DNA from: Solirubrobacterales bacterium
GTDB taxonomy: Bacteria > Actinomycetota > Thermoleophilia > Solirubrobacterales > JBBDJG01
DNA length: 64,000 bases
Direction: 5' to 3'
Assembly (NCBI GenBank): GCA_038203635.1
Contig: JBBRDT010000004.1
Coordinates: forward strand, 4,154 to 68,153
Translations under genes and position numbers: made by a program
In this document: positions 1-64,000 of the stretch, piece after piece
How the letters are laid out: the number at the start of each line of letters is the position of its first letter
Position numbering within the stretch: the first letter of the stretch is position 1
The notes under the pieces: generated by a model
Databases searched by the model: none
What the model saw: the letters and a program-made list of their open reading frames with translations, nothing else
Told to the model about the DNA's origin: nothing

Positions 1-1
1 C

Positions 2-2548
2 GCCGCGGTCGCCGAGGACTTCGCCGACATGGCTGCTCATGGGGTGAACTCGGTCCGGACTTACACAGTTCCTCCCCGCTGGCTGCTGGACCTCGCATAC
101 GAGCACGGCCTCTGGGTGATGGTCGGAGTCCCGTGGGAACAGCACATCGCGTTCCTCAACGACCGCGGCCGCGCGGGAACGATCGTGCAGAACGTGCGGG
201 AGTCGATCCGCTCCTGCGCCGGGCATCCCGCGGTCCTCTGCTACGCGATCGGGAACGAGATCCCCGCGTCGATCGTGCGCTGGCACGGCCGGAGGCGGAT
301 CGAGCGCTTCCTGCGCCGGCTCTACGACGCAGCCAAGCAGGAGGATCCGGAGGCGCTCGTCACCTACGTCAACTACCCCAGCACCGAGTACCTCCAGCTG
401 CGGTTCATCGACCTCGTCTGCTTCAACGTGTTCCTCGAGTCGGGTCCCCAGTTCGAGTCGTATCTCGCCCGCCTCCAGAACATCGCCGGCGACCGGCCCC
501 TGCTGGTCACCGAGGCCGGCCTCGATTCCCTGCGCAATTCCGAGGGTGCACAGGCGCAGGCGCTCGACTGGCAGGTCCGCACGGCCTTTGCGGGCGGGTG
601 CGCGGGGATGTTCGTGTTCTCGTGGACCGATGAGTGGCATCGCGGCGGCTTCGACATCGAGGACTGGGCCTTCGGCCTGGTTGATCGCGACCGCGAGCCG
701 AAGCAGGCGCTCGCCACGGTCGGCAAGGCATTCTCGGAGACGCCGTTCAGGGCGGACCCCGCCTGGCCCAGGATCTCGGTCGTCGTTTGCGCGTACAACA
801 GCGAGGGCACGCTGCGCAGCTGTTTCGACGGCCTGCATGCGCTGCACTACCCCGACTACGAGGTGGTCGTGGTCAACGACGGGTCGACCGACCACACCGA
901 CGCCATCACCGAGGAGTACGGGTTCCGCCTGATCAGCACCGAGAACCAGGGTCTCGCCAACGCCCGCAACGAGGGGTTGCACGCAGCCACCGGAGAGATC
1001 GTCGCGTATATCGATGCCGACGCGCGTCCCGATCCGCACTGGCTCGCCCACCTGGCGACCGGATTCCTGAAGAGCTCCCACGCCGGCATCGGCGGCCCCA
1101 ACATCCCGCCCGCCGGCGACGGCGAGGTTGCGGAGTGCGTGGCGAACGCGCCGGGCGGGCCGATTCACGTGTTGCTCTCGGACGAGATCGCCGAACACAT
1201 CCCCGGCTGCAACATGGCGTTCTGGAAGTCGAGCCTGCTCGCGATCGGCGGATTCGACCCGCAGTACTGCGTCGCGGGCGACGACGTCGACATCTGCTGG
1301 CGCCTGCAGCAGCAGGGTTGGACGGTCGGCTTCAGCCCCGGCGCCGTGGTCTGGCACCACCGCAGGGACTCGATGACCGGATACCTCAAGCAGCAGTACG
1401 AGTACGGCAAGGCGGAGGCGCTCCTGGAGCGCAAGTGGCCCGAGCGCTACAACCGCGCCGGTCACCTCGCCTGGGCGGGCCGGGTCTACGGCGCGCCCCC
1501 CTCGAGGCTGCTCAGCGGCCGCTGGAAGATCTACTACGGCACCTGGGGCACCGGTCTGTTCCAGTCCGTCTACCAGGCGGCGCCCGGGATCCTCGGCTCG
1601 CTCCCGTTGATGCCCGAGTGGTACCTCGTGATCGCGGGCCTGGCGGGCCTCTCGGCACTGGGCGTGCTGTGGTCCCCGTTCCTCTTCACCCTGCCGCTCT
1701 TGCTTGCCGCGATCTCCGCACTCGTCTTCAAGGCGGCCGTGGGTGGAATGCACGGGACCACCTGTGCGGCCGGGTCATGGCTCGGCCGGTTCCGGATGCG
1801 TATGCGCACCGGCCTGCTCTACCTGCTTCAGCCGGCCGCTCGCCTCGGCGGCAGGTTGCGTCACGGCCTTTCCCCATGGCGCCGGCGATCGGCGCCGCAC
1901 CTGGGACTGCCGGTGCCTCGCACACACAGCATCTGGAGCGAGCAGTGGCGCGCACCCGACGAGCGTGTCAGGCGCCTCGAGAAGGCGCTGCGCCGCATCG
2001 GCGGGGTGGTCTTCTCCGGGGGCGACTACGAGCGATGGGACCTCTACGTGCGGGGCGGCATGCTCGGCTCGATGAGACTGCGCGTGGCAGTCGAGGAGCA
2101 CGGCGCCGGACGCCAGCTCGTCCGGATCCGCTCGTGGCCCCGGTTCTCGCGGATCGGCGCGGGCGTGGCGCTCGGCTTCTCCGCGCTCACCGCGGGAGCC
2201 GCGCTCGACAGCGCCTGGGCCGCGGCGGTCGTCCTCGCGGGCACGGCGCTGCTGATCCTCGTATCCACGATCAAGGACTGTGCAACTGCCGCCGGTGTGC
2301 TGCGCATCGCGCTCACCGAGGAAACCGAGCATGCCGCGCGTGAGCTTGCTCCGCGTACGGAGGAGCCCACGGCCCGGCCCGAACCGCGCCTCGCCGGCGG
2401 CACCTTCTCCCCGGCGGTCGAGGTCCCACACCACAACGGCGTGCCGGTGAACGGCATCCCGGGCGTTTCCCGAGGTAACGGCGCCACGCTGCCCTCATCG
2501 TTGAACCTCGCGGACAGAGGCTTCAACGTGACGGAGCCAGAGGAGTGA
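2..2548 (+). CDS. Clan GH-A (GH2/GH5-like TIM barrel) glycoside hydrolase fused to GT2 glycosyltransferase with C-terminal TM helices; 5'-truncated by window edge
   Basis: Frame open from position 2 (AAVAEDFADMAAHGVNSVRTY). YAIGNEIP (acid/base) and LLVTEAG (nucleophile) motifs; GT2 motifs VVVCAYN, DGSTD, YIDAD, GDDVD, QQYEYG; hydrophobic C-terminal segments. Confidence 0.85.
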   Translation, partial: AAVAEDFADMAAHGVNSVRTYTVPPRWLLDLAYEHGLWVMVGVPWEQHIAFLNDRGRAGTIVQNVRESIRSCAGHPAVLCYAIGNEIPASIVRWHGRRRIERFLRRLYDAAKQEDPEALVTYVNYPSTEYLQLRFIDLVCFNVFLESGPQFESYLARLQNIAGDRPLLVTEAGLDSLRNSEGAQAQALDWQVRTAFAGGCAGMFVFSWTDEWHRGGFDIEDWAFGLVDRDREPKQALATVGKAFSETPFRADPAWPRISVVVCAYNSEGTLRSCFDGLHALHYPDYEVVVVNDGSTDHTDAITEEYGFRLISTENQGLANARNEGLHAATGEIVAYIDADARPDPHWLAHLATGFLKSSHAGIGGPNIPPAGDGEVAECVANAPGGPIHVLLSDEIAEHIPGCNMAFWKSSLLAIGGFDPQYCVAGDDVDICWRLQQQGWTVGFSPGAVVWHHRRDSMTGYLKQQYEYGKAEALLERKWPERYNRAGHLAWAGRVYGAPPSRLLSGRWKIYYGTWGTGLFQSVYQAAPGILGSLPLMPEWYLVIAGLAGLSALGVLWSPFLFTLPLLLAAISALVFKAAVGGMHGTTCAAGSWLGRFRMRMRTGLLYLLQPAARLGGRLRHGLSPWRRRSAPHLGLPVPRTHSIWSEQWRAPDERVRRLEKALRRIGGVVFSGGDYERWDLYVRGGMLGSMRLRVAVEEHGAGRQLVRIRSWPRFSRIGAGVALGFSALTAGAALDSAWAAAVVLAGTALLILVSTIKDCATAAGVLRIALTEETEHAARELAPRTEEPTARPEPRLAGGTFSPAVEVPHHNGVPVNGIPGVSRGNGATLPSSLNLADRGFNVTEPEE

Positions 2549-2558
2549 GTCTGCGGTA

Positions 2559-4835
2559 GTGAAAGTCCCGTTTCGCCGACGAAGCAGCGAGACCGAAGTC
2601 GGGGCGTGGGACCAGTGGAAGATCCTTCCGGAGGCGCTTCCCTATCTGCGTCCCTACCGGAAGGTCGTCATCATCTCGTTTGCCCTGACGATCGCCGCCG
2701 CGGCGGTTGGCCTTGCCGAGCCATGGCCGCTGGCGCTGATCATCGACGACGTGATCGGGGCAAACTCCCCGCCCGGCCCTCTGCGGCCGCTGTTCGGCGA
2801 CAACCCGGATCCCTACCGGCTGCTCTTCTTCATCGTCGGGTTCGGCTTCCTGATCTCCACGATGAGTCACGGCGTACGCGTGATCGGCGACTACGTGAAC
2901 GCCAAGATCGAGCAGAACATCGTCCTCGACCTGCGCAGCGATCTGTTCAACCACGTCACCCAGCTCTCGCTGACCTACCACGACGAGCGCCACACCGGAA
3001 TGCTGATGGGCCTCATCAACATGCAGGCCGCGTCCCTGGGTGCGATCGTGATGGCGTTCCCACCTCTCTTCGAGAGCGTGCTGATGTTGATCGGGATGCT
3101 CACGATCGCATTGCTGATCGACTGGCAGGTGACCCTGGTATCGCTCGTCTGCGTCCCCTTCGTCTACTGGGCGATCGGGCTGTACGGGACACGCATCGTC
3201 CCCCGCATCCAGCGCGTGCAGAGCCTGGAGATGCGATCGCTCTCGATCATCTTCGAGGCCATGTCGATGCTGCGGGTGATCACCTCGTTCGGCCGCCGCC
3301 GGCTGGAGCACTACCGCTTCTACACGCAGGGCAAGACCGCGGTCGACGCCCGGGTGCGGCTGACGGTCCATCAGACGATGTTCTCGCTGGGTGTTGCCAC
3401 CGCGATCGCGCTCGGCACGGCGATCGTGCTCGGGTTCGGCGCCTACCACGTGCTGCAGGGCAAGATCTCGCTCGGCGAGATGATCGTCCTGATCTCGTAC
3501 ATCTCCGCCGTCTACCAGCCGCTCGAAGCCATCAGCCACACGGTCGGGAGCCTGCATCAGAGCTTCGTCTTCCTGAACGCCTCGTTCACGATCCTGTCCG
3601 AGAAGCCCGAGGTCACCGAGAAGCCGGACGCGATCGACATCGGTCGGTCGAGCGGCGCCGTGACGTTCGAGAACGTGAGCTTCTCCTACAAGGGCCGTCA
3701 GGGAACGCTCAGGAATGTCTCGTTCAGCTGCAAGGGCGGCGACCGCGTGGCCGTGGTGGGACCGACGGGCGCCGGCAAGACGACGCTCATGAACATCCTC
3801 GTCCGCTTCTACGACCCTGCCGAAGGCAGCGTCAAGATCGACGGTCACGACACCAAGGACCTGACGCTGGACTGCCTGCGCGACCAGATGAGCCTGGTGA
3901 TGCAGACTCCGCTCCTGTTCTCGGGCTCGATCGCCGACAACATCCGGTATGGCAAGCTCGACGCGACGATGGACGAGATCGTGGCCGCTGCGAGGGAAGC
4001 CAACTGCCACGACTTCATCACGAGCCTGCCCGGTGGCTACGAGACCGAATTGGGCGAGGGGGGCGCGCAGCTGTCGGGCGGCGAACGTCAGCGGATCGCG
4101 GTGGCCCGCGCATTCATCCGGGCGGCACCGATCCTCATCCTGGACGAGCCGACGTCGGCGATCGACTCCAAGACGGAGGCCGTGATCCTCGACGCGCTCG
4201 AGAACCTGATGGAGGGGCGCACCTCGTTCATGATCGCCCACCGGCTGTCCACGGTGCGCAACGCCAACCTGATCCTCGTGATGAACCACGGCGAGGTGGT
4301 GGAGAAGGGGACCCACGACGAGCTGCTCGCCACGGGCGGTCTCTACTACCAGCTCTACGAGGCCCAGACCGGCCGCACGGCCGCGATCGAGGCCCAGTAT
4401 GCGCAGCAGGCGCTGGCGGACGGGGACTCGAAGCTGGGCGTCTCGGACATCCTCGCCGAGGTCGCGACCGCCGAGGCGCTGGCCCGCTACGAGCAGACGA
4501 ATCCCCGCCCCGAGGAACCGCACGAGCCGGCCGTGGCCGCCGAGCACCATGGAAACGGCCCCGAGCCGGGATCCACGCCGGCGTTGCAGGCGCCGGTGGT
4601 CCCGCAGCCGTCTGCGGCTGTGCCTGCCGCCGCACAGGAGCCGGACGGTCAGGCGGAGGTCAGCGACCGTGTGATCGAGACACTTACGGACGCCGTCCGT
4701 CAACGCATCCAGCAGGCGCTGTCGAGCAGCACGTCCGATGGAGAGGGAAGCAACGGGGCGCGAGATCAGGACGGACCCGGATCGGATCACCCGGGCTCCT
4801 CGCCGTTTTCGGCGGGAAATGACGCCGGCGTCTAA
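2559..4835 (+). CDS. ABC transporter, fused permease/ATPase (MsbA/type IV exporter-like) with acidic low-complexity tail
   Basis: N-terminal TM helices, Walker A GPTGAGKT, signature LSGGERQR, Walker B ILDEPTS, IAHRLST. Confidence 0.93.
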   Translation: MKVPFRRRSSETEVGAWDQWKILPEALPYLRPYRKVVIISFALTIAAAAVGLAEPWPLALIIDDVIGANSPPGPLRPLFGDNPDPYRLLFFIVGFGFLISTMSHGVRVIGDYVNAKIEQNIVLDLRSDLFNHVTQLSLTYHDERHTGMLMGLINMQAASLGAIVMAFPPLFESVLMLIGMLTIALLIDWQVTLVSLVCVPFVYWAIGLYGTRIVPRIQRVQSLEMRSLSIIFEAMSMLRVITSFGRRRLEHYRFYTQGKTAVDARVRLTVHQTMFSLGVATAIALGTAIVLGFGAYHVLQGKISLGEMIVLISYISAVYQPLEAISHTVGSLHQSFVFLNASFTILSEKPEVTEKPDAIDIGRSSGAVTFENVSFSYKGRQGTLRNVSFSCKGGDRVAVVGPTGAGKTTLMNILVRFYDPAEGSVKIDGHDTKDLTLDCLRDQMSLVMQTPLLFSGSIADNIRYGKLDATMDEIVAAAREANCHDFITSLPGGYETELGEGGAQLSGGERQRIAVARAFIRAAPILILDEPTSAIDSKTEAVILDALENLMEGRTSFMIAHRLSTVRNANLILVMNHGEVVEKGTHDELLATGGLYYQLYEAQTGRTAAIEAQYAQQALADGDSKLGVSDILAEVATAEALARYEQTNPRPEEPHEPAVAAEHHGNGPEPGSTPALQAPVVPQPSAAVPAAAQEPDGQAEVSDRVIETLTDAVRQRIQQALSSSTSDGEGSNGARDQDGPGSDHPGSSPFSAGNDAGV

Positions 4836-7293
4836 AAAGGTCGTCCTGCTCGGCATGATGACGAGGATCCCGGTTGCCGGGGTCGTCTGGCAGACCGCGC
4901 ACTACCTGCTGGGCCTCGAGCGTCTCGGCTACGAGGCCTATTACGTCGAGACGCACGCGCGCACGCCGGCGATGCTGATGGAGCGCGAGGAGGACGACAG
5001 CTCCGCCCGCGCGGCGGCTTTCGTCGACGGGGTCATGCGGCGGTTCGGCCTCCGCGATCGCTGGGCCTTCTACGCGCTGCACGACGACAACCGCTGCTTC
5101 GGGATGAGCCGCACGCAGCTGCGACGCCTGTACGGAGATGCGCTCTGCCTGATCAACCTGCACGGGGGCACCGAGCCGCGTCCGGAGCTGTACGAGACCG
5201 ACAGGCTGGTCTACCTCGAGACCGACCCGGTGCAGCTGCAGACAGAGCTCCACTACGGAGTCCAGGCATCGTTCGACTTTCTCGACCCGCACTGCGCGTT
5301 CTTCACCTACGCAGAGAACCACGGCAATCCGGACTGCGGGCTTCCGAGTCACGACAGGTTTCCGTTCCATCCCACGCGCCAGCCGGTGGTCATGGACCTC
5401 TGGCGCGGGCGGGGAACCCCGGGTGAGCAGATGACCACGGTGGGCAACTGGCGCCAGCCGTGGCGTGAGATCGAGCTGGACGGCGAACGCTACAGCTGGA
5501 GCAAGCACCACGAGTTCCTGAAGTTCATCGACCTCCCATCGCGCACCGTACAGCCCTTCGAGCTTGCGCTCTCCAGCTACGAGCCCGAGGACAAGCAGAT
5601 GCTCGAGGGAAAGGGCTGGCGGGTGCGGCACGCGCTCGACTTCTCCACGGACACCGACGCCTACCGCGACTACGTCACGAACTCGCGGGGGGAGTTCACC
5701 GTCGCCAAGGACCAGAACGTGCGCCTGCGGACCGGCTGGTTCAGCGACCGCAGCATCACCTATCTGGCGGCCGGGCGGCCCGTGATCAGCCAGGACACCG
5801 GCTTCTCCAACATCTTTCCCACCGGAGAGGGCCTGTTCGGATTCTCCTCCATGGACGAGATCCTGGCTGCCGTCGAGGCGATCAACTCCGACTACGCGCG
5901 CCACAGCCGCGCGGCCGAGGAGATCGCGCGCGAGTACTTCGCCCACGACGTCGTGCTGGGGCGCTTGCTGAGCGACGTCGGCGCGGACCTCTGCGGCGGG
6001 AACGGCTACGCCGTCAAACGCCATGGCACCGCCCCGTTCCCCCCGGGGCTCGACCTGGAGCCCGCCTCGCGGCGGCCCACCCGGCTCGCACCCGAGACCG
6101 AGGCTCACCTGGCGGCGCGCCCGGTGCCGGCGCGCACGACCCACCCCTGGCCCGGCTGCACTCCCGTGAGCATCGTCATGACCTCACACGACAACCTGCT
6201 CTTCACCCGCATGTGCATCGAGAGCGTGTTGGCGTGCACCGAGTACCCGAGCTACGAGTTGATCGTCGTCGACAACGGCTCTGACGACGGCACGGCCGAC
6301 TACCTCCGGGAGCTGGCGGCGCGAAACTCGCATGTGAGGTTGGCGCTGAACAGCCGCAACGCAGGGTTCGCGCGGGCCTGTAACCAGGGCGCGGCGCTCG
6401 CGGCCGGCGATGTGCTCGTGCTCCTCAACGACGACACGCTCGTCACACCCGGGTGGCTGCCGCGTCTGATCGCCCCACTGAACGATCCGCAGATCGGCCT
6501 CTGCGGCGCGGTCACCAATCGCATCGGCAACGAGGCCGAGATCCCGACGTCGTATCGCACCTGGGGCGAGCTGCTCGAGTTCGCCGGCGAGCGTGCGCGC
6601 ACGCAGGCGGGCATCCTCACCGACATCGGCACGGTCACCATGTTCTGCATGGGCCTCCGCGCGGCATCGTTCGAGCGGATCGGCCCACTGGACCAGCGCT
6701 TCGAGATCGGCATGCTCGAGGACGACGACTACTCGAAGCGCGCGCGCGAGGCCGGGTACCGCCTCGTATGCGTCGAGGACGCGTTCGTCCACCACTTCGG
6801 GGAGACGTCATTCGGCAAGCTCGTGCCGACCGGTCGCTACGGCGAGATCCTGGAGGAGAACAAGCGCCGCTTCGAGGAGAAGTGGGGAGAGCCGTGGCAG
6901 CCATACCAGCGCCGCCCCGATCCCGAATACACGGGCCTGCGCGACCGCATCCGTGAGATCGTCGCCGCTGCCATCCCGGCCGAAGCGACGGTGCTGGTCG
7001 TGAGCAAGGGCGACGTGGAGCTGCTCGAGCTCGGCGGCCGGCGCACGCGTCACTTTCCCGAGGCCGAGGACGGCACCTGGGCCGGCCATCACCCGGCCGA
7101 CAGCTCCGAGGCGGTGGCGACCCTCGAGGCGATGCGCGCGACCGGGGGCGAGTTCATCGTCTTCCCGCGGACCGGCATGTGGTGGCTCCAGCACTACCAA
7201 GGGCTGCTGGAACATCTCGAGCGCCGCTACGACACGGTCGTCCGCGAGGACGACGTGTGCGTCATCTTCGCCCTCAACGGACGCGACCCGTGA
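4819..7293 (+). CDS. Multidomain glycosyltransferase: unusual GT-B-like domain + GT2 + C-terminal 'VSKGD' domain
   Basis: ATG 4819 overlaps the ABC gene end. N-half aligns with paralogues at 17333, 21202, 22356 (GWFSDRS..YLA.G.P); GT2 motifs VDNGSDD, LLNDDT, EDDDY. Confidence 0.85.
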   Translation: MTPASKKVVLLGMMTRIPVAGVVWQTAHYLLGLERLGYEAYYVETHARTPAMLMEREEDDSSARAAAFVDGVMRRFGLRDRWAFYALHDDNRCFGMSRTQLRRLYGDALCLINLHGGTEPRPELYETDRLVYLETDPVQLQTELHYGVQASFDFLDPHCAFFTYAENHGNPDCGLPSHDRFPFHPTRQPVVMDLWRGRGTPGEQMTTVGNWRQPWREIELDGERYSWSKHHEFLKFIDLPSRTVQPFELALSSYEPEDKQMLEGKGWRVRHALDFSTDTDAYRDYVTNSRGEFTVAKDQNVRLRTGWFSDRSITYLAAGRPVISQDTGFSNIFPTGEGLFGFSSMDEILAAVEAINSDYARHSRAAEEIAREYFAHDVVLGRLLSDVGADLCGGNGYAVKRHGTAPFPPGLDLEPASRRPTRLAPETEAHLAARPVPARTTHPWPGCTPVSIVMTSHDNLLFTRMCIESVLACTEYPSYELIVVDNGSDDGTADYLRELAARNSHVRLALNSRNAGFARACNQGAALAAGDVLVLLNDDTLVTPGWLPRLIAPLNDPQIGLCGAVTNRIGNEAEIPTSYRTWGELLEFAGERARTQAGILTDIGTVTMFCMGLRAASFERIGPLDQRFEIGMLEDDDYSKRAREAGYRLVCVEDAFVHHFGETSFGKLVPTGRYGEILEENKRRFEEKWGEPWQPYQRRPDPEYTGLRDRIREIVAAAIPAEATVLVVSKGDVELLELGGRRTRHFPEAEDGTWAGHHPADSSEAVATLEAMRATGGEFIVFPRTGMWWLQHYQGLLEHLERRYDTVVREDDVCVIFALNGRDP

Positions 7294-8765
7294 GCGATCC
7301 ACGCTGCACGATCGTCATCCCCGTGCACGGCCGGGCCGGGCTCACGCACCGCTGCCTGGACGCGATCCTGACCGACCCTCCCGGCACGCCGTTCGAGATC
7401 GTCGTCGTGGACGATGCCTCCACTGACGACACGCCTGTGCTCCTCGCCCGCCAGCCGGCCGAGGTGCGCTCGCTGAGGAGGGAGCGGAACGGGGGGTTCG
7501 CAGTCGCCTGCAACGACGGCGCGGCCGCGGCGCGTGGAGAGCTGCTCGTCTTCCTGAACAACGACACGGAGCCCCATCCCGGATGGCTCGACGCGCTGGT
7601 GGATCACGCCGACGCGCACCCGGAGGCGGCCGCGGTCGGCGCGAAGCTCTTGTTCCGGGACGGCACCGTGCAGCATGCGGGCGTCGCGATCTGCCAGGAC
7701 GGGCGCCCCAGGCACATCTATGCGGGCTTCCCCGCCGATCACCCGGCCGTCCAGCGACCCCGGCCCTTCCAGGCAGTGACCGCGGCGTGCATGCTGGTGC
7801 GGCGCAAGGACTTCGAGCGGACCGGCGGCTTCGACCCGGCCTTCCGCAACTCCCTGGAGGACGTGGACCTCTGCCTGCGGCTGCGCGAAGCCGGAGCCGA
7901 GGTGCACTACTGCCCCGCGGGCGTGGTCACCCACCTGGAATCTGCCTCCCGCGGAAGAGGCTCCCAAGACGTCCAGCACAACTTCGATCTCTTTCAGGAA
8001 CGCTGGGAGCACCGCGTCCAACGCGACGACATCGCTCACTACATAGAGGACGGCCTGCTGAGCCTGCGCTACCGCGACACGTACCCAATCGGCCTCGAGG
8101 CCGCCGCGGAGCTCGCAACGACAAAACCAGGTGGGGCAGGGGAGGCGCTGATCGAAAGCCAGCAACGCCACATCTCTCTATTACTAAGAGAGGTGGTCCG
8201 GTTGACCGCCCACATAGCGGACTTGGAGCTAAAAGACCCGAACCGTGTGGTCGGGGACCCTCCCCGGAGACTAAAAACGAATCTAGGGTCTCCGGGGAGG
8301 GTCTCCGACCGCGCGGCACAAGCGCTAGAGATGCAAATCTTGGACCTGCAGCAGGAAATCGCAGCCACCGGCAACGGCTTTGAGCCCAGCGAAGGATTGA
8401 GCTACAGAAAGCTGTTGGCCGATATACAGGGAGTGATCGACGAACAGGTGCCCAAAGACGCAACAGTGCTCGTGATCAGCCGCGGTGACGACGAAGCGCT
8501 CGATCTCGGCGGCAGACGCGCCTGGCACTTCCCCCAGGAGGCAGACGGAACGTACGCCGGCAACTACCCGCAGAGCTCCGACGACGCCGTGGCGCACCTG
8601 GAGGAATTGCGCAGCAAGGGTGCCCAGTACCTGCTCGTGCCGAGCACGTCCGCATGGTGGCTCGAGCACTACAAGGGTTTCGCCCGCCACCTGCACGACC
8701 GCTGCCGGCCGCTGGCCGAGCGCCACGAGTGTGCTCTTTTCGCGCTGAACGACGAGTCTCGATGA
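7290..8765 (+). CDS. GT2 glycosyltransferase (WbbL/rhamnosyltransferase-like) with C-terminal 'VSKGD' domain
   Basis: GTGA overlap start; VDDASTD, FLNNDT, QHAG, AVTAAC, EDVDLCL, HLESASRG. Confidence 0.88.
   Translation: MSDPRCTIVIPVHGRAGLTHRCLDAILTDPPGTPFEIVVVDDASTDDTPVLLARQPAEVRSLRRERNGGFAVACNDGAAAARGELLVFLNNDTEPHPGWLDALVDHADAHPEAAAVGAKLLFRDGTVQHAGVAICQDGRPRHIYAGFPADHPAVQRPRPFQAVTAACMLVRRKDFERTGGFDPAFRNSLEDVDLCLRLREAGAEVHYCPAGVVTHLESASRGRGSQDVQHNFDLFQERWEHRVQRDDIAHYIEDGLLSLRYRDTYPIGLEAAAELATTKPGGAGEALIESQQRHISLLLREVVRLTAHIADLELKDPNRVVGDPPRRLKTNLGSPGRVSDRAAQALEMQILDLQQEIAATGNGFEPSEGLSYRKLLADIQGVIDEQVPKDATVLVISRGDDEALDLGGRRAWHFPQEADGTYAGNYPQSSDDAVAHLEELRSKGAQYLLVPSTSAWWLEHYKGFARHLHDRCRPLAERHECALFALNDESR
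8243..8316 (+). repeat. 29-bp-stem inverted repeat embedded in frame within a GT2 gene
   Basis: Arm 8243-8271 pairs with 8288-8316 (26 Watson-Crick pairs + 3 G.U, no mismatches); 16-nt A-rich loop. Confidence 0.9.
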
Positions 8766-9580
8766 CGACCAGCTTCCGCGTCACACAGGGCTCGCCCGAC
8801 TACTTTGGGCTCGTGGACCAGGTCACGTCGATGGTGACGGCGGTGGTCCCTCCGTCCAAGACGGTGCTGGTCGTGAGCAAGGGCGACGAGAACCTGCTGC
8901 GCCTGGGATCGCGCACCGGATGGCACTTCCCGCGCACGGACGACGGCCGCTACGCCGGCCACTACCCGGCTGACAGCGACGAGGCCGTCCGCCAGCTGGA
9001 AGCCCTGCGCGAGCGCGGAGCGAGCTATGTCGTCTTCCCCGCCACCTCACTCTGGTGGCTGGACCACTACCCGGAGTTGAGCCGTCATCTGCAGGACCGA
9101 TACACATGCTTGGTCAGAGATGAAGACACCTGCGCGATCTACGACCTCACCCAGGCGCCCGCAGCCGAGGCCGGCGCGCCGGCAGGACGGAGCGAAAGCA
9201 AGCCCACCGCGGCCCCGGCGCGCCCGCCGGACACACGCACCGCACAGTTGACCGCGTTCCTCGACAACCTGCTTCCCGAGAAGGCGACAGTGGTCGTGGC
9301 GACCTCCCGCGAGGAAGGTTTGGAGGCATTGCGCGACGAGGGCGTCGAGTTCCTGGTCGTCCCGCGCGAGACGCGGTTGGTGAGGGACCATCCCGATTTC
9401 CTCGGCGACGTCGAGCAGCGTCATAGGTGCATCGCTCGCCAGCGATATCTCTGCTCCGTGTACGACCTGGCCCACTCGTCGCCGCTGCGGCGGGAGAAGT
9501 CCGCCGGTGCGCAGAAGACAGGTCCGTGGCGGCGGTGGCTGCGTCTGTTCCGGCGCCGCGGCAAGCCCGAGCAAGGCTGA
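8762..9580 (+). CDS. Hypothetical protein made of one full and one degenerate 'VSKGD' domain
   Basis: ATGA overlap start; VLVVSKGD...HFP...AGHYPADS...WWLDHY, then a shortened second copy (LEALRDEGVEFLVVP...CSVYDL). Confidence 0.8.
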   Translation: MTTSFRVTQGSPDYFGLVDQVTSMVTAVVPPSKTVLVVSKGDENLLRLGSRTGWHFPRTDDGRYAGHYPADSDEAVRQLEALRERGASYVVFPATSLWWLDHYPELSRHLQDRYTCLVRDEDTCAIYDLTQAPAAEAGAPAGRSESKPTAAPARPPDTRTAQLTAFLDNLLPEKATVVVATSREEGLEALRDEGVEFLVVPRETRLVRDHPDFLGDVEQRHRCIARQRYLCSVYDLAHSSPLRREKSAGAQKTGPWRRWLRLFRRRGKPEQG

Positions 9581-9584
9581 GCAC

Positions 9585-10895
9585 ATGCAGAAGACCAAGG
9601 TCCTCTACGTCCTCCACAACCACCCGGCGCTCTTCCCGGGCGGGGCCGAGGCGTACGCGCTGGAGCTGTACGAGACCCTGCGGGACTCCACCGAGTTCGA
9701 GCCGCTGCTGGTGGCGCGCATCGGTTCCAACGTCTCGTCGTCGCGTGCGTCGCACCCTGGTGCTCCGTTCAGCGCCGTCGGGGACGATCCCAACCAGTAC
9801 TTCCTCTACACCCAGACGGACGACTTCGACTTCTTCACGATGACCTCCCGCGACAAGAACCTCTACACGCAGTACATCGCGGAGTTCATCCGCGCCCACA
9901 AGCCCGACATCGTGCACTTCCAGCACACGCTCTTCATCGGATATGACCTCGTGTCGGCAGTCCGGCGCATGCTTCCGGATGCGCCGATCTTCTACACCCT
10001 GCACGAGTTCATCCCCATCTGCCATCGCGACGGCCAGATGTTCCGGACCAACGGCGAGCTATGCACCCACGCATCGCCAAGACGCTGCAACGAGTGCTTC
10101 CCGGCCATACCCCCGCAGGACTTCTTCCTGCGAGAGCGCTTCATCAAGCTGCACCTCGACAACGTCGACATGTTCCTCGCTCCCAGCCGATTCCTGCTCG
10201 AGCGGTACGTCGACTGGGGCATCCCGCGTGAGCGCATCCGCTTCGAGGACTACGGACGCATCCGCGGCAATCATTCCGTCGCGTCGGTGCCGCCCCCCGA
10301 CGGTGCACGCAACCGCATCGGGTTCTTCGGCCAGCTGAACTACTTCAAGGGCGTGGACGTGCTGCTGCAGGCAATGGCACAGCTCGGCGACCGTGAGGTC
10401 GACGCGCACCTGTGGCTGCACGGCGCCAACCTCGAGCTGCAGCCGCAGTACTTCCGCGACGACTTCGGCGTGCTGCTCGACAAGATCACGGACGGCCCGA
10501 ACAACGTGACCCTGGCCGGCAAGTACGTGCACGACGACCTGCCGCGCCTGATGGAGGAGGTCGACTGGGTCGTCGTTCCATCCCGCTGGTGGGAGAACTC
10601 GCCGCTCGTGATCCAGGAGGCGTTCCAGCACCAGCGGCCCGTCATCTGCAGCGACATCGGCGGCATGGCGGAGAAGGTGACCGACGGCGTCGACGGCCTG
10701 CACTTCCGCGCCGGCGACCCGCGCAGCCTGGCGCGTGTGCTCGAGCGCGCAACGACCACGCCGGCGCTGTGGGAATCGCTGCGCGCCGGCATTCCCGACG
10801 TCTACGACATGCAGAGCCACGTGGCGAGCCTGCGCACCCTGTACCGGGAGCAGCTGGAAGGTCGCCTCCCGCGCTCGCGAGAGCTCGCGACGTGA
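9585..10895 (+). CDS. GT4 family glycosyltransferase
   Basis: HNHP...GGAE, YFKGVD, PSRWWENSPLVIQEA, SDIGGMAE. Confidence 0.92.
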   Translation: MQKTKVLYVLHNHPALFPGGAEAYALELYETLRDSTEFEPLLVARIGSNVSSSRASHPGAPFSAVGDDPNQYFLYTQTDDFDFFTMTSRDKNLYTQYIAEFIRAHKPDIVHFQHTLFIGYDLVSAVRRMLPDAPIFYTLHEFIPICHRDGQMFRTNGELCTHASPRRCNECFPAIPPQDFFLRERFIKLHLDNVDMFLAPSRFLLERYVDWGIPRERIRFEDYGRIRGNHSVASVPPPDGARNRIGFFGQLNYFKGVDVLLQAMAQLGDREVDAHLWLHGANLELQPQYFRDDFGVLLDKITDGPNNVTLAGKYVHDDLPRLMEEVDWVVVPSRWWENSPLVIQEAFQHQRPVICSDIGGMAEKVTDGVDGLHFRAGDPRSLARVLERATTTPALWESLRAGIPDVYDMQSHVASLRTLYREQLEGRLPRSRELAT

Positions 10896-12688
10896 GCTCG
10901 TCGGGCCTTCACGCCGTTTGGCTCAGCAACCGTGCCATCCTGCTGGCCGGGGGCGTGGACGAGCGCGATCCGGCGACCGTCGGCGACACCGTGCTGGACG
11001 CGGCGACCATGGCTTACGACACGAACGGGACCGGAGGCGTGGTGGTCGGGCACCTACCGCCGGGCGCGGGCGGAGGGGGCGAGCCCGCTGTCGTGACGAT
11101 GGGCCGCCTGTCGGCGCACGCGACGGAGCTCGAGCTCGGCGATTCCGCCCTGCAGGCGCTGATCCGCAACGAGCTGAGCGGCCTGGACGCCGCGCAGCGC
11201 GCGCGCGTACTCGAGTTCATCCTGACCTCGGTCGCCGGCGACCTGCGCAGCCCCGGGGCCATCACCCTCGCAGGCCGGCTCGCGCGCGTGCGCGACGGAC
11301 TGCGAGAGCAGCTGCCCCGCGCGGTCGCGACCGACGACGACCCGTACGCCGTCGACATCGAGGCGATCTACGCCCTCGACCAGGAGTCGTTCTGGATCCG
11401 TGGCTGGATACACGACGCCGATCACACCGTCGCGTCGCTGGTGGCCGTCTCTCCCGAAGGAGCCCGCGCGGACCTGCTGAGCGACGCCTACCGGCACGAG
11501 CGGCTGGACATCCAGGAGCGCTACGCCGCCTTCGTCGACGCGGCGGACGAACGGCACGGCTTCTTGACCCTGCTGTCACTCGCTGCGCCCAGCCATCTTG
11601 CGAACGGCTGGATCGTGGAGCTGCGCACGTCGAGCGGCGCGGTCCTGGAGGTCGAGGCGCCCGCGGTCGAACGTAGGGTCGAACGCGTACGGGCCCACCT
11701 GCTCCACGACATGGCCGCGGAGCGCCCGGGCAGTGACGCGCTCGTGGCCGGCCACGTCCACCCGGCACTGCAACGGATCCAAGCACGGCTCGAGGCAGCG
11801 GTGAAGATCGAGACCGTGATCGAGATCGGGGACCGCATCCCGCAGGCGCCGGAGGTGACCGTGATCGTGCCCCTCTACAAGAGGATCGACTTCGTCGAGC
11901 ACCAGCTCGCTCACTTCGCGCGCGATCCCGAGCTGGCCGCAGCCGACATCCTGTACGTCCTGGACTCGCCCGAGATCGCGGACAACCTGCTTGACTCGGC
12001 GCACGCCCTCAGCGTCCTGCACGGAGTCTCCCTGCGCATCGCCGTGATGACCCACAACACCGGCTACTCGGGCGCGAACAACGCCGGTGTCTCGGTCGCG
12101 CGTGGCGGGCGGATCGTGCTGCTGAACTCCGACGTGATACCCGACCGCCCCGGATGGCTCGGCAAGATGTCAGCGTTCTACGATGCGACCCCGGGCATCG
12201 GCGCGCTCGGGCCCAAGCTCCTCTACGAAGACGACTCCCTGCAGCACGCGGGGATGTACTTCTACCGGGACAACGGCGGCCTCGTGTGGGCCAACCACCA
12301 CTACTTCAAGGGGATGCACCGGAGCTTTGCGGCCGCGAACGTTGCGCGCGCCGTGCCGGCCGTGACCGCGGCGTGCATGATGATCGACCGCGATCTGTAC
12401 GACCAGGCGGGCGGGTTGTCGCACGCCTATGTCCAGGGCGGGTACGAAGACTCCGATCTCTGCCTGCGCCTGATCGAGATGGGACGGGAGAACTGGTACA
12501 TGCCGGGGGCCGAGCTCTACCACCTGGAGGCACAGTCCTTCACGGCCGAGCGCAGGAAGCCGGCCGCCGCGTACAACGTGTGGCTGCACACCAGGACGTG
12601 GAACGACCGCATCGAGAGCGTCACCAGGGAGTACGGCCGGCATCCGCTGGCCGGCAAGGACTCGGCCCTCGCCGAGCCCTCGCGATGA
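10892..12688 (+). CDS. GT2 glycosyltransferase with long N-terminal extension
   Basis: GTGA overlap start; VIVPLY, LLNSDV, QHAG, AVTAAC, YEDSDLCL, HLEAQS. Confidence 0.85.
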   Translation: MSSSGLHAVWLSNRAILLAGGVDERDPATVGDTVLDAATMAYDTNGTGGVVVGHLPPGAGGGGEPAVVTMGRLSAHATELELGDSALQALIRNELSGLDAAQRARVLEFILTSVAGDLRSPGAITLAGRLARVRDGLREQLPRAVATDDDPYAVDIEAIYALDQESFWIRGWIHDADHTVASLVAVSPEGARADLLSDAYRHERLDIQERYAAFVDAADERHGFLTLLSLAAPSHLANGWIVELRTSSGAVLEVEAPAVERRVERVRAHLLHDMAAERPGSDALVAGHVHPALQRIQARLEAAVKIETVIEIGDRIPQAPEVTVIVPLYKRIDFVEHQLAHFARDPELAAADILYVLDSPEIADNLLDSAHALSVLHGVSLRIAVMTHNTGYSGANNAGVSVARGGRIVLLNSDVIPDRPGWLGKMSAFYDATPGIGALGPKLLYEDDSLQHAGMYFYRDNGGLVWANHHYFKGMHRSFAAANVARAVPAVTAACMMIDRDLYDQAGGLSHAYVQGGYEDSDLCLRLIEMGRENWYMPGAELYHLEAQSFTAERRKPAAAYNVWLHTRTWNDRIESVTREYGRHPLAGKDSALAEPSR

Positions 12689-14034
12689 CGAGGCATCCCG
12701 CACGCGAAAGAATCTCCGTGCCACTCTGCGAGATCGACAGCGTGCGACCCGGGGCAGACGCGGACCACCTCACATCCGCGGCGGTGGAGGCACCGTCCGC
12801 CGGCGACCGGCTGGCGACGTGGACGTTGCCCGTCACGGGGTGGGCGATCGGCCGCCGCTCGCGCGCGCGGCAGGTGCGGGTCAGCCAGGGCGCCGCGCGC
12901 TGGACCCTGCCGGTGCACGACCACCGGGCCGACGTCGCCGATCGCCATCCCGGCCACGAATGGGCTCGCCACTCAGGGTTCTCCGGCGCCGTCAACACGC
13001 TGCGGCTGCGGCCGCGTTTCGCGCTCGACGTCACCGCGGAGCTCGAAGACGGCGCCGAGACCCGCCTCGGAACGGTCACCGGCCACCGCGCGCCACTGCG
13101 GTCCGGCTACGAGCCGGAGCTCCAACCCCTGGTCGTGACGACACTCGGCCGCACGGGCTCCACATGGCTGATCCACCTGCTCGCGAGCCACCCGTCGGTG
13201 ACCGCCTACCGGCCGTTCTCCTTCGAGCCCCGCGCGGCCACGTACTGGATCGACATCCTCACGAGCCTCGCCGAGCCGGCGTCCTATACGCAGCAGGTGG
13301 AGGGGGAGGTGCGCTATCCGGGCCCATGGTGGCTGGGGTCGGGCACGCGCATGACCTCGGAGCTGCTGCCGGACGAGGAGCTTTCGCGCTGGCTCGGATC
13401 GGCGCATGTCTCCGAGCTGGCCGCGTTCGCGCAGCAGCGCATCGACGCCGTGTACCTGCGCGTGGCCGCGCTCGATGAAGACCGTCCGGAGTTCTTCGCC
13501 GAGAAGTGCCTGCCGGAGCACAACGTGCCCCAGCTGCTGCACGAGCTCTACCCGGAGGGGCGCGAGATCTTCCTGGTGCGCGACTTCCGGGACATGCTCT
13601 GCTCGATCCGCTCGTTCAACGAGAAGCGCGGGAACGCCGCGTTCGGTTACGACGGCCCCATCGCGGAGGAGTCGTACGTGCTGGACGTGCTCGCGCCATC
13701 GGTTGAGAATCTCCTCGATGAGTGGCGCGACCGTGCCGGCAGTGCCCAGCTGGTGAGGTACGAGGACCTGATCCTGAACCCGGCACAGACGCTGCGCGGC
13801 CTGCTCGGTCAAATCGGTGTCGACTCCTCCGAGGAACGCGTCGACGACATGCTCGCGCGGGCTGCGGAGTCGATCCCCGGCATGGCGGTGCACAGGACCA
13901 CCAGCGGCGGGCCACAGGCGTCGATCGGGCGCTGGCGACGCGACCTCGAGCCGCCCCTGCAGAAGGTGTGCGAAGAGGTGTTCGCGGGAGCTCTTGCCGA
14001 ATTCGGGTACGAGGCGGGCGGGGCGGCGAGATGA
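12685..14034 (+). CDS. PAPS-dependent sulfotransferase (paralogue 1) with N-terminal beta-rich domain
   Basis: ATGA overlap; 5'-PSB loop TLGRTGST, LVRDFRD, RYEDL, SIGRWR. Confidence 0.88.
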   Translation: MTRHPARERISVPLCEIDSVRPGADADHLTSAAVEAPSAGDRLATWTLPVTGWAIGRRSRARQVRVSQGAARWTLPVHDHRADVADRHPGHEWARHSGFSGAVNTLRLRPRFALDVTAELEDGAETRLGTVTGHRAPLRSGYEPELQPLVVTTLGRTGSTWLIHLLASHPSVTAYRPFSFEPRAATYWIDILTSLAEPASYTQQVEGEVRYPGPWWLGSGTRMTSELLPDEELSRWLGSAHVSELAAFAQQRIDAVYLRVAALDEDRPEFFAEKCLPEHNVPQLLHELYPEGREIFLVRDFRDMLCSIRSFNEKRGNAAFGYDGPIAEESYVLDVLAPSVENLLDEWRDRAGSAQLVRYEDLILNPAQTLRGLLGQIGVDSSEERVDDMLARAAESIPGMAVHRTTSGGPQASIGRWRRDLEPPLQKVCEEVFAGALAEFGYEAGGAAR

Positions 14035-15344
14035 CGCTCAGCGAGATCTCGGCGGTCGAGATGCACGCCGTGGACGGCGAGGACCTGTGGGGCTTCCACC
14101 TCGACGCGCCCGAAGCCGGAGCTGTGCACGACGCGTACGCGTTCGACGTCCGGGGCTGGGCGCTGGGTCGCAGGGCCAAGGTGACCTCAGTCGAGTTGAA
14201 GGACGGGCCACGACTGCTGTGGCGCGTCCCCACGCAGATCGCGCGGAAGGAGCTGTCCGGCCGGTATCCCCTTGCGGAGGGCACCGACGCGGCAGGGTTC
14301 TTCACGATCGTGAACTCGCTGAACCTGAGCCGGGAGTTCGAGGTTCTCGTCCGGGCGCGGCTCGACGACGCGTCGCGCGTCGACCTGGCCACTCTGCACG
14401 GTCACAGAGAGCCGCTGCGCACCGGCTTCGAGCCGGGGATCGATCCCCTGATGGTCACGACTCTGGGGCGCACGGGATCGACCATCCTCATGAAGGTGCT
14501 CGCGACCCACCCCGACATCGTGGCCTGCCCGCCGTTCGAGCACGAGCCCCGCGTCGCCACCTACTGGCTGGGGGTGATGACCACGCTCACAGACCCGGTC
14601 AGCTACCGGCGCCAGATCAACCCCACCGGGAGCATCGACGGGACGTGGTGGACCGGCAAGGAGCCGCCGCTGCCGCGGCGCTCGAAGGATGCTCGGCTCG
14701 CGCACTGGCTGGACGTGGATGCGGTGAGCCAGGTCGCGGAGTTCTGCCAGAGCCGGATCGAGGCCGTCTATCGAGAGATCGCGGCGGGGGCCGGGACCCC
14801 GGCGCCACGTTTCTTCGCGGAGAAGTACCGCGTCGACCGCATCCCGGAGATGATGTGGGAGCTCTACCCCCGCGCGCGCGAGGTCATCCTGGTCCGCGAC
14901 TTCCGGGACATGGTCGCGTCGATGTTCGCGTACAACGTCAAGCGCGGCCGGGAGGGCTTCCGCCGAGACCGCTTCGACGACGACGCGCAATACGTGGTCA
15001 AGCAGATCAAGGAGAGCGTTGCTGCGCTGGCGACCGCCTGGGAAGCCCGCCGGGACAGCGCGCACCTGATCCGGTACGAGGACCTCGTTATCGACCCCGA
15101 GAACACGATCGCGTCCCTGCTGCGCTACCTCGGCCTCGACGCGGACACACACGCGGACGCGATGGCGGCGGCGCTGTCAGCGCGCGATCCCGAGACCGAA
15201 TGGCATCGCACCACGCCCGACCCGCGTGCGTCCATCGGGCGCTGGAGGGACGACCTCTCCGAGGAGGCCCGCCGTGCATGCGAACAGGTCCTTGGACCCG
15301 AGCTGCGGGCCTTCGGGTACCCGCTCGAGGAAGTGAGGGTCTAG
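14031..15344 (+). CDS. PAPS-dependent sulfotransferase (paralogue 2)
   Basis: ATGA overlap; TLGRTGST, LVRDFRD, RYEDL, SIGRWR. Confidence 0.88.
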   Translation: MTLSEISAVEMHAVDGEDLWGFHLDAPEAGAVHDAYAFDVRGWALGRRAKVTSVELKDGPRLLWRVPTQIARKELSGRYPLAEGTDAAGFFTIVNSLNLSREFEVLVRARLDDASRVDLATLHGHREPLRTGFEPGIDPLMVTTLGRTGSTILMKVLATHPDIVACPPFEHEPRVATYWLGVMTTLTDPVSYRRQINPTGSIDGTWWTGKEPPLPRRSKDARLAHWLDVDAVSQVAEFCQSRIEAVYREIAAGAGTPAPRFFAEKYRVDRIPEMMWELYPRAREVILVRDFRDMVASMFAYNVKRGREGFRRDRFDDDAQYVVKQIKESVAALATAWEARRDSAHLIRYEDLVIDPENTIASLLRYLGLDADTHADAMAAALSARDPETEWHRTTPDPRASIGRWRDDLSEEARRACEQVLGPELRAFGYPLEEVRV

Positions 15345-15357
15345 TGGCCCACTGCTC

Positions 15358-15978
15358 ATGGTGATCGGGAAGGACTTTGCCTGGGCGCACCTACCGAAGA
15401 CGGGTGGGGACGCAACCCTCTCGATGTTCAGGGTGTTCATCGACCTGGTCGAGTTTGCCGATCGCGAGGACTCCAACGACAAGCACGCGAACTTTCGCGG
15501 GCGCGCGCAGCGGATTCGCGGCAAGCTGTTGGTGATGAACATCCGGCGCCTTCCCGCGTGGGTCCTGAGCCGCGCCCAGCACGTCTCGCGCCGGGGCATG
15601 TACCCCGACTACGAGCCCATACCGATGGCCAGGGCAAACGACCTCGCGGACAGCTCCTTTCCCGACAGCCGCCTGATGCTCCACACCGACGACGGCTGGT
15701 TCTGGCCGGATCACTGGCTGCGAGTGGAGACGCTCGCGGCCGACTTCCTCGACTTCGTGTCCGACCTGCGGGACGTGAGCGACAGCGAGCGCAAACGCGT
15801 GATGGCCCTGGGACCGGTCAACTCGGCGGAGTACGACCACCAGCTGGCGCGCTGGTTCACCCCCGAGCAGGTCCGGCGCATGTACCTCAACAACCCCTCC
15901 TGGGCCACTCTCGAGCAGGAGCTGTACGGCGACCTCTACGAGCTGGAGGACGAGGTGGAAATCCGGAGGGTCTCCTGA
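15358..15978 (+). CDS. Sulfotransferase-family protein (Sulfotransfer_2-like)
   Basis: N-terminal AHLPKTGG motif (H-x-P-K-T-G-G), I-R-x-x-x-x-W-x-x-S, LRVETL. Confidence 0.65.
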   Translation: MVIGKDFAWAHLPKTGGDATLSMFRVFIDLVEFADREDSNDKHANFRGRAQRIRGKLLVMNIRRLPAWVLSRAQHVSRRGMYPDYEPIPMARANDLADSSFPDSRLMLHTDDGWFWPDHWLRVETLAADFLDFVSDLRDVSDSERKRVMALGPVNSAEYDHQLARWFTPEQVRRMYLNNPSWATLEQELYGDLYELEDEVEIRRVS

Positions 15979-17318
15979 TGGCCGTCTGGGAGATCCTCGA
16001 GCTGGTCGAGCCCAAGGAGTCCGAGGAGCACCTCCGGACCTGGTTCATCGAGGTCCCGCGCCGCAGCCCGGAGGACGTGCTCGCGCGGGGCGACCGGTTC
16101 ACGATCGACATCAAGGGCTGGGTGGTGGGCCGCCACGCGCGGGCGACCGCGGTCGAACTCATCTACCACGACCAGCTCGTGCACACGTCGCCGGTGCGGG
16201 GAGCGCGGCCCGACCTCGTGCCGGCCTTCCCCGATCTCGACCCCGAGCTCGACATGCACTTCCATTCGATGGTCGGCATCGTCGGGATGCGGCCCGAGTT
16301 CGAGCTCGAGGTCCGGGCCGTGCTCGAGAACGGGATGCGGGTGCCGATGGCGCACATGCGCGTGCGACACCAGCCACTGCGCACCGGCTACGACCCCGTG
16401 CTCCGTCCCATCGCCGTGACCTGCCTCGGCCGCAGCGGAACGACCTGGCTCATGCGCATGCTGAGGCATCACCCCGACGTAGTGGTGTACGACCGCTACC
16501 CGTACGAGCAGGGCTTTGCCAAGTACTGGATGCACATGCTGCGCGTGCTTTCGCAGCCTGCCGACCACATCAACTCGGCCGAAAACGAAAGCTTCTACAA
16601 CGAGATCTTCGAACTCGGCTACAACCCTTTCTACGACGTGGTCGTATCGCAGCAGAAGGAGGCACGCGAATGGCTCGGCCGCGAATACGTCGAGCAGCTC
16701 GGCCGGTTCTGCCAGTCCAGCATTGACGGCCTTTACACGACCATCGCCGCGGCGCAGGGTCAAGGGCCACCGAAATTCTTCGCGGAGAAGCATCAATGGC
16801 CCAACTATGTCCCGGTGCTGATGTGGGAGCTGTACCCGCAGGCGAAGGAGATCTTCCTGGTGCGTGACTTCCGCGACATGGTGTTCTCGATCCTCGCGTT
16901 CGATCGCAAGCGCGGATACTCCGGCTTCGGGCGTCCCGAGGGAGTCAACGACGAGGAGTACGTGCGCACAGAGCTGCACAAGATGGCGGTTAACCTGCGC
17001 AAGAGCTGGATGACCCGTAAGGATCGGGCGCACTTGGTGCGCTACGAGGACCTGGTCCACAAGCCGACCGAGACGGCTCGTGCAGTCCTCGAGTATCTGG
17101 AGCTGGACGCCTCGGATGAACAAGTCATGCGGTTGCTTGCGGCCGGCTCGGAGGACACCGACGAGCTGCGCCAGCACCGTACGTCCCAGAAGGCCGAGGA
17201 GTCGATCGGGCGGTGGCGGCATGAGGGCGATGAGCACCTCCGCGAGCTCTGCAACGAGGTGTTCGGCGACATCCTCGGCGACTTCGGGTATTCCGACGTT
17301 GGCTACGTCGGCCAGTAG
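15978..17318 (+). CDS. PAPS-dependent sulfotransferase (paralogue 3)
   Basis: TGATG overlap; CLGRSGTT, LVRDFRD, RYEDL, SIGRWR. Confidence 0.88.
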   Translation: MAVWEILELVEPKESEEHLRTWFIEVPRRSPEDVLARGDRFTIDIKGWVVGRHARATAVELIYHDQLVHTSPVRGARPDLVPAFPDLDPELDMHFHSMVGIVGMRPEFELEVRAVLENGMRVPMAHMRVRHQPLRTGYDPVLRPIAVTCLGRSGTTWLMRMLRHHPDVVVYDRYPYEQGFAKYWMHMLRVLSQPADHINSAENESFYNEIFELGYNPFYDVVVSQQKEAREWLGREYVEQLGRFCQSSIDGLYTTIAAAQGQGPPKFFAEKHQWPNYVPVLMWELYPQAKEIFLVRDFRDMVFSILAFDRKRGYSGFGRPEGVNDEEYVRTELHKMAVNLRKSWMTRKDRAHLVRYEDLVHKPTETARAVLEYLELDASDEQVMRLLAAGSEDTDELRQHRTSQKAEESIGRWRHEGDEHLRELCNEVFGDILGDFGYSDVGYVGQ

Positions 17319-17332
17319 GCGACAGGCCTGAC

Positions 17333-18490
17333 GTGCCCACCTTGTTGGTCGGCGGCTCGGTCGCGCAACGCCCGGGCAGCGGAGGGCACACCTGGGTCTT
17401 CCTGCAGTACCTGCTCGGCTTCCGGCGCCTCGGCTACGACGCCGTGCTCGTGGACCGGCTGGAGCCGGACATGTGCCTCGACGAGAGCGGTCAGCCGTGT
17501 GAGCCCGAGCGCTCGGTGAACGTGAGGTACACCGCGGAGGTGATGGCGCGCTTCGGGCTCGGCGACCGCTGGGCGGTGCTCGTCGACGGCGGGGCCCGCG
17601 CGCTGGGCATGAGCCGCGCGGCAGTCGAACGCGCGGCGGACGAGGCGGAACTGATCCTGAACGTGAACGGCTTCGTCGACGATCCGGACGTGATGTCGCG
17701 CGTGGGGCTGCGCGCGTACCTCGACATCGATCCCGGGTTCGGGCAGATGTGGAGGGCGCTCGACCTGCACGACATGTTCACCGGCCACGAAGCGTTCGTG
17801 ACCATCGGCGAACGCATCGGAGCAGCGGACTGCACCGTCCCCGCCTGCGGCCTCGACTGGATCACGACACCCCAGCCGGTGGTGCTGGGCGAGTGGGAGG
17901 CACAGCCGCCGGCGCCGGACGGCAGCTTCACCTCCGTCGCGAGCTGGCGCGGGCCCTTTGCCCCGATCGAGTACGAGGGCGTGACCTACGGCCTGCGCGT
18001 GCACGAGTTCCGCCGTTTTGCCGAGCTGCCGCGCCGCTCGAACGAGCGGTTCGAGGTGGCGCTGGACATCCACGAGGCCGAGACGGCAGACCTCGACCTG
18101 CTGGCCGCGAACGGCTGGCGCCTGGCCGACCCAATTCTGGCTGCGGGCGATCCCTGGGCCTACCGCGAGTACGTGCAGCGCTCCAAGGCCGAGCTGATGG
18201 TGGCGAAGGGCATGTACGTGAAGAGCCGCAGCGGCTGGATGAGCGATCGCAGCATCTGCTATCTCGCCAGCGGCCGGCCCGTCGTGGCTCAGGAGACCGG
18301 GTTCTCGGAGCTGTACCCGGCCGGGTCCGGCCTGCTCGCCTTCGACGATCTCGACGGTGCGGTGTCGTGCGCCGAGCAGGTCGCAGAAGACTACGCGCGC
18401 CACAGCCGAGCGGCCCGCGAGGTAGCCGAGGAGCACTTCGACTCGGACAAGGTCCTGCGGCGGCTCCTGAATGAGCTTGGGATACCCTAG
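17333..18490 (+). CDS. Unusual GT-B-like putative glycosyltransferase (paralogue 2 of 4)
   Basis: GGHTWVFLQYLLG, YLDIDPGF, GWMSDRSICYLASGRPVVAQETGF. Confidence 0.75.
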   Translation: MPTLLVGGSVAQRPGSGGHTWVFLQYLLGFRRLGYDAVLVDRLEPDMCLDESGQPCEPERSVNVRYTAEVMARFGLGDRWAVLVDGGARALGMSRAAVERAADEAELILNVNGFVDDPDVMSRVGLRAYLDIDPGFGQMWRALDLHDMFTGHEAFVTIGERIGAADCTVPACGLDWITTPQPVVLGEWEAQPPAPDGSFTSVASWRGPFAPIEYEGVTYGLRVHEFRRFAELPRRSNERFEVALDIHEAETADLDLLAANGWRLADPILAAGDPWAYREYVQRSKAELMVAKGMYVKSRSGWMSDRSICYLASGRPVVAQETGFSELYPAGSGLLAFDDLDGAVSCAEQVAEDYARHSRAAREVAEEHFDSDKVLRRLLNELGIP

Positions 18491-18496
18491 GCCGCC

Positions 18497-19078
18497 GTGT
18501 CCCAGGAGCAGACCCAGACCCAGCAGGAGCAGCAGCCGCACAGCCGGCGGCGCCTCAACTGGGGGTGCGGCGAGTGGGCGCAGCCCGGGTGGATCAACTC
18601 CGACATGAAGGAGGACGTCGGCGTGGACATCGTCGCCGACATCCGCGACGGTCTGCCGCTCGAGTCCGACAGCATCGACTACGCGGTGTCGATCCACTCG
18701 TTGCCGGAGCTCCCTTTCTCCGAGATCGTTCCCGCCCTGGTCGAGCTGCGGCGCGTGCTGAAGCCCGGAGGGGTCCTGCGGCTGGCGCTGCCAGACCTCG
18801 ACAGGGGCATCGAGGCGTATCACCGCAAGGACAGCAGCTACTTCAAGGTGCCCGATCAGGATGCGAAGAGCGTGGGCGCGAAGTTCGTGACGCAGATGGT
18901 CTGGTACGGCTACTCGCGCAGCCTGTTCACGCACGAGTTCATCGAAGAGCAGCTCCAGAAGGCGGGCTTCACCCGGGTGGACCACTGCTCCTTCCGGCGG
19001 ACCGCCTGCCCGTACCCGGAGATCGTGGACCTCGACAACCGCGAGCGGGAAAGCCTCTTCGTGGAGGCGGTCAAATAG
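18497..19078 (+). CDS. Class I SAM-dependent methyltransferase (Methyltransf_11-like)
   Basis: LNWGCG motif I, ELRRVLKPGG. Confidence 0.85.
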   Translation: MSQEQTQTQQEQQPHSRRRLNWGCGEWAQPGWINSDMKEDVGVDIVADIRDGLPLESDSIDYAVSIHSLPELPFSEIVPALVELRRVLKPGGVLRLALPDLDRGIEAYHRKDSSYFKVPDQDAKSVGAKFVTQMVWYGYSRSLFTHEFIEEQLQKAGFTRVDHCSFRRTACPYPEIVDLDNRERESLFVEAVK

Positions 19079-20031
19079 CCCGGGTCCTGTTCTACCGGGA
19101 CTTCAAGCGTTTCACGGGCGGCGACCTCAAGGTCTGGGACTACTTCAACCACGTGCGCTCGGAGCCGCGCCATTCCGCGCACGTGCGCTTCAGCGCGGAG
19201 TCCGTGTGGGGTGCGGTCAACCCATGGGCTGCGGCCAAGGAATGCGTGCTCGCTCCCGGCGAGGACGTCGACATCGACGTCGTCTTCCTGTCCGGCACGG
19301 ATTGGCGGCGCGTGATCCCCGAGGACCAGCGACCGCGCTACTCCAAGCCGGTCGTCAACCTCATCCAGCACGTACGGCACGGCTGTGAGAACGACCCGCT
19401 CGGGCGGCAAATGCTCCTGCGCTACAGCGCGATCCGCATCTGCGTGAGCCCGGAGGTCGAGCAGGCAATCCTGGCGACCGGCCGGGTGCGTGGGCCGGTG
19501 TTCACGATTCCCGACGCGATCGACGTGGCGCACGTCGAACGTCTCGCCGGCTCCGGGACCCGTGACGTGGACGTGCTGGTGGCGGCGAACAAGCAGCCCG
19601 AGCTCGGCCGATCGCTCGTGCGCAGGCTCCAGGCCGCCGGCCGCGACGTGCATCTGGTTGACAGCCGCATCCCGCGCGACCGGCTGGTCGCCCTGATGGG
19701 CCGCGCGCGCGTCACCGTGATGGTCCCGAACCCGAAGGAGGGCTTCTACCTGCCCGCCATCGAGGGCATGGCGGCAGGCACGGTGGTCGTGTGTCCGGAC
19801 TGCGTCGGCAACCGCTCCTACTGCATCGACGGCGTGAACTCGTTCCGCCCCGCCTACGACGAAGATGCGATCGTAGACGCGGCCGAGCGCGCACTGGCCA
19901 GCGAGTCGCCGACCGAGGATCTGCTGCGCGCAGCGCGCGATACGGCGCGTGCCCACGACCTCGATGTGGAGCGGCGCGCCTTCCTCGACATCCTCGACCG
20001 CGTCGACGAGCTCTGGGCGGCCGCGGGCTAA
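19075..20031 (+). CDS. GT4-like glycosyltransferase; probable non-canonical ATA start
   Basis: TGGDLKV loop and EGFYLPAIEGMAAG (EX7E). ATA at 19075 overlaps the upstream TAG, with GGAGG 7 nt upstream. Confidence 0.8.
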   Translation: MARVLFYRDFKRFTGGDLKVWDYFNHVRSEPRHSAHVRFSAESVWGAVNPWAAAKECVLAPGEDVDIDVVFLSGTDWRRVIPEDQRPRYSKPVVNLIQHVRHGCENDPLGRQMLLRYSAIRICVSPEVEQAILATGRVRGPVFTIPDAIDVAHVERLAGSGTRDVDVLVAANKQPELGRSLVRRLQAAGRDVHLVDSRIPRDRLVALMGRARVTVMVPNPKEGFYLPAIEGMAAGTVVVCPDCVGNRSYCIDGVNSFRPAYDEDAIVDAAERALASESPTEDLLRAARDTARAHDLDVERRAFLDILDRVDELWAAAG

Positions 20032-20037
20032 CCGCGT

Positions 20038-21114
20038 CTAAACGGGCTTGCGGAACAGCACGGCGTCCTGCTGGATGTCGAGCGCGCCTCCCGGAGAGAA
20101 GTCGAGCAGCTCGAGCCCCTGGCCGAGCACCTCGCGCACGTAGCGCTCGGGGTGATACGTGGCGCATCCGCTGCTGCCCGAGTGCTCGCCGTCGATGACC
20201 ACGAGCTCGCCGGCCTCGAACCCGGGAGCGATCCGCTCGTGCTCCCCGGGGTGCTCGCGCATGTATTCCACCCGGCTGCGCCCGTGAAAGGTGGGTAGCA
20301 GGACCCCTCCGGGCTTGGTCACCCGCGACAGCTCCTCCATCCACCCCAGCTGCAGCTCGGCGTCGAGGTGCGTGAAGATCGACAGGGCATAGACGAAGTC
20401 GAAGAGGTCGTCGTCGAAGGGCAGCGGCGGCTCGAGCTGATTGACGCGAAAGTCGCCGAACGAAAGGTTCTCGGCGCACCACTGCACGAGGTAAGGGTTG
20501 TAGTCCGACCCGTACAGCTTCGCCTCCGTGAGGTCGGGCCAGTGCCGGATCACACGGCCACACCCACACCCGAAATCGAGGAGGGTGCCGAGCGCGGACG
20601 GCTGCACGCCGTTGCGAACGAGCATCTCGGCAATCCACGTCGTCGCGTAGCGTCCGTAGCGGTGGAACTCCTCCGGTTTTATCCAGCCCGCCACCAACGC
20701 GACCATCTCGGGCGGAGGGACCGGCAGCCCGTCCTGCGCGATCGCAGGCTCAGCTCCGTCGAGGTCCAGCGCATAGATGTGGCAGGCGTCTTCGTCTGCC
20801 GGTATGCGCCGCAGCTGCGTGCGCAGGAATCTCCTCAGCTCGGGGTGGCGCTCCATCCACGGATACACCTCCGAGGGGACCGGGACGTACTGCATCCCGT
20901 TCGTCCGGAAACGCTCGATGCGGACACCGACGTGTGCGCTCGTCAACTCCGCCCGCCCGACGTCGAGCACCACCTTGCCCGTGGTCCTGGCGTCGAGGTC
21001 GGGCATCTCGCCCGGCTCGTTGACGAGCACGCCCACCCGCGCCCAGTACGGAAGGGTGAAGCGCACCTCGCGTTCCACCGGCCCGAACCTGTCGATCGAC
21101 CTCTGCGCCCCCAC
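20038..21114 (-). CDS. Class I SAM methyltransferase with degenerate N-terminal 'VSKGD'-type domain
   Basis: LLDFGCGCGRVIRHW, SIFTHL, KPGG; clear paralogue of 24537-25610. Confidence 0.85.
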   Translation of the reverse strand: MGAQRSIDRFGPVEREVRFTLPYWARVGVLVNEPGEMPDLDARTTGKVVLDVGRAELTSAHVGVRIERFRTNGMQYVPVPSEVYPWMERHPELRRFLRTQLRRIPADEDACHIYALDLDGAEPAIAQDGLPVPPPEMVALVAGWIKPEEFHRYGRYATTWIAEMLVRNGVQPSALGTLLDFGCGCGRVIRHWPDLTEAKLYGSDYNPYLVQWCAENLSFGDFRVNQLEPPLPFDDDLFDFVYALSIFTHLDAELQLGWMEELSRVTKPGGVLLPTFHGRSRVEYMREHPGEHERIAPGFEAGELVVIDGEHSGSSGCATYHPERYVREVLGQGLELLDFSPGGALDIQQDAVLFRKPV

Positions 21115-21201
21115 TCTCCCGTACCTTACGCGGCCGCGTCACCGGGCGTGTGGGTGCGATTGCGATAATTGGCAGATGTACCCGCGCGATGCTCTGTCTG
21201 C

Positions 21202-22359
21202 ATGGCCACCGTCCTAGTCGGCGGGGCGGTTGCCAACAAGCTGCACAACGGCGGAGAGGCGTGGGTGCGGCTGAGCTGGATACGAGGCCTGCGGAAACTC
21301 GGTCTCGACGTATGGTTCGTCGAGCAGATCGACGCCGGCACCTGCGTCGACGCCGCCGGCTCGCCGGCGGCGTTCGGCGATTCCGAGAACCGCCGCTACT
21401 TCGAGACCGTGATGGCCGAGTTCGGGCTGACCGATCGCGCGTCCCTGCTGTACGAGGACGGCGCCGAGACGGCGGGACCGTCACTCGACGAGCTTGCCGA
21501 CGTGGCGGCCGAGGCCGACCTGCTCGTCAACATCAGCGGACACCTGCAGGTACCCGACCTGATGCGCCGGGTGCGACGCAGGGCCTACGTGGACCTCGAC
21601 CCCGGGTTCACGCAGTTCTGGCACGCCGACGGCTGGACCGGCCTCGCGGGGCATGACTCGTACTTCACCGTTGGGGAGAACATCGGCAGGCCTGGATGCG
21701 AAATCCCGACCGGCGGCATCGACTGGCTACCCGTGCCGCCCCCGGTGGTGCTGGAGGACTGGCCACTCTGCGATCACGGGCCCTTTGGGTCGTTCACGAC
21801 CGTCGGGGCCTGGCGCGGCGCCTTCGGCGTGATCGAGCGTGAGGGGCGCACCTACGGGCTGAAGGTGCACGAGTTCCGCAAGGTGATCGAGCTTCCGACC
21901 CAGGTCCCCCACCGCTTCGAGATCGCGCTCGACATATACCCGGGCGACGAGCGCGACCGCGAGTCGCTGGAGGCCAATGGCTGGCACCTGCTTCGTCCCG
22001 CCGAGACGGTCCGCGGGCCGCTCGACTTCCGGCGCTTCGTGCAGCGCTCTGGAGCCGAGTTCTCGGTCGCGCAGGGCATCTACGTGGACACGAACAGCGG
22101 CTGGTTCAGCGACCGCAGCGTGCGGTACCTGGCTTCGGGCCGTCCCGCGCTCCTGCAGGACACCGGCTTCAGCCAGAACTACCCGGTCGGCGAGGGTCTG
22201 GTCGCGTTTCGCACGGTCGCGGAGGCGGCCGCGGGAGCACAGCGCATCGCCGCCGACTACGAAGCGCACCGCGGCGCGGCGCGGGCCCTCGCCGAGGAGC
22301 GCTTCGACTCCGACAAGGTGCTGCCCCGTTTCCTGGAGCAGGCAGGCCTGGGCCGGTGA
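21202..22359 (+). CDS. Unusual GT-B-like putative glycosyltransferase (paralogue 3 of 4)
   Basis: GGEAWVRLSW, YVDLDPGF, GWFSDRSVRYLASGRP..QDTGF. Confidence 0.75.
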   Translation: MATVLVGGAVANKLHNGGEAWVRLSWIRGLRKLGLDVWFVEQIDAGTCVDAAGSPAAFGDSENRRYFETVMAEFGLTDRASLLYEDGAETAGPSLDELADVAAEADLLVNISGHLQVPDLMRRVRRRAYVDLDPGFTQFWHADGWTGLAGHDSYFTVGENIGRPGCEIPTGGIDWLPVPPPVVLEDWPLCDHGPFGSFTTVGAWRGAFGVIEREGRTYGLKVHEFRKVIELPTQVPHRFEIALDIYPGDERDRESLEANGWHLLRPAETVRGPLDFRRFVQRSGAEFSVAQGIYVDTNSGWFSDRSVRYLASGRPALLQDTGFSQNYPVGEGLVAFRTVAEAAAGAQRIAADYEAHRGAARALAEERFDSDKVLPRFLEQAGLGR

Positions 22360-23510
22360 CCGGCGGCCGGCTGCGCATCGTGGTGAGCGGCATGATCGCC
22401 GCCGTGCCGCACCATGGCGGCGCCACCTGGGCGGTGCTCCAGTACCTGCTCGGGTTCCGGGACCTCGGGCACGAGGTCGTATTCGTCGAGCAGATCGACC
22501 CCGGGTCGCTGCGCCCCACCGGGTCGTCCCTCGGCGAGTCCGACAACCACGCCTACATGCGTTCCGTCGCCGAGCGCTTCGGGCTCGGCGACAGTTGGGC
22601 GCTGCTCGAAGAGGGCACGTACCGCACCGCCGGCCTGACGTATGACGCGCTGCGAGCGGCCGCCCGCGACGCGGACGTGCTGATCAACATCTCGGGGATC
22701 CTGACCGACGAGAACCTGATGGCCGCCGCGCGCACGAAGGTCTACCTCGACCTCGACCCCGCGTTCAACCAACTCTGGCACGCCCAGGGCATCGACATGC
22801 ACTTCGAGGGGCACGACTGCTTCGTGACGGTCGGCCAGGCGATCGGCACACCGGACTGCACCATCCCCACGTCCGGCATCGACTGGATCCCGACCGTGCC
22901 GCCCGTACAGCTCGAGCACTGGCCCGTCGCCGCGGGCGGCGCCCGGTTCACGACGATCGGCAACTGGCGCGGCTACGGCTCCGTCGAGCACGAGGGCGTC
23001 AAGTACGGCCAGAAGGCCCACTCCATGCGCGACCTGATGGCGCTCGCCGCGCGCACCGACACGCCCTTCCTGCTCGCGCTCGACATCCATCCGGGCGAGA
23101 CGCCGGACCTCGAGGCGCTCGATCGCAACGGTTGGCAGATCGTCGCCCCCGCAACCGTCGCCGCAGACCCCGACTCATACAAGGAATTCATCGCCGGCTC
23201 GCAGGCCGAGCTCGGGATCGCCAAGAGCGGCTACGTCCTTTCCCGGTGCGGGTGGTTCAGCGATCGCAGCGCCTGCTATCTGGCATCCGGAAAGCCGGTG
23301 GTGGCGCAGGACACCGCCTTCGCGCGGTTCCTGCCGACCGGCGCCGGACTGCTGTCCTTCGCATCCGAGGACGATGCGCTCGCCGGCGTCGAGGACGTTC
23401 GCTCCGACTACGCCCGCCACGCCCGGGCCGCGCGAGAGATCGCCGAGGAGCACCTCGACTCGCGCAAGGTTCTGGCGGGCTTGCTCGAGCGCATCGGAGG
23501 CGCGGCTTGA
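22356..23510 (+). CDS. Unusual GT-B-like putative glycosyltransferase (paralogue 4 of 4)
   Basis: GTGA overlap; GGATWAVLQYLLG, YLDLDPAF, GWFSDRSACYLASGKP..QDT. Confidence 0.75.
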   Translation: MTGGRLRIVVSGMIAAVPHHGGATWAVLQYLLGFRDLGHEVVFVEQIDPGSLRPTGSSLGESDNHAYMRSVAERFGLGDSWALLEEGTYRTAGLTYDALRAAARDADVLINISGILTDENLMAAARTKVYLDLDPAFNQLWHAQGIDMHFEGHDCFVTVGQAIGTPDCTIPTSGIDWIPTVPPVQLEHWPVAAGGARFTTIGNWRGYGSVEHEGVKYGQKAHSMRDLMALAARTDTPFLLALDIHPGETPDLEALDRNGWQIVAPATVAADPDSYKEFIAGSQAELGIAKSGYVLSRCGWFSDRSACYLASGKPVVAQDTAFARFLPTGAGLLSFASEDDALAGVEDVRSDYARHARAAREIAEEHLDSRKVLAGLLERIGGAA

Positions 23511-24523
23511 ACGCGGCTCCGGGAAACGACGAGTTGCGCGCACGGCTCGAGGGCGCTCTCGCCGCGCACGAGGGGACGCCCGTCGCGATCAGCGAACTGG
23601 AGCGCCGCCCGTGTGAATACCGCACCAGCTTCGCTCTCGAAGAGCTCGAGGTGTCACTCGCGGACGGCAGGACGCTGAGGTTGATGTTCAAGGACCTCTC
23701 CCGCGCCTGCCTCGACGCGGACGCGCTCCTGGTGAAGCCCGGCTTCCTGCACGACCCGGTGCGCGAGGTCGAGGTCTACCGCGACCTGCTGGACGGTGCT
23801 GCACTCGGGACCCCCGCTTACCACGGCGCCTTCGTGGACCCGGCCACCGACCGTTACTGGCTCTTCATCGAGAACGTCGTGGGTCCCGTTCTGTGGCAGG
23901 TCGGAGAGTTCCACGTCTGGGAGGAGGCGGCCCGGTGGCTCGCGCGACTGCACGCGGCCCTGGCGCCCGCGGCCGCTGCGGCTCCGCGTTCGCTGCTGCG
24001 CTTTGGACCGGACCTCTATCGCACGTGGATCGAGCGGGCGCGCAATTTCGCCGAGCGCCCATCGACGCCGTGGGACGACGACACGCGAGCGGCGGTGATT
24101 CACCTGTCCACACGCTACGAGCCGGTGGTCGAGCGGCTCGACGCGCTGCATCCGACCATCGTGCACGGTGAGTTCTATCCCTCCAACGTGCTCGTTCAGC
24201 ATCCCGAGGGAGCCGTCAGGATCGCCCCGATCGACTGGGAGATCGCGGGCGTCGGCCCGGGCCTTCTGGACCTCGCGGCGCTCACGATCGGCAAGTGGAC
24301 GCCGGCGCAACGCGAGGCATTGGCGCACGCCTACCGCGAAGCTGCGGCGGCCGGGCCCGCGGCCGACATGCTCCCCGCCGACTTCGACGCGGCGCTCGAC
24401 TGCTGCCGCCTGCACCTCGCGGTCCAGGCGCTCGGATGGGAACCCGGATGGCAACCCCCGGCGGAGCATCGCCACGACTGGCTCGCGGAGTCGGTCCGGA
24501 TCGCCGGCGAGTTGCGCCTCTAG
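23507..24523 (+). CDS. APH/choline-kinase-like phosphotransferase
   Basis: TTGA overlap start; Brenner-like HGEFYPSNV and IDWE. Confidence 0.82.
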   Translation: MNAAPGNDELRARLEGALAAHEGTPVAISELERRPCEYRTSFALEELEVSLADGRTLRLMFKDLSRACLDADALLVKPGFLHDPVREVEVYRDLLDGAALGTPAYHGAFVDPATDRYWLFIENVVGPVLWQVGEFHVWEEAARWLARLHAALAPAAAAAPRSLLRFGPDLYRTWIERARNFAERPSTPWDDDTRAAVIHLSTRYEPVVERLDALHPTIVHGEFYPSNVLVQHPEGAVRIAPIDWEIAGVGPGLLDLAALTIGKWTPAQREALAHAYREAAAAGPAADMLPADFDAALDCCRLHLAVQALGWEPGWQPPAEHRHDWLAESVRIAGELRL

Positions 24524-24536
24524 AGTGCAGGACCGG

Positions 24537-25610
24537 ATGCCGGCGAGCCACACCGAGACCAGCCCGCACGTGCTCGATGTGCTGCGATTCGCCGTTCCGT
24601 GGGATGCGGCGGTGGCCGTGATCGGAAGCGAGGTCGATTGGATCGGCCGCCGGCTGGTCGTGCCCTTCTCGCCCGACGGCCGGATCGCCACGGAGCTCTC
24701 CGAGGCAGAAGCGATCGAACGGCTCGAGGCGCTGCGTGCGGAGGGATGCGAATACCTCGTCGTGGGACCCTCGGCGTATGCGTGGCTCGACTCGCGCTCC
24801 GGCTTCAAGCAGCGCCTCGAGACGCAATATCGGCTCGTCGACCACGACCCGCAGGCATGCGCGGCCTACGCGCTGCACGGTGTGGAAGAGCGGGCCGGTG
24901 CGGACGGGCTGCCCCTGCCTCCGCCGGACCTGATCCGGATGACCTCCGGCCTTTACCGGCGCGCTGCCGATCCCGAAGCAATGCGCCGCCGCTACGAGGC
25001 CACCGGCGCCGACAATGCCGTGTGGATCCGCGACATCCTGACACGCAACGGCGTCGCGCTGAACGAGCCCGTTGCGCTGCTCGACTTCGGCTGCGGCTGC
25101 GGACGCGTGATCCGCCATTGGAAGGACCTGCCGGGCAGTGTGCACGGCAGCGACTACAACCCGAACCTCGTGCGCTGGTGTGCCGAGCACCTTCCCTTCG
25201 CAGAGTTCCGCGCGAACGCGGCTGAGCCGCCCTTACCCTACGAGGCCGGCTCGTTCGACATCCTCTATGCGATCTCGATCTTCACCCATCTCGACGAGCC
25301 TCTGCAGATGCCGTGGATCGCAGAGCTGACCCGAGTCGTCCGGCCGGGAGGGTTGATCCTGATCACCGTCTCCGGCGAGGACTACGTGCACAACATGCCC
25401 GGATGGGAGCGCCTGCGCGAAGCCTTCGAGTCCGGGCAACTGGTCGTGAGGAAGCCCGAGCGCACCGGCTCCAATGCGTGCGCCGCGTTCCACCCGCCGG
25501 AATATGTGCGCGACACGCTCACCGCGGGCCTCGAGATCGTCGACCACGAGCCCGGCGTCCGCCAGGCGGGCCGGCAGGACGGGCTGCTGCTGCGCACCCC
25601 GGTGAAGTGA
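24537..25610 (+). CDS. Class I SAM methyltransferase with N-terminal 'VSKGD'-type domain (alternative start GTG 24525)
   Basis: LLDFGCGCGRVIRHW, SIFTHL, RPGG; N-terminal LEALRAEGCEYLVV...CAAYAL. Confidence 0.85.
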   Translation: MPASHTETSPHVLDVLRFAVPWDAAVAVIGSEVDWIGRRLVVPFSPDGRIATELSEAEAIERLEALRAEGCEYLVVGPSAYAWLDSRSGFKQRLETQYRLVDHDPQACAAYALHGVEERAGADGLPLPPPDLIRMTSGLYRRAADPEAMRRRYEATGADNAVWIRDILTRNGVALNEPVALLDFGCGCGRVIRHWKDLPGSVHGSDYNPNLVRWCAEHLPFAEFRANAAEPPLPYEAGSFDILYAISIFTHLDEPLQMPWIAELTRVVRPGGLILITVSGEDYVHNMPGWERLREAFESGQLVVRKPERTGSNACAAFHPPEYVRDTLTAGLEIVDHEPGVRQAGRQDGLLLRTPVK

Positions 25611-26326
25611 TGGCAGAGCGGGTCCTGATCGTGAACGCCGACGACTTCGGGCTCAGCCCCGGTGTCAACGCCGGCGTCGCGCGCGCCCACGAGCAGGGAA
25701 TCCTCACCAGCGCGAGCCTGATGGTGCGGTTCCCGGCCGCCGCCGAGGCGGCCGCGTACGCGCACAGCGCCCCCGGCCTCAGCCTGGGACTGCACGTCGA
25801 CCTGGGCGAGTGGGTCTACAACGACGGCGACTGGGACACGGTATACGAGGTCGTGACGCTCGACGACCCCGACGCGGTCGTCGACGAGGTGGGCAGGCAG
25901 GTCGAGTCGTTCCGAAGGCTGGTTGGGCGCGACCCGAGCCACATCGACTCGCACCAGCACGTGCACAACTGGGACCCGGTCGTGACGTCCTTCAGAACCC
26001 TCGCCCTGGCGCTCGGCGTGCCGCTGCGCCACTACACCGCCGGCGTGTCCTACTGCGGTGACCTGTACGGCCAGTTGAACGACGGGACACCGATCCCCGG
26101 CGCGCTCACTCCGCGCGCTCTGATCGAGATCATCGAGCAGCTGCCGGCCGGGATCACGGAGCTGGCCTGTCACCCCGGGCTCGGCGACGACAGCGGGTCG
26201 GTCTACGAACGCGAGCGCACGCAGGAGGTCGAGGTTCTGTGCGACCCGACCGTGCGCGGGGCGCTCGAGCGCGAGCGCATCGTGCTGCGGTCGTTCGCTC
26301 ACCTTGCGTCCGGGGGCGCGGCCTAA
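25610..26326 (+). CDS. ChbG/YdjC/HpnK family carbohydrate deacetylase
   Basis: TGATG overlap; LIVNADDFG, GLHVDL, HIDSHQHVH, ELACHPG. Confidence 0.92.
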   Translation: MAERVLIVNADDFGLSPGVNAGVARAHEQGILTSASLMVRFPAAAEAAAYAHSAPGLSLGLHVDLGEWVYNDGDWDTVYEVVTLDDPDAVVDEVGRQVESFRRLVGRDPSHIDSHQHVHNWDPVVTSFRTLALALGVPLRHYTAGVSYCGDLYGQLNDGTPIPGALTPRALIEIIEQLPAGITELACHPGLGDDSGSVYERERTQEVEVLCDPTVRGALERERIVLRSFAHLASGGAA

Positions 26327-26346
26327 ACGCTAGGGTTCCCACTCTG

Positions 26347-26886
26347 ATGGAGCACGAAGGATTCACACTGTGGCTCACCGGGCTGCCCCGATCGGGCAAG
26401 AGCACCGTCGCGGGCTTGGTCGCCGGGCGACTGCGTTCGCTCGGCGTCGAGCAGATCGAGGTCCTCGACGGGGACGTCGTGCGCGACGGCCTGTGCCGGG
26501 ACCTGGGCTTCTCCCGCGAGGACCGCACCGAGAACATCCGGCGCATCGCCTTCGTCAGCAAGCTGCTGACGCGCAACGGCGTCGCGGTGATCGTCGCGGC
26601 GATCTCGCCCTACCGTGAGGACCGCGAGCTGGCACGCGAGGAGATCCAGTCCTTCATCGAGGTCTGGTGCCACGCCTCCGCGGACGACTGCGCCGCGCGT
26701 GATTATAAGGGCCTCTACGAGAAGGCCCGGCGCGGCGAGATCACGAACCTCACAGGGGTCAACGACCCCTACGAAGAGCCCGAGGATGCCGACCTCGTGC
26801 TCGACACGGTCGGCGAGGGGCCCGAGGCGAGCGCCGAGCGCGTGATGTCACTGCTGCGCGACCGCGGCGTACTGCCTGCGGCCTAG
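26347..26886 (+). CDS. cysC: Adenylyl-sulfate (APS) kinase
   Basis: WLTGLPRSGKST, LDGD..R, DLGFSREDRTENIRRI, ISPY, KGLY, TGVNDPYEEP. Confidence 0.95.
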   Translation: MEHEGFTLWLTGLPRSGKSTVAGLVAGRLRSLGVEQIEVLDGDVVRDGLCRDLGFSREDRTENIRRIAFVSKLLTRNGVAVIVAAISPYREDRELAREEIQSFIEVWCHASADDCAARDYKGLYEKARRGEITNLTGVNDPYEEPEDADLVLDTVGEGPEASAERVMSLLRDRGVLPAA

Positions 26887-26913
26887 TCAGTCCTAGTCAG
26901 TCCCGGCTACCGA

Positions 26914-29900
26914 CTACCTGCGCCCGTAGACAAGCGTGACCCGGCCCTTCGCGGTGTTCGCGTCGCCGATCTTGAGGGCCGCGTTCGCGCCGAGGCGCCG
27001 GGCCTTGCGGATCTTCCTGACCTCGGACTTCGAGAACTTCACCCGGATCGACTTCGACTTCTTGCCCTTGATCGTGAACTTCCCGGCCCCCGTGGCGCCC
27101 TTGGCCTTCAGCGTGAGGCGCCCCTTGCAGCTCTTCGAGCGCTTGCAGCGCACCTTCACCTTCGCCACGCCGCTCTTGGTGACCCGCACCGTCCCGCCGG
27201 ACATTGACGCCGCGCGCAGGTCGGACTCCTCGCAGCCGCGGATCTCCAGCCGTGGCTTGGTGGTGACCTGCTTGCCGCTGTGCGACGTGAACGTGGCATC
27301 GAAGCGGCGATCGTCGTCCTTAGCCGTACAGAGATCCTCGAAGTTGTTGAGGATGCCGCCCTTGCCGCCGTCGAGGTTCAGCTCGAAGTAGGACTGCGGC
27401 AGGTCGGGCACCAGCTCGAAGGTGTTGATGATCCGCCGGCCGCCCAGGAAGCTGTTGCGGGCCTTCAGCAGCACCTCGAGACCGGTCGGCCCGCGCAGGT
27501 ACACGTACACCTTGGGCAGCACGCTCCCGATCTCCTGCACGATGTGGACCGGCCCGGAGATCGGGTACGGCAGCAGCGGCGAGAACGCGCGCGCGTTGCC
27601 GACCTTCGACTTCGCGGGGCAGGTGTCGGTCGCTGCCTGCATGTCGTTGCAGAGCGCGCCGGGCTCGTTGAAGAAGGGCACGTTCGGCCGCAGGATCGCC
27701 GGCAGCACGACGCGGGCGTTCGTGATGTCCGCCTCGCCGGCCTCCTGCGTCACGATCGCCTGGAACGGCGGGTGGTCGAACTGGTCCGTCTGTCCCGCGG
27801 CGCCGGCGATCAGGCGGAGGTCGGGACCGAACGGCAGCGCTGCGCACGCGTCTGCGTCGAGCGCGATGCTCGATGAGGACTCGCCGCCCTCGTCGCCGAA
27901 GAATGTCGCCGTCAGGGTGCGTGGCTCGCATCCGGTCGGATTGAGGAAGAAGCCCGGGCGGTCCACGAGGATCTCGACCCGCTTGATCGGCAGCGGCACA
28001 CCCTCGAGCATCGTCGGGATCTCGGTGGAGACCACCTCGAGGCCGTTGTCGGAGTCGCGCAGGTAGATGCGGTTCATCAGCACCACCTGGCCGAGGTCGA
28101 TCGGGCCGACCTTGGCCGGCACCCGCACGGCGATCGAGGCCGCGTCACCGGGTTGGATCGCCTCGGAGAGATAGAGCTCGCCCGGCACCGTCAGCAGGCT
28201 GCCGTCGACGCCCACCGTGTTGCGGATCGTGCCGATCCGCGTGGACTCGGGGCAGGTTCCTGCCTGGGCGTCGGCCAACGAGCACTGCGGCGCCGCCGCG
28301 AGGCTGCCTGCCGCGCCCGCGGGCAGCGACAGCTTCAGGCTCTTCAAATTCTGGTCGCCGTCGGGACGCGAGAACACGATCCGCGAGAGCGAGTTCGCGC
28401 CCGCCCGCTTCGGAATGCCCTCGGCAACCTCGACCACGGGGTTGAACGGCCGCGGGGAGGGAGCGCATCCGGTCGTCGTGACCGACGGAACCGGCATCAC
28501 CGGGGCCTCGGTGTCGACGCTCGGGTCGCTGGAGTTGGTCTTGCCGTTCCAGCCGACCAGGCTCGCTGCCCCTTCGTAGGTCCCACAGTCGTTCGGGTTC
28601 CTGAGGATCGCGCGCCCGTCACCGCGCAGGTTCACGTCGAGGCGCGTGAACGGCACCTCGGGCTGGTTCTTGAAGCTGTTGCTGACCTGGCCGTCTTCGG
28701 ACACGGTCACGTCGCCCGACAGCTTGATGCGCAGGCCTGCGCCCTCGATCAGGAGGAACAGCTTCCACGGGTCGTCGGTCGTCGGACGGCCGGGGCCGCC
28801 GACGGGGCCGAAGAATGCCTTCCCGTGAAGCGGCGAGTCGAGTACCGGGCTGGTGACGTCGATCGTGCCGATCTGGGAGCCCTCGGGACACTCGGGCGCA
28901 GCGCGGTTGAGCTGCTTGCCGGTGGTGGGATCGACGCCGAACTGCGTGAACGAGCAGGCCTCGAGGCCGTAGCCGCCGGCCGGGTTCAGCACCATGCCCT
29001 CGGGCAGCGTGATGTTCGCGTCCTTGAGGTTGGCCTGCCAGATGTCGGCGTCCGCGTAGTCCGGGTACTCGAGCGTCACCGTGTTACTCCCGGCGGCGCC
29101 GGACGCGGTCGTCTCCGTGGGGGTCACCGACACGGCCGTGTCGAACGGCTCCGCGTCGCAGCCCGTCGGCGTGAAGCTGCTGGTGAGGGATTTTGTTTCG
29201 GGGTTGACCGCCCACGACCTCGCCGAGAGCTTGGCAGTGGCCGGCTTGCACGAAGTCGGGTTGCGGAAGAAGGGCCGCGTCGGCGCCAACGGCTGCACGC
29301 TGGTCGGATCATCGGTGTTGGTGGCCTTGCAGGGCACCTGCGCGCACAGCACGGTCTCGATTTGGATAATCGACGCGACCGGTCCGCCGAGGTTCTTGGG
29401 AATGTCGATCAGCGCCGAGTCGAGCCCGTAATCGCCCTCCGTGCGGAGGTCGATCTTGATCGGGAGGGGGCCGGACGGTTCGGACGGGAATATCCCCGTC
29501 CCCAATCGCGCCGGCTCGAGGCCGAGGGTCGCGACGTTGTAAAGCCTTGTCGGGACGCGGAGCGGGAATTGGGACGCGTTCGCGGTCTCGACCACCGTCG
29601 ACGTGACCGACTGCCCGAGGATCGACCGGTCTGGACACGAATTGGCGATCCACAGGAACGTGGGACAGGTCTCGAGCGCGGTCGGGTTGCCGAGGACGCC
29701 GGGCGGCAGCTCAAGCTTGAAGGCCGCCAGTTTCGATCCATACTGCTCCACGCTGCAGCCCATCGGCGTGTCGCTCGAGGCGATCTGGGCGTACGCGCGG
29801 GTTGCGTACACATTGTCGGCATTGCCCGTGAACCTCGTGTGAATCCTGAACCTCAGGGGGTCGGTGCCGCCGGTCCCCGTTATTGCATCCGAAAACCACA

Positions 29901-30264
29901 GGCCGTTGGCCTCGGGGATGGATGCACCGCGGATCTTCACGGCCGTGAATGTCCCCTGCATACCGTGGGGAGTCGCAGTCGTGACGATGAACGGGCCGGG
30001 CTCCGGCGTGGATGTCGGGTCGTCGAGCACGATGTCCGTGATCTCGTTTCCGGGATTGCAGAACCTGAAGAAGAGCCCCATGTTGGGGTTACCGCCCGCC
30101 TGCGTGGGCGGGTACGCGTGCGGGGTGCTCAGCGGCTTCATCTGGAACTCGGTGACGTCGAGCTGGGCGGTGTCGTCGGTCACCTGGGCACGCGCAACCG
30201 CGCCCCACATCGCGGCGAGGAACATCGCGCTCACCAGCGCCATCGTGATCAGCGGCCGCTTCAT
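26914..30264 (-). CDS. Large secreted protein with four Cys-containing tandem modules and a basic C-terminal domain
   Basis: Signal peptide MKRPLIT...AVARA; four repeats of LP...C...CP..S.[IV]G...N...C; K/R-rich last ~95 aa. Confidence 0.85.
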   Translation of the reverse strand: MKRPLITMALVSAMFLAAMWGAVARAQVTDDTAQLDVTEFQMKPLSTPHAYPPTQAGGNPNMGLFFRFCNPGNEITDIVLDDPTSTPEPGPFIVTTATPHGMQGTFTAVKIRGASIPEANGLWFSDAITGTGGTDPLRFRIHTRFTGNADNVYATRAYAQIASSDTPMGCSVEQYGSKLAAFKLELPPGVLGNPTALETCPTFLWIANSCPDRSILGQSVTSTVVETANASQFPLRVPTRLYNVATLGLEPARLGTGIFPSEPSGPLPIKIDLRTEGDYGLDSALIDIPKNLGGPVASIIQIETVLCAQVPCKATNTDDPTSVQPLAPTRPFFRNPTSCKPATAKLSARSWAVNPETKSLTSSFTPTGCDAEPFDTAVSVTPTETTASGAAGSNTVTLEYPDYADADIWQANLKDANITLPEGMVLNPAGGYGLEACSFTQFGVDPTTGKQLNRAAPECPEGSQIGTIDVTSPVLDSPLHGKAFFGPVGGPGRPTTDDPWKLFLLIEGAGLRIKLSGDVTVSEDGQVSNSFKNQPEVPFTRLDVNLRGDGRAILRNPNDCGTYEGAASLVGWNGKTNSSDPSVDTEAPVMPVPSVTTTGCAPSPRPFNPVVEVAEGIPKRAGANSLSRIVFSRPDGDQNLKSLKLSLPAGAAGSLAAAPQCSLADAQAGTCPESTRIGTIRNTVGVDGSLLTVPGELYLSEAIQPGDAASIAVRVPAKVGPIDLGQVVLMNRIYLRDSDNGLEVVSTEIPTMLEGVPLPIKRVEILVDRPGFFLNPTGCEPRTLTATFFGDEGGESSSSIALDADACAALPFGPDLRLIAGAAGQTDQFDHPPFQAIVTQEAGEADITNARVVLPAILRPNVPFFNEPGALCNDMQAATDTCPAKSKVGNARAFSPLLPYPISGPVHIVQEIGSVLPKVYVYLRGPTGLEVLLKARNSFLGGRRIINTFELVPDLPQSYFELNLDGGKGGILNNFEDLCTAKDDDRRFDATFTSHSGKQVTTKPRLEIRGCEESDLRAASMSGGTVRVTKSGVAKVKVRCKRSKSCKGRLTLKAKGATGAGKFTIKGKKSKSIRVKFSKSEVRKIRKARRLGANAALKIGDANTAKGRVTLVYGRR

Positions 30265-30274
30265 CCTCTAGCCC

Positions 30275-33139
30275 TCACTTCCCCGACGTCCGCAGAGTCA
30301 AAGTGGTCCGGTTGGTGCGCATCGCCGCGTTGGCAGCGTCACGGCGCACCTTCAGCACAGCCTGAACACGCAGCCGCTTCTTGCGCTTGATGACGTTGCG
30401 CCCGCTCTTCGCGACGCGCATTGACACGGTCAGCCGCCCGAGCGTGCCGGAGAAGGACTTCCGGCCGAGGTTCAGGCGGCGCGCCTTGCCTTTGCCGGAC
30501 TTCACACGCCCGGCGCTGCGAAGCTGGATCGTTCCCCTGGCTTTGAAGGCGCAGGTCATGCGCAGCCGCACGAGACCGCTGCGCGACATCTTCACCGACC
30601 TCGATGTCGGGACACAGATGCCGGCCTGCCGGACTCCGCTGGCCTCGCAGCCGGAGCCGATCTCGTCGGACGGATCCGCCGTGGTCTTGTCGGTACCGCC
30701 TCCGCAGGTGGCCGCGCCGGCTGCGCCGTCTGCGATGTTGATCTTGTCGTCGCCCGATCCGGTGCGCACGCTCTCGACGTCGGTGCGGACCTGATCGTTC
30801 TCGCCCTTTTCGCCGTCGTCCGGCGCTCCAAGCGTGTCCACCGTCACGTCGCCGCTGCGACTTGCATAGGAGACCACGTCGACCCCGTCGCCGCCGGACA
30901 TGGTGTCTGCGCCGAGGCCGCCGTCGAGGACGTCGGTCCCCGTGAAGCCGCGGAGGGTGTCGTTGCCCGCGCCCCCGTTAAGCATGTCGTCGCCCTCGGC
31001 GCCGTCCAGCGTGTCGCCGCCCGCGTCGCCGTTGATGATGTCGTTCCCGAGGTCGCCGGCGAGCCAGTCGTCACCCTCCGCTCCGGAGATCCGGTCGTTG
31101 CCGGCGCGGCCGTTGATGAAGTTGTTCTTCGCGTCGCCGGTCAGCACGTCGTCGAACGCGGACCCGCCGATGCTCTCGACGTCACCCGCGATCACGTCGT
31201 TCTCGCCAGCCATCCCGTCGCCGCCCGGTGTCGCGAGGGACACGTCGACCGGGCCGGGGTGCCCAAAGTACTCGGCGGTATCGACGCCCACGCCGCCGAC
31301 GAGGAGATCCGCTCCACGCCCGCCGTTCAAAATGTCGTTGCCGCCGCCGCCGTCGATGAACCCGTCACCGTCGTTGGCGTTGAGCCTGTCGTTGTCGAGG
31401 CCCCCGATCAGGCTTTCGATCGAGCCCGCCACGTTGTCTCCCGCGCCGGTGCTGCCGTCGTCGGCGGCGCCGTTGAGCGTGACACTCACGGGAGTCGTGG
31501 CGTCCGAGAAGTCCGCTGTGTCGCTACCGTCGCCGCCCTCATAGGAGTCGCCGCCGAAGCCGCCGAACAGATAGTCGTCGCCGAGGCCGCCGTCCATGAC
31601 GTCGCCACCCTCACCGCCCTCGAGGGTGTCGGCGCCCGCGTCGCCGCCGAGCTGGTCGCCGCCGCCGTGACCTTGGATCTGGTCGTCTCCGGGGCCGCCG
31701 AGCAGCACATTGGGGCCCGAGTCGCCCTTCAGGATGTCATTGCCGTTCCCGCCGATCACACCCTCGACGTCGGGCATGATCTGGTCGCTCACGTTGTTGG
31801 CCGGGTTCAGGTCGCGAGCAGACCCGTCGTTCGCCGCGCCGTCGAGCGTGGCAGTGACCGCATCTGCGCGACCCTCGTACGAGGCCGCGTCGAAAAGACC
31901 GTCGCCTCCGATCAGGACGTCGCCTCCGAGGCTGCCGTCCAGCACGTCGTTGCCGCCGCCACCGTTGAGGACGTTCTCGCCCGCGGGCTCGACCCGCGGA
32001 CCCCGACCGTAGAGCGCGTCGGGGTCGTTGCCGACCAGCACGTCGTCGTAAGGAGAGCCGACGACGTTCTCGATGTCCTCGCCTATGCAGTCGTTCTCGC
32101 CGGGGACGCCGTCATCGGCCGTACAGTCGCGGCGCAGCTCGGGCTCGCCCGGAGCGAGCCCTGCCGGATCCTTCCGGCAGGACGCGACCGTGAGGTAGGA
32201 GTCGGCGAGGCAGGGCTTGCCGTTGAACGAGCCTCCCTTTTGCGTGGGGCGGCAGTCCTTGCGCGCTCCGAGCGACAGAATCGCGTCGGTGGAGAAGACG
32301 TCCGGATCGGTCGCGAGCACGCCGTCCAGCGTGACCGTCACGCCCTGGGGGTGGTCCGAGTATTCGACGGTGTCCTTGCCCACACCGCCGCAGATCGTGT
32401 CCGAGCCTGGGCCCCCGTCGAAGGTATCAGGGCCGAGGCCGCCGATCAGCTCGTCGTTGCCCATGCCGCCCACGATCCTCTCGATGCCGATGAGGCCGTC
32501 GGTCGTTGTGTCGTCATCGGTGGTCCCGCCTGCCCCCGGCTCGAGGTCTACCTTGATCGACCCCGTGCGGTCCTCATATGTGGCTGTGTCGAATCCCCGT
32601 CCGCCGTTCACCGTGTCCGCGCACCGACGCGTCCCGGTGGTTCTGCAGGTGGCGGGGTCGATGCCGCCGGTGCCGCTGTTGAGCACGTCGTTGTCGCCGG
32701 ACTCGCCGTCAGCGGTGTCGCCGAAGAGGTTGTCAGGACCCGCGCCGCCGTGGAGGAAGTCTTTACCGAGACCACCGTTGATCGTGTCTGCGCCGGAGCT
32801 GCCCCTAAGGCTGTCGTCACCGTCCAATCCGTTGATGATGGCCTCGTTGACGGTGGCTGAGGTGCAGGTGACGTCGACGCCCGCTTGTAGACACCCGGCA
32901 CCGGCAGTGACGCCGGCCGCGTCCGACACGGTGTAGACGCCACCGACGCCGCCGGAGACGCTGACCGTGATCACGTTGTTGGCGGCGTCGCCGTCGACGA
33001 TCACCTTGGCCCCGGCGACCCGCGCCGTCGTTGCGAGCGCGCCGGCCGGAAACGCCGCGAGCAGCACGAGAGCCGACACCACCACGATGCGGAGCGCAGT
33101 CGCGCGGCCGCTCAGACCCACTACCTCGATCTTTCTCAC
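30275..33139 (-). CDS. Secreted calcium-binding protein with many hemolysin-type (RTX) GGxGxD repeats and a basic C-terminal domain; start uncertain (33139 or 33121)
   Basis: Sec-type signal ...LVLLAAFPAGALA; numerous GGxGxDxL nonapeptides; K/R-rich C-terminus. Confidence 0.88.
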   Translation of the reverse strand: MRKIEVVGLSGRATALRIVVVSALVLLAAFPAGALATTARVAGAKVIVDGDAANNVITVSVSGGVGGVYTVSDAAGVTAGAGCLQAGVDVTCTSATVNEAIINGLDGDDSLRGSSGADTINGGLGKDFLHGGAGPDNLFGDTADGESGDNDVLNSGTGGIDPATCRTTGTRRCADTVNGGRGFDTATYEDRTGSIKVDLEPGAGGTTDDDTTTDGLIGIERIVGGMGNDELIGGLGPDTFDGGPGSDTICGGVGKDTVEYSDHPQGVTVTLDGVLATDPDVFSTDAILSLGARKDCRPTQKGGSFNGKPCLADSYLTVASCRKDPAGLAPGEPELRRDCTADDGVPGENDCIGEDIENVVGSPYDDVLVGNDPDALYGRGPRVEPAGENVLNGGGGNDVLDGSLGGDVLIGGDGLFDAASYEGRADAVTATLDGAANDGSARDLNPANNVSDQIMPDVEGVIGGNGNDILKGDSGPNVLLGGPGDDQIQGHGGGDQLGGDAGADTLEGGEGGDVMDGGLGDDYLFGGFGGDSYEGGDGSDTADFSDATTPVSVTLNGAADDGSTGAGDNVAGSIESLIGGLDNDRLNANDGDGFIDGGGGNDILNGGRGADLLVGGVGVDTAEYFGHPGPVDVSLATPGGDGMAGENDVIAGDVESIGGSAFDDVLTGDAKNNFINGRAGNDRISGAEGDDWLAGDLGNDIINGDAGGDTLDGAEGDDMLNGGAGNDTLRGFTGTDVLDGGLGADTMSGGDGVDVVSYASRSGDVTVDTLGAPDDGEKGENDQVRTDVESVRTGSGDDKINIADGAAGAATCGGGTDKTTADPSDEIGSGCEASGVRQAGICVPTSRSVKMSRSGLVRLRMTCAFKARGTIQLRSAGRVKSGKGKARRLNLGRKSFSGTLGRLTVSMRVAKSGRNVIKRKKRLRVQAVLKVRRDAANAAMRTNRTTLTLRTSGK

Positions 33140-33502
33140 TCTCCCAAGAACCTCTCCCGCGTCCCTTGCGAGACGCCCCCTCGAAACATACCTAATTGGA
33201 GGGGAAACGCGTCGGCTGTCGACCACGCGGTCGAACATCCGCATTGACTATAGAACCTCTATGCAGGATGTGCGCAATTTCGTCATGCGGTGCAACACCG
33301 GTAGCCCTCCCTCTCCGACCGGCACGTTCCAGACGATAAAGCAGCCCTCGAGAAGCTGCGCCAGTCGATTCAGGCGCGGCACACGAGCGGTCGGCGGCAC
33401 TACTTTTACGCGGCCCTTTTTACGCTGCAAAAACCCCGCTTAGCGGAGCAAATTAAGGGCGTCGGCAGTACCCAAAAGTACGCCACCAGAGCCAAGTTTC
33501 TG

Positions 33503-33611
33503 TGCTAGAGTCGGCCACGGTTCGCCCCTACCTAAGTTTGACGGCGAGGGGTAAATGTAATCAAAGAGCATGGAAGCTCGGACCACCCCCTTCGGGGGAG
33601 GGAGGCGTTAT
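33503..33611 (+). promoter_or_regulatory. Extended -10 promoter and structured 5' UTR
   Basis: TG-c-TAGAGT at 33503-33511; hairpins gagc-atggaa-gctc (33566-33579) and ccccc-ttcg-ggggg (33586-33599) directly before the GGAGG RBS. Confidence 0.55.
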
Positions 33612-34373
33612 ATGCGTATCAAGAAGAGGATTGCGCTGCCCATGGCTTTCGCCATGTCGGCGGTCGTGATGTTGGCGATTGCCTCGTTGGGCAACGCCAC
33701 TCACAGTGTGCCCTTGAATGCAAGTCCAATCAAGGTCTCGTTGGTGCCGGTCTACAACAACTGCCCCGGCACCGGCGGTTTGACTCACGGGACGCCCTTG
33801 GCGGCCCCGTCCTGTGCGCCGGTATTGACAGGGACAGGAGCACAGATTGCCGAACCAAGCCCCAATGGCACCTCGGCGGGCAGCGCTACGCTCAAGGTGT
33901 TGCCGGGTGTCCCGGGTCCGCCTGACGACTCCGACGTGGCGGTCAAGTCCAAGATCACGGACGTTCGCTGTGCCGCCGGCGCCACAACCGCCTGCGGTAG
34001 CGCGAATACGGCTGGGTCCCCCGACTACGTGGGTGGCCTGCAGGGGAGCGCGGTGATCCGGATCACCGACCACTACAACGGCGTGACGGGTTCGTGTCCG
34101 CCGACTTGCATAACCCCCGCAACGGTGTTCGACCTGCCGTTCTCAGTCACCTACGCCGTTGCCGGTTGCGTTGCTTCGCCGGGCGACCCCAGCATCGGTA
34201 CGAAGTGCACCGCGGACACGTCCGCTAACGCAGCGGTTCCGGGTGCGGTCAAGGATGGTCAGCGTGCCGATGTTGAGGTGCGGACCATCTTCATCAACGA
34301 CGGTGGTCCCGATGGCATCGTGTCCCCGGGTACGACCTCGCAGTTCATGACCCAGGGAATCTTCATTCCCTAG
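33612..34373 (+). CDS. Secreted protein consisting solely of the 'TQGxFxP' domain (candidate major surface/structural protein)
   Basis: GGAGG RBS, signal peptide, 8 Cys, full-length similarity to the C-terminal domain of 47822-49357. Confidence 0.85.
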   Translation: MRIKKRIALPMAFAMSAVVMLAIASLGNATHSVPLNASPIKVSLVPVYNNCPGTGGLTHGTPLAAPSCAPVLTGTGAQIAEPSPNGTSAGSATLKVLPGVPGPPDDSDVAVKSKITDVRCAAGATTACGSANTAGSPDYVGGLQGSAVIRITDHYNGVTGSCPPTCITPATVFDLPFSVTYAVAGCVASPGDPSIGTKCTADTSANAAVPGAVKDGQRADVEVRTIFINDGGPDGIVSPGTTSQFMTQGIFIP

Positions 34374-34407
34374 TCACGAGTCGAAGCGCTCACTGAGCGC
34401 GATTGGT

Positions 34408-34450
34408 AAAGACCGGGAGTGGGCCTACCACTCCCGGTCTTTCGCTATTT
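34408..34450 (+). terminator. Intrinsic terminator (possibly bidirectional)
   Basis: Perfect 15-bp stem aaagaccgggagtgg / ccactcccggtcttt with 5-nt loop, then T-rich tail. Confidence 0.85.
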
Positions 34451-34503
34451 TGGACCCTGTTTTTCTGATCCGCCTACCAACGATCTCTCGTAGGAGTCAA
34501 TTG

Positions 34504-35052
34504 ATGAAACCGCCGTTCGTCTGCAGCAGAGGCCCCCGACTGGCGCTGATCGCCGTGCTGGCACTCGGTACTGTCGCCGCGCTCGGATGCGGCGATGACA
34601 AGGGCAGTGGCAGCAGCAGTGGCAGCAGCGGCGGCAAGGGCGGTGGCAAAAGCGAGTTCGAAGTGGGTGGGAAGGTCGACCACTTCGCCGGTCCGACTCC
34701 ACTGGTGGTGCGGTTGAAGGCCACCACCAAGAACGCACAGGGCGACGTCGTTTACCGGTGGCGATTCGACGACGGGACCTCGAGCGCGAAGGCCGAGGTC
34801 ACTCATACGTTCAAGCGGGCCGGCTACTACCAGGTGCTCCTGGACGGCTACGACGAGACTGGCAAGCGCGACGTCCATGCCTTCGTCTTCGGAGCCTGGC
34901 CGCCCGGCCAGTGGGCCAGGGCCCAGGACGCCACGCTTACGCAGAAGGGCGCAGCCCGTACACAGAAGGTGCAGCAGGCGCGCACCGACAAGCGCCGCAA
35001 GGAGCTGCTTGTGGAGCTGCGTCGCAAGGCGCGCGAGCAGATCGCGGGCTGA
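34504..35052 (+). CDS. PKD-domain lipoprotein, copy 1
   Basis: AGGAG RBS, lipobox ALGC, G/S linker, PKD motif YRWRFDDG...HTF..AGYYQV. Confidence 0.85.
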   Translation: MKPPFVCSRGPRLALIAVLALGTVAALGCGDDKGSGSSSGSSGGKGGGKSEFEVGGKVDHFAGPTPLVVRLKATTKNAQGDVVYRWRFDDGTSSAKAEVTHTFKRAGYYQVLLDGYDETGKRDVHAFVFGAWPPGQWARAQDATLTQKGAARTQKVQQARTDKRRKELLVELRRKAREQIAG

Positions 35053-35065
35053 GCGCCCCTAGCGC

Positions 35066-35458
35066 CTAGCTCTGCTGCTGGAGTGCCGCTTCGAGCACTC
35101 CGGCTTGCTGGCGCCCGTCGCGGCCACACTTGCGCAGCGCCGTGGTCTCTTCCTGCATGACCTGCTTCATCGTCAGCGACTTCTTCTCGATCGGGATCTC
35201 GAGCTTGGCGTCCGGGTTCTCGCGGTAGACCCTCGCCAGATCACGCACCGAAGTGAGCATCGTCTCGAAGGAGCGGTCGAACAGGTCGCTGGGCTCGGTC
35301 TGGTAGAGGGAGCAGAAATCGCCGATGTCGGCGCGCGCCTGGATCACGCTCAGCTTCTCGTTGGCCGACAGGCCGCCCTCGTCCCCGCCGCCGCAGCCTG
35401 CTAACAGCAGTGCTCCGGCGACCACTACGCAGATCATCGATGCCCATCTGGCGCTCAT
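35066..35458 (-). CDS. Small hypothetical lipoprotein, copy 1
   Basis: Lipobox LAGC; closely similar paralogue at 37076-37468. Confidence 0.8.
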   Translation of the reverse strand: MSARWASMICVVVAGALLLAGCGGGDEGGLSANEKLSVIQARADIGDFCSLYQTEPSDLFDRSFETMLTSVRDLARVYRENPDAKLEIPIEKKSLTMKQVMQEETTALRKCGRDGRQQAGVLEAALQQQS

Positions 35459-35487
35459 GCGGTGCGTAACTGTATAAGGTCGCCCGC

Positions 35488-36480
35488 TTGAAGCGGATCT
35501 TGTTCGTCTTCAACCGTGAGTCGAGCTTTGTCACGATCGACCGGACGGTTCTCGAGCAGCGCTGGAGCGTCGAATCCTGGCGCCAGCAGGGACCGTTGGT
35601 CAATCTCCCGCGGCTGGTGCGGGAGGTTTCGCGCAGCGATCTCGTGTTCGGGTGGTTCGCGTCCTGGCACACCTTCCTGCCGGTCGCACTGGCCTGGGTG
35701 ATGCGCAAGCCGTCGGTGATCGTGATCGGCGGCTACGACACGGCCCGCATGCCGGAGATCGGCTACGGACTCCAGCAGCGGGGGGCGATGCGACGGGTGA
35801 GCCGCTGGGTCATGCGGCACGCGACACGCCTCGTGACGAACTCCCACTACAGCCGCGCCGAGGCGGCCGCCAACGTCGGTATCGACCCGCAACGCATCAC
35901 CGTCGTCTACCACGGCGTGCCGGATCCGTTCGGGGAGCTTTCGTCTACACAGCGCGAGCCCATAGCTCTGACCGTCGGGGTCGTCGATCGTCCCAACCTG
36001 GAGCGGAAGGGCCTGCGGTCCTTCGTCCAGGCCGCGACGCACCTGCCGGATGTCGCTTTCGTCCTTGCCGGGCGGTGGGACGACGCGTCGGCCGACGAGC
36101 TGCGCGATCACGCGCCCCCCAACGTGACCCTCACGGGCTGGGTGGAGCAGGATGTGCTGAACCGGCACATGCGACATGCCTCGGTGTACGTCCAGGCCTC
36201 GGCGCACGAAGGGTTCGGAATGTCGGTGGCCGAGGCGATGCTCGCCGGCTGCATCCCCGTGACAACACGGGCGGGCGCCCTTCCGGAGGTGGTGGACGAG
36301 ATCGGCGTGCAGGTGGACGACGCGGACCCGCGTCGGCTGGCCCAGGGGATCGAGCAGGCGCTTGCGATGGACTACGGGGCACGGGAGCGCGCCCGGCGAC
36401 GTGTCCTCGACTGCTTCAGCCTCGACGCGCGCAGCCGCGGCCTGCACGAGGTTGTGGCAGAGGCGCTCGGGGAATCGTGA
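35488..36480 (+). CDS. GT4 family glycosyltransferase
   Basis: RKG, EGFGMSVAEAM (EX7E), GALPEV; TTG start 7 nt after TAAGGT. Confidence 0.9.
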   Translation: MKRILFVFNRESSFVTIDRTVLEQRWSVESWRQQGPLVNLPRLVREVSRSDLVFGWFASWHTFLPVALAWVMRKPSVIVIGGYDTARMPEIGYGLQQRGAMRRVSRWVMRHATRLVTNSHYSRAEAAANVGIDPQRITVVYHGVPDPFGELSSTQREPIALTVGVVDRPNLERKGLRSFVQAATHLPDVAFVLAGRWDDASADELRDHAPPNVTLTGWVEQDVLNRHMRHASVYVQASAHEGFGMSVAEAMLAGCIPVTTRAGALPEVVDEIGVQVDDADPRRLAQGIEQALAMDYGARERARRRVLDCFSLDARSRGLHEVVAEALGES

Positions 36481-36557
36481 CCCGCCACTTCCGGTTTTCG
36501 CTATTTTGGACCCGGTTCTTGATCCGCTTGCCAACGATCTCTCGTAGGAGTCAATTG

Positions 36558-37070
36558 ATGAAACTGCCGTTCGACCGAAGTAGAGGCCCCCGGCTGGCGC
36601 TGATCACCTTGCTGGCTCTCGGCGCTGTCGCCGCGCTGGGATGCGGCGATGACAAGAGCGACAGCAAGGGTCGGTTGAAGGTGACCGGCGACGTCGACCA
36701 CTTTGCCGGCCCGACTCCACTGGTGGTGCGATTGAAGGCCTCCTCCAAGAACGGGGACGGCGACATCCTGTACCGGTGGCGGTTCGACGACGGCACCTCG
36801 AGCACGAAGAGCGAGGTCACCCATACGTTCCCGCGGGCGGGCTACTACCAGGTGATCCTGGACGCCCGCGACGAGAGTGGCGAGAACGACCGCGAGTCGT
36901 TCCTGTTCGGAGCCTGGCCGCCCGCGCAGTGGTCGAGGGCGCAGACCACTCCACTCACGAAGAAGAGTGCAGCCCAAACACAGAAGGTGCAGCAGGCGCG
37001 CACCGACAAGCGCCGCAAGGAGCTCCGTGTGGAGCTGCGCCGCAGGGCACGCGAGCAGATCCAGGGCTGA
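36558..37070 (+). CDS. PKD-domain lipoprotein, copy 2
   Basis: Same RBS context, lipobox ALGC, PKD motif; lacks the G/S linker. Confidence 0.85.
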   Translation: MKLPFDRSRGPRLALITLLALGAVAALGCGDDKSDSKGRLKVTGDVDHFAGPTPLVVRLKASSKNGDGDILYRWRFDDGTSSTKSEVTHTFPRAGYYQVILDARDESGENDRESFLFGAWPPAQWSRAQTTPLTKKSAAQTQKVQQARTDKRRKELRVELRRRAREQIQG

Positions 37071-37075
37071 GCGGT

Positions 37076-37468
37076 CTAGCTCTGCTGCCGGAGTGCCGCT
37101 TCGAGCACTCCGGCCTGCTGGCGCCCGTCGCGGCCGCACTTGCGCAGCGCCGTGGTTTCTTCCTGCATGACCTGCTTCATCGTCAGCGTCTTCTTCTCGG
37201 CCGGGATCTCGAGCTTCGCGTCCGGGTTCTCGCCGTAGACCCTGGCCAGGTCGCGCACCGCCGTCAGCATCGTCTCGTAGGAGCGGATGAACAGGTCGCT
37301 GGGCTCTGTCTTGTAGAGCGAGCAGAACTCGGCGATGTCCGTGCGCGCCTGGATCACGCTCACCTCGTCGCCCGAGAGGCCGCCCCCGTCGTCACCGCCG
37401 CCGCAGCCTGCGAACAGCAGTGCTCCGGCGACCACTACGCAGACCATCAATGTCCATCTGGCGCTCAC
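37076..37468 (-). CDS. Small hypothetical lipoprotein, copy 2
   Basis: GTG start, lipobox FAGC; paralogue of 35066-35458. Confidence 0.8.
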   Translation of the reverse strand: MSARWTLMVCVVVAGALLFAGCGGGDDGGGLSGDEVSVIQARTDIAEFCSLYKTEPSDLFIRSYETMLTAVRDLARVYGENPDAKLEIPAEKKTLTMKQVMQEETTALRKCGRDGRQQAGVLEAALRQQS

Positions 37469-37569
37469 GCGGTGCGTAACTGTACAGATCTGTCGGGCAG
37501 GTGGTCACGGTCCCTGCAGCCACGCGGAAGCACACGACCACGATGCTAATGTCGCCGCCCTTGGGAGCC

Positions 37570-38604
37570 GTGAGCACCGCCACCGTCAACCTCTTCAGCG
37601 ATACGCAGACGCAGCCCACCGCGGCCATGCGGCACGCGATGGCGTACGCGGAGGTCGGCGACGAGCAGCGGCTCGCCGACCCGACCGTGAACGCGCTTCA
37701 GGAACGCGTCGCCGAGCTGCTCGGCCACGAGGCGGCGCTGTTCCTCCCATCGGGAACGATGTGCAACGCGATCGCGTTCCGCCTGCACGTGCGACCCGGC
37801 GGTGACGAGGTGATCCTCGACCGGACGTCGCACCCGGTCTCATACGAGGCGGGCGGGCCGGCGGCGCTGTCGGGAGCGATGCTGAGCGTCCTCGATGGTG
37901 ACGGCGGCGTCTTTACCGCGGCGCAGGTGGAGGGCGCCGTGCGCCCGGCCGGTGACCGGTACGGCCCCCGCTCGCGCCTGGTTTCGGTGGAGCAGACGAC
38001 GAACATCGGCGGCGGCCGGGTCTGGCCGTTGGCGGACATACGGGCGGTGCTGGAAGTCGCGCGTCGCAACGGGATGCGCGCGCACCTGGACGGGGCGCGG
38101 CTGATGAACGCCGTCGTCGCCGGCGGCGTCCCGGCGGCCGACTTCGCGAGCGGGTTCGATACCGCATGGATCGATCTGACCAAGGGACTCGGCGCGCCCG
38201 TCGGCGCTGTGCTGGCGGCGTCGCAAGAGCTGATCGAGGAAGCCTGGCGCTACAAGCAGATGATGGGCGGAGCGATGCGTCAGGCGGGCATCCTCGCCGC
38301 CGCAGGCCTGCACGCCCTCGACCACCATGTGGAGCGCCTGGCCGAGGACCACGCCAATGCACGGCGCCTCGCCGAAGGTCTCGCCGAGCTACCCGGTGTC
38401 GAGATCGACATCGCGCGCGTCCAGACCAACATTCTCGTGTTTGGAGTGCCCGACGCATACGGGTTGTGCGGCGCGCTCTACGAGCGCGGCGTGCAGCTGG
38501 CACCGCTGGGCCCGCAACGGCTGCGCGCGGTCACGCATCTGGACGTCGATGCCGGCGGCATCGACCGTGCCCTCACGGTTTTTCGTCAGCTGCTGGCTCC
38601 CTGA
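37570..38604 (+). CDS. ltaE: Low-specificity L-threonine aldolase family protein
   Basis: SDT.T.PT, VGDE, PSGTMCN, HLDGARL, TKGLGAPVG, GGAMRQAG. Confidence 0.9.
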   Translation: MSTATVNLFSDTQTQPTAAMRHAMAYAEVGDEQRLADPTVNALQERVAELLGHEAALFLPSGTMCNAIAFRLHVRPGGDEVILDRTSHPVSYEAGGPAALSGAMLSVLDGDGGVFTAAQVEGAVRPAGDRYGPRSRLVSVEQTTNIGGGRVWPLADIRAVLEVARRNGMRAHLDGARLMNAVVAGGVPAADFASGFDTAWIDLTKGLGAPVGAVLAASQELIEEAWRYKQMMGGAMRQAGILAAAGLHALDHHVERLAEDHANARRLAEGLAELPGVEIDIARVQTNILVFGVPDAYGLCGALYERGVQLAPLGPQRLRAVTHLDVDAGGIDRALTVFRQLLAP

Positions 38605-38959
38605 ACGAGCGCCTGAGGAGCTGCGCCGCGAAGAACAGCAACAGGCAGGCGAACCCGACCTCGAGGGACCGCTCGGAGACGTTGTTTGCGATCACCGTGC
38701 CGGCGACCACGCCAAGTGGGGAGAGCGCGCCGATCACGCCCGCGTCCTTCAGGCGCACATTGCCGTACCCGTACTGGCGCCAGGTGCCGACGAGCGCGAC
38801 CAGCACGATGGACACGAGCGATGTTGCCTCCGCCTCGAGCTGCGACTGGCCCATGAAGATGGACAGGGCGGGGACGAACAGGATCCCCCCGCCGACGCCG
38901 ACGAGGCCGCCGACCGCACCGGCGAAGAGCCCGAGCAGGATGGCGGCGAGCTCGCTCAA
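38573..38959 (-). CDS. Half-size TauE/SafE (TSUP) membrane protein B
   Basis: TTGA overlap start; GGLVGVGGG, ATSL; about 4 TM segments. Confidence 0.8.
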   Translation of the reverse strand: MSELAAILLGLFAGAVGGLVGVGGGILFVPALSIFMGQSQLEAEATSLVSIVLVALVGTWRQYGYGNVRLKDAGVIGALSPLGVVAGTVIANNVSERSLEVGFACLLLFFAAQLLRRSFREPAADEKP

Positions 38960-39339
38960 CCGATCAGCAGCTTGATTGCGACGCCAACGAGCAGCGCTGC
39001 GAACAGCAGCGACACGGCCCGGCCCGACAGGCGTTGCTGCAGGGCGGTGCCGGCAACCACCCCCGCGATGGCGGGAGCGCCGACCAGGAATCCCTTGCCG
39101 AGGTCGACGTTGCCGTATGCGCCGTGGGCAATCGCCGCGAACAGCCCGATCAGTACGATCGCGGCGAGCGACGTGCCGGTGGCGACGTGCTCGGAGTACC
39201 CGAACCACAGCACGAGCATCGGCACGATCACGGTGCCGCCGCCAACCCCGAACAGCCCGCTGAACGTCCCCGCCACGGTGGCGACGAAAGCAAGCTTCAG
39301 GAGGCGCGGCCCGGACTCGCTCGGGGATGGCCCGGACAT
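38956..39339 (-). CDS. Half-size TauE/SafE (TSUP) membrane protein A
   Basis: SGLFGVGGG..IVP, ATGTSL; about 4 TM segments. Confidence 0.82.
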   Translation of the reverse strand: MSGPSPSESGPRLLKLAFVATVAGTFSGLFGVGGGTVIVPMLVLWFGYSEHVATGTSLAAIVLIGLFAAIAHGAYGNVDLGKGFLVGAPAIAGVVAGTALQQRLSGRAVSLLFAALLVGVAIKLLIG

Positions 39340-39360
39340 GGTCCGGGATACTAGAGCCGC
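39340..39360. promoter_or_regulatory. Overlapping divergent leaderless promoters
   Basis: Only 21 bp between divergent ATGs; GATACT (+) and TAGTAT (-) each lie 8 nt from a start; no RBS. Confidence 0.55.
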
Positions 39361-40173
39361 ATGACGCCGCTTCCCGGCACGGCCACGGCCGAGCGCCTGC
39401 TCGCTCCTCTCCGCGAACGACCGCAGCGCTCAGCCATCCTCTGCGACATCGACGGCACCCTCGCGCCGATCGTGGAGCGCCCCGAGCTCGCGACCGTGCC
39501 ACCCCGCGCAAGACACCTGCTGGAGCAGCTGTCGACCCGTTACGGGCTCGTCGCCTGCGTGTCGGGCCGCCGCGCGACGGTCGCGCGGCAGATGGTCGGC
39601 ATCGATGGGCTCCTCTACGTCGGCAACCACGGGCTCGAGCGGCTGGAGCCCGGTTCCGAGGTGGCCGTGCTCAACCCGGAGATCCAGCCGCTCGCCGAGC
39701 GCGTCCGCCGGTTCGCGGCCGAGCGCTTCACTCCGGAGTTGGAGCGGCTCGGGATCACACTCGAGGACAAGGACGCGATCTGGACCTTCCACTACCGGCG
39801 CGCCGGCGACGAGGATGCGGCCCGCGCGGCGCTGGAGGGCGTGGCGCAGGGTGCGCACGCCGCCGGGCTTGACCCGCACCACGGACGGAAGGTCCTCGAG
39901 ATCAGGCCCACCGCAGCCGTGGACAAGGGCACGGCCGTGGCGGGAGTGCTCGAGGGCCGGGAACTCTCCCGGGCTCTGTTCGGCGGAGACGACACCACCG
40001 ACGTGGACGCTTTCCGGCGGCTGCGAGAGCTGGCCGGCGAAGGTGCACTCGAGGGTGTGGTGTGCGTGGGCGTCGCGTCGGCCGAGACCCCGGCGGCGGT
40101 CGTCGAAGAGGCGGACCTGGTCGTCGAGGGCACGGAGGGCTTCCTGCGGATCCTCGAGAGCCTGGCCGCCTGA
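39361..40173 (+). CDS. otsB: Trehalose-6-phosphate phosphatase
   Basis: HAD DIDGTLAPI, VSGR, GNHG, HYR, EIRP..DKG, GDDTTDVDAF. Confidence 0.92.
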   Translation: MTPLPGTATAERLLAPLRERPQRSAILCDIDGTLAPIVERPELATVPPRARHLLEQLSTRYGLVACVSGRRATVARQMVGIDGLLYVGNHGLERLEPGSEVAVLNPEIQPLAERVRRFAAERFTPELERLGITLEDKDAIWTFHYRRAGDEDAARAALEGVAQGAHAAGLDPHHGRKVLEIRPTAAVDKGTAVAGVLEGRELSRALFGGDDTTDVDAFRRLRELAGEGALEGVVCVGVASAETPAAVVEEADLVVEGTEGFLRILESLAA

Positions 40174-40186
40174 GGGGCAGAGGCGC

Positions 40187-40711
40187 TTGCTCTACACCGA
40201 CTTCCTCAAGTCGACCGTGCTGCTCGCCGCCGCTGAGGGAACGGCGCTCGCGGTGGTCGCCATCGCCGTGGCCGCCGCCCAGGACGACACCCCGACGATC
40301 ATCTTCGCCGTCTCGTGGTGGGTCGTTGCCGTCGTCTTCGGTGCGTGGCTGGGACGTCGCCCGCAGACGACGAGAGCAATCGGCCGGCTGCTGGCCTCTG
40401 CACGCACGTCGAACACGCTCCCCGACATCAGGCCGGGATCGGTGCTGCTGAACCGGCTCTGGCTCCTGGCTGTGTCCGCCGTGGTGGCCGCCGGCCTGTC
40501 GTGGCTGTTTCCCCAGTTCTCCGCGGTGGTTGCCGGCGGTGCGTTCCTGGTCGCGCTCGCATGGCGCAAGCAGGAGCCGGCGGTGACCGCGATCGAAGAG
40601 CGCGACGGCGTGCGCTTCTACGTTGTCCCGACCTCGCCGTTCGGCGCGATCGAGCTGACGCGGACCCCGGGACTGAGGCGCGTCGACACCGTCAACGGCG
40701 CCGGCTTGTAG
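40187..40711 (+). CDS. Hypothetical membrane protein (about 4 TM)
   Basis: TTG start after GAGG; hydrophobic segments; GC-rich third codon positions. Confidence 0.7.
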   Translation: MLYTDFLKSTVLLAAAEGTALAVVAIAVAAAQDDTPTIIFAVSWWVVAVVFGAWLGRRPQTTRAIGRLLASARTSNTLPDIRPGSVLLNRLWLLAVSAVVAAGLSWLFPQFSAVVAGGAFLVALAWRKQEPAVTAIEERDGVRFYVVPTSPFGAIELTRTPGLRRVDTVNGAGL

Positions 40712-42446
40712 CCGCCTTCTTGCGACCGCGCTTGCGCAGCTTGTCGAGCTGCGGCCAGGTGCGCGTGTTCGCGACGTGTTCCTTGGTGAGCCAGGCCCGG
40801 CGCGCGGTCGCGACGCCGTAACGGACCACGCTCAGCGTGCGCCTGCTGTGCGCGTCGGAGTCGATCACGATCAACACGCCTGCCTCCGCGGCGAGCCGGG
40901 CGTGCACGTCGTTCAGGTCGCGCCGGTCGGGATTTGCGTTGATCTCGAGGAACGTCCCGGTCTCGGCGGCGTGGGCGATCAGCTGCTCGACGTCGACCGC
41001 ATACGGCTCCCGCCGCAGGATCTTGCGGCCCGTCGGGTGGCCGATGACGTCCACCAGCGGATGGTCCATCGCGGCCATCATGCGCTTCGTCATCTTCTCC
41101 TCGCCCATGCGAAAAGACGTATGGGTGGAGGCCACGACCCAGTCCAGCTCCTCGAGCACCTCGTCCGCATAGTCGAGTGACCCGTCGGTGTTGATGTTCA
41201 CCTCGGTTCCCGCGAGCACGGTGAACCCGTCGAGCTCCTCGTTCAATTGCCGCGCGCGCTCGACCTGCCGTAACAGCTCGTCCGCCTGCACGTCGTTGCC
41301 GAACCCGTGCGAGGCGGAGTGGTCCGTGACAGCGAGGTACTTGTAGCCGCGCTTCTGCGCAGCCCTGGCCATGTCCGGGAGCGAGCTGCGCCCATCCGAC
41401 AGCGTGGTGTGCGAATGCAGGTCCCCCTTGAGGTCGGCCTCGGTTACGAGCTTCGGCAACTCCCCGGCGATCGCTGCCTGCAGCTCGCCTCGTCCCTCGC
41501 GCAGCTCAGGCTCGATGCACGGAAGGCCGAGCACCTCGTAGACGCCCTCTTCCGTTGGGCAGCGGTGCACCTTGCCCGACTCGTCCTCCTCGATCCCGTA
41601 CTCGCTCACGTGCATACCGCGGCGCACGGCGTACTCACGTAGCGCGACGTTGTGCTGCTTGGAACCCGTCAGGTGCTGGAGCACGTTGCCGAACTGGTCC
41701 GGCTCGACGACCCGGAAGTCGATCCGTAGACCGTTGTGGGTCGTCCCCCGCGCTCCCGCCTCGCCGCCCGAGCCGACCTCGCTCAAAAGCTCCATCTCGG
41801 TGAATGCGCGCGTCAGCTCGGCCGGGTCGTGTGAGGTCGCGATCACGTCGAGGTCCTTGCACGTGTCGGTCATCCGCCGGGCGCTGCCGGCGATCTCGAC
41901 CCGGTCTGCGGCGGGGTGCTTGCGCAGGTGGTCGACGATCTGCTCGCCGATCGCCAGCACGGCTGACAGCAGGACCCGCTGAGCGGGGCCCTCCTCGACG
42001 TGCCTCGAGAGCGCCTTGGCGATGTTCTGCTCGGCCTTTGGCCCGAGTCCGGCGATCTGGCGCAGGCGCTCGTTCTCAGCGGCCTCCTTCAAGTCCTCGA
42101 GTGTCGAGATGCCGAGCTCGTCGTAGATCTTGCGAGCCGTCTTGGCCCCCAGGCCCGGCAGCTGGGTGAACCGCACGAGCTCACCGGGAAACTTCGCGCG
42201 CAGCTTCTCAGCCGCGGGGATGTCGCCCGTCTCGACCAGCGCGCGGATCTTCTCCTGGAGCGTCTTGCCGACGTTGCGGACCTCAGTGGCCCGGTCCTCC
42301 AGCGCCAGCTGGGCGACCGAGACCGGGGAGTTGCGGATCGAATTGGCCGCCTCCCGGTAGGCGACCACGCGATAGATCACCGCCCCGTCGAGCTCGTACA
42401 GGTCCGCCAACTCGTCCATGGCCGCGGCGATCTCGGCGTTCTTCAT
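40692..42446 (-). CDS. polX: DNA polymerase X / PHP-domain 3'-5' exonuclease
   Basis: MKNAEIA start, HhH motifs, AGSARR, DLDV, TGSKQHN, GDLHSHT, TDHS, HPTGR, DSDAH. Confidence 0.95.
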   Translation of the reverse strand: MKNAEIAAAMDELADLYELDGAVIYRVVAYREAANSIRNSPVSVAQLALEDRATEVRNVGKTLQEKIRALVETGDIPAAEKLRAKFPGELVRFTQLPGLGAKTARKIYDELGISTLEDLKEAAENERLRQIAGLGPKAEQNIAKALSRHVEEGPAQRVLLSAVLAIGEQIVDHLRKHPAADRVEIAGSARRMTDTCKDLDVIATSHDPAELTRAFTEMELLSEVGSGGEAGARGTTHNGLRIDFRVVEPDQFGNVLQHLTGSKQHNVALREYAVRRGMHVSEYGIEEDESGKVHRCPTEEGVYEVLGLPCIEPELREGRGELQAAIAGELPKLVTEADLKGDLHSHTTLSDGRSSLPDMARAAQKRGYKYLAVTDHSASHGFGNDVQADELLRQVERARQLNEELDGFTVLAGTEVNINTDGSLDYADEVLEELDWVVASTHTSFRMGEEKMTKRMMAAMDHPLVDVIGHPTGRKILRREPYAVDVEQLIAHAAETGTFLEINANPDRRDLNDVHARLAAEAGVLIVIDSDAHSRRTLSVVRYGVATARRAWLTKEHVANTRTWPQLDKLRKRGRKKAATSRRR

Positions 42447-42480
42447 CGCAGACACGTTAGAGACTGGCGATACTCCCGCG

Positions 42481-43224
42481 ATGCCGCGAGACTGGCCTCC
42501 CGGCCCGGTGTGGGTCGTGCTGCCCACCTACAACGAGCGCGAGAACCTCGAGCCGGTTGTGACCGGCGTGCGTGCGGCGCTCGACGGCGTGGCTCCGGAT
42601 CACAGGGTGCTGATCGTGGATGACTCCTCCCCGGACGGCACGGGCCGCCTCGCCGAGGAGCTCGCGGCCCGCGATCCCGCGGTGAGCGTCCTGCACCGGC
42701 CGCAGAAGGAGGGGCTGGGCCAGGCCTACATAGCGGGGTTCGGAGTCGCGCTCGCCGAGGGGGCCGCCCTTGTGATCGAAATGGACGCGGACCTCTCGCA
42801 CGACCCGCGACACCTGCGGATGATGGTGGAGGCGGCGCACAAGGCCGACCTCGTGCTCGGCTCGCGGTACGTCCCCGGGGGACAGGTGCGCAACTGGGGC
42901 GCGATGCGGCGGCTCGTGAGCCGCGGCGGCTGCTGGTATGCCCGCGTCGTCCTGGGCGTCGGCGTACGTGACCTGACGGGTGGCTTCAAGTGCTTCCGGC
43001 GGGAGGTCCTGGAGGCGCTCGACCTAACTCACATCAGGTCGCAGGGCTATGCCTTCCAGGTGGAGCTGACCTACAGGGCGATCCAGCGCGGGTTCCGCGT
43101 CATGGAGATCCCGATCGTGTTCACCGACAGGACCGTCGGCCAGAGCAAGATGTCTCGCCGGATCGTGCTCGAGGCTATGTGGATGGTGCCGATACTGAGG
43201 GCGGGCCGCAGGCACTATACGTAA
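42481..43224 (+). CDS. Polyprenol monophosphomannose synthase (Ppm1/Dpm1-like GT2)
   Basis: LPTYNEREN, VDDSSPDGTG, GLGQAY, MDADLSH, DLTGGFK, GYAFQVE. Confidence 0.92.
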   Translation: MPRDWPPGPVWVVLPTYNERENLEPVVTGVRAALDGVAPDHRVLIVDDSSPDGTGRLAEELAARDPAVSVLHRPQKEGLGQAYIAGFGVALAEGAALVIEMDADLSHDPRHLRMMVEAAHKADLVLGSRYVPGGQVRNWGAMRRLVSRGGCWYARVVLGVGVRDLTGGFKCFRREVLEALDLTHIRSQGYAFQVELTYRAIQRGFRVMEIPIVFTDRTVGQSKMSRRIVLEAMWMVPILRAGRRHYT

Positions 43225-43275
43225 TGAAGTATTGACTGTCTAGACTTGTGTGGCAACCGAGCAGAAGGGAGCATC

Positions 43276-43602
43276 GTGGCTGGCCAGATCACCGACGTGA
43301 CAGATGGCACCTTTGAAGTGGAGGTACTGGAAGCAGAGGGCGCAGTACTGGTGGACTTCTGGGCGCCCTGGTGCGGCCCGTGCCGAGTCGTCTCCCCCGT
43401 TCTGGAGGAGATCCACAACGAGCGCGAGGACCTGCGGGTGGTCAAGCTGAACGTCGACGAGAACCAGCAGACGGCGGTGAAGTACGAGGTGCTCTCGATC
43501 CCCACGATGATCCTGTTCAAGGAGGGGGCGATGGTGAAGAAGCTGATCGGGGCGCAGCCGAAGGCGCGCATCGAGGCCGAGCTGGAGCTTGAGCCTGCTT
43601 AG
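43276..43602 (+). CDS. trxA: Thioredoxin
   Basis: DFWAPWCGPC, SIPT, GAQPK; AAGGGAG RBS before GTG. Confidence 0.95.
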   Translation: MAGQITDVTDGTFEVEVLEAEGAVLVDFWAPWCGPCRVVSPVLEEIHNEREDLRVVKLNVDENQQTAVKYEVLSIPTMILFKEGAMVKKLIGAQPKARIEAELELEPA

Positions 43603-43659
43603 TTTTCCTGCGTAGCTGCGTAACTGCATAACTGCGGCTGGAGCGGGCATTCTGTAGAC

Positions 43660-43891
43660 ATGCCGGAGGCGCAGCGAGCACCGGTCGCGTACAAGGCGGT
43701 GGTCCTCGTCGCCGTTCGTGGCCGTGCCGATCATCTCGGCTGCGGTGATCCTCACGGAGGAGATCTGGGTGCGCGAGATCGAGGCGTCCCACGAGAACCG
43801 CGTCACGACCGACATCGTGATCCCGACCAGCGAGGACCTACCGGAGCGCGGTCCGCCGGAGGAGTTGGCGGCCGAGCGCGAGCGTCTTTAG
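43660..43891 (+). pseudogene. Probable internally deleted membrane-transporter gene (AI-2E/PerM-like termini)
   Basis: MPEAQRAPVAYKAVVLVA is joined out of frame near 43714 to FVAVPIISAAVILTEEIWV...ERL*. Confidence 0.5.
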
Positions 43892-43990
43892 CGTCGGCTC
43901 CATTCATACGAATCGTTCGGCCTTAGCCTCGAAGAGTTGACCTGGCGGCGACGATCCGTCACGCAATCGTGGGCACCCTCCGCCCATGGC

Positions 43991-44041
43991 CGAACTTTCG
44001 CGATCTGCACCCACCCCTCGGGTGCGAAACGCGAAAGTTCG
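43991..44041. repeat. REP-like / terminator-like palindromic hairpin
   Basis: cgaactttcgcg/cgcgaaagttcg 12-bp outer stem plus gcaccc/gggtgc inner stem, downstream of ileS. Confidence 0.75.
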
Positions 44042-44058
44042 CGTGGTCGGTCACAGCT

Positions 44059-47211
<3,153 letters not shown>

Positions 47212-47223
47212 TGGCGGGTGATT

Positions 47224-47670
47224 CTAGGCTGCGCGTTCGAGCTTCCGGCACAGCCGGGCGAGCTCGCGCTTCTCACCGTCGTCCAGGACGGTGAACGTGT
47301 CCTGGACCCGGTGGGCGTGGCCGGGGAAGAGGTCCTCCACCAGCGCACGGCCGGAATCGGTGAGACTGATCATCAGCGCGCGCCGGTCCCGCGGGTCCGT
47401 CTCGCGGCGGATCAGGCGGCGCTGCTCGAGGGTCGAGGTGACCTCGCTGGCGTTGGCCTTGCTGAGGCCGAGACGCTGGCGGAGCGTCCGCAGGCCGAGG
47501 ACGCCCCCGGCCGATTCGACCACCACCAGCATCCCGAACGCGGTCGGAGAGAGCCCGCGGCGCTCCAGCTCGCGGCCGAGCTTGCGCGTGACCCGGGTCT
47601 CGGCACGCACGAGCGCATCGAGGGCGCGATGCGCCAGCGGGTCCTGCAGCAGGGTCGAAAGGTCGCTCAC
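47224..47670 (-). CDS. MarR family transcriptional regulator
   Basis: wHTH with L...L.LSK..., DPRDRR...ISLTDSG, L...EK.EL..L..KL. Confidence 0.88.
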   Translation of the reverse strand: MSDLSTLLQDPLAHRALDALVRAETRVTRKLGRELERRGLSPTAFGMLVVVESAGGVLGLRTLRQRLGLSKANASEVTSTLEQRRLIRRETDPRDRRALMISLTDSGRALVEDLFPGHAHRVQDTFTVLDDGEKRELARLCRKLERAA

Positions 47671-47821
47671 CTGGAGGGACGACGCTAGGCGTCGGTCCGG
47701 ACGAAAACAGCCAGGTGCGAGCGATTTGGCGATCGACGGTAGAGTTAGGGCGGTCAGGGGGGCGCTCAGGCGCCGTCGTACAAGTCTCGCGGAGCGATCC
47801 GCAGCGGGGTAGGTTGTCTTG

Positions 47822-49357
47822 ATGGGAACGAGATGGTTGCTGTTGGCGGCTCTCGCCGGGGCAGTGACGGCCGGGACACCCACCGTGGCCCAGGCCTCCT
47901 TCCCGGGGACGAACGGGAGGATCGCCTTCGGGCGCGCCGTCGACACGCCGACCGAGACGCGCTGCATCCACACGGTCATCTTCAACGGCGCGGGCGACAC
48001 GATCCTGCTCCCCCCGTGCGACCCGGAGGCCGAGAGCAAGCCGCGATGGGCCTCCAACGCGGGCCAGATCGCGTACGAGGGGTGGGCCGGACAGCTCGAC
48101 ATCGTCAATGCCGACAGCACCAACCTGCGCGAGTTCGTCTTCGACAGCGGAGTGGGGACCACCGGCTTTGGCTGGTCTCCCGACAGCGCCCAGATCGCCG
48201 TCAGCTGGTTCGATTGCCCCGACGGGGGAACATGTGGATCCCGGATCGAGAAAATGACTGCCGCGACCGGGAGCTACACCACGATCCTGAACACCACGGA
48301 CTACGTGTCCGGAATCGACTGGTCGCCCGATGGAACGCTGATCGCGTTCGCGCGTCAGTTCCAGCTCTACAAGATCAATGCCGATGGGACGGGTCAGGTG
48401 GCGATCGCACCGGGCTCGCCGGGAGACAACTACGCGCCCAGCTGGTCTCCGAACCAGACCAAGATCGCCTTCGTCAGCACCCGTGACGAGAACGAGGAGA
48501 TCTACGTCATGAACGCGAACGGCACGGGGCAGACCCGGCTGACCGACATGGTGGGGTCCGACACGTCGCCGCGATGGTCTCCGGACGGTACGAAGATCGT
48601 CTTCGAGAGCGACCGGGACGGCAATCAGGAGATCTACACGATGAACGCGGACGGCACGGGCCAGACGAGGGTCACCAACGATCCCGCCGCCGACACGGCA
48701 CCCGACTGGCAATCCCTGCCGATCAACGGCTACGTGCGGCCCAAGAACGCGACCACGGTTCGCGCCTCGCTGGTGCCGGCCTATAACCAGTGCGTCTCTT
48801 CAAACCGTCTTCACGGGCCACCGCTCGGATCCGCGTCGTGCAACCCGCCCGGCCAGGTCTCGAACGAGCTGACGGTCGGCGGTCCCGAGTCCAACGGGAA
48901 GCCGGCGAATTTCCAGGGCTTCGTGCGCTACACCGCCTTGCCGGGCAATACGGGCACGCCGGCCGACGAGGCGGACGTGCGCATCACCATCCAGCTGTCC
49001 GACATCCTCCGGCAGGGGACCCTGACCGACTACAACGGTGAGCTGGCCGCAAAGACGGTCATACGAATCACGGACAAGTCGAACACTCCGCATCCAAGTG
49101 GACCGGGTCCAGGCACCGTGTTCGACCACCCCTTGCGCGCCACGGTCCCGTGCACACCCACGGCGGACGTCAACGTAGGCGCAACCTGCAACCTGGTCAC
49201 GACCGCCGACGCAGTCCTGCCCGGCACCGTCACCGAGACCAAGCGGACGGTCTGGGGAATGGCCTCCGTGCAGGTCGAAGACGGGGGGGCGGACAGCGAC
49301 GCCGATACCTTCGGCGACAACGTCGTCTTCCTGACGCAGGGAGTCTTCGTCCCCTGA
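47822..49357 (+). CDS. Secreted TolB-like (PD40) beta-propeller with C-terminal 'TQGxFxP' domain
   Basis: Signal peptide, FPGTNGRIAF, repeated WSPDG..IAF / EIY.MNADG, C-terminal domain homologous to 33612-34373. Confidence 0.88.
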   Translation: MGTRWLLLAALAGAVTAGTPTVAQASFPGTNGRIAFGRAVDTPTETRCIHTVIFNGAGDTILLPPCDPEAESKPRWASNAGQIAYEGWAGQLDIVNADSTNLREFVFDSGVGTTGFGWSPDSAQIAVSWFDCPDGGTCGSRIEKMTAATGSYTTILNTTDYVSGIDWSPDGTLIAFARQFQLYKINADGTGQVAIAPGSPGDNYAPSWSPNQTKIAFVSTRDENEEIYVMNANGTGQTRLTDMVGSDTSPRWSPDGTKIVFESDRDGNQEIYTMNADGTGQTRVTNDPAADTAPDWQSLPINGYVRPKNATTVRASLVPAYNQCVSSNRLHGPPLGSASCNPPGQVSNELTVGGPESNGKPANFQGFVRYTALPGNTGTPADEADVRITIQLSDILRQGTLTDYNGELAAKTVIRITDKSNTPHPSGPGPGTVFDHPLRATVPCTPTADVNVGATCNLVTTADAVLPGTVTETKRTVWGMASVQVEDGGADSDADTFGDNVVFLTQGVFVP

Positions 49358-49367
49358 CGGGGACGCG

Positions 49368-50690
<1,323 letters not shown>

Positions 50691-50751
50691 GCCTTCCTCC
50701 TGTCGCGGGGTCAGTCCTTACAGCCTATTGGGCTGCTCGTGCCGAGCCGGG

Positions 50752-52224
50752 TCAGTAGGAGACGGCGCAGTACTTCGTCTCGAGGTACTCCTCGATGCCC
50801 TCGTAGCCACCCTCGCGGCCGACTCCCGAGTGCTTGATGCCGCCGAACGGGGCCGCGGGGTTGGAGACCATCCCCTGGTTCAGCCCGACCATGCCGTACT
50901 CGAGCTGCTCCATCACCCGCATCGCCCGGCCGAGGTCGCGCGTGTAGAGGTAGGCGACCAGGCCGTACTCGGTGTCGTTCGCCCACCGGATCGCCTGCTC
51001 CTCGTCCCGGAATCCCTTGACCGGAGCGACCGGGCCGAAGATCTCCTCCTTCAGGAGGCGGGCATCGTCGGGGATGTCGGCGAGCACCGTCGGGGCGTAG
51101 AAGTATCCGGCCAGGTCGACGGGCTCGGCGCCGACGACCGGCCTCGCCCCCTTGGAGATCGCGTCCTGCACCAGCTCCTCGACCTTGGACACCTGCTCGT
51201 CGTTGATCAGTGGACCGACGTCGACGTCCTCGTCCGTACCTCGTCCGACCTTCAGGGCCTTCATCCGCTCGGCGAGCCCCTCGACGAAGTCCTGCGCGAT
51301 CGAGTCCGCGACGTAGAACCGGTTTGCCGCCGTGCACGCCTCACCGATGTTCCGCATCTTGGCGATCATCGCGCCTTCGATCGCGGCGTCCAGATCGGCG
51401 TCCTCGAACACCAGGAACGGAGCGTTGCCGCCCAACTCCATCGAGACGCGCAGGATCTGTTCGGCCGCCTGCTCCGTCAGCTTGCGGCCGACCTCGGTCG
51501 AGCCGGTGAAGCTCAGCTTGCGCAACCGTAAGTCGGCGATGATCGGCTTCGACACGTCGCTCGAGCTGGAGCTGGTGATCACGTTCAGAACGCCTCCGGG
51601 CAGACCTGCCTCCTGCAGGATCTGCGCCACGGCAAGTGCGCTGAGAGGTGTCATGCTCGCCGGCTTCAGCACCATCGTGCAGCCGGCCGCGATCGCCGGG
51701 CCGATCTTGCGTGTCGCCATCGCCGCGGGGAAGTTCCATGGCGTGATCAGGTAGCAGGGGCCGACCGGCTGCTTCATCACGAGCAGGCGGCCCTGACCCG
51801 TGGGCGCGACCTGGAACCGGCCGTCGATCCGTACCGCCTGCTCCGCGAACCAGCGGAAGAACTCGGCCGCATAGGTGACCTCGGCCTTGGACTCGGCGAC
51901 CGACTTGCCCATCTCGAGCGTCATCAGCAGGGCGAGGTCGTCGGCGCGGGCGACCATCGACTCATACGCCCTGCGCAGGATCTCTCCACGCTCCCGGGGA
52001 GGGTGCTCCCGCCAGGCCGCCTGCTGCTCGTGGGCGGCCGCAAGCGCCGCAAGCGCATCGTCAGGCGTGGCGTCGGCGACGTCCGCGATCGTTTCGCGGG
52101 TGGCGGGATCCTCGATCGGGAAGGTCTGCCCTCCGGCGGCGTCGACCCATCTGCCGCCGATCAGCAGCTTCTTCGAAACGCCCTCGACGACGGCTCGCTC
52201 ACGCGACTGTGCCGCTACCGCCAT
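50752..52224 (-). CDS. gabD: NAD(P)-dependent succinate-semialdehyde dehydrogenase
   Basis: ITPWNFP..M.TRK, SFTGSTEVG, ELGGNAP, GEACTAANR, EEIFGP. Confidence 0.88.
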   Translation of the reverse strand: MAVAAQSRERAVVEGVSKKLLIGGRWVDAAGGQTFPIEDPATRETIADVADATPDDALAALAAAHEQQAAWREHPPRERGEILRRAYESMVARADDLALLMTLEMGKSVAESKAEVTYAAEFFRWFAEQAVRIDGRFQVAPTGQGRLLVMKQPVGPCYLITPWNFPAAMATRKIGPAIAAGCTMVLKPASMTPLSALAVAQILQEAGLPGGVLNVITSSSSSDVSKPIIADLRLRKLSFTGSTEVGRKLTEQAAEQILRVSMELGGNAPFLVFEDADLDAAIEGAMIAKMRNIGEACTAANRFYVADSIAQDFVEGLAERMKALKVGRGTDEDVDVGPLINDEQVSKVEELVQDAISKGARPVVGAEPVDLAGYFYAPTVLADIPDDARLLKEEIFGPVAPVKGFRDEEQAIRWANDTEYGLVAYLYTRDLGRAMRVMEQLEYGMVGLNQGMVSNPAAPFGGIKHSGVGREGGYEGIEEYLETKYCAVSY

Positions 52225-52384
52225 GCGGCTCGCACCTGGATGGGACTCAAGTGATGGGGCTGCATGTCGATGTCAATCTAGAGGATCAGCGCAGGGTCCC
52301 GGCGGGGTAGAGATACTGAGCCTTAATCTGAGGTCCCAAGCGCGACTTCGGGTCGCTGCCCGCGTTAGTAAGCCTCGAACTCGA

Positions 52385-53770
52385 ATGTTCAAGCGTGCCG
52401 TCACATTGATCGTTCTGGCCCTGGCTGCCGCCTACCCGGCCGGCGCCGGCGCCGCCGAGCGCTGGTCCGTGCGCGGAGCGGGCTGGGGCCACGGCATCGG
52501 CATGAGCCAGTGGGGCGCATACGGCTACGCGCAGCACGGCGCCGACCACCGCGAGATCCTCAGTCACTACTACCGCGACACGCAGATCGGCTCGGCGCCC
52601 GCCGGCGCTGTGCGGGTGCTGCTGCAGTCGAACCGGCCCGCCATCTACTTCAGGCACGCGACGCTGGCCGGCGATCACACGCTGGTCGAAGACTCGGGAT
52701 ACCGCGCGACGCGCGAAGGCGACAACGTCGTGCTGCGCAGCTCGTCCGGCCGCCGCCTCGCGAGCTTCCCGGAGGTGATGCGGGTGGTGGGAGGCAAGCA
52801 CGTGCGTTTGATGGGACGTGCACAGAACGGCGTTCGCGACGGCCTTTACCGCGACCACCTCGAGATCCGAACCGCTTCCGGCTCCGGCCTCAACGCGATC
52901 AACGCCGTCGACCTGGACGACTACCTGCTGGGCGTCGTCCCGAGCGAGAGCCCGGCGGCGTGGCCGGCGGCGGCGCTCGAGGCCCAGGCCGTCGCCGCGC
53001 GATCGTACGCGCTGGCCTCGAACGTCAACGGCAAGGGCTTCGACCAGTACGCGGACACGCGCAGTCAGATGTACCGCGGTTATCTGGGGGAGACGCCCGC
53101 GACGAACGCAGCTGTCGCCGCGACGGCGAACGAGGTCGTCACCTACAACGGCGCGATCGCCACGACCTTCTTCTTCTCCACGTCGGGCGGCCACACCGAG
53201 AACGTCGAGAACGTCTTCACCGGCGGCTCTCCGAAACCGTGGCTGAAGGGCGTCGACGACCCGTATGACGGTCCTTCGCCGTACCACCGCTGGGGCCCGA
53301 TGAGCTACTCGCGCTCCGCGCTGACGAGCAGGCTCGGTGGCTTGGTGAAGGGGCGGTTGAAGAGCTTCAAGGTGCTGAAGCGCGGCGTCTCGCCGCGCGT
53401 CGTGAAGGCGCGCATCACGGGCACGCGCGGCAGCACGGTGGTGACGGGACCGCAGATCCGGACCCGGCTCGGCCTGCGCGACACCTGGTTCTTCTTGCGC
53501 CGGGTGACGACGCAGCGCCACGGCGGTGCGAAGGCGCGCACGCTGCGCGGTGTGCGCCCGCTCGTTGCCCTGTACGGCGACGTCGGCGCGGCGAAGCTGG
53601 ACTCCGTCACGCTCGAGCGGCAGGTCGGGGATGACTGGAGGAAGGTCGGCATCTTCCCCGTGCAGAACGGCCGTTACCGCATTCACGTTGGCACCGCCGG
53701 CATCTATCGCGTGAAGGCGGGCTGGGCACCGGGGCCCGCGCTGCGCGTCGCGCCGCCGCTGGTCGGCTAG
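52385..53770 (+). CDS. SpoIID/LytB domain secreted protein (peptidoglycan lytic transglycosylase family)
   Basis: Signal peptide, GWGHGIGMSQWGA, YLLGVVPSE, ALEAQAVAARSY. Confidence 0.9.
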   Translation: MFKRAVTLIVLALAAAYPAGAGAAERWSVRGAGWGHGIGMSQWGAYGYAQHGADHREILSHYYRDTQIGSAPAGAVRVLLQSNRPAIYFRHATLAGDHTLVEDSGYRATREGDNVVLRSSSGRRLASFPEVMRVVGGKHVRLMGRAQNGVRDGLYRDHLEIRTASGSGLNAINAVDLDDYLLGVVPSESPAAWPAAALEAQAVAARSYALASNVNGKGFDQYADTRSQMYRGYLGETPATNAAVAATANEVVTYNGAIATTFFFSTSGGHTENVENVFTGGSPKPWLKGVDDPYDGPSPYHRWGPMSYSRSALTSRLGGLVKGRLKSFKVLKRGVSPRVVKARITGTRGSTVVTGPQIRTRLGLRDTWFFLRRVTTQRHGGAKARTLRGVRPLVALYGDVGAAKLDSVTLERQVGDDWRKVGIFPVQNGRYRIHVGTAGIYRVKAGWAPGPALRVAPPLVG

Positions 53771-53784
53771 CCCCGGCTCCCCGG

Positions 53785-54807
53785 TCAGGGAGTGAACTTG
53801 ATCGTCACCACGTCGCCGTCCGCCACGACGTAGTCCCGGCCTTCTACGCGCAGGCGCCCGGCGTCGCGGGCAGCCGCGAAGGATCCGGCGTCGAGGAGCT
53901 CCTGCCATGGGATCACCTCTGCGCGGACGAAGCCGCGCTGGATGTCCGTGTGGACCCGTCCCGCAGCCTCGAGCGCCGTGCTGCCCTGCTGGAGGCTGCG
54001 GGCACGGATCTCGTTGCCGCCCACGGCCGTGAAGAACGTGATCCGGCCGAGCAGCCGGTAGGCCTCGCGCACGATCTGCTCCAGTGCCCCCTCCGCGATG
54101 CCGAGCTCGGCGCGCATGATGCCGGCCTCCTCGGGGTCGAGCTCTGCAAGCTCGGCCTCGTCGCGGGCGCAGACGCCCAGCGCGCCCCGCGCCGCCAAGG
54201 CTTCCGGGACGGCCTCGCCCTCGCCGACATTCGCGACGATCAGCGCAGGCTTCGAGCTCAAGAGGCCGGCCTCGGGCGGGGCCGGGCGCCCGGCTGAGAG
54301 CTCGGCGAGCGTGCCCTCCCACAGCTCGCGTTCGGCGATCGCATCCTTGTCGCCGCTGCGCGCTGCCTTGGTGGCGGACTCCAGGCGCCGCTCGGCACTG
54401 TCGAGGTCGGCCAGCATCAGCTCTGCCTCGACCGTCGCGAGGTCGTCGAGCGGGTCGAGGGCGCCGTGCGGATGCGCGACCTGCGGATGCTCGAAGGCGC
54501 GCACGACGTGCACGATCGCGTCCACGTCGCGAATGTGGCCGAGGAACCGGTTGCCCAACCCCTCCCCCTCGTGCGCGCCGCGCACGAGCCCCGCGATGTC
54601 CACGACCTCCAGATGCTCGGGGACGCGGCGAGCGATCCCCAGCAGGTCCCCCACCTGCTCCAGCCTCGTGTCCGGCACGGGCACGACGGCGACGTTCGGC
54701 TCGACCGTCGTGAAGGGGTATTCGGCGGCCTCCGCACCGGCATGTCCGAGCGCGTTGAACAACGTCGACTTGCCCGCGTTGGGAAGGCCCACGACGCCGA
54801 CCTTCAC
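53785..54807 (-). CDS. ychF: Redox-regulated ATPase YchF
   Basis: GLPNAGKSTLFN, YPFTTVEPN, DIAGL, GEGLGN.FL, TGS domain. Confidence 0.93.
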   Translation of the reverse strand: MKVGVVGLPNAGKSTLFNALGHAGAEAAEYPFTTVEPNVAVVPVPDTRLEQVGDLLGIARRVPEHLEVVDIAGLVRGAHEGEGLGNRFLGHIRDVDAIVHVVRAFEHPQVAHPHGALDPLDDLATVEAELMLADLDSAERRLESATKAARSGDKDAIAERELWEGTLAELSAGRPAPPEAGLLSSKPALIVANVGEGEAVPEALAARGALGVCARDEAELAELDPEEAGIMRAELGIAEGALEQIVREAYRLLGRITFFTAVGGNEIRARSLQQGSTALEAAGRVHTDIQRGFVRAEVIPWQELLDAGSFAAARDAGRLRVEGRDYVVADGDVVTIKFTP

Positions 54808-55313
54808 GAGGCTGCCGCCTCCAGAGTGAGTCCCACGAAGGTCCCCGCGGCGGCGCCGGCGACCACGTCGGAGGGATAGTGCACGCCGAGGTATGGGCGC
54901 GTGAACGCCATCAGCGCGGCTGCGACCAGCAAGGGCACCCGCGCAGCGGGTACCAGCGCCCCGATCCGAACCGCGCCTGCGAACGACGTGGCGGCGTGGG
55001 CAGACGGGAACGAGTGTGATCGCGGCACACGGCCGAACGGTTCGAGGCCGGCTATCTGCGGCCGCTCACGCGCCACGACCACTTTCACCACGTAGTTGGC
55101 GCCCAAGGTGAACGGCACCGTGCCGGCCGCCGCCAGCCAGCGGGTCCGGCGCGCGGGGTCGGTTGCGGCACCGGCCAGCGCCAACGCGATCCACAGACCA
55201 CCGGACTCGCCGAGCCGGGCGTAGGCGGCGGCGGCCCGGTCCAAGCCGGGCGTGCGCATCCGGGTGCGCAGCAGCACCAGCAGACGGCGGTCGAGGTCCG
55301 AGAGGGCGGTCAA
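54804..55313 (-). CDS. PAP2 family phosphatase
   Basis: K....RERP, SFPSAHA, TR.YLGVHYPSDV. Confidence 0.9.
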   Translation of the reverse strand: MTALSDLDRRLLVLLRTRMRTPGLDRAAAAYARLGESGGLWIALALAGAATDPARRTRWLAAAGTVPFTLGANYVVKVVVARERPQIAGLEPFGRVPRSHSFPSAHAATSFAGAVRIGALVPAARVPLLVAAALMAFTRPYLGVHYPSDVVAGAAAGTFVGLTLEAAAS

Positions 55314-55334
55314 CCCGCGCCGCGGTGATCCGTC

Positions 55335-55973
55335 TCAGACAGTTGACTCGGTCGGCGGCGTCTCGAAGCGCTCGAAGAACGCGAGAGGATTGCCGAGCCG
55401 GCGTTCGAAGCCGAGGCCGGCACCGCCGGCGCGATCCCTCAGCTTGCCGGAGGTCACCATGTGGGGGTCGCCGAACAGCTCGCCGACCACCAATCGCCCA
55501 CCTGGGCGCAGTACCCGGGCGATCTCGCGCAACGCCTGTTCCTGATCCGGAATCTCTCCCAGCACCGTGACGAGCACGGCCGCGTCGAAGGTGTCGTTGT
55601 CGAAGGGCAGGTTCTGAGCATCGCCGAGCGTGGGCTTGACGTTCGTGACGCCGCGCCGGTCGGCCTCCCGGATCACGTGGTCGAGCATCTCCTGCTGGAT
55701 GTCGAAGACATCGACCTGTCCAGCCGGCAGGGCGGCCGCCATGTCGAACGTGTAGTAGCCGGTGCCGGGCCCGACCTCGAGCACGCGCTCGTCGGGCGCG
55801 AGGGCAAGCGCCTCGAGCAGCCGGCTGCGCGTTATGAACGGGTGCGGCGCCTGGACCCAGAAGCGCTGGTTGTAGGGACAGGCGGAGGGATTGCGGCGCC
55901 ACCAGAACGCGGCCGCCACCGTCCCGAGCGCTCCCAGCAGTAGGCCTGTCCTCAGCGGGCGCACGAGAGTCAT
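55335..55973 (-). CDS. Class I SAM methyltransferase with N-terminal membrane anchor
   Basis: VLEVGPGTG, GDAQNLPF, RVLRPGG. Confidence 0.88.
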   Translation of the reverse strand: MTLVRPLRTGLLLGALGTVAAAFWWRRNPSACPYNQRFWVQAPHPFITRSRLLEALALAPDERVLEVGPGTGYYTFDMAAALPAGQVDVFDIQQEMLDHVIREADRRGVTNVKPTLGDAQNLPFDNDTFDAAVLVTVLGEIPDQEQALREIARVLRPGGRLVVGELFGDPHMVTSGKLRDRAGGAGLGFERRLGNPLAFFERFETPPTESTV

Positions 55974-55976
55974 CTA

Positions 55977-56210
55977 CTAAAGGCCCGAGAAGCCGACCTT
56001 GTGGTCGGGGGACTCGAGCTTCATGAACACGACCTGGCCGAGATCGAGCGAGACCACACCGTCAGCCGTCTCCACCTCGATCCATCGCTTGGCATCCTGG
56101 ACGGCGCGCCGCAGCTGCTCATAGGCCTTGTTTTCCAGCCGCACGAGGATCACCTGACCACCCGAAAAGCCGACCTCGATGCGCCGCATCTCGCCGCCAT
56201 CGCGCGCCAC
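55977..56210 (-). CDS. Small hypothetical protein (possibly DUF3107-like; start 56210 or 56189)
   Basis: Fills the gap in a co-directional operon; RRIEVGFSGGQ...KVGF. Confidence 0.65.
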   Translation of the reverse strand: MARDGGEMRRIEVGFSGGQVILVRLENKAYEQLRRAVQDAKRWIEVETADGVVSLDLGQVVFMKLESPDHKVGFSGL

Positions 56211-56212
56211 GA

Positions 56213-56626
56213 TCAGTGAGCCCCCTCGGCCGGCTGCACGAGCTCGGTCAGCACACCGCCGGTGGAGGCAGGATGGAGGAACGCCACGAGGCTGTCGCGA
56301 ATGCCGCGGCGCGGCACCTCGTCGATCAGTCGCAGCCCTCGCGAGCGGCATTCCTCGATCGCGATCGCGACGTCCTGGCAGCGGTACGCGGTGTGATGCA
56401 GGCCGGGACCCTTCTTGGCGAGGAACTTGCCGACCGGCGTGTCGCCGCCGAGCGGGGCCAGCAGCTCGACATGTGACTCGCCGACGCCGAGGAGAACGGC
56501 CTCCACGCCCTGCTCGGTCACGGTCTCGCGGTGCTGGACCGGCATTCCGAAGGTGTCGGCGTAAAGCGTGACTGCGGCGTCGAGGTCCTCCACGGCCACG
56601 CCGACGTGGTCGATCGACTGGAACAT
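56213..56626 (-). CDS. mce: Methylmalonyl-CoA epimerase
   Basis: IDHVGVAV, VELLAP, GPGLHH.AY, FLHP..TGGVL.ELVQ. Confidence 0.92.
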   Translation of the reverse strand: MFQSIDHVGVAVEDLDAAVTLYADTFGMPVQHRETVTEQGVEAVLLGVGESHVELLAPLGGDTPVGKFLAKKGPGLHHTAYRCQDVAIAIEECRSRGLRLIDEVPRRGIRDSLVAFLHPASTGGVLTELVQPAEGAH

Positions 56627-56640
56627 CGGCCGGGGAGTCT

Positions 56641-56669
56641 AGTGATCGGCCCCCGCGGGGCCGATCACT
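56641..56669. terminator. GC-rich hairpin after the FtsH-like gene
   Basis: agtgatcggcccc-cgc-ggggccgatcact, 13-bp perfect stem; no clear U tract. Confidence 0.55.
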
Positions 56670-56682
56670 GCAGCCGGTGGTA

Positions 56683-58323
56683 CTACCGAGTGGTCCGCGA
56701 GGAGGTGGGCAGCATCGGCGGCGGAACGCTTTCGCGATGCGCACGCGGAGCCCCCATCGGCTCGGCGGCGTCGGGCACGAACTCCTCGTTGAACACCTGC
56801 TCGGGCCGCCTGCCGATCGACGGCAGGGTCACGACCACGTCGAACGGGCTGTCCTCACGCGGGCGGGCGCTTACGCCGGTGACCAGCTCGGTGAGCTCGT
56901 CGCGCTCGATCGACTCCTTCTCGAGCAGCGTCTGCGCGATGCTGTCAAGCAGCTCGCGGTTCTCGCTCACCAGCACGTGAGTCTCGAACAGCGCCGCATC
57001 GATCAGCATCTGCTGCTCTTGGTCGCGCGCCTCCATTGTCGCCTGCGAAGTGTTCTCGCCGATCCCCTCGAGGTGCGCCAGCAGCTTGCTGCCCATGCCG
57101 TACTGCGCGATCATCGAGCGGCTGATCTCGGCGACACGCCGCAGATCGTCAGAGGCTCCGGTCGTGACACGCTCGAACACGATCTGCTCGGTGACGTAGC
57201 CACCCAGCAACATCTTCATGTAGTCGAGCAGGTCCTCCTTCGACATCAGGTAACGGTCCTCCTCGGGCAGGTTGAGCGTGTAGCCCAGCGCCTGTCCGCG
57301 CGGCACGATCGAGATCTTGTGCACCTTCGGCACCGAGGGGAGCATCTCGGAGACCATGGCGTGACCCGCCTCGTGATAGGCGATGATCCGCTTCTCGCTC
57401 GGCATCATGACGCGACGCGTCTGCATCCCGGCGATAACACGCTCCAGAGCGTTGTCGAAGTCGACCTGGTGAATCGTGTCGCGACCTTCGCGACCGGCGT
57501 GAATCGCGGCCTCGTTGCAGAGGTTCGCGAGGTCGGCGCCCGTCAGCCCTGACGTGCGACGCGCCACCATGACCAGGTCCACGTCGGCCACAGGCATCTT
57601 GCGGCTGTGCACCTTGAGGATCGCCTCGCGACCGTCGAGGTCGGGCGGCGACACCAGCACCTGGCGGTCGAAGCGGCCGGGCCGCAGCAGAGCGGGGTCG
57701 AGACCGTCGATGCGGTTCGAGGCCGCGATCACGATCACGTCGCTCCTGTCCGCGAAACCGTCCATCTCGACGAGCAGCTGGTTCAGCGTCTGATCCTTCT
57801 CACGCGAGATGTCGAAGCCGCGCTTGAGGCCGACCGCGTCGATCTCGTCGATGAAGATGATCGCCGGAGCGTGATCCTTGGCGATCTGGAACAGGCGCCT
57901 GATCCGGGCAGCGCCCAGGCCGGCGAACATCTCGACGAACGAGCTCGCCGACTGGCTGAAGAAGTGCGCGCCGGACTCCTTGGCGACAGCCTTCGCCAGC
58001 AGCGTCTTGCCCGTGCCGGGCGGGCCGTGCAGCAGGATTCCCCGCGGTACGCTCGCGCCCAGGCTCTTGAACCGGTCCGGCGTGCGCAGGAATTCGACGA
58101 CCTCGCGGAGCTCGTCCTTGGCCTCTTCGCAACCCGCCACGTCGTCCCAGCCGATGCCACCGGAGGACTCTGGCTTGACCTCCTGCGGCTTCGTGCGCGG
58201 CATCATCTTGAGGCTGCGCCAGATCAGGTAGACCAGCGCGCACATCAAGATGATGGGCATCCAGGTGAGAGCCCAAGACTCCACCTTGTCCATCAAACTC
58301 ATGCCTGCTGCGAGCGGAAGCAT
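56683..58323 (-). CDS. FtsH-like AAA+ zinc metalloprotease with single N-terminal TM
   Basis: [37 protein letters not shown]. Confidence 0.9.
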
Positions 58324-58450
58324 CCTTGCTCCAATCCATCGCGCAACCCGGGGGAGGGTTTGCTAGTCAGCCAAGGGAGCCACGGAGGTGCGGCTCGGAT
58401 TCAGCGTAAAGGCGATTTCGAGCGATTGCTAGTAAATCTGTCCACTGCGC

Positions 58451-59287
58451 TCAAGTTTCTCGGCGGAGTATCTCGATCATCGCCGCACGACCCACTTCGA
58501 GCTGCTCCGGAGTCGGCTCGCGGGTCGCGAACAGGCGCTGTATCTCGTAGCCGGGCCTGCGGAAAGCCTGAGCGAGCGCGGTGTCGTGGTGGCGTTCGGA
58601 CCAGGCGAACATCTCGACCGACACCGCGACCCCTGCCAGCGTGACCGCAGCGCCGGCCACCGGGCCACGCAGGCCAAGCACGGAGCGCACCAGCAGATTG
58701 CCCACCACCGTGGAGACGATCATCGGGGCAACGAGGTTGGAGCCACACCGGTCGTGCTCCTTCGCGACGAGCGCGGCGTCGGTGTCCTGCTCATAGCCCG
58801 CGATCGCCTTGTGCTCCACGCCGTGGTAGGCGGCGAGCTGTGAATCGTGCAGGGCAAAGGCCGTGGGCGCGAGGCCGAGCGCGGCGACGGCGAGCTCGTT
58901 GCCGGCGGTGCGGCCTCCCAGGCGCCGAGCGCCGGCCGTGACCACCGACGATGCGAGCATGGCGGCCAGCACCTTCCCGTCCTCGAACGGAAGCTGCACC
59001 TCGGGCACGCGCCGCTTGATCACGGGCAACAGCGCAAACGCCTCGCCCAGGCGGGCAATGCCGCGCACGCCCGGCAGGTCGGCGAGGCTTCCTCGGAAGC
59101 GCGGCTTGGCGCCGGACTCCACGCGCAGGGCACCGTCCTTCGAGCGCAGCGCAACAGCCCAGTGGTCGGGCCCGTGCACGAGCAGGCCGTTGCGCAGCGC
59201 CATGCCGCCGAGTCGCACCTTCACAGGCGACGTCTCCGGACCGGCGCCGTTGCCGGCGAAGGCCGGCATCTCGTCGTGGTGGGTCAC
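58451..59287 (-). CDS. DUF1385 family protein
   Basis: LGGMAL.NG, YHGVEHKAI, HDRCGS, Q..AT.EP. Confidence 0.8.
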   Translation of the reverse strand: MTHHDEMPAFAGNGAGPETSPVKVRLGGMALRNGLLVHGPDHWAVALRSKDGALRVESGAKPRFRGSLADLPGVRGIARLGEAFALLPVIKRRVPEVQLPFEDGKVLAAMLASSVVTAGARRLGGRTAGNELAVAALGLAPTAFALHDSQLAAYHGVEHKAIAGYEQDTDAALVAKEHDRCGSNLVAPMIVSTVVGNLLVRSVLGLRGPVAGAAVTLAGVAVSVEMFAWSERHHDTALAQAFRRPGYEIQRLFATREPTPEQLEVGRAAMIEILRRET

Positions 59288-59308
59288 TCCGGCAATGCTA
59301 GTGACCAA

Positions 59309-60055
59309 CTACGTCAGCGCGTCCGCCACCATCGCGGCCGCGGCCACGAGCAGGATGCATCCGACGGCTTGTAGCAGCGCCCTGTCGGACAGGCGCCCGG
59401 TCAGCCGCGACCCCAGCAGGGCGCCGGGGATCGACGCCGCCGCGCCCACGGCGAGCACGTCCCAATCGGGCGGTTTGGAGGGCAGGTGCCCGATCACACC
59501 CGCGACGCCGACGAGGAACCCGATCGTGACGTTGGTGCCCACGGCACGGGCCGGGACCTCCCCAACGACCTTGACGAGCGCGGGCATTCGCAGCGACCCC
59601 AGGATCAGGCCCACGATGCCGCCCAGCACGCCGATCACCAGGCCGGTGACCACGGCGGCCCGGATGTCGAGGCCGTCCTGCTCTTCGCGGCGGGGCTTCG
59701 GCTCCGGCTTTCGCAGCAGCTCGATCCCGCTGTAGAGGAGCACGGCGGCGATCACGAATAGCAGCAGGTTCCCCGGCAGCACTCCGGATACGTAACCGCC
59801 GGCCAGCGCTCCCACGATCGAGGGCGGGGCCATCCACCGGAACAGGCGCCAGTTGACGCGGCCCGCTCGGATGTGGGCGATGGATGCGGTGCCGGCCGCG
59901 ACCGCGCTGATCCCGATGTTCGCGCCCGTCCCCGCCCCCGGAGAGGTGGAAAGAAGGAGTACGGCGGGCAGGCGGATGTTGCCAAGCACGAGGCCCACCA
60001 ACCCCCCGGCAAGGGCCACGGCAAAGCACCAGATCGCGAGCAGCACGTATTCCAT
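59309..60055 (-). CDS. TauE/SafE (TSUP) membrane protein, full length
   Basis: Two internal repeats GG.VGL.LG..R.PA...GTN/GAN; about 8 TM. Confidence 0.82.
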   Translation of the reverse strand: MEYVLLAIWCFAVALAGGLVGLVLGNIRLPAVLLLSTSPGAGTGANIGISAVAAGTASIAHIRAGRVNWRLFRWMAPPSIVGALAGGYVSGVLPGNLLLFVIAAVLLYSGIELLRKPEPKPRREEQDGLDIRAAVVTGLVIGVLGGIVGLILGSLRMPALVKVVGEVPARAVGTNVTIGFLVGVAGVIGHLPSKPPDWDVLAVGAAASIPGALLGSRLTGRLSDRALLQAVGCILLVAAAAMVADALT

Positions 60056-60072
60056 TGGGGATACTGAGGACG
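60056..60072. promoter_or_regulatory. Overlapping divergent leaderless promoters
   Basis: 17 bp between ATG 60055 (-) and TTG 60073 (+); GATACT (+) overlaps CAGTAT (-). Confidence 0.5.
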
Positions 60073-61416
60073 TTGGAGAGGCTTTTCGACACGGACGACA
60101 GCGCCCCGCGGCGCACGCCGGTCCCGCTCGAGGACGAACCCCTCGCGGCGCGTATGCGGCCGCGGGAGCTGAGCGACTTTATCGGGCAGGACCACGTGCT
60201 TGCTGCGGGGTCCGCGCTGCGCACGGCGATCGAGACCGGCGAGCCGCACTCGATGATCCTGTACGGGCCGCCGGGGAGTGGAAAGACGACACTCGCTCGG
60301 ATCGCCGCCACCCATGCCGGTGCCGCCTTCGAGGAGGCGAGTGCCGTGAACGCCGGCCGTGCCGAGGTGAGAGCTGTGATCGAGCGTGCAAGGGAGCGCC
60401 GCCGCTCCTCCGGCACCGGCTCGCTGTTCTTCCTGGACGAGATCCACCGCTTCAACAAGGCACAACAGGACACGTTGCTGCCCGCCGTCGAGGAAGGTCT
60501 CGTGATCCTGATTGGCGCCACGACCGAGAACCCATACTTCGAGGTCAACTCCGCACTGCTCTCCCGCTCCCAGATATACGAGCTGCGGCCACTCACGGCC
60601 GAGCAGGTCGCCGACCTGCTGCGCCGCGCGCTGGCAGACCCGGAGCGGGGCATTCCCGACCCGCCGCAGGTGCCCGAGGAGGCGATCGAGTTCCTCGCAG
60701 CGCGTTCCGGGGGCGACGCGCGGGCCGCCTACAACGCCTTGGAGCTTGCGAGCGACACCGCACGGCGACTCGGGCGGCCGGTCTCGGTCGAGCTTGCCGA
60801 GGACGCGATGCAGAAGAAGGCGGTCCTCTACGACAAGGGCGGGGACAAGCACTACGACTACATCTCGGCGTGGATCAAATCGACGCGTGGCTCGGATGTC
60901 GACGCATCCCTCTACTACCTGGCCGTGATGCTCGAGGGCGGCGAGGATCCGCGCTTCATCGCGCGCCGGATGATCGTGCTCGCGTCCGAGGACATCGGCA
61001 ACGCAGACCCGCAGGCACTACTCGTCGCGGTCGCTGCAGCGCAGGCGGTCGAACACGTGGGCATGCCGGAGGCTGCTCTCAATCTCAGCCAGGCGGCCGC
61101 CTACCTCTCCCTTGCGCCGAAATCCAACGCGAGCACCACTGCCATCGCGCGAGCGCGCGGTGACGTGCAGCGCGACGGTGCGGCAGACCCGCCCCCGCAT
61201 CTGCAGGACTCCCACTATCCCGGTGCCAAGCAGCTCGGGCGGGGGGTCGGATATGAATATCCGCACGATCTCGCCGAGGGCGTATCCGAGCAGAACCTGA
61301 TGCCCGAAGGGCTCGAGGATCGGCGCTACTACGAGCCCACCGAACGGGGCTTCGAGGCCACGTTGCGGGAGCGCCTTGTCAGTCTTTTGCGGAAACAGCG
61401 CAAATCGGGCAATTAG
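60073..61416 (+). CDS. rarA: Replication-associated recombination protein A (MgsA)
   Basis: PLAARMRP, GPPGSGKTT, DEIHRFNKAQQD, GATTENPYF, KSTRGSD, ASEDIGNADP. Confidence 0.95.
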   Translation: MERLFDTDDSAPRRTPVPLEDEPLAARMRPRELSDFIGQDHVLAAGSALRTAIETGEPHSMILYGPPGSGKTTLARIAATHAGAAFEEASAVNAGRAEVRAVIERARERRRSSGTGSLFFLDEIHRFNKAQQDTLLPAVEEGLVILIGATTENPYFEVNSALLSRSQIYELRPLTAEQVADLLRRALADPERGIPDPPQVPEEAIEFLAARSGGDARAAYNALELASDTARRLGRPVSVELAEDAMQKKAVLYDKGGDKHYDYISAWIKSTRGSDVDASLYYLAVMLEGGEDPRFIARRMIVLASEDIGNADPQALLVAVAAAQAVEHVGMPEAALNLSQAAAYLSLAPKSNASTTAIARARGDVQRDGAADPPPHLQDSHYPGAKQLGRGVGYEYPHDLAEGVSEQNLMPEGLEDRRYYEPTERGFEATLRERLVSLLRKQRKSGN

Positions 61417-61484
61417 CCACTAGTCTGATTGAGCCGATGGGATGTAGTCGTAGGCAGGGATCGGCCACGCTTTTGCATGTCCGA

Positions 61485-62954
61485 GTGGGGGTACTACGCC
61501 TGGGTCTGACCCTGGTTGCCTCACTCATGCTGGCGTTGGTCGTGGCCAAGCCGGCAATGGCCGGAACGGCCCGCGTGATAGCCGCGGGTGGCAAGGTCAC
61601 GCTCGAATACGTCGCCCTGGACGGTGAGACGAACACCGTCACGATCACCCAGAACACCGGCTCGTACACCGTGACCGATGCGACCGCGCCGGTCAGTGCC
61701 CCGGTCGGAGAGGGATGCACAGTCGCGGCTGGCGTGGCGACCTGCGCCGATCCGAGCACGCTGGGCGCGATCCAGGCGATCAAGGTCGACCTGGGCAACT
61801 TCGACGACGCGGTCGACATCGATGCTTCCGTCCGCTCAGAACTGCTCGGCCGTGCAGGCGCCGACAATCTCACCGGAGGCGATGGCGTTGACTTCGTCAA
61901 CGGGAATGCCGGCGCCGACACGATCAACGTCCGCGGCGCAGGACGGGATACGGTGCTGTCATGCGACGACCCCGGTGACGCGGTGATCTCCGATCCGGAC
62001 GACACCGTCGCGGCCACCTGTACCGACAACAACGTCGCCCCCGCGACCACCGTCACCAGTGGCCCGGCCCCGGTCACGAACGACACGACGCCCTCTTTCT
62101 CGTTCGCCCCGGTGCTGCCCAAGGAGAACGTGACCGGCTTCGAGTGCATGGTCGAGCCGATCGACGACGGTGTCTTCGGCTGCGGCACACCGTTCCAGGA
62201 GACGGCCGAGCTTGCGGACGGCCCCTACGTCCTCCGGGTACGAGCTCTCGACGACGCCCCGGGAGCAGGGCCTTGGACGCTTTACGGCTTCAGAGTCGAT
62301 ACGACCGAGCCCCAGGTCAACGTGACCGGTCCGCTGGCCAGCACCACGGCGCAGACGACCTTCGACCTCTCGTCGAACGAGACCGTCACCTTCGAGTGCG
62401 CACTCGATCAAGCTGCCTTCGCCGCGTGCGGCTCCCCCTACACCACCCCCGTGCTGGCCAACGGCTCATACGTCATGGCCGTGCGTGCCACGGATGCGGC
62501 AGGCAACCAGGCCACTGCCGAGTTCTCGTTCACCGTGCAGGTGACGGCGGGTGGAGGAGGTGGCGGCGGCGGCGCGCCGAACCCGCCGGTCCAGCCACGG
62601 CGCATCATCATCGAGTCCCTCGTCTTGATTTCGGGCCGGGCAGTGAAGATGTCGCGCAAGGGTGAGGTGTCGATCGGGCTGCAGTGCGCCGGTACCAATA
62701 GCTGCAAGGGCCGCATGACCATCACGACCGCCGAGCCCACTAAGCGCAGGAGCAGGAAGCTGGAACGGCTTGGGTCCGTGAAGTTCTCGATCGCAGCAAA
62801 CAAGAAGAAGAACGTGAAGGTGCGCTTCTCCAAGAGCAAGCGCAAGCTTGCCAAGCGGCTGAAGCGCTTCAAGGCGAAGGTCGTGATCACCGAGGTCGAC
62901 CAGCGCGGCAACGCGCGCGTCTCGAGTCGCGTCTTCGTTCTGCGCGCTCGCTGA
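61485..62954 (+). CDS. Secreted protein: N-terminal Cys-pair domain, short Ca-binding repeats, Ig-like domains, basic C-terminal domain (start uncertain)
   Basis: Signal peptide ...AKPAMA, GxxGxDxL repeats, FEC.LD...C.SP and VRATDAAGN Ig-like motifs, poly-Gly linker, K/R-rich tail. Confidence 0.83.
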   Translation: MGVLRLGLTLVASLMLALVVAKPAMAGTARVIAAGGKVTLEYVALDGETNTVTITQNTGSYTVTDATAPVSAPVGEGCTVAAGVATCADPSTLGAIQAIKVDLGNFDDAVDIDASVRSELLGRAGADNLTGGDGVDFVNGNAGADTINVRGAGRDTVLSCDDPGDAVISDPDDTVAATCTDNNVAPATTVTSGPAPVTNDTTPSFSFAPVLPKENVTGFECMVEPIDDGVFGCGTPFQETAELADGPYVLRVRALDDAPGAGPWTLYGFRVDTTEPQVNVTGPLASTTAQTTFDLSSNETVTFECALDQAAFAACGSPYTTPVLANGSYVMAVRATDAAGNQATAEFSFTVQVTAGGGGGGGGAPNPPVQPRRIIIESLVLISGRAVKMSRKGEVSIGLQCAGTNSCKGRMTITTAEPTKRRSRKLERLGSVKFSIAANKKKNVKVRFSKSKRKLAKRLKRFKAKVVITEVDQRGNARVSSRVFVLRAR

Positions 62955-63021
62955 CCGCCTTCTGGGCGCCGGAGGGCGCGGAGTAGAATCGCGCCCGACC
63001 GCTCACTAGGAGGGCAGCTGG

Positions 63022-64000
63022 ATGGCCGTCACTACGGGCACTGGGAACAGACCGGGCGTCGCCGGCAGCGACGCGAGCCAGGGCCGGCTCGACTCGTTCA
63101 ACCCGGCGACCGGTGAGTTGGCCGGCTCGGTCCCGACGATCACTCCCGATCAGGTGCAGTCGATCGTGGACGATGTCGCCGGCGTCCAGCCGTTCTGGGC
63201 CCAGCTGTCGCTCGCGGATCGCGCTCGCTACCTGCGGCGTGCGGCGCAGGTGCTCCTCGATCACTCGGACGAGATCGCCATGTTGATCTCGCGCGAGCAG
63301 GGCAAGCCTCGGCTCGAGGCGTACACGATGGAGCTGCTCCCCACGATCGACGCGCTGCACTGGTGCGCCGACAATGGGCCGCGCATCCTGGGCGACGAAC
63401 GGATCCCGCACCCGCAGCTCATGCTCAAGCAGAAGAAGAGCAAGTTCGTATACGAGCCGATCGGTGTCGTCGGCGTGATCGCACCCTGGAACTACCCGTG
63501 GTCGATCCCGTTCGGTGAGGTGGCAATCGCGCTGATGGCGGGCAACGGAGTGGTGCTGAAGCCGGCCTCGCTCACCCCCCTGATCGGCCGGCGGATACAG
63601 GACGTGTTCGAGCGCGCAGGACTTCCGGAGGGCCTGCTGCAGACGGTGCATGGGGGCGGCGCTGTCGGCCAGGCGCTCGTCGAGTCTTCCGCCGGAAAGA
63701 TCTTCTTCACGGGATCGGTCGACGTCGGCCGCGGCGTCGGCGAGGAATGTGCCCGCCGGATGAAGGGCTGCGTGCTTGAGCTGGGGGGCAAGGACCCGCA
63801 GATCGTCTGCTCCGACGCCAATCTGCTCCACGCAATCTCAGGTGCCGTGTGGGGCGGATTCTCGAATGCGGGGCAGACCTGCTCCGGGATCGAGCGCACA
63901 TATGTGCTGGAGGACGTGGCCGATCGCTTCATCGACGGTGTCGTGCGCGAGGCCGGCCGCCTGCGCGTCGGTGACCCGACGGACTGGAGCACCGAGATCG
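63022..64000 (+). CDS. Aldehyde dehydrogenase family protein, 3'-truncated by window edge
   Basis: Not in ORF track; read manually: SFNPATGE, IAPWNYP, FTGS, ELGGKDP, NAGQTC; TAGAAT and AGGAGG upstream. Confidence 0.9.
   Translation, partial: MAVTTGTGNRPGVAGSDASQGRLDSFNPATGELAGSVPTITPDQVQSIVDDVAGVQPFWAQLSLADRARYLRRAAQVLLDHSDEIAMLISREQGKPRLEAYTMELLPTIDALHWCADNGPRILGDERIPHPQLMLKQKKSKFVYEPIGVVGVIAPWNYPWSIPFGEVAIALMAGNGVVLKPASLTPLIGRRIQDVFERAGLPEGLLQTVHGGGAVGQALVESSAGKIFFTGSVDVGRGVGEECARRMKGCVLELGGKDPQIVCSDANLLHAISGAVWGGFSNAGQTCSGIERTYVLEDVADRFIDGVVREAGRLRVGDPTDWSTEI

Follow-up and report, generated by a model that had tools for sequence, protein, structure and literature searches.

A conserved gene cluster of Solirubrobacterales predicted to build and export a sulfated glycan

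A cluster of 21 genes in an uncultured soil bacterium of the order Solirubrobacterales (Actinomycetota, Thermoleophilia) combines a membrane-bound glycosyltransferase (GT) fused to a glycoside hydrolase (GH) with an ABC exporter, further GTs, sulfotransferases and a kinase for PAPS supply. The reading preferred here, with a confidence that is about evenly balanced, is that the cluster directs the assembly, in the cytoplasm, of a glycan that contains N-acetylhexosamine, is partly de-N-acetylated, is made polyanionic by sulfation and is then exported by the ABC protein. If so, the product would rank among the rare sulfated glycans made by non-photosynthetic bacteria. The sequence analysis shows the gene content and domain architecture, the predicted cytoplasmic location of the enzymes, their conservation, and the modules exchanged between lineages; which substrates are used, in what order the steps run, what serves as primer, and what the product is and where it goes are inferred.

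The genes occupy positions 2 to 26886 of the window, which is the whole 64,000-nt stretch of DNA that was analysed. Third-position GC frame analysis and Pfam place 20 of them on the forward strand and one on the reverse (Table 1). Of 19 junctions inspected between neighbours on the same strand, 9 are short overlaps (1–4 nt), as the initial annotation had described for many of its 21 genes: eight are of 4 nt, at the starts of g04, g05, g07, g08, g09, g17, g18 and g20, and one is of 1 nt, at the start of g11. These starts were inferred by choosing, for each gene, the start codon closest to the upstream stop, and they agree with an orthologue coverage of ~1.0. The operon extends 5′ beyond the window, where inspection of the contig revealed the 5′ end of g01 (start at contig position C4:3966) and, further upstream, a GT92 gene that is conserved together with the cluster and is counted as an operon member.

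Table 1. Genes of the cluster (g01–g21) and two neighbouring genes (d1, d2), numbered from the first nucleotide of the window.
Gene	Position	Strand	Assignment	Basis
g01	2..2548, starting 187 nt upstream of window	+	Bifunctional membrane enzyme, 911 aa	Pfam Glyco_hydro_2_C + Glycos_transf_2/Glyco_trans_2_3
g02	2559..4835	+	Fused TMD-NBD ABC exporter, MsbA/NdvA/PglK type, 758 aa	PF00664 + PF00005
g03	4819..7293	+	CgeB-like GT-B + GT2 + 115-aa accessory domain	Pfam, paralogue alignment
g04	7290..8765	+	GT2 + 115-aa accessory domain	Pfam, paralogue alignment
g05	8762..9580	+	Two 115-aa accessory-domain copies, stand-alone	Identity to g03/g04, alignment A5
g06	9585..10895	+	GT4 glycosyltransferase	Pfam
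g07	10892..12688	+	N-terminal region of ~320 aa without assignment, then GT2	Pfam
g08	12685..14034	+	Sulfotransfer_3 sulfotransferase, N-terminal accessory domain of ~135 aa	Pfam
g09	14031..15344	+	Sulfotransferase, type as g08	Pfam
g10	15358..15978	+	Candidate fourth sulfotransferase, uncharacterised large family, 206 aa	Motifs HxPKTGG and RRLPxWxLS only
g11	15978..17318	+	Sulfotransferase, type as g08	Pfam
g12	17333..18490	+	CgeB-like GT-B (Glyco_trans_1_2)	Pfam
g13	18497..19078	+	Short SAM methyltransferase-like, 193 aa	Pfam domain matched in distal half only
g14	19153..20031	+	Short GT1/GT4-like glycosyltransferase, start uncertain	Pfam
g15	20038..21114	-	Methyltransferase, N-terminal accessory domain, g19 paralogue	Pfam, paralogue alignment
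g16	21169..22359	+	CgeB-like GT-B, g12 paralogue	48% identity to g12; weak Pfam match
g17	22356..23510	+	CgeB-like GT-B, g12 paralogue	46% identity to g12
g18	23507..24523	+	APH-family phosphotransferase, protein-kinase-like fold	PF01636, 44 bits
g19	24537..25610	+	Methyltransferase, N-terminal accessory domain	Pfam, paralogue alignment
g20	25607..26326	+	YdjC-family carbohydrate de-N-acetylase, predicted cytoplasmic	PF04794
g21	26347..26886	+	CysC (APS kinase), PAPS supply for sulfotransferases	TIGR00455
d1	26914..30264	-	Predicted secreted, 1116 aa, no assigned family, two tandem related modules, basic C-terminal domain	
d2	30275..33244	-	RTX-repeat protein, 989 aa, N-terminal hydrophobic segment, same basic C-terminal domain as d1	

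Proposed pathway and its enzymes

In the proposed pathway, g01 would act on the cytoplasmic side of the membrane, where it makes or primes a chain containing N-acetylhexosamine, and its hydrolase or transglycosylase domain would trim or rearrange that chain. Further sugars would come from soluble GT2, GT4 and CgeB-like GT-B enzymes, several sharing a 115-aa accessory domain, and N-acetyl groups would be removed by the YdjC protein g20. Sulfate would be transferred from PAPS by three sulfotransferases, and perhaps by a fourth, with the donor supplied by the one APS kinase found in the genome and the freed amines as further possible targets. Methyl groups may be supplied by the methyltransferases and phosphate by the APH-type kinase, and g02 would export the finished polyanionic glycan to the cell surface or medium.

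The membrane enzyme g01 consists of a clan GH-A TIM-barrel (GH158/GH2-like), a GT2 domain and ~4 C-terminal transmembrane (TM) helices. Its closest solved GH belongs to family GH158 (E 4e-7), and the GNE and VTEAG motifs are retained. The closest solved structure to the GT2 domain is a chondroitin synthase (E 5e-16), in a match that spans the nucleotide-binding part only. The best-scoring NCBIfam models are MftF, EpsD and the PgaC/IcaA type; PgaC_IcaA matches at E 1e-27, its 97 bits falling short of the 422-bit cut-off. No signal peptide is predicted, and a TM scan found no hydrophobic segment between the GH and GT2 domains, so the hydrolase domain is predicted to be cytoplasmic. Processive synthase pathways employ a GT2 enzyme with Q(Q/R)xRW (see the motif list in PMC10237404) and a multi-helix translocation channel. 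PgaC-type enzymes carry QRxRW; in g01, QxxRW is absent and QQYEYG stands at that site. The lack of this motif, the ~4 helices and the PgaC_IcaA score argue against a processive synthase of the BcsA, PgaC or hyaluronan synthase type, and g01 may be neither a processive nor an initiating enzyme.

The exporter g02 is a single polypeptide and the sole exporter of the cluster, which argues against a two-component Wzm/Wzt (ABC-2 type) system. It reaches ~420 bits on the NCBIfam models for MsbA, the NdvA-type glucan exporter (424 bits against a cut-off of 733) and a cyanophycin-associated ABC protein, all below the cut-offs. Its C-terminal tail (~150 aa) is of low complexity, rich in P, A, E and Q, and without a Pfam match.

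Ten GT-type domains are spread over nine proteins, as judged from Pfam and paralogue comparison: GT2 in g01, g03, g04 and g07, GT4 in g06, a GT1-like domain in g14, and CgeB-like (Glyco_trans_1_2) domains in g03, g12, g16 and g17. The last exceed the Pfam cut-off in g12, fall below it at the N-terminus of g03, match at E 0.007 in g16 and give no Pfam match in g17; g16 and g17 are 44–48% identical to g12. In g05, which has no Pfam match, no catalytic domain was found, and the protein shares 46–52% identity with the C-termini of g03 and g04. The accessory domain is also N-terminal in g15 and g19. About ten GT domains, three methyltransferases (g13, g15, g19), a kinase (g18), a deacetylase (g20), cysC (g21) and an exporter had been listed initially, and all were recovered with Pfam, NCBIfam and paralogue comparison. 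No signal peptide or TM segment is predicted in g03–g21, the tailoring enzymes included, so assembly is predicted to be cytoplasmic.

Membership of g20 in the YdjC family is clear (161 bits against a cut-off of 30), and the protein, which has no signal peptide, matches a solved chitooligosaccharide deacetylase (7vi8) at E 7e-20. The equivalog models fall short, with ChbG at 124 against 227 bits and HpnK, of hopanoid tailoring, at 115 against 233. The relationship to HpnK, a weak NCBIfam match of g03 to HpnI, and an MsbA-type exporter that would suit an amphiphile are consistent with a product of another kind, either a sulfated glycolipid, as the initial annotation had also considered, or a glycosylated natural product of small size, with a membrane lipid, a hopanoid or a small aglycone from outside the cluster as its base. 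Such a product is very unlikely: no lipid-synthesis gene is present in the cluster, no acyltransferase, polyketide, fatty-acid or terpene gene occurs there or in the other versions scanned, and at least ten GT domains are more than known glycolipids require.

Among the other tailoring genes, g13 is kept in all relatives examined (59–85% identity). Both g15 and g19 are strain-variable; g15 has no orthologue in G005, and g19 has one at the same position in three of six same-genus genomes. The kinase g18 is retained by G024 and by every f1 relative that was examined. Free sugars are also possible substrates of APH-family kinases, and g18 may instead activate a sugar, so that phosphate in the product is uncertain.

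Sulfation is indicated by g08, g09 and g11, which score 63–75 bits on Sulfotransfer_3 against a cut-off of 27, and whose alignment shows little or no variation in the PAPS loops TLGRTGST and RDFRDM..S, which bind the 5′-phosphosulfate and the 3′-phosphate. Within the genus, g09 orthologues share 73–80% identity, in tallies that take in the unpublished genome G008. Four sulfotransferases had been annotated; these three stand, and the fourth, presumably g10, is a candidate by motif only. No Pfam or PDB match was found for g10. When it was aligned with the sulfotransferase PAPS loop (hhalign), the P-loop alone aligned (E 0.037, probability 1.4%), and the fold model has a pLDDT of 53. Its family has 535 representatives, and fusions to Sulfotransfer_3 and to methyltransferase domains occur in 3 and 4, respectively, of the 25 proteins scanned.

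CysC produces PAPS, the donor for sulfotransferases. With 204 bits on TIGR00455 (cut-off 139) and 198 bits on the Pfam APS kinase model, g21 is assigned as an APS kinase. It is the sole APS kinase found in the genome (83% complete) and the best-conserved gene of the cluster (78–96% identity), both of which favour the original suggestion that a cluster-borne cysC fits a demand for sulfation. ATP sulfurylase and (P)APS reductase are encoded together elsewhere in the genome.

The closest solved structures to g09 are the protein-tyrosine sulfotransferases TPST1 and TPST2 (E 1e-5), which counts against sulfation of a glycan. If the cluster served instead to glycosylate and/or tyrosine-sulfate secreted proteins, d1, d2 or other surface proteins would be the targets. 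Indeed, d1 and d2 lie beside the cluster in 11 of the 12 relatives where the contig permits judgement, and in one case a sulfotransferase paralogue elsewhere adjoins another RTX protein. A metagenomic homologue joins a d1 module to RTX/Ig-like repeats. However, the TPST match is confined to ~140 residues around the PAPS site, and d1 and d2 run towards the operon on the opposite strand instead of being transcribed with it, and are absent from beside the cluster in G024 and in all seven distant loci. Pfam detects no GT-C oligosaccharyltransferase or O-GT-like enzyme in the cluster, and a carbohydrate deacetylase with about ten GT domains better suits a free or lipid-linked glycan. Protein modification is therefore improbable, and d1 and d2 are considered associated with the cluster, as only putative members of the pathway.

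Conservation and the question of a lipid carrier

Gene order is colinear in all six genomes of the genus, and rearranged versions of the cluster appear in other genera and in one further family; the co-occurrence across genomes that had been proposed as a synteny test is thus observed. In seven further regions examined, g12, g13, g16, g17, g18 and g20 are always present, and g01 with g02 in four, the other three stretches or contigs ending before that point. The membrane GH-GT2 enzyme and the ABC exporter head the cluster wherever the fetched stretch extends that far. A survey of 251 genomes from across the class yielded full-length g01 orthologues in 10. At seven such distant loci, selected by their g01 match, an ABC exporter match lies directly downstream in five and a CgeB-like GT is present in six. 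Distant lineages therefore keep a mini-core of the GH/GT2 membrane enzyme, usually with an ABC exporter and CgeB-like GTs.

Around this core, modules are exchanged between lineages. For example, the de-N-acetylase is of the YdjC family here and in G024 and G055, and is replaced by CE4 and PIG-L proteins in G270, none with a signal peptide; the scan of G066 genes turned up no deacetylase. Such variation argues for an N-acetylated amino-sugar substrate, and N-acetylhexosamine is proposed from these deacetylase families, there being no sugar-nucleotide gene in this genome's cluster. In G066, a polysaccharide pyruvyl transferase is present and sulfotransferases are not, a replacement which argues that anionic decoration belongs to the product. 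The G024 cluster is headed by a CysN fragment, CysC and a TauE permease.

Among the ORFs of the window that were scanned with Pfam, no Wzx/Wzy, Wzm/Wzt, phosphoglycosyl transferase (PGT) or nucleotide-sugar gene was found, in agreement with the initial annotation. No Wzx, Wzy or chain-length regulator was detected by Pfam in the 21 genes, three upstream genes and the rest of the window, or among the G024, G270 and G066 genes scanned, which argues against a Wzx/Wzy pathway; PGT and Wzm/Wzt were likewise not found among the genes scanned in those three versions.

Although no cluster version examined contains a PGT for polyprenol-phosphate initiation, six Bac_transf genes, two strong MraY/WecA-family matches and two LCP ligases occur on other contigs of this genome. 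Substrates of MsbA/PglK-type exporters are typically lipid-linked, and the scores of g02 resemble those of MsbA and PglK, so that a canonical polyprenol-linked route is possible. A remote PGT (WecA-like or Bac_transf) would then prime undecaprenyl phosphate, soluble GTs would extend the chain, the kinase and methyltransferase would cap it, g02 would flip the lipid-linked glycan, and an LCP ligase would attach it to peptidoglycan, yielding a sulfated secondary cell-wall polymer with g01 as merely another GT. Pathways of this kind typically use a large set of soluble GTs, as is seen here, where g03 holds two GT modules. Some wall polymers are known to be pyruvylated, and the pyruvyl transferase of G066 occupies the sulfotransferase position. 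The adjacent g18 kinase and g19 methyltransferase are also reminiscent of WbdD, the terminator of E. coli O9a, as described in part of PMC3482155. That likeness extends only to a kinase gene adjoining a methyltransferase gene: a search of g18 against all solved structures at E up to 1 gave ACAD11 as the only match, not WbdD, and g19 is missing from its position in half of the same-genus genomes, which speaks against a WbdD-type terminator acting on the non-reducing end. In addition, g02 is not of the Wzm/Wzt type of known O-antigen and teichoic-acid pathways, its low-complexity extension is not a carbohydrate-binding module, and g01 and g02 remain paired even in minimal versions. A wall polymer is thus a possible but doubtful product.

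Cytoplasmic assembly followed by export through g02, as the initial annotation had proposed, remains the preferred reading and is upheld in part. The tailoring enzymes without signal peptides or TM segments, the position of g01 and g02 at the cluster head, and the absence of PGT, Wzx/Wzy and Wzm/Wzt from the versions scanned speak for it, whereas the PGTs and WecA-like gene elsewhere in the genome speak against it.

Comparison with known systems

The rhizobial Nod-factor pathway (NodC, NodB, NodH with NodPQ, NodS and NodIJ) proceeds by formation of an N-acetylhexosamine chain by a membrane GT2 enzyme at the cytoplasmic face, cytoplasmic de-N-acetylation, PAPS-dependent sulfation, methylation and ABC export. 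The pathway proposed here resembles it in this logic, pathway-linked PAPS supply included, not in gene membership. The Nod-factor pathway uses no polyprenol carrier, and the present one may likewise do without. Equivalogs of NodC, NodB (CE4) and NodA were not found, which argues against a Nod-factor pathway as such; the NodC and NoeE models score 26 against 550 and 25 against 500 bits. There is no NodA-type acyltransferase, the deacetylase is YdjC with no CE4 domain in the cluster, a fused MsbA-type exporter stands in place of NodIJ, and the cluster adds about ten GT domains as well as the hydrolase domain joined to its synthase.

In the PNAG (PgaC/PgaB, IcaA/IcaB) and Pel systems, a synthase, a de-N-acetylase and a glycoside hydrolase act on an amino-sugar polymer. 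The same triad is present here, and the PgaC_IcaA model matches g01, at a score far below its cut-off. However, deacetylation and hydrolysis are predicted to be cytoplasmic here and are extracytoplasmic there, and the product would leave via an ABC transporter instead of passing through its synthase.

Pseudomonad NdvB, a cyclic beta-1,3-glucan synthase, is described in sections of PMC10237404 as a GH17 domain, a TM region and a GT2 domain, the fusion of its GH-A domain to GT2 serving to make and rearrange the glucan. As far as those sections go, NdvB and g01 both hold a clan GH-A TIM-barrel and a GT2 in one membrane protein, and the NdvB/NdvA glucan later gains anionic substituents, as is proposed here. 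Compared with NdvB, g01 has a Glyco_hydro_2_C/GH158-like rather than a GH17 domain, joined to GT2 with no TM region between them, has ~4 rather than seven helices, and is without QxxRW, which argues against an NdvB-type synthase. The exporter g02 also falls below the cut-off for NdvA/ChvA-type exporters. The likeness is again one of logic, not of membership.

From the part of PMC3482155 cited above, the E. coli O9a O-antigen system shares soluble multi-domain GTs, a kinase beside a methyltransferase, and ABC export. It differs in that the present cluster has no Wzm/Wzt, no carbohydrate-binding module on its exporter and a kinase unlike WbdD, in a host that is monoderm, and with sulfation present.

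The synechan xss cluster of Synechocystis is of the Wzx/Wzy type. Excerpts of PMC8205485 show sulfotransferases embedded in that glycan cluster, as they are here. In an actinobacterium, the wps-1 cluster of Actinoplanes missouriensis likewise holds two sulfotransferases, together with a methyltransferase, a kinase-like protein and a GH26 hydrolase of clan GH-A; in the portion of PMC13390465 drawn on here, its authors predict Wzx/Wzy-dependence and call sulfation of the product unverified. In contrast to xss and wps-1, the present cluster has no Wzx, Wzy or Wzz, and it combines a GH-GT2 fusion and an MsbA-type exporter with a cysC of its own and with one sulfotransferase type that has expanded across the family.

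Organization and conservation of the cluster

The gene cluster consists of 20 consecutive genes on the plus strand and one on the minus strand, as determined from third-position G+C content and a sliding frame plot; open frames are plentiful because the window has a G+C content of 68%. Among the 19 same-strand junctions examined, eight show 4-nt overlaps and one a 1-nt overlap, taking the start codon closest to each upstream stop. No promoter or terminator signal at the cluster borders exceeded that of shuffled sequences. The initial annotation had advised inspecting the region upstream of the window, where the start of g01 was found 187 nt ahead of the window edge, followed outward by a SnoaL-like gene on the opposite strand, a GT92 glycosyltransferase gene, and a gene for a secreted double beta-helix protein. 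The host assembly (G000) totals 3.33 Mb in 151 contigs and is 83% complete; the window corresponds to positions 4154–68153 of its contig C4.

Features of the cluster and of related loci. Positions are window coordinates unless a host contig (C) or a fetched locus (L) is named; g01–g21 were annotated with Pfam/NCBIfam and the 115-aa domain was located by protein comparison
Feature	Position	Strand	Description
Cluster g01–g21	2–26886		
Minus-strand gene	20038–21114	−	
g01			glycoside-hydrolase-like TIM barrel fused to GT2
g02			fused TMD-NBD ABC exporter
g03			CgeB-like GT-B + GT2
g04			GT2
g05			no family; 115-aa domain twice
g06			GT4
g07			N-terminal region without family + GT2
g08, g09, g11			Sulfotransfer_3
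g10			no family
g12			CgeB-like
g13			methyltransferase-like
g14			GT1-like
g15, g19			methyltransferases
g16, g17			weak match or no family
g18			APH kinase
g20			YdjC
g21			APS kinase (CysC)
115-aa domain	6922–7278, 8403–8750, 8795–9151, 9242–9499, 24549–24881	+	
115-aa domain	20725–21066	−	
Sulfotransferase N-domain	12718–13119, 14031–14435, 15978–16400	+	
Sulfotransferase N-domain	C20:3211–3576		open frame without sulfotransferase domain match
Sulfotransferase N-domain, G024	L046:2440–2880, 5269–5775		fused to GT2
d1	26914–30264	−	secreted, 1116 aa, no family
d2	30275–33244	−	secreted, 989 aa, RTX repeats
TauE/SafE permease	59312–60055	−	
TauE/SafE homologue, G024	L045:1766–2689		
Basic-domain protein	61257–62954	+	secreted
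Beta-helix protein	C4:314–2386		secreted
Solitary sulfotransferase locus	L038:9876–14155		contig C52
CE4 and PIG-L deacetylases, G270	L052:3754–4518, 7088–7804		
Pyruvyl transferase, G066	L056:6665–7546		
PF00884 genes	C114:4327–5490, C76:8975–9997		open frames of 619 and 1204 aa

An all-against-all protein comparison revealed that the cluster is made up of a few duplicated modules. The CgeB-like GT-B module occurs four times (the N-terminus of g03, g12, g16, and g17; 34–48% identity), as does a GT2 module, while the sulfotransferase is present in three copies and the methyltransferase in two. The enzyme counts of the initial annotation were right overall, except that its fourth sulfotransferase (g10) is a candidate at the level of motifs only.

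The synteny comparison that had been proposed found the cluster to be colinear in all six same-genus genomes. Variation among these strains concerns the methyltransferases: an orthologue of g19 is in place in three of the six, and one genome (G005) has none of g15. Seven further regions were compared, six from other genera of the same family and one from another family (G024). All seven contain g12, g13, g16, g17, g18, and g20, and g10 occurs in four. Both g01 and g02 are likewise found in four, the stretch or contig stopping short of that point in the other three (G015, G009, and G017). Five regions carry cysC at ≥78% identity, G024 has a 46% copy at its cluster head, and the contig of G017 ends. 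Orthologues at 73–80% identity occur in records titled uncultured Solirubrobacterales bacterium, and 12 studies yielded metagenomes (soil, sediment, and permafrost) with near-identical DNA; four of the runs were aligned to the sequence, one of them probably being the source sample. The datasets listed with the locus include no RNA run (one guessed to be RNA is probably DNA) and say nothing on expression.

The synthase–exporter core and predicted assembly

Within the cluster, membrane proteins are limited to g01 and g02; none of g03–g21 has a signal peptide or transmembrane segment. The hydrolase-like domain of g01 comes closest, among solved structures, to a GH158 enzyme (E = 4e-7) and retains GNE and VTEAG, presumably the two clan GH-A catalytic motifs. 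About four transmembrane helices follow the hydrolase and GT2 domains. Since g01 lacks both a signal peptide and a hydrophobic segment separating the two domains, a cytoplasmic location is predicted for both. QxxRW, a motif of processive synthases, is absent from g01. The exporter g02 scores alike (~420 bits) on MsbA, NdvA-type glucan exporter, and related models, below every cut-off. The 150-aa C-terminal extension of g02 was examined as a Wzt-like carbohydrate-binding module and rejected, being of low complexity with no Pfam match.

It is about an even call that the cluster builds an amino-sugar-containing chain at the inner membrane face, decorates it, and exports it through g02. In such a pathway, g01 would make or prime the chain, and its fused hydrolase domain would trim or transglycosylate it. 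Soluble glycosyltransferases would then lengthen and branch the chain, YdjC (g20) would remove N-acetyl groups, and the sulfotransferases, methyltransferases, and kinase would decorate it before export of the finished glycan. A rather less probable alternative is a conventional polyprenol-linked, ABC-dependent wall polymer, for which a transferase encoded elsewhere would supply the primer and LCP enzymes would carry out the ligation. A sulfated glycolipid or natural product is considered a very unlikely end product of the cluster. Pfam scans bore out the earlier claim that Wzx/Wzy, Wzm/Wzt, and an initiating phosphoglycosyl transferase are missing from the cluster, and they are also missing from its G024, G270, and G066 versions; a WbdD-like terminator gave no sequence match among solved structures. 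This absence of carrier-pathway genes is a suggestive pointer to the type of pathway, though not a decisive one, because six Bac_transf genes, two strong MraY/WecA-family matches, and two LCP ligases are located on other contigs of the genome.

Full-length orthologues of g01 (52–64% identity) are patchily distributed: of 251 genomes in a class-wide sample, 10 have one. Seven distant loci from other families were chosen by their match to g01, which is therefore present in each by design. An ABC exporter match directly follows g01 in five of these loci and a CgeB-like glycosyltransferase is found in six, while sulfotransferases, cysC, and the kinase are in none within the stretches fetched (in G029, an 11.9-kb contig ends inside the cluster). 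The genes that accompany the core differ. For instance, G270 has a CE4 polysaccharide deacetylase and a PIG-L de-N-acetylase, neither with a signal peptide; G055 has YdjC; and G066 has a polysaccharide pyruvyl transferase, with no deacetylase among the genes scanned with Pfam. The two G270 deacetylases adjoin a divergent two-component system. Extra genes in G024 comprise three GT2 genes and a DegT-type sugar aminotransferase, and its cluster is headed by a CysN fragment, CysC, and a TauE permease. That three unrelated de-N-acetylase families adjoin the same core argues for an N-acetylated amino sugar as a constant feature of the substrate. That one lineage has sulfate and another pyruvate likewise points to anionic decoration as part of the product. 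In this light, an older synthase–exporter core appears to have been elaborated by sulfation, methylation, and the kinase.

A more far-reaching interpretation, considered unlikely, is that an abundant uncultured soil family makes a glycosaminoglycan-like surface glycan by heparan-sulfate logic. A fused hydrolase–synthase would lay down an amino-sugar chain that is de-N-acetylated in the cytoplasm and N- and O-sulfated, paralogous sulfotransferases (7 to 12 per genome) would write a strain-variable pattern of sulfation and methylation, and ABC export would proceed without any polyprenol carrier. The GH-GT2 and ABC core would be ancient and class-wide, with deacetylases and anionic groups (sulfate or pyruvate) interchangeable. 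If true, this would define a so far unrecognised type of bacterial glycan pathway.

Predicted sulfation, accessory domains, and secreted neighbours

Of 17 further family genomes (a tally that takes in the unpublished genome G008), 16 matched the 437-aa sulfotransferase type of the cluster, which is rare outside the family. A single genome can have as many as 12 matches, and the host has seven. Host copies outside the cluster are solitary; one adjoins a methyltransferase, another an RTX protein, and a third, on contig C52, a polysaccharide lyase (PF14099) and an NAD-dependent sugar epimerase/dehydratase. This lyase is secreted, carries a CBM60 module, and may serve to turn over the cluster's glycan or a related anionic one. 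Two PF00884 (sulfatase/LtaS/MdoB superfamily) genes are also present in the host genome.

The gene cysC is the best conserved of the cluster and the sole APS kinase found in the 83%-complete genome. ATP sulfurylase and (P)APS reductase are grouped on a different contig. Both properties of cysC fit a dedicated PAPS supply, in keeping with the link to sulfation drawn by the initial annotation. A TauE/SafE-family anion permease gene lies 33 kb from the cluster. In G024 the homologous gene is flanked directly by cysC and the glycan cluster, an arrangement suggesting that the permease takes part in sulfate or sulfite traffic for the pathway.

The assignment of g10 as a fourth sulfotransferase is that of a candidate. 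Pfam was negative for g10 and eight orthologues, profiles of 9 and of 69 sequences had no match in the PDB, hhalign against the cluster sulfotransferases aligned the P-loop alone and without significance, and an AlphaFold2 model from the nine sequences had a pLDDT of 53, too low to be of use. The family numbers 535 representatives, and its domain is fused to a sulfotransferase or methyltransferase domain in 7 of 25 proteins scanned.

Two accessory domains recur. One is a 115-aa domain without annotation that is attached to two GT2 enzymes (g03 and g04) and two methyltransferases (g15 and g19) and that alone, in two copies, forms g05; it has 14 matches in the genome, including contigs C68, C20, C28, and C7. 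The other is the ~135-aa N-terminal domain of the sulfotransferases, a separate module with seven host matches and no Pfam relative, which in G024 is fused to GT2 enzymes. Sequence-based comparison of both with solved structures yielded nothing convincing, the top-ranked structures being short pieces of designed TIM barrels and a stathmin-like domain. The accessory domains shared among the glycosyltransferases may hold these enzymes together or on the acceptor.

Downstream of the cluster and convergent with it are genes for two large secreted proteins, d1 and d2. The first consists of two tandem related modules (halves 27% identical) and belongs to a family of 156 "hypothetical" proteins from metagenomes and genome records (MAGs); in one homologue (P0112; 1749 aa) the first module is fused to RTX and Ig-like repeats, echoing the d1–d2 gene pair. 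Glycosylation or tyrosine sulfation of these neighbours is a further, quite improbable purpose for the cluster. Their conserved adjacency speaks for it, as does the finding that the nearest solved relatives of the cluster sulfotransferases are protein-tyrosine sulfotransferases (E = 1e-5 over ~140 residues).

Five secreted proteins, namely d1, d2, one further downstream in the window, and one each on contigs C67 and C41, end in a homologous domain of ~100 aa that is rich in Lys and Arg, keeps a conserved pattern of Cys, Gly, and Phe, and belongs to no Pfam family. Within the order, 46 of 61 genomes have it, at 3–8 copies per genome in most of the host's own family (tallies that take in unpublished genomes G008 and G046). 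A specific role as a sulfated-glycan anchor was considered but is not supported by co-occurrence: in family f5 it occurs in 7 of 10 genomes and the sulfotransferase in none, and G010 (91% complete) has five basic-domain matches and no sulfotransferase match.

The upstream beta-helix protein has two right-handed beta-helix (NosD/Beta_helix) repeats and was matched in five of six same-genus genomes, partly at low coverage, and in none of the other genera examined. The protein may be an enzyme that cleaves or modifies glycans.

Significance and comparison with known systems

Sulfated glycans are central in animal and algal biology, and the operon would carry them into a widespread, uncultured soil lineage. 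The apparent core (GH-GT2 enzyme, ABC exporter, CgeB-like glycosyltransferase, and deacetylase) would be compact and portable, and its heterologous expression could give new anionic or glycosaminoglycan-like oligosaccharides. The cluster also offers function-testable contexts for several large uncharacterised families, namely g10, the 115-aa domain, the sulfotransferase N-domain, and d1.

Two known logics come closest to that of the cluster. One is the Nod-factor pathway. The other is the NdvB/NdvA cyclic-glucan system (PMC10237404). When tested for membership, the cluster fell outside the Nod-factor, NdvB/NdvA, PgaC-type synthase, WbdD-type terminator, Wzx/Wzy, and Wzm/Wzt pathways. A literature search found no description of the cluster and no paper tying sulfotransferases to Solirubrobacterales or Thermoleophilia. 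The nearest published actinobacterial case is wps-1 of Actinoplanes missouriensis, which encodes two sulfotransferases, a methyltransferase, a kinase-like protein, and a GH26, and which its authors predict to be Wzx/Wzy-dependent (PMC13390465). In that article, bacterial sulfated polysaccharides are said to have been reported so far from cyanobacteria only and to be merely suspected in actinomycetes, and sulfation of the wps-1 product itself is described as unverified (PMC13390465). Set against these systems, the cluster is a glycan-biosynthesis locus of a known kind; it joins an unusual core, in which a GH-GT2 fusion is paired with an MsbA-type exporter and no carrier-pathway genes, to unusually heavy tailoring in an uncultured lineage.

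Follow-up and report, generated by a model that had tools for sequence, protein, structure and literature searches.

Three open reading frames in a 64,000-nt stretch of DNA from a Solirubrobacterales bacterium (the window, analysed here at its full length) encode exported proteins that differ over most of their length and end in similar, very basic sequences. Two of them lie beside genes for glycan sulfation, which raises the question of what the shared tail is and to what it might bind. The original prediction was of a lineage-specific display system, in which the tail anchors proteins to an anionic, perhaps sulfated, wall glycan. Actinobacteria of the Thermoleophilia type are common in soils and have seldom been brought into culture. 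To our knowledge, almost nothing is known about their cell envelope, and searches of the published literature found neither the tail domain nor this envelope described.

Tail genes and their surroundings

Table 1. Positions in the window of the tail-bearing genes, their parts, and the neighbouring glycan genes.
Feature	Position	Strand	Remarks
Glycan biosynthesis cluster	1..26886		GT2 genes, ABC exporter/flippase type, GT4, sulfotransferases, methyltransferases, YdjC, cysC
Three Sulfotransfer_3 domains	13126-13824, 14445-15143, 16407-17117 (13126..17117)	+	in glycan cluster
APS kinase (cysC)	26239..26886	+	PF01583, E 2.4e-58; convergent with P0001
P0001 ORF	26914-30264	-	1116 aa
P0001 polycationic C-terminal Ig-like tail, stop codon included	26914..27207	-	HMM E 1e-28
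P0001 signal peptide and acidic passenger	27208..30264	-	Ig-like sandwich chain
P0002 ORF	30275-33244	-	989 aa
P0002 polycationic C-terminal tail, stop codon included	30275..30613	-	HMM E 2e-30; alignments
P0002 passenger	30614..33244	-	RTX calcium-binding repeats, 10 stretches; net charge -101
P0003 ORF	61437-62954	+	505 aa
P0003 signal peptide and passenger	61437..62624	+	RTX repeat, Big_13 Ig-like domain, poly-Gly linker
P0003 polycationic C-terminal tail, stop codon included	62625..62954	+	HMM E 4e-37

All three ORFs exist where they had been placed (Table 1), and two of them do abut the sulfation cluster: P0001 adjoins the APS-kinase gene, its stop codon (26914-26916) lying 27 bases beyond the convergent kinase stop (ORF end 26886), and P0002 is the next gene. 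P0003 is ~35 kb off and surrounded by housekeeping genes. The glycan cluster is a neighbour of the tail genes and may or may not belong to one system with them. This genome (G000, 83% complete) has a complete PAPS route (ATP sulfurylase, cysC) and nine Sulfotransfer_3 matches; no TagF-type or pyruvyl-transferase match was found in it, including none to PF04230 for a CsaB-type enzyme. It also encodes two LCP ligases for the attachment of wall glycopolymers. Two sortases are encoded as well, so covalent anchoring is available to the organism.

The three copies originally noted are all real, and the genome has more: five with a profile built from the three tails (E<=1e-3) and eight with a deeper profile. 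The reported lack of LPxTG, C-terminal transmembrane segments and SLH motifs in P0001-P0003 is confirmed, each protein having a single hydrophobic segment, the N-terminal signal peptide. Exactly one such N-terminal segment occurs in every one of the eight tail proteins. A role as sortase substrates was rejected, as none of the eight contains LPxTG or a C-terminal hydrophobic 19-mer. The P0002 start is probably internal, directly 5' of the hydrophobic segment. No Pfam family matched the passenger of P0001, and homologues are present in 18/18 genomes of the family. That the tail rides on Sec-exported proteins with diverse passengers is supported.

A family of basic C-terminal tails

The tails are about 105 aa long, with 30-32% Lys+Arg, a pI of 12.0 and net charges of +28 to +32 in the three proteins (+29 and pI 12 for P0001, +32 for P0002). 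Over the last 110 residues Lys+Arg makes up 30.0%, 30.0% and 30.0%, compared with 5.9-7.7% of the remainder, and is made up differently in P0001, P0002 and P0003 (Lys 17, 11 and 16%; Arg 13, 19 and 15%). The described difference between very basic tails and acidic or neutral passengers holds, the passengers being acidic (pI 12.0 vs 4.1-4.8), as does the alignment, V[KR]M[ST][RK]xG ... C ... G.[LM].[LI] ... G..F ... [KR][VF]..SK ... R[LF]. Pairwise local BLOSUM62 scores between the tails are 76, 122 and 95 (z of 4.6, 11.4 and 7.9). Composition-preserving shuffles had means of 40-42 and a maximum of 70, none of 500 scoring as high as the real pairs. Judged from sequence, the likeness is homology and more than shared composition.

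The same character extends to relatives in public data. Among the 150 best representatives, tail pI ranges from 10.1 to 12.0 (median 12.0) with a median net charge of +29, values drawn from matches to a profile of basic sequences and so biased towards basic ones. The proportion K/(K+R) spans 0 to 0.86 in this set at that same median charge, so that what is conserved is the charge and not the identity of the residue. In a 40-sequence tail alignment, columns 87, 91, 95, 97 and 98 are 88-98% Lys or Arg, and basic and hydrophobic columns alternate in the strands. Lys and Arg occupy outward-facing strand positions across the family, above all in a strand-helix-strand segment near the end of the tail. 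A charge this high would be just as suitable for binding to DNA, acidic lipids, matrix polysaccharide or mineral surfaces.

No Pfam or NCBIfam model fits the tails, and the expectation that they are not an already characterised family was borne out; on sequence grounds they are an uncatalogued domain family. DUF4402 (PF14352) was rejected, P0001 reaching 18.2 bits (E 0.0042), below the curated cut-off of 25.2; it matches three of 40 tails, at a best E of 0.00081. SLH (PF00395) was absent from P0001-P0003 (E<=0.1), from the 40 tails (E<=1) and from the 83% complete genome, and CWB2 (PF04122) from P0001-P0003, the 40 tails and the passengers of the representatives. Further modules, taken from a list of non-covalent wall-binding modules in the available text of PMC5817068 (LysM, WXL, SH3-5/6/8, SPOR, CW-7, PGB1/2, CWB1 and ChW), gave no Pfam match in P0001-P0003 or the 40 tails (E<=1).

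At least 2553 cluster representatives match the tail profile in public data. The tail is specific to the terminus, as predicted: among the 150 best representatives, 145 have a last copy that stops at most 15 residues short of the C-terminus, and 11 carry two tandem copies. Passengers, counted by hand for 96 of these 150, include RTX (34), Big_13 (27), PKD (6), subtilase (2) and DUF11 (2), with no family in 34; Calx-beta and FG-GAP also occur among representatives, and no listed Pfam stretch overlaps the tail in the 96. The claim of lineage specificity stands too, since the tail is limited to part of one class of Actinomycetota in the samples searched, and Atlas matches, whether to the tail or to the P0001 passenger, are to Actinomycetota clusters only. 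A portable, polycationic and strictly C-terminal domain shared by 2553 or more protein clusters would be a defining feature of a large part of the surface proteome of this group. It would serve annotators as a marker of localisation, and merits a Pfam or NCBIfam entry.

Predicted fold and comparison with known anchors

AlphaFold2 models the P0003 tail (62574-62951) with eight strands and one short helix (pLDDT 89.2, pTM 0.78). The tail is accordingly predicted to be an Ig-like beta-sandwich with one conserved basic helix, and a sandwich with a helix at 1079-1088 is also the fold modelled for the tail within full-length P0001. A single Cys-Cys pair is usually predicted to span a hairpin; its second Cys is absent from the P0002 tail. 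The assignment to Ig-like/fibronectin-III-like sandwiches, which have two sheets and 7-9 strands and are a structural class and not a functional family, agrees with 44 Foldseek matches at E<=0.001, the best having E 7e-5 and TM 0.54. VIA gave a top Z of 9.5 and 28 chains at Z>=8, the partners at Z 8-9.5 including PapD-like chaperones, GH2 Ig domains, a CBM and FnIII. These matches form a plateau of generic Ig-like folds, so the structure gives no functional pointer. A porphyran-binding CBM (8wae_B, Z 8.9) was discarded as a clue to the ligand, as it ties with dozens of unrelated chains. P0001 was likewise not accepted as an S-layer protein, its full-length model (pLDDT 77.7) having a TM of ~0.1 with multi-Ig proteins, an archaeal S-layer protein included.

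Several known systems resemble the tail in part. The GW modules (SH3-8) of Listeria InlB and Ami are basic, C-terminal and retain proteins non-covalently at the surface, as proposed here for the tail, and they bind lipoteichoic acid and heparin-like polyanions. They are, however, repeated and SH3-like in fold, and the tails have no Pfam match to them. The C-terminal wall-binding region of Lactobacillus SlpA and CbsA is also basic. According to the available text of PMC4232325, its last ~130 residues bind (lipo)teichoic acids, anionic wall polymers to which the surface protein is thereby attached non-covalently, a likeness to the role proposed for the tail, which is C-terminal too. Unlike these SLAP-type regions, the tail belongs to another lineage, lacks a Pfam match, and is a single predicted Ig-like sandwich on many passengers and not only on S-layer proteins. 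CWB2 and SLH are non-covalent anchors on many exported proteins, tied to anionic or pyruvylated wall polysaccharide. As described in the part of PMC5817068 available, they bind wall polysaccharides with conserved Arg residues implicated, and act as three adjacent copies in a trimer-like unit; the wall target of GW modules is there termed controversial. The tail differs in its predicted beta-sandwich, in the lack of a sequence match, and in occurring once per protein or rarely twice (11/150), which also argued against membership of CWB2 with its three adjacent copies. It differs from anchors on pyruvylated polysaccharide in that this genome (83% complete) has no pyruvyl-transferase match.

What the tail may bind

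Sequence, predicted structure and analogy to these anchors together suggest that the tail is a polyanion-binding module for non-covalent, electrostatic surface retention, to which we assign a probability of about 0.5. After Sec export, the polycationic tail would stick to a polyanionic component of the envelope by multivalent electrostatic contacts, a wall-linked glycopolymer or a lipoglycan being the candidates. These contacts would keep the protein on the cell surface with no covalent link, and repulsion would push its acidic RTX or Ig-like passenger away from the cell. For this genome and its family, a candidate polyanion is the sulfated and methylated glycan of the adjoining cluster. If this anchoring role is true, the tail would be a simple tag, needed in one copy only, for the display of proteins on these bacteria.

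A narrower explanation is that the sulfated glycan of the adjacent sulfotransferase/cysC cluster is the specific ligand of the tail, with tail and cluster forming one lineage-specific display system. Conserved gene order speaks for this: the convergent junction of cysC and a P0001-like gene, with a P0002-like gene beside it, is kept in 7/7 chosen loci from five genera (g1, g2, g3, g4, g6) of the same family, with P0001 identity down to 44-57%, and in 12/17 family relatives the tail pair lies on the same contig as sulfotransferase genes, 9-20 kb from them. The PAPS route and nine sulfotransferase matches of this genome, with TagF and pyruvyl-transferase unmatched, fit as well, as does the conserved basic helix, which we take to resemble heparin-binding motifs. 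However, relatives can share gene order by descent with no functional link, convergent cysC and P0001 are not co-transcribed, and only two of the eight tail genes of G000 are near sulfotransferase genes, the other six being elsewhere. Nor are tails and sulfotransferases linked across 121 genomes of the class, the co-occurrence that the original prediction had proposed as a check: 10 have both (against ~8.5 expected under independence), 23 the tail only, 21 Sulfotransfer_3 only (threshold 1e-8) and 67 neither. One family has the tail in 11/11 genomes and a sulfotransferase in 2/11; another has them in 1/19 and 14/19. In a sample of the order (n=41), 26 have both, eight the tail only, five the sulfotransferase only and two neither. 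Of the genomes rich in sulfotransferases, G029 (19 matches) lacks the tail under both profiles, and G020 (25) and G025 (17) have none by the first and one or two weak ones by the deeper profile. Conversely, G010, G027 and G031 (five, seven and six tails; 91-98% complete) have no match to APS kinase, Sulfotransfer_1 or Sulfotransfer_3, and the two P0001-like tail genes of G010 have no cysC, YdjC or sulfotransferase within 16 kb. Co-occurrence thus lends no support to sulfation as a requirement of the tail. A homologous, uncatalogued, terminal and lineage-restricted domain with a predicted fold stands from the original prediction, and a sulfated glycan as its ligand, given tail-only genomes of which three lack APS kinase and sulfotransferase matches, is unsupported as it was stated. 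We consider specific recognition of this glycan doubtful. As the tail family as a whole needs no sulfation, its ligand class would be "polyanion" and not "sulfate ester".

The charge data fit equally well if the tail faces outward, as an adhesive module for extracellular DNA, acidic matrix polysaccharide, humic matter or clay, the proteins being matrix or substrate adhesins and not retained by the wall. Adhesin-like passengers (RTX, PKD, Calx-beta, FG-GAP) agree with this, and DNA of the window occurs in metagenomes from sediment, soil and permafrost, of which a single one contains most of it; no RNA dataset is listed as containing it. About two dozen further ORFs of this genome also have very basic ends of other sequence types, a pattern more suggestive of a general surface chemistry than of a single specific ligand. 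Strict C-terminal position is nevertheless typical of anchors, outward-binding modules being more often N-terminal or distal, and we hold adhesion to external polyanions to be unlikely, although own wall and external ligand are indistinguishable from these data. The tail might instead have no ligand and be a structural end-domain, its charge offsetting the acidic passenger for solubility, folding, wall passage or cis pairing with RTX. Of the 100 representatives whose passenger spans 100 aa or more, 93 have a passenger pI under 6, whole proteins have a median pI of 8.55, and in P0001 the tail (+29) exactly matches the passenger (-29). The balance fails in P0002 (-101 vs +32) and in another representative (C67, -4 vs +34), near-neutral passengers exist (C3, 0), and tandem tails in 11/150 and unrelated passengers are better suited to a portable function, making charge compensation improbable. 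Least probable, and very unlikely, is a sorting signal that a machinery of its own would recognise and that would afterwards be cleaved off, in the style of the type IX CTD. That domain, too, is an Ig-like sandwich of comparable size, always at the C-terminus, and is borne by diverse, unrelated exported passengers, and PorU and RgpB are among the many tied fold matches of the tail. The type IX CTD, however, acts in Bacteroidota, which have two membranes, as a secretion signal that is cleaved, and is not known to be polycationic, and Actinomycetota are generally single-membraned and without type IX secretion. Its assignment to the tails was rejected: no Pfam or NCBIfam model of a CTD or sorting domain matches them, and a weak match of P0003 to NF033707 (PorU, E 0.065) falls in the Big_13 region (335-368), outside the tail. 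The fold matches tie with hundreds of other Ig-like chains, the tail proteins already have Sec signals, and no conserved partner gene lies beside the tail genes in the loci compared.

Surface retention on a polyanion and the sulfation neighbourhood can be joined in one tentative picture, which as a whole we regard as unlikely. The main wall polyanion of this family would be a sulfated, methylated glycopolymer replacing teichoic acid; P0001, with its 1100-residue Ig-like chain, and the RTX protein P0002 would form a surface layer docked on the glycopolymer through their tails, and the tails of sister families would have been re-targeted to other polyanions. A true link to sulfated glycan in this family would mean an unusual wall chemistry with a dedicated system for docking proteins, and the joint picture would be a bacterial counterpart of the heparin type of binding between proteins and sulfated glycans.

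Three exported proteins and their setting

The window (contig C4, 4154–68153) has a G+C content of 68% and is part of a genome, G000, of 3.33 Mb in 151 contigs that is 83% complete. Three exported proteins encoded in it, P0001, P0002 and P0003, end in a Lys/Arg-rich domain of ~105 residues, the tail, and the remainder of each is termed the passenger. Lys and Arg make up 30% of the last 110 residues versus 6–8% elsewhere, and the tails, with a net charge of +28 to +32 and a pI of 12, are as sharply set off from the passengers (pI 4.1–4.8) as the original prediction held. The motif it had read across the three C-termini does align, and the local alignment scores of the three tail pairs (76, 122 and 95; z 4.6–11.4) were equalled by none of 500 composition-preserving shuffles, indicating homology rather than a likeness of charge alone. 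The sole hydrophobic segment of each protein lies at the N-terminus, while a C-terminal hydrophobic segment and an LPxTG motif are absent from all three; with no SLH match in Pfam, this agrees with the predicted lack of such anchors. The three tails match no family in Pfam or NCBIfam.

By Pfam, ten RTX nonapeptide stretches lie in P0002, and P0003 combines an RTX repeat with a Big_13 Ig-like domain; P0001 has no family over cut-off. The P0001 passenger is internally duplicated (self-matches at 24–27% identity), and its predicted model (pLDDT 77.7) shows Ig-like sandwiches strung in a chain, with only a loose likeness to multi-Ig surface (S-layer, adhesin) proteins (TM ~0.1). It has homologues in all 18 family genomes, plus shorter paralogues of ~600 aa. 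Orthologues of P0001 are broken into at least two frames at four loci, L024 (G001:C2), L020 (G013:C26), L021 (G007:C5) and L025 (G016:C44); genuine pseudogenes or errors of assembly may account for this.

The adjacent glycan cluster includes three Sulfotransfer_3 domains, several methyltransferases and an ABC protein of the PglK/MsbA type. Its APS kinase gene (cysC) stops 27 bases from the P0001 stop, on the opposite strand, and with an ATP sulfurylase on contig C42 completes the PAPS route of G000. The window also holds two genes of the TauE/SafE sulfite-exporter family, one of which (38959–39429) looks truncated, matching profile positions 117–237 only. The PKD/GT4 gene pair next to P0002 also adjoins the P0002 orthologue in a relative, G016.

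Coordinates of features in G000 (window positions unless a contig is given)
Feature	Position	Strand	Description
P0001	26914–30264	-	ORF, 1116 aa
P0001 passenger	27208–30264	-	~1000 residues, without Pfam family
P0002	30275–33244	-	ORF, 989 aa
P0003	61437–62954	+	ORF, 505 aa
Glycan cluster	1–26886		upstream of P0001; several GT2, ABC exporter, GT4, methyltransferases, YdjC, cysC
PKD-domain protein gene	33570–35049	+	small; upstream of GT4 gene
TauE/SafE gene	38959–39429	-	
TauE/SafE gene	59312–60178	-	
Sister-tail ORF	C3:29024–29770		
Sister-tail ORF	C32:29279–31924		
Sister-tail ORF	C10:29050–30171		
Sister-tail ORF	C34:6913–9129		
Exoprotein-like ORF	C1:16734–18026	-	
Exoprotein-like ORF	C73:13244–14086	-	
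Sortase gene	C73:9721–10083		

Copies and distribution of the tail

A genome-wide count, a check put forward with the original prediction, was made with a profile of the three tails on all six-frame ORFs of G000 and gave five copies at E ≤ 1e-3, each at the extreme C-terminus. A deeper profile of 40 sequences (A2) finds eight, all on proteins with an N-terminal signal-like segment. About two dozen other ORFs also have very basic C-terminal stretches of 100 residues, which are of different sequence types. Four ORFs of G000 carry a sister basic tail (VPGA.K ... AG ... L.L.L.K ... AL ... D..GN), which the deep profile picks up weakly, missing the C34 ORF altogether, and the true number of polycationic Ig-like tails in G000 is probably above eight. 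Two exoprotein-like ORFs, on C1 and C73, terminate in another motif, Cys-flanked and very basic; that on C73 lies ~3 kb from a sortase gene.

A five-tail profile searched against 1.84 billion cluster representatives matched 2553 proteins at E ≤ 1e-3, of which 127 also pass E ≤ 1e-10. Among the best 150 of the 2553, no more than 5 residues follow the last tail copy in 136 and no more than 15 in 145, bearing out its terminal position; 11 have two tandem copies. Passengers of 96 of these 150 (short fragments and the last 28 left out; counted by hand) contain RTX (34), Big_13 (27), PKD (6), subtilase (2) or no family (34), and also Calx-beta, FG-GAP, DUF11, NHL and beta-propeller families, with no listed Pfam stretch inside any tail. 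Scanned singly at E ≤ 1, the 40 tails show no Pfam family that is shared by more than 5 of them, and no match exceeds a cut-off. Atlas matches are only unnamed Actinomycetota clusters, and a literature search found no description of the domain. The tail is thus a new domain family rather than one already characterised, and its putative functional kind is a known one. Across the 150 representatives K/(K+R) spans 0 to 0.86 and net charge stays high (median +29), and the passenger is acidic in 93 of the 100 that have one of at least 100 aa; the search profile, having been made from basic tails, is biased towards basic matches. One public gene call, P0103, joins a ribosomal protein L6 N-terminus (Ribosomal_L6, E 0.00022) to the tail, probably a gene-calling or assembly artefact.

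With the first, shallower profile the tail occurs in 34 of 41 relatives, including 16 of 17 of the same family. An even sample of the class has it in 33 of 121 genomes, concentrated in the own order and family f7 (12/21), with nearly none in four other families. At E ≤ 1e-5 only 8 of 201 genomes of a phylum sample match, all within the same class and none among those labelled 'same phylum', so the domain appears lineage-specific, as predicted, for the genomes searched. An unpublished genome, G008, contributes one genome to the order-sample and P0001-homologue tallies; no claim depends on it alone.

Predicted fold and possible function

AlphaFold2, run on the 40-sequence alignment, predicts eight strands and one helix (residues 87–96; pLDDT 89.2, pTM 0.78). 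Structure comparison with Foldseek (best match with TM 0.54 and E 7e-5) and VIA-align (28 chains reach Z ≥ 8, the highest 9.5) yields many near-equal matches to sandwiches of the Ig-like, FnIII-like and PapD-like kinds, of which none stands out. In the alignment columns, hydrophobic and basic positions strictly alternate along the strands, and nearly invariant basic residues cluster at the helix and beside it (positions 87, 91, 95, 97 and 98, 88–98% K/R). Dense positive charge is the only conserved surface property.

Judged by sequence, the tail looks like a portable module that, placed at the C-terminus, would retain exported proteins. This and the dense charge lead to the reading, with a probability of about 0.5, that it would anchor them non-covalently, by electrostatic attraction, to a polyanion of the envelope. 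We infer every functional step; the observations themselves concern the sequence, charge and position of the tail, its distribution and synteny, and a predicted fold. Tentatively, it might instead be an outward-facing adhesin for polyanions; a charge-balancing structural end-domain is unlikely, and a cleaved sorting signal very improbable.

That the ligand is a sulfated glycan, as originally predicted, is doubtful though possible within the family of G000. There, the order sulfotransferase ... YdjC–cysC, convergent P0001-like tail gene, P0002-like tail gene recurs in all seven cluster-containing loci of eight fetched from relatives (five genera, P0001 identity down to 44%), not a blind sample because they were picked for tails near sulfotransferases. 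The tail pair lies 9–20 kb from sulfotransferases on one contig in 12 of 17 family relatives. G000 itself has ATP sulfurylase, cysC, 9 sulfotransferase matches and a pair of LCP ligases; at 83% completeness, neither a TagF-type gene nor a pyruvyl transferase gave a match. Beyond this junction synteny, however, the proposed co-occurrence is not supported: among the same 121 class genomes (Sulfotransfer_3 matches at a threshold of 1e-8) both occur in 10 (8.5 expected by chance), the tail only in 23, sulfotransferase only in 21 and neither in 67, the corresponding counts in the order sample (n=41) being 26, 8, 5 and 2, with the genomes related and hence not independent samples. Family f2 has the tail in 11/11 and sulfotransferase in 2/11, family f9 in 1/19 and 14/19, and one genome (G029) has 19 sulfotransferase matches and the tail by neither profile. 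Three others (G010, G027, G031; 91–98% complete) have 5–7 tails without an APS kinase, Sulfotransfer_1 or Sulfotransfer_3 match, and in G010 two P0001-like tail genes persist where the cluster is absent. Even among the eight tail genes of G000, six lie on other contigs than the sulfotransferases or at positions away from them.

Non-covalent wall-binding modules of single-membraned bacteria, as listed in PMC5817068, include LysM, WXL, SH3 types, SPOR, CW-7, PGB1/2, CWB1, CWB2, SLH and ChW, none of which matches the three proteins or the 40 tails in Pfam. Nearest in its putative behaviour is the wall-binding region of Lactobacillus S-layer proteins, C-terminal and ~130 residues long, which binds (lipo)teichoic acids (PMC4232325); the tail sets itself apart by its fold, single copy and extreme charge.

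Follow-up and report, generated by a model that had tools for sequence, protein, structure and literature searches.

Within the window analysed here, a stretch of 64,000 nucleotides from a Solirubrobacterales bacterium, two genes share a C-terminal domain of about 205-220 amino acids, to which we give the working name QGVFVP-tail domain. One encodes little more than the domain itself and the other places it behind a propeller. The start of the stand-alone gene agrees with the recorded 253-aa gene call P0153 (100%). In a BLASTP comparison the two products share 74 identities over 226 positions (33%, E 7e-24); the alignment starts at residue 48 in the small protein and at residue 308 in the large one and runs to the last residue of both, as expected from the end-to-end homology first proposed. 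The motifs listed with that proposal (SLVP.YN.C, HG.PL..SC.P, D..DV, DY.G.L, VIRITD, P.TVFD, DGG.D and F.TQG.F.P) were all found, and the four cysteines described as conserved are invariant across our 113-sequence alignment. The ribosome-binding site and the terminator attributed to the stand-alone gene were likewise located; a promoter of its own was not recovered, a consensus scan of positions 33200-34600 giving 0 sigma-70-like promoters. The N-terminal part of the 512-aa protein consists of PD40 repeats and scores 130.5 bits against the TolB model TIGR02800; because this falls below the equivalog cut-off of 343, its designation as a TolB-like protein holds for the propeller fold only.

Features of the two genes encoding the QGVFVP-tail domain (positions in the window; + denotes the forward strand).
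Feature	Position	Strand	Remark
Stand-alone gene	33612..34373	+	253 aa, stop 34371-34373; signal peptide and single domain copy
Shine-Dalgarno-like GGGAGG	33600..33605	+	read directly; six bases 5' of the ATG at 33612
Predicted Sec signal peptide, MRIKKRIALPMAFAMSAVVMLAIASLGNA	33612..33698	+	putative cleavage before THS
Mature stand-alone domain, 224 aa	33699..34370	+	extra Cys-bearing inserts compared with the typical form
C-terminal tail TQGIFIP of the stand-alone protein	34350..34370	+	
Intrinsic-terminator-like hairpin, 15 pairs, and T-run	34408..34452	+	
Gene for a 512-aa exported PD40 propeller protein with the domain at its end	47819..49357	+	
Signal peptide and PD40 (TolB-like) propeller cargo	47819..48688	+	PD40 1.5e-22
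C-terminal domain of the PD40 protein, 222 aa	48689..49354	+	sequence used for structure and dimer predictions
Conserved N-terminal extension GYVRPKNA	residues 14-21 of the PD40 protein's domain		
Tail TQGVFVP of the PD40 protein	49334..49354	+	domain residues 216-222

Searching the 3.3-Mb source genome with P0001 located the domain at 39 places, and our own HMM detected 39 ORFs above 100 bits, in 36 of which the domain reaches the last residue. The original prediction of a domain occurring both alone and fused to cargo was therefore right in kind and far too modest in scale; its picture of one major and one minor subunit gives way to about 40 carriers here and up to 108 in a relative (genome G007, on fuller scoring). 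Of the 17 genomes from one uncultured family of Solirubrobacterales (f1), 16 had matches, 26-75 each, a count that includes the unpublished genome G008 (15 of 16 without it); none was found in 23 genomes from five sister families (0/23) or in 300 other genomes of the phylum Actinomycetota (0/300). Worldwide, 3,208 cluster representatives among 1.84 billion matched at E<=1e-3, the domain ended at the last residue in 148 of the best 150, and 30 of 30 related loci were titled as Solirubrobacterales or as an Actinomycetota MAG. Among the genomes searched, the domain is thus confined to a single uncultured family of Solirubrobacterales (Actinomycetota, Thermoleophilia). It matched nothing in Pfam or NCBIfam when P0001 and P0002 (E<=1), 37 further carriers (E<=1e-5) and 87 representatives (E<=1e-12) were searched, and PDB sequences gave no match, so that it corresponds to no enzyme or binding module known to these collections. 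Judged by sequence, it is a previously unnamed domain without a recognisable relative in any of the three, and full-text searches of literature outside subscription journals found no account of it.

The N-terminal parts of the carriers are unrelated exported enzymes, propellers and adhesin-like repeats. Among the 39 carriers of the source genome, GSDH accounts for seven and PD40 for six, penicillin amidase, esterase/S9, DUF11 and FG-GAP for two each, and multicopper oxidase, subtilase, plastocyanin-like, lactonase and DUF7948/SBBP for one each, with 13 lacking any family; PD40 occurs in 25 of the 87 metagenome representatives, beside phosphodiesterase, HtaA, polysaccharide deacetylase, NHL, RCC1 and others. 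A heuristic for Sec signal peptides was positive for 25 of the 39 carriers and for 905 of 2,117 crude gene calls of the genome, which is too unspecific for the domain's share of the secretome to be derived from it. The domain is carried by two of the five penicillin amidases of the source genome, and orthologous frames measure about 1,060-1,080 aa in f1 versus about 885-900 aa in the sister families. By this comparison, the domain is an appendage of older enzymes that are exported without it in the sister families.

The carriers terminate in QG.F.P with no hydrophobic helix after the motif and do not belong to the LPXTG/LAXTG class of sortase substrates; only two ORFs in the genome bear LAxTG signals, neither with the domain. 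Sortase (PF04203) does not discriminate, since families that possess the domain and families that lack it both have it (14 of 17 genomes in f1, 15 of 23 in the sister families). A search for Omp85 (PF01103) was positive in control genomes and negative in the source genome (83% complete), where SLH (PF00395) likewise gave 0 matches, with none in the carriers. No canonical lipobox was seen in the inspected N-termini of carriers and stand-alone forms. N-termini, gene neighbours and a scan for repeat proteins revealed no membrane- or wall-anchored carrier or receptor; the scan returned PKD arrays, CBM96/fn3 proteins, an 889-aa protein of about 50-aa repeats and an acidic low-complexity protein, none of them convincing as a receptor or scaffold.

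These searches bear on the idea that the domain is a folded sorting signal, which a dedicated machine for export or attachment would recognise and perhaps cut off. A parallel would be the type IX secretion CTD of Bacteroidota, a β-sandwich that terminates tens of exported proteins per genome in one lineage, and the strict terminal position, the invariant tail, the high copy number per genome and the confinement to one lineage all fit. Type IX CTDs are about 80-100 aa long, whereas the present domain has about 210 aa and leaves the Por_Secre_tail/TIGR04183 models unmatched, and its host is an actinobacterium in which no Omp85 was found. Cargo-less paralogues, conserved in three copies here and in seven in the closed genome G011, would be senseless for a mere signal, the carriers already possess Sec signal peptides, no outer-membrane assembly protein was found, and sortase is present with or without the domain. 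With no candidate machine identified either in the searches for sortase, Omp85 and conserved gene neighbours, we regard a sorting function as very unlikely.

AlphaFold2 with the 113-sequence alignment modelled the domain of the PD40 protein as a confident all-β Greek-key sandwich (pLDDT 88.5, pTM 0.83), superseding a run with only the 36 paralogues of the source genome (pLDDT 55). The monomer model has a strand at residues 213-217 and a mean pLDDT of 93 for the block 211-220, and lower confidence in the conserved N-terminal extension. Four cysteines (C35, C51, C155 and C167 in the numbering of this domain) and a single histidine (H42) are invariant across the 113 sequences; the spacing of the cysteines, 16 and 12 residues, suggests two disulfides. 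Thioester, isopeptide or sortase-like chemistry through the invariant Cys and His found no support, and cross-linking through the lysine of the RPK motif is unlikely, since one genus has Gly and several paralogues have Arg in its place. Foldseek gave no match in the PDB at E<=0.001, and its weak matches (E >0.01) include carbohydrate-binding modules; the ESM Atlas returned unnamed clusters (best score 0.82) and no lead. In VIA-align, the 14 top rows were all SOD or CCS-type chains (Z 5.9-7.8, 97-118 residues aligned, rmsd 3.2-4.3 Å), the best of which (Z 7.0-7.8) are weak matches covering about 110 of 222 residues, half of the domain; since Z stays below 8, the likeness may reflect only a shared Greek-key arrangement of strands. 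Cu,Zn superoxide dismutases, the best structural neighbours by their Greek-key β-barrel, differ from the domain in having six metal-binding His and an Asp where the domain has one invariant His, and show no sequence match to it.

A single pair, the typical fused form with itself, was predicted as a two-copy complex by ESMFold2 with our own alignment. The ipSAE values were 0.86, 0.78 and 0.87, versus 0.00 for the best of three controls, with a partner pLDDT of at least 77 and at least 74% of contacts common to the runs; in a benchmark, the pass mark admitted 20 of 30 solved homodimers and 1 of 23 solved monomers. The prediction thus supports an oligomeric interface, and it places the invariant C-terminal strand in contact with the other subunit, in line with the donor strand that the earlier reading offered as one option: residues 216-222 of the tail lie antiparallel to residues 187-191 of the partner, the exchange is reciprocal, and the N-terminal extension and first strand lie across the partner as well. 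The predicted self-association would suit an S-layer or filament subunit as initially envisaged; the form predicted is a large, symmetric and closed dimer, neither filament nor lattice. Because the monomer model already places residues 211-220 confidently, the tail need not be exchanged. Of 42 conserved positions 26 fall in the interface, versus 78 of the 180 other positions (odds ratio 2.1, p 0.039), a weak enrichment for an interface that spans 104 of the 222 residues. A closed dimer alone, it may be added, retains nothing at the cell.

One way to read the strong homodimer prediction is that the domain merely stabilises or dimerises its carriers and has no role in co-assembly or localisation, the stand-alone forms serving some unrelated function. 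Cu,Zn-SOD proteins are classic tight dimers, and the nearest fold class of the domain is that of the Cu,Zn-SOD-like barrels (Z 7-7.8); that no anchor or receptor was found also agrees with this simple reading. It is hard to reconcile with the same module sitting on 26-108 unrelated exported proteins per genome and on none in the sister families, with an enzyme family such as the penicillin amidases occurring with and without it, and with cargo-less forms that are conserved and multi-copy. The interface residues are, moreover, alike across paralogues, which would permit cross-pairing, so that any two carriers could pair. We consider mere dimerisation rather improbable. The reading that we favour, at about an even chance, is that the domain is a common coupling module of the exoproteome that pairs with itself through its tail strand; the predicted strand swap makes it probable that it couples enzymes outside the cell together. 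Each copy would add its invariant TQGVFVP tail as a β-strand onto residues 187-191 of the partner, tying exoproteins to one another or to stand-alone subunits, and this pairing could keep them in a cell-associated protein assembly, retention and co-assembly being the conjectural part.

Outside the predicted interface lies a second conserved patch, rich in Asp, Tyr and Gly (positions 106-117, 155-171 and 198-203) and formed by DVR..DY.G, the second Cys loop and DGG.DG, which might bind calcium or a wall polymer or serve higher-order contacts. Such a patch is also what a non-covalent wall anchor would offer, a lectin-like sandwich whose ligand would be a lineage-specific wall glycopolymer or peptidoglycan, in the manner of SLH or CWB2; dimerisation would then be a side feature and the stand-alone copies small wall-bound proteins. 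The organism looks monoderm, with no Omp85 found, it has no SLH and only two sortase substrates versus about 40 carriers, and the cargo comprises exoenzymes that benefit from retention; lineage restriction would suit a lineage-specific ligand, and carbohydrate-binding modules are among the weak fold matches. Against this, those matches are weak (Z <8, Foldseek E >0.01), and neither a ligand nor a synthesis locus nor a co-occurring gene came to light. SLH, LysM and similar wall-binding modules sit at either protein end, whereas 36 of the 39 carriers here, and 148 of the best 150 representatives, have the present domain as their very last part. On balance a wall anchor is unlikely, if still to be taken seriously.

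The stand-alone forms deserve separate mention. Their canonical form has 248 aa and falls into more than 100 clusters at 90% identity; the 253-aa copy of the window is a divergent paralogue by its place in the tree. The source genome has three stand-alone paralogues and G011 seven frames of stand-alone size. The pattern A-x-A/TH.RP (the slash marking the mature N-terminus) is common to stand-alone forms of four other genomes, and the mature N-terminus coincides with the domain boundary. In the tree, stand-alone forms make up one clade in each of the two main lineages (support 99 and 86). They differ from fused forms at interface positions 15 (H versus Y), 189 (V/I versus W) and 221 (I versus V), and for this reason may pair among themselves and not with cargo carriers. 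The genes have no conserved partner at the three loci, where their neighbours differ: one RTX and one PKD protein for the copy of the window, ECF sigma/GH18/PhoD on contig C9 and secE-nusG-rplKAJL on contig C2. GC3 is 0.77-0.83 in the stand-alone genes versus about 0.88 in other carriers and 0.82-0.90 in the ribosomal protein genes of C2 (crude gene calls); codon use was uninformative as a sign of expression, and four runs, made up of contigs, gave scattered cover that does not rank the genes.

The proposed coupling module resembles several known systems in part. CWB2 of Clostridioides difficile, a family of SlpA and about 28 paralogues, and SLH of Bacillus anthracis likewise place one oligomerising module (here predicted) on dozens of functionally unrelated exported proteins of a monoderm host, a cargo-poor main protein standing beside cargo-bearing paralogues. 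Unlike them, the present module is a single domain of about 210 aa instead of three repeats, always at the extreme C-terminus, with a predicted dimer by tail-strand pairing and only hypothetical wall binding; there is no sequence relation, and neither module was found in the carriers by Pfam. Dockerins of the cellulosome are also C-terminal coupling modules on many exoenzymes, and the DGG.DG segments could be calcium-type Asp/Gly loops; here the carriers gave no dockerin match, no cohesin-like scaffold was found, and the predicted partner is the same domain. In donor-strand-exchange pilins of the chaperone-usher type a terminal strand also lies against the sheet of another subunit, as predicted here together with a conserved N-terminal extension, but the dimer here is reciprocal and closed instead of head-to-tail, the monomer model is already a complete fold, and no chaperone or usher context was seen. 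An open-ended polymer or two-dimensional coat, built by tail exchange together with the second patch, with the stand-alone paralogues as bulk subunit and any of 40-100 enzymes, propellers or adhesins plugged in, strikes us as rather doubtful; if true, it would amount to a surface layer of modular build that displays enzymes, an invention of a single uncultured family of soil actinobacteria.

Terminal modules such as LPXTG, SLH, CWB2, dockerin and the type IX CTD have each opened a chapter on the organisation of exported proteins. Roughly 1-3% of the genes in a soil family of Thermoleophilia, widespread yet uncultured, bear the mark of the QGVFVP-tail domain, which offers a concrete candidate mechanism in that its invariant seven-residue tail would pair reciprocally. 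Confirmation would provide a handle on the unknown cell envelope of Thermoleophilia, a metagenome marker from which to predict their exoproteome and perhaps a small self-pairing tag for use in protein engineering.

The small and large window genes carry a new, lineage-restricted and strictly C-terminal domain of about 205-220 aa, which occurs on some 40-100 exported proteins per genome (carriers) and in conserved paralogues without an N-terminal partner, or cargo. BLASTP gave 74/226 identities (E 7e-24) between the two ORFs over a span running from residue 48 of the small and residue 308 of the large protein to the last residue of each, and all the C-terminal motifs which the original prediction had described as shared are present. 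The N-terminal part of the large protein consists of PD40 repeats (Pfam), and a TolB identity was rejected, its 130 bits lying far short of the equivalog cut-off of 343. The two genes are not one locus, since what lies between them is an unrelated set of housekeeping genes (IleRS, PolX, thioredoxin, trehalose phosphatase and a GT4 transferase). The small gene likely starts at ATG 33612, because GGGAGG lies six bases 5' of it and the recorded gene call (P0153) has 253 aa. Of the expression signals previously proposed for this gene, the ribosome binding site (GGGAGG) and the terminator, a 15-pair hairpin with a T-run 3' of the gene, were recovered, whereas a consensus scan of 33200-34600 showed no sigma-70-type promoter.

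Coordinates of the features described in the text
Feature	Location	Strand
ORF of the small, stand-alone gene	window 33570-34373	
ORF of the large gene (PD40 protein)	window 47819-49357	
Intergenic stretch of ~370 bases, 5' of the stand-alone gene	window 33245-33611	
Terminator hairpin	window 34408-34442	
Basic-tail protein, 1,116 aa, no Pfam family	window 26914-30264	-
Basic-tail protein, 989 aa, RTX repeats	window 30275-33244	-
Basic-tail protein, 506 aa	window 61437-62954	+
Three tandem carriers, each GSDH - PKD - CBM96 - C-terminal domain	G000 C75:2091-12589	-
Carrier whose domain leaves frame near its end	G000 C1:32832-33914	+
Repeat protein, 889 aa	G000 C42:17311-19977	-
LAxTG-type sortase substrate	G000 C73:10560-11618	-
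LAxTG-type sortase substrate	G000 C88:11372-11953	+
Domain gene near a sortase gene	G001:C6:312466-315661	
Domain gene near a sortase gene	G003:C6:666720-667873	
Domain gene near a sortase gene	G009:C35:12097-16531	

Using an HMM self-built from 32 ORF tails, we detected 39 ORFs above 100 bits in the window's genome (G000; 3.33 Mb, 151 contigs, 83% complete), and the window protein P0001, used as query, matched 39 places in it. The match reaches the last residue in 36 of the 39 ORFs, the exceptions being one ORF with one extra residue, one frameshifted copy and one fragment, and 32 ORFs end in the tail QG[VIL][FLMY][VIA]P. On contig C1, the QGVFVP tail of one carrier goes on in another frame, within a 104-aa ORF whose end lies at about 33840; a frameshift in this copy or a mistake in the assembly probably accounts for it. 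Among the 41 genomes compared, which included 17 other members of the same uncultured family (f1) and 23 genomes from five sister families, the domain was found in 16 of the 17 (15 of 16 without the unpublished G008), with 26-75 matches each and 108 on fuller scoring of one of them (G007). The only f1 genome with no match is the reduced 1.6-Mb G010 (91% complete), which has no sortase, keeps one penicillin amidase without the domain and lends itself as a negative control when genomes are screened for co-occurring genes. No matches were found in any of the 23 sister-family genomes or in 300 sampled other genomes of the phylum. Searched with a profile, 1.84 billion cluster representatives yielded 3,208 matches at E<=1e-3, of which 1,625 reached E<=1e-30; the domain end is the last residue of the protein in 148 of the best 150 representatives, and the titles of all 30 related loci name a Solirubrobacterales or Actinomycetota MAG. 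No model of Pfam (2025 copy) or NCBIfam release 20 covers the domain in the carriers and 87 representatives, a profile search of PDB sequences gave no match to it at E<=10, and a full-text literature search returned nothing on it.

The N-terminal partners of the 39 proteins (Pfam/NCBIfam) are diverse: glucose/sorbosone dehydrogenase (7, four of them also with PKD and CBM96), PD40 propellers (6), penicillin amidase, AXE1/S9-type esterase or peptidase, DUF11 arrays and FG-GAP (2 each; one of the DUF11 proteins has 2,759 aa and a purple-acid-phosphatase head), and multicopper oxidase, subtilase, plastocyanin-like, lactonase and DUF7948/SBBP (1 each), while 13 have no family, three of them being stand-alone proteins and another two fragments. 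Of the four GSDH - PKD - CBM96 carriers, three stand in tandem and the fourth lies on contig C20. In the first 87 of the best 150 metagenome representatives with at least 330 aa within the size limit, scanned at E<=1e-12, PD40 was found in 25, no family in 39, and further cargo comprised type I phosphodiesterase, phosphoesterase, HtaA, polysaccharide deacetylase, NHL, RCC1, LDL-receptor-B, Vgb lyase, Calx-beta and more. A heuristic search assigned a Sec-type signal peptide to 25 of the 39 carriers, a count limited by contig-end cuts or uncertain starts in several of the others. Penicillin-amidase orthologue frames measure about 1,060-1,080 aa in f1 versus about 885-900 aa in the sister families, and only two of the five paralogues in the window's genome carry the domain; therefore the module was appended to pre-existing exoenzymes within the lineage.

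Other exported-looking proteins were also observed. In the window, the C-terminal ~100 aa of three large ones form a strongly basic tail that is rich in Lys and Arg and contains Cys, which may be a second type of C-terminal module for this bacterium; phmmer links the 1,116-aa and 506-aa proteins weakly (E 0.0012). The 889-aa protein on contig C42 has about 16 repeats of some 50 aa (..VQAAFRP..G.FG.P..LS....A..PQVA.D..GNA.AVWT) and no Pfam match.

The canonical stand-alone protein has 248 aa, falls into over 100 clusters when grouped at 90% identity, contains no Pfam domain and is listed by its sources as "hypothetical protein". The window's genome holds two canonical genes (contigs C9 and C2), and the window copy is a third, divergent one with 53-54% identity to them; canonical copies number four or five in other genomes of its genus, and of the 45 matches in the closed genome G011, from another genus, seven are frames of stand-alone size. 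Third-position GC of the three stand-alone genes (0.77-0.83) is lower than in the other carriers (about 0.88). In four genomes the stand-alone layout is a signal peptide followed by A-x-A|T-H-x-R-P-[KG], and thus the mature N-terminus would correspond exactly to the conserved boundary motif of fused proteins, G-Y-x-R-P-K, which stands ahead of the domain. In a FastTree phylogeny of 119 domains (113 distinct), 25 of the 28 rows labelled stand-alone by a length rule fall in two clades, one of 7 rows from genus g6 (support 99) and one of 18 rows from other genera (support 86), with the window copy on a long branch inside a 15-row subclade (support 97); the rule had mislabelled the other three, of which two share the exact sequence of a short fused protein and the third is a truncated frame. 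The stand-alone label changes 4 times on the tree versus 25 in shuffles. Together, tree and copy numbers indicate that the cargo-less forms are old, multi-copy and distinct, which argues for a function of the domain itself and not for a disposable signal; that it serves as a sorting signal, as its terminal position would allow, is very improbable.

From the 113-row alignment, AlphaFold2 modelled the monomer as all-beta with about ten strands (pLDDT 88.5, pTM 0.83). The conserved N-terminal extension (residues 1-20 of the 222-aa domain of the PD40 protein) has lower confidence, with block means of 61 and 69, and residues 211-220 are confident, only the last two not. Foldseek gave no significant match for the predicted structure; among solved structures, Cu,Zn-SOD-like Greek-key barrels come nearest in fold (top 14 rows Z 5.9-7.8, 97-118 residues aligned). 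A dismutase is ruled out because just one His is invariant. The simplest reading of the four invariant Cys, with spacings of 16 and 12 residues, would be two disulfides.

Complex prediction of two copies of this domain, the sole pair run, gave ipSAE values of 0.86, 0.78 and 0.87 against a top value of 0.00 among three controls, with partner pLDDT of at least 77 and at least 74% of contacts common between runs; in calibration, the mark was reached by 20 of 30 solved homodimers and 1 of 23 solved monomers, counts that are only rough here because our own alignment was used. The predicted interface is symmetric and very large (104/222 residues), the tail 216-222 (TQGVFVP) touching residues 187-191 of the partner in antiparallel register (i+j about 407) and residues 12-35, from the N-terminal extension and the first strand, likewise crossing to the other copy. 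A beta-sandwich pairing through its invariant tail is thereby predicted. Invariant or nearly invariant positions are weakly enriched in the modelled interface (26/42 versus 78/180 of the remainder; odds ratio 2.1, p 0.039). The other 16 of these positions fall outside it and cluster at 106-117, 155-171 and 198-203, in the model a second conserved surface that the predicted dimer does not explain. A role as a plain dimeriser seems unlikely. Three interface positions (15, 189 and 221) distinguish the stand-alone clades from the fused ones, and therefore pairing preferences may exist.

Other anchoring routes look scarce in the window's genome, where two LAxTG substrates but no SLH or Omp85 were found at 83% completeness; a wall-polymer anchor, a role for which this would leave room, is doubtful. 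The two LAxTG-type proteins, the only ones found, are low-complexity (GHGEKDHG-type and PTVTT-type repeats), and each adjoins a sortase gene. In three relatives a domain gene lies about 0.2-3.5 kb from a sortase gene, which may reflect chance or one conserved synteny block; none was seen near sortase on the short sortase contigs of the window's genome.

We place the domain in a known category, the proteome-wide terminal modules of surface or exported proteins, whose known members have neither its fold family nor its predicted pairing mechanism. We propose that it would act as a common coupling module, holding the exoproteins of the lineage together and cell-associated, for which the closest analogy is provided by the CWB2 or SLH modules organising the surface proteins of some Firmicutes.
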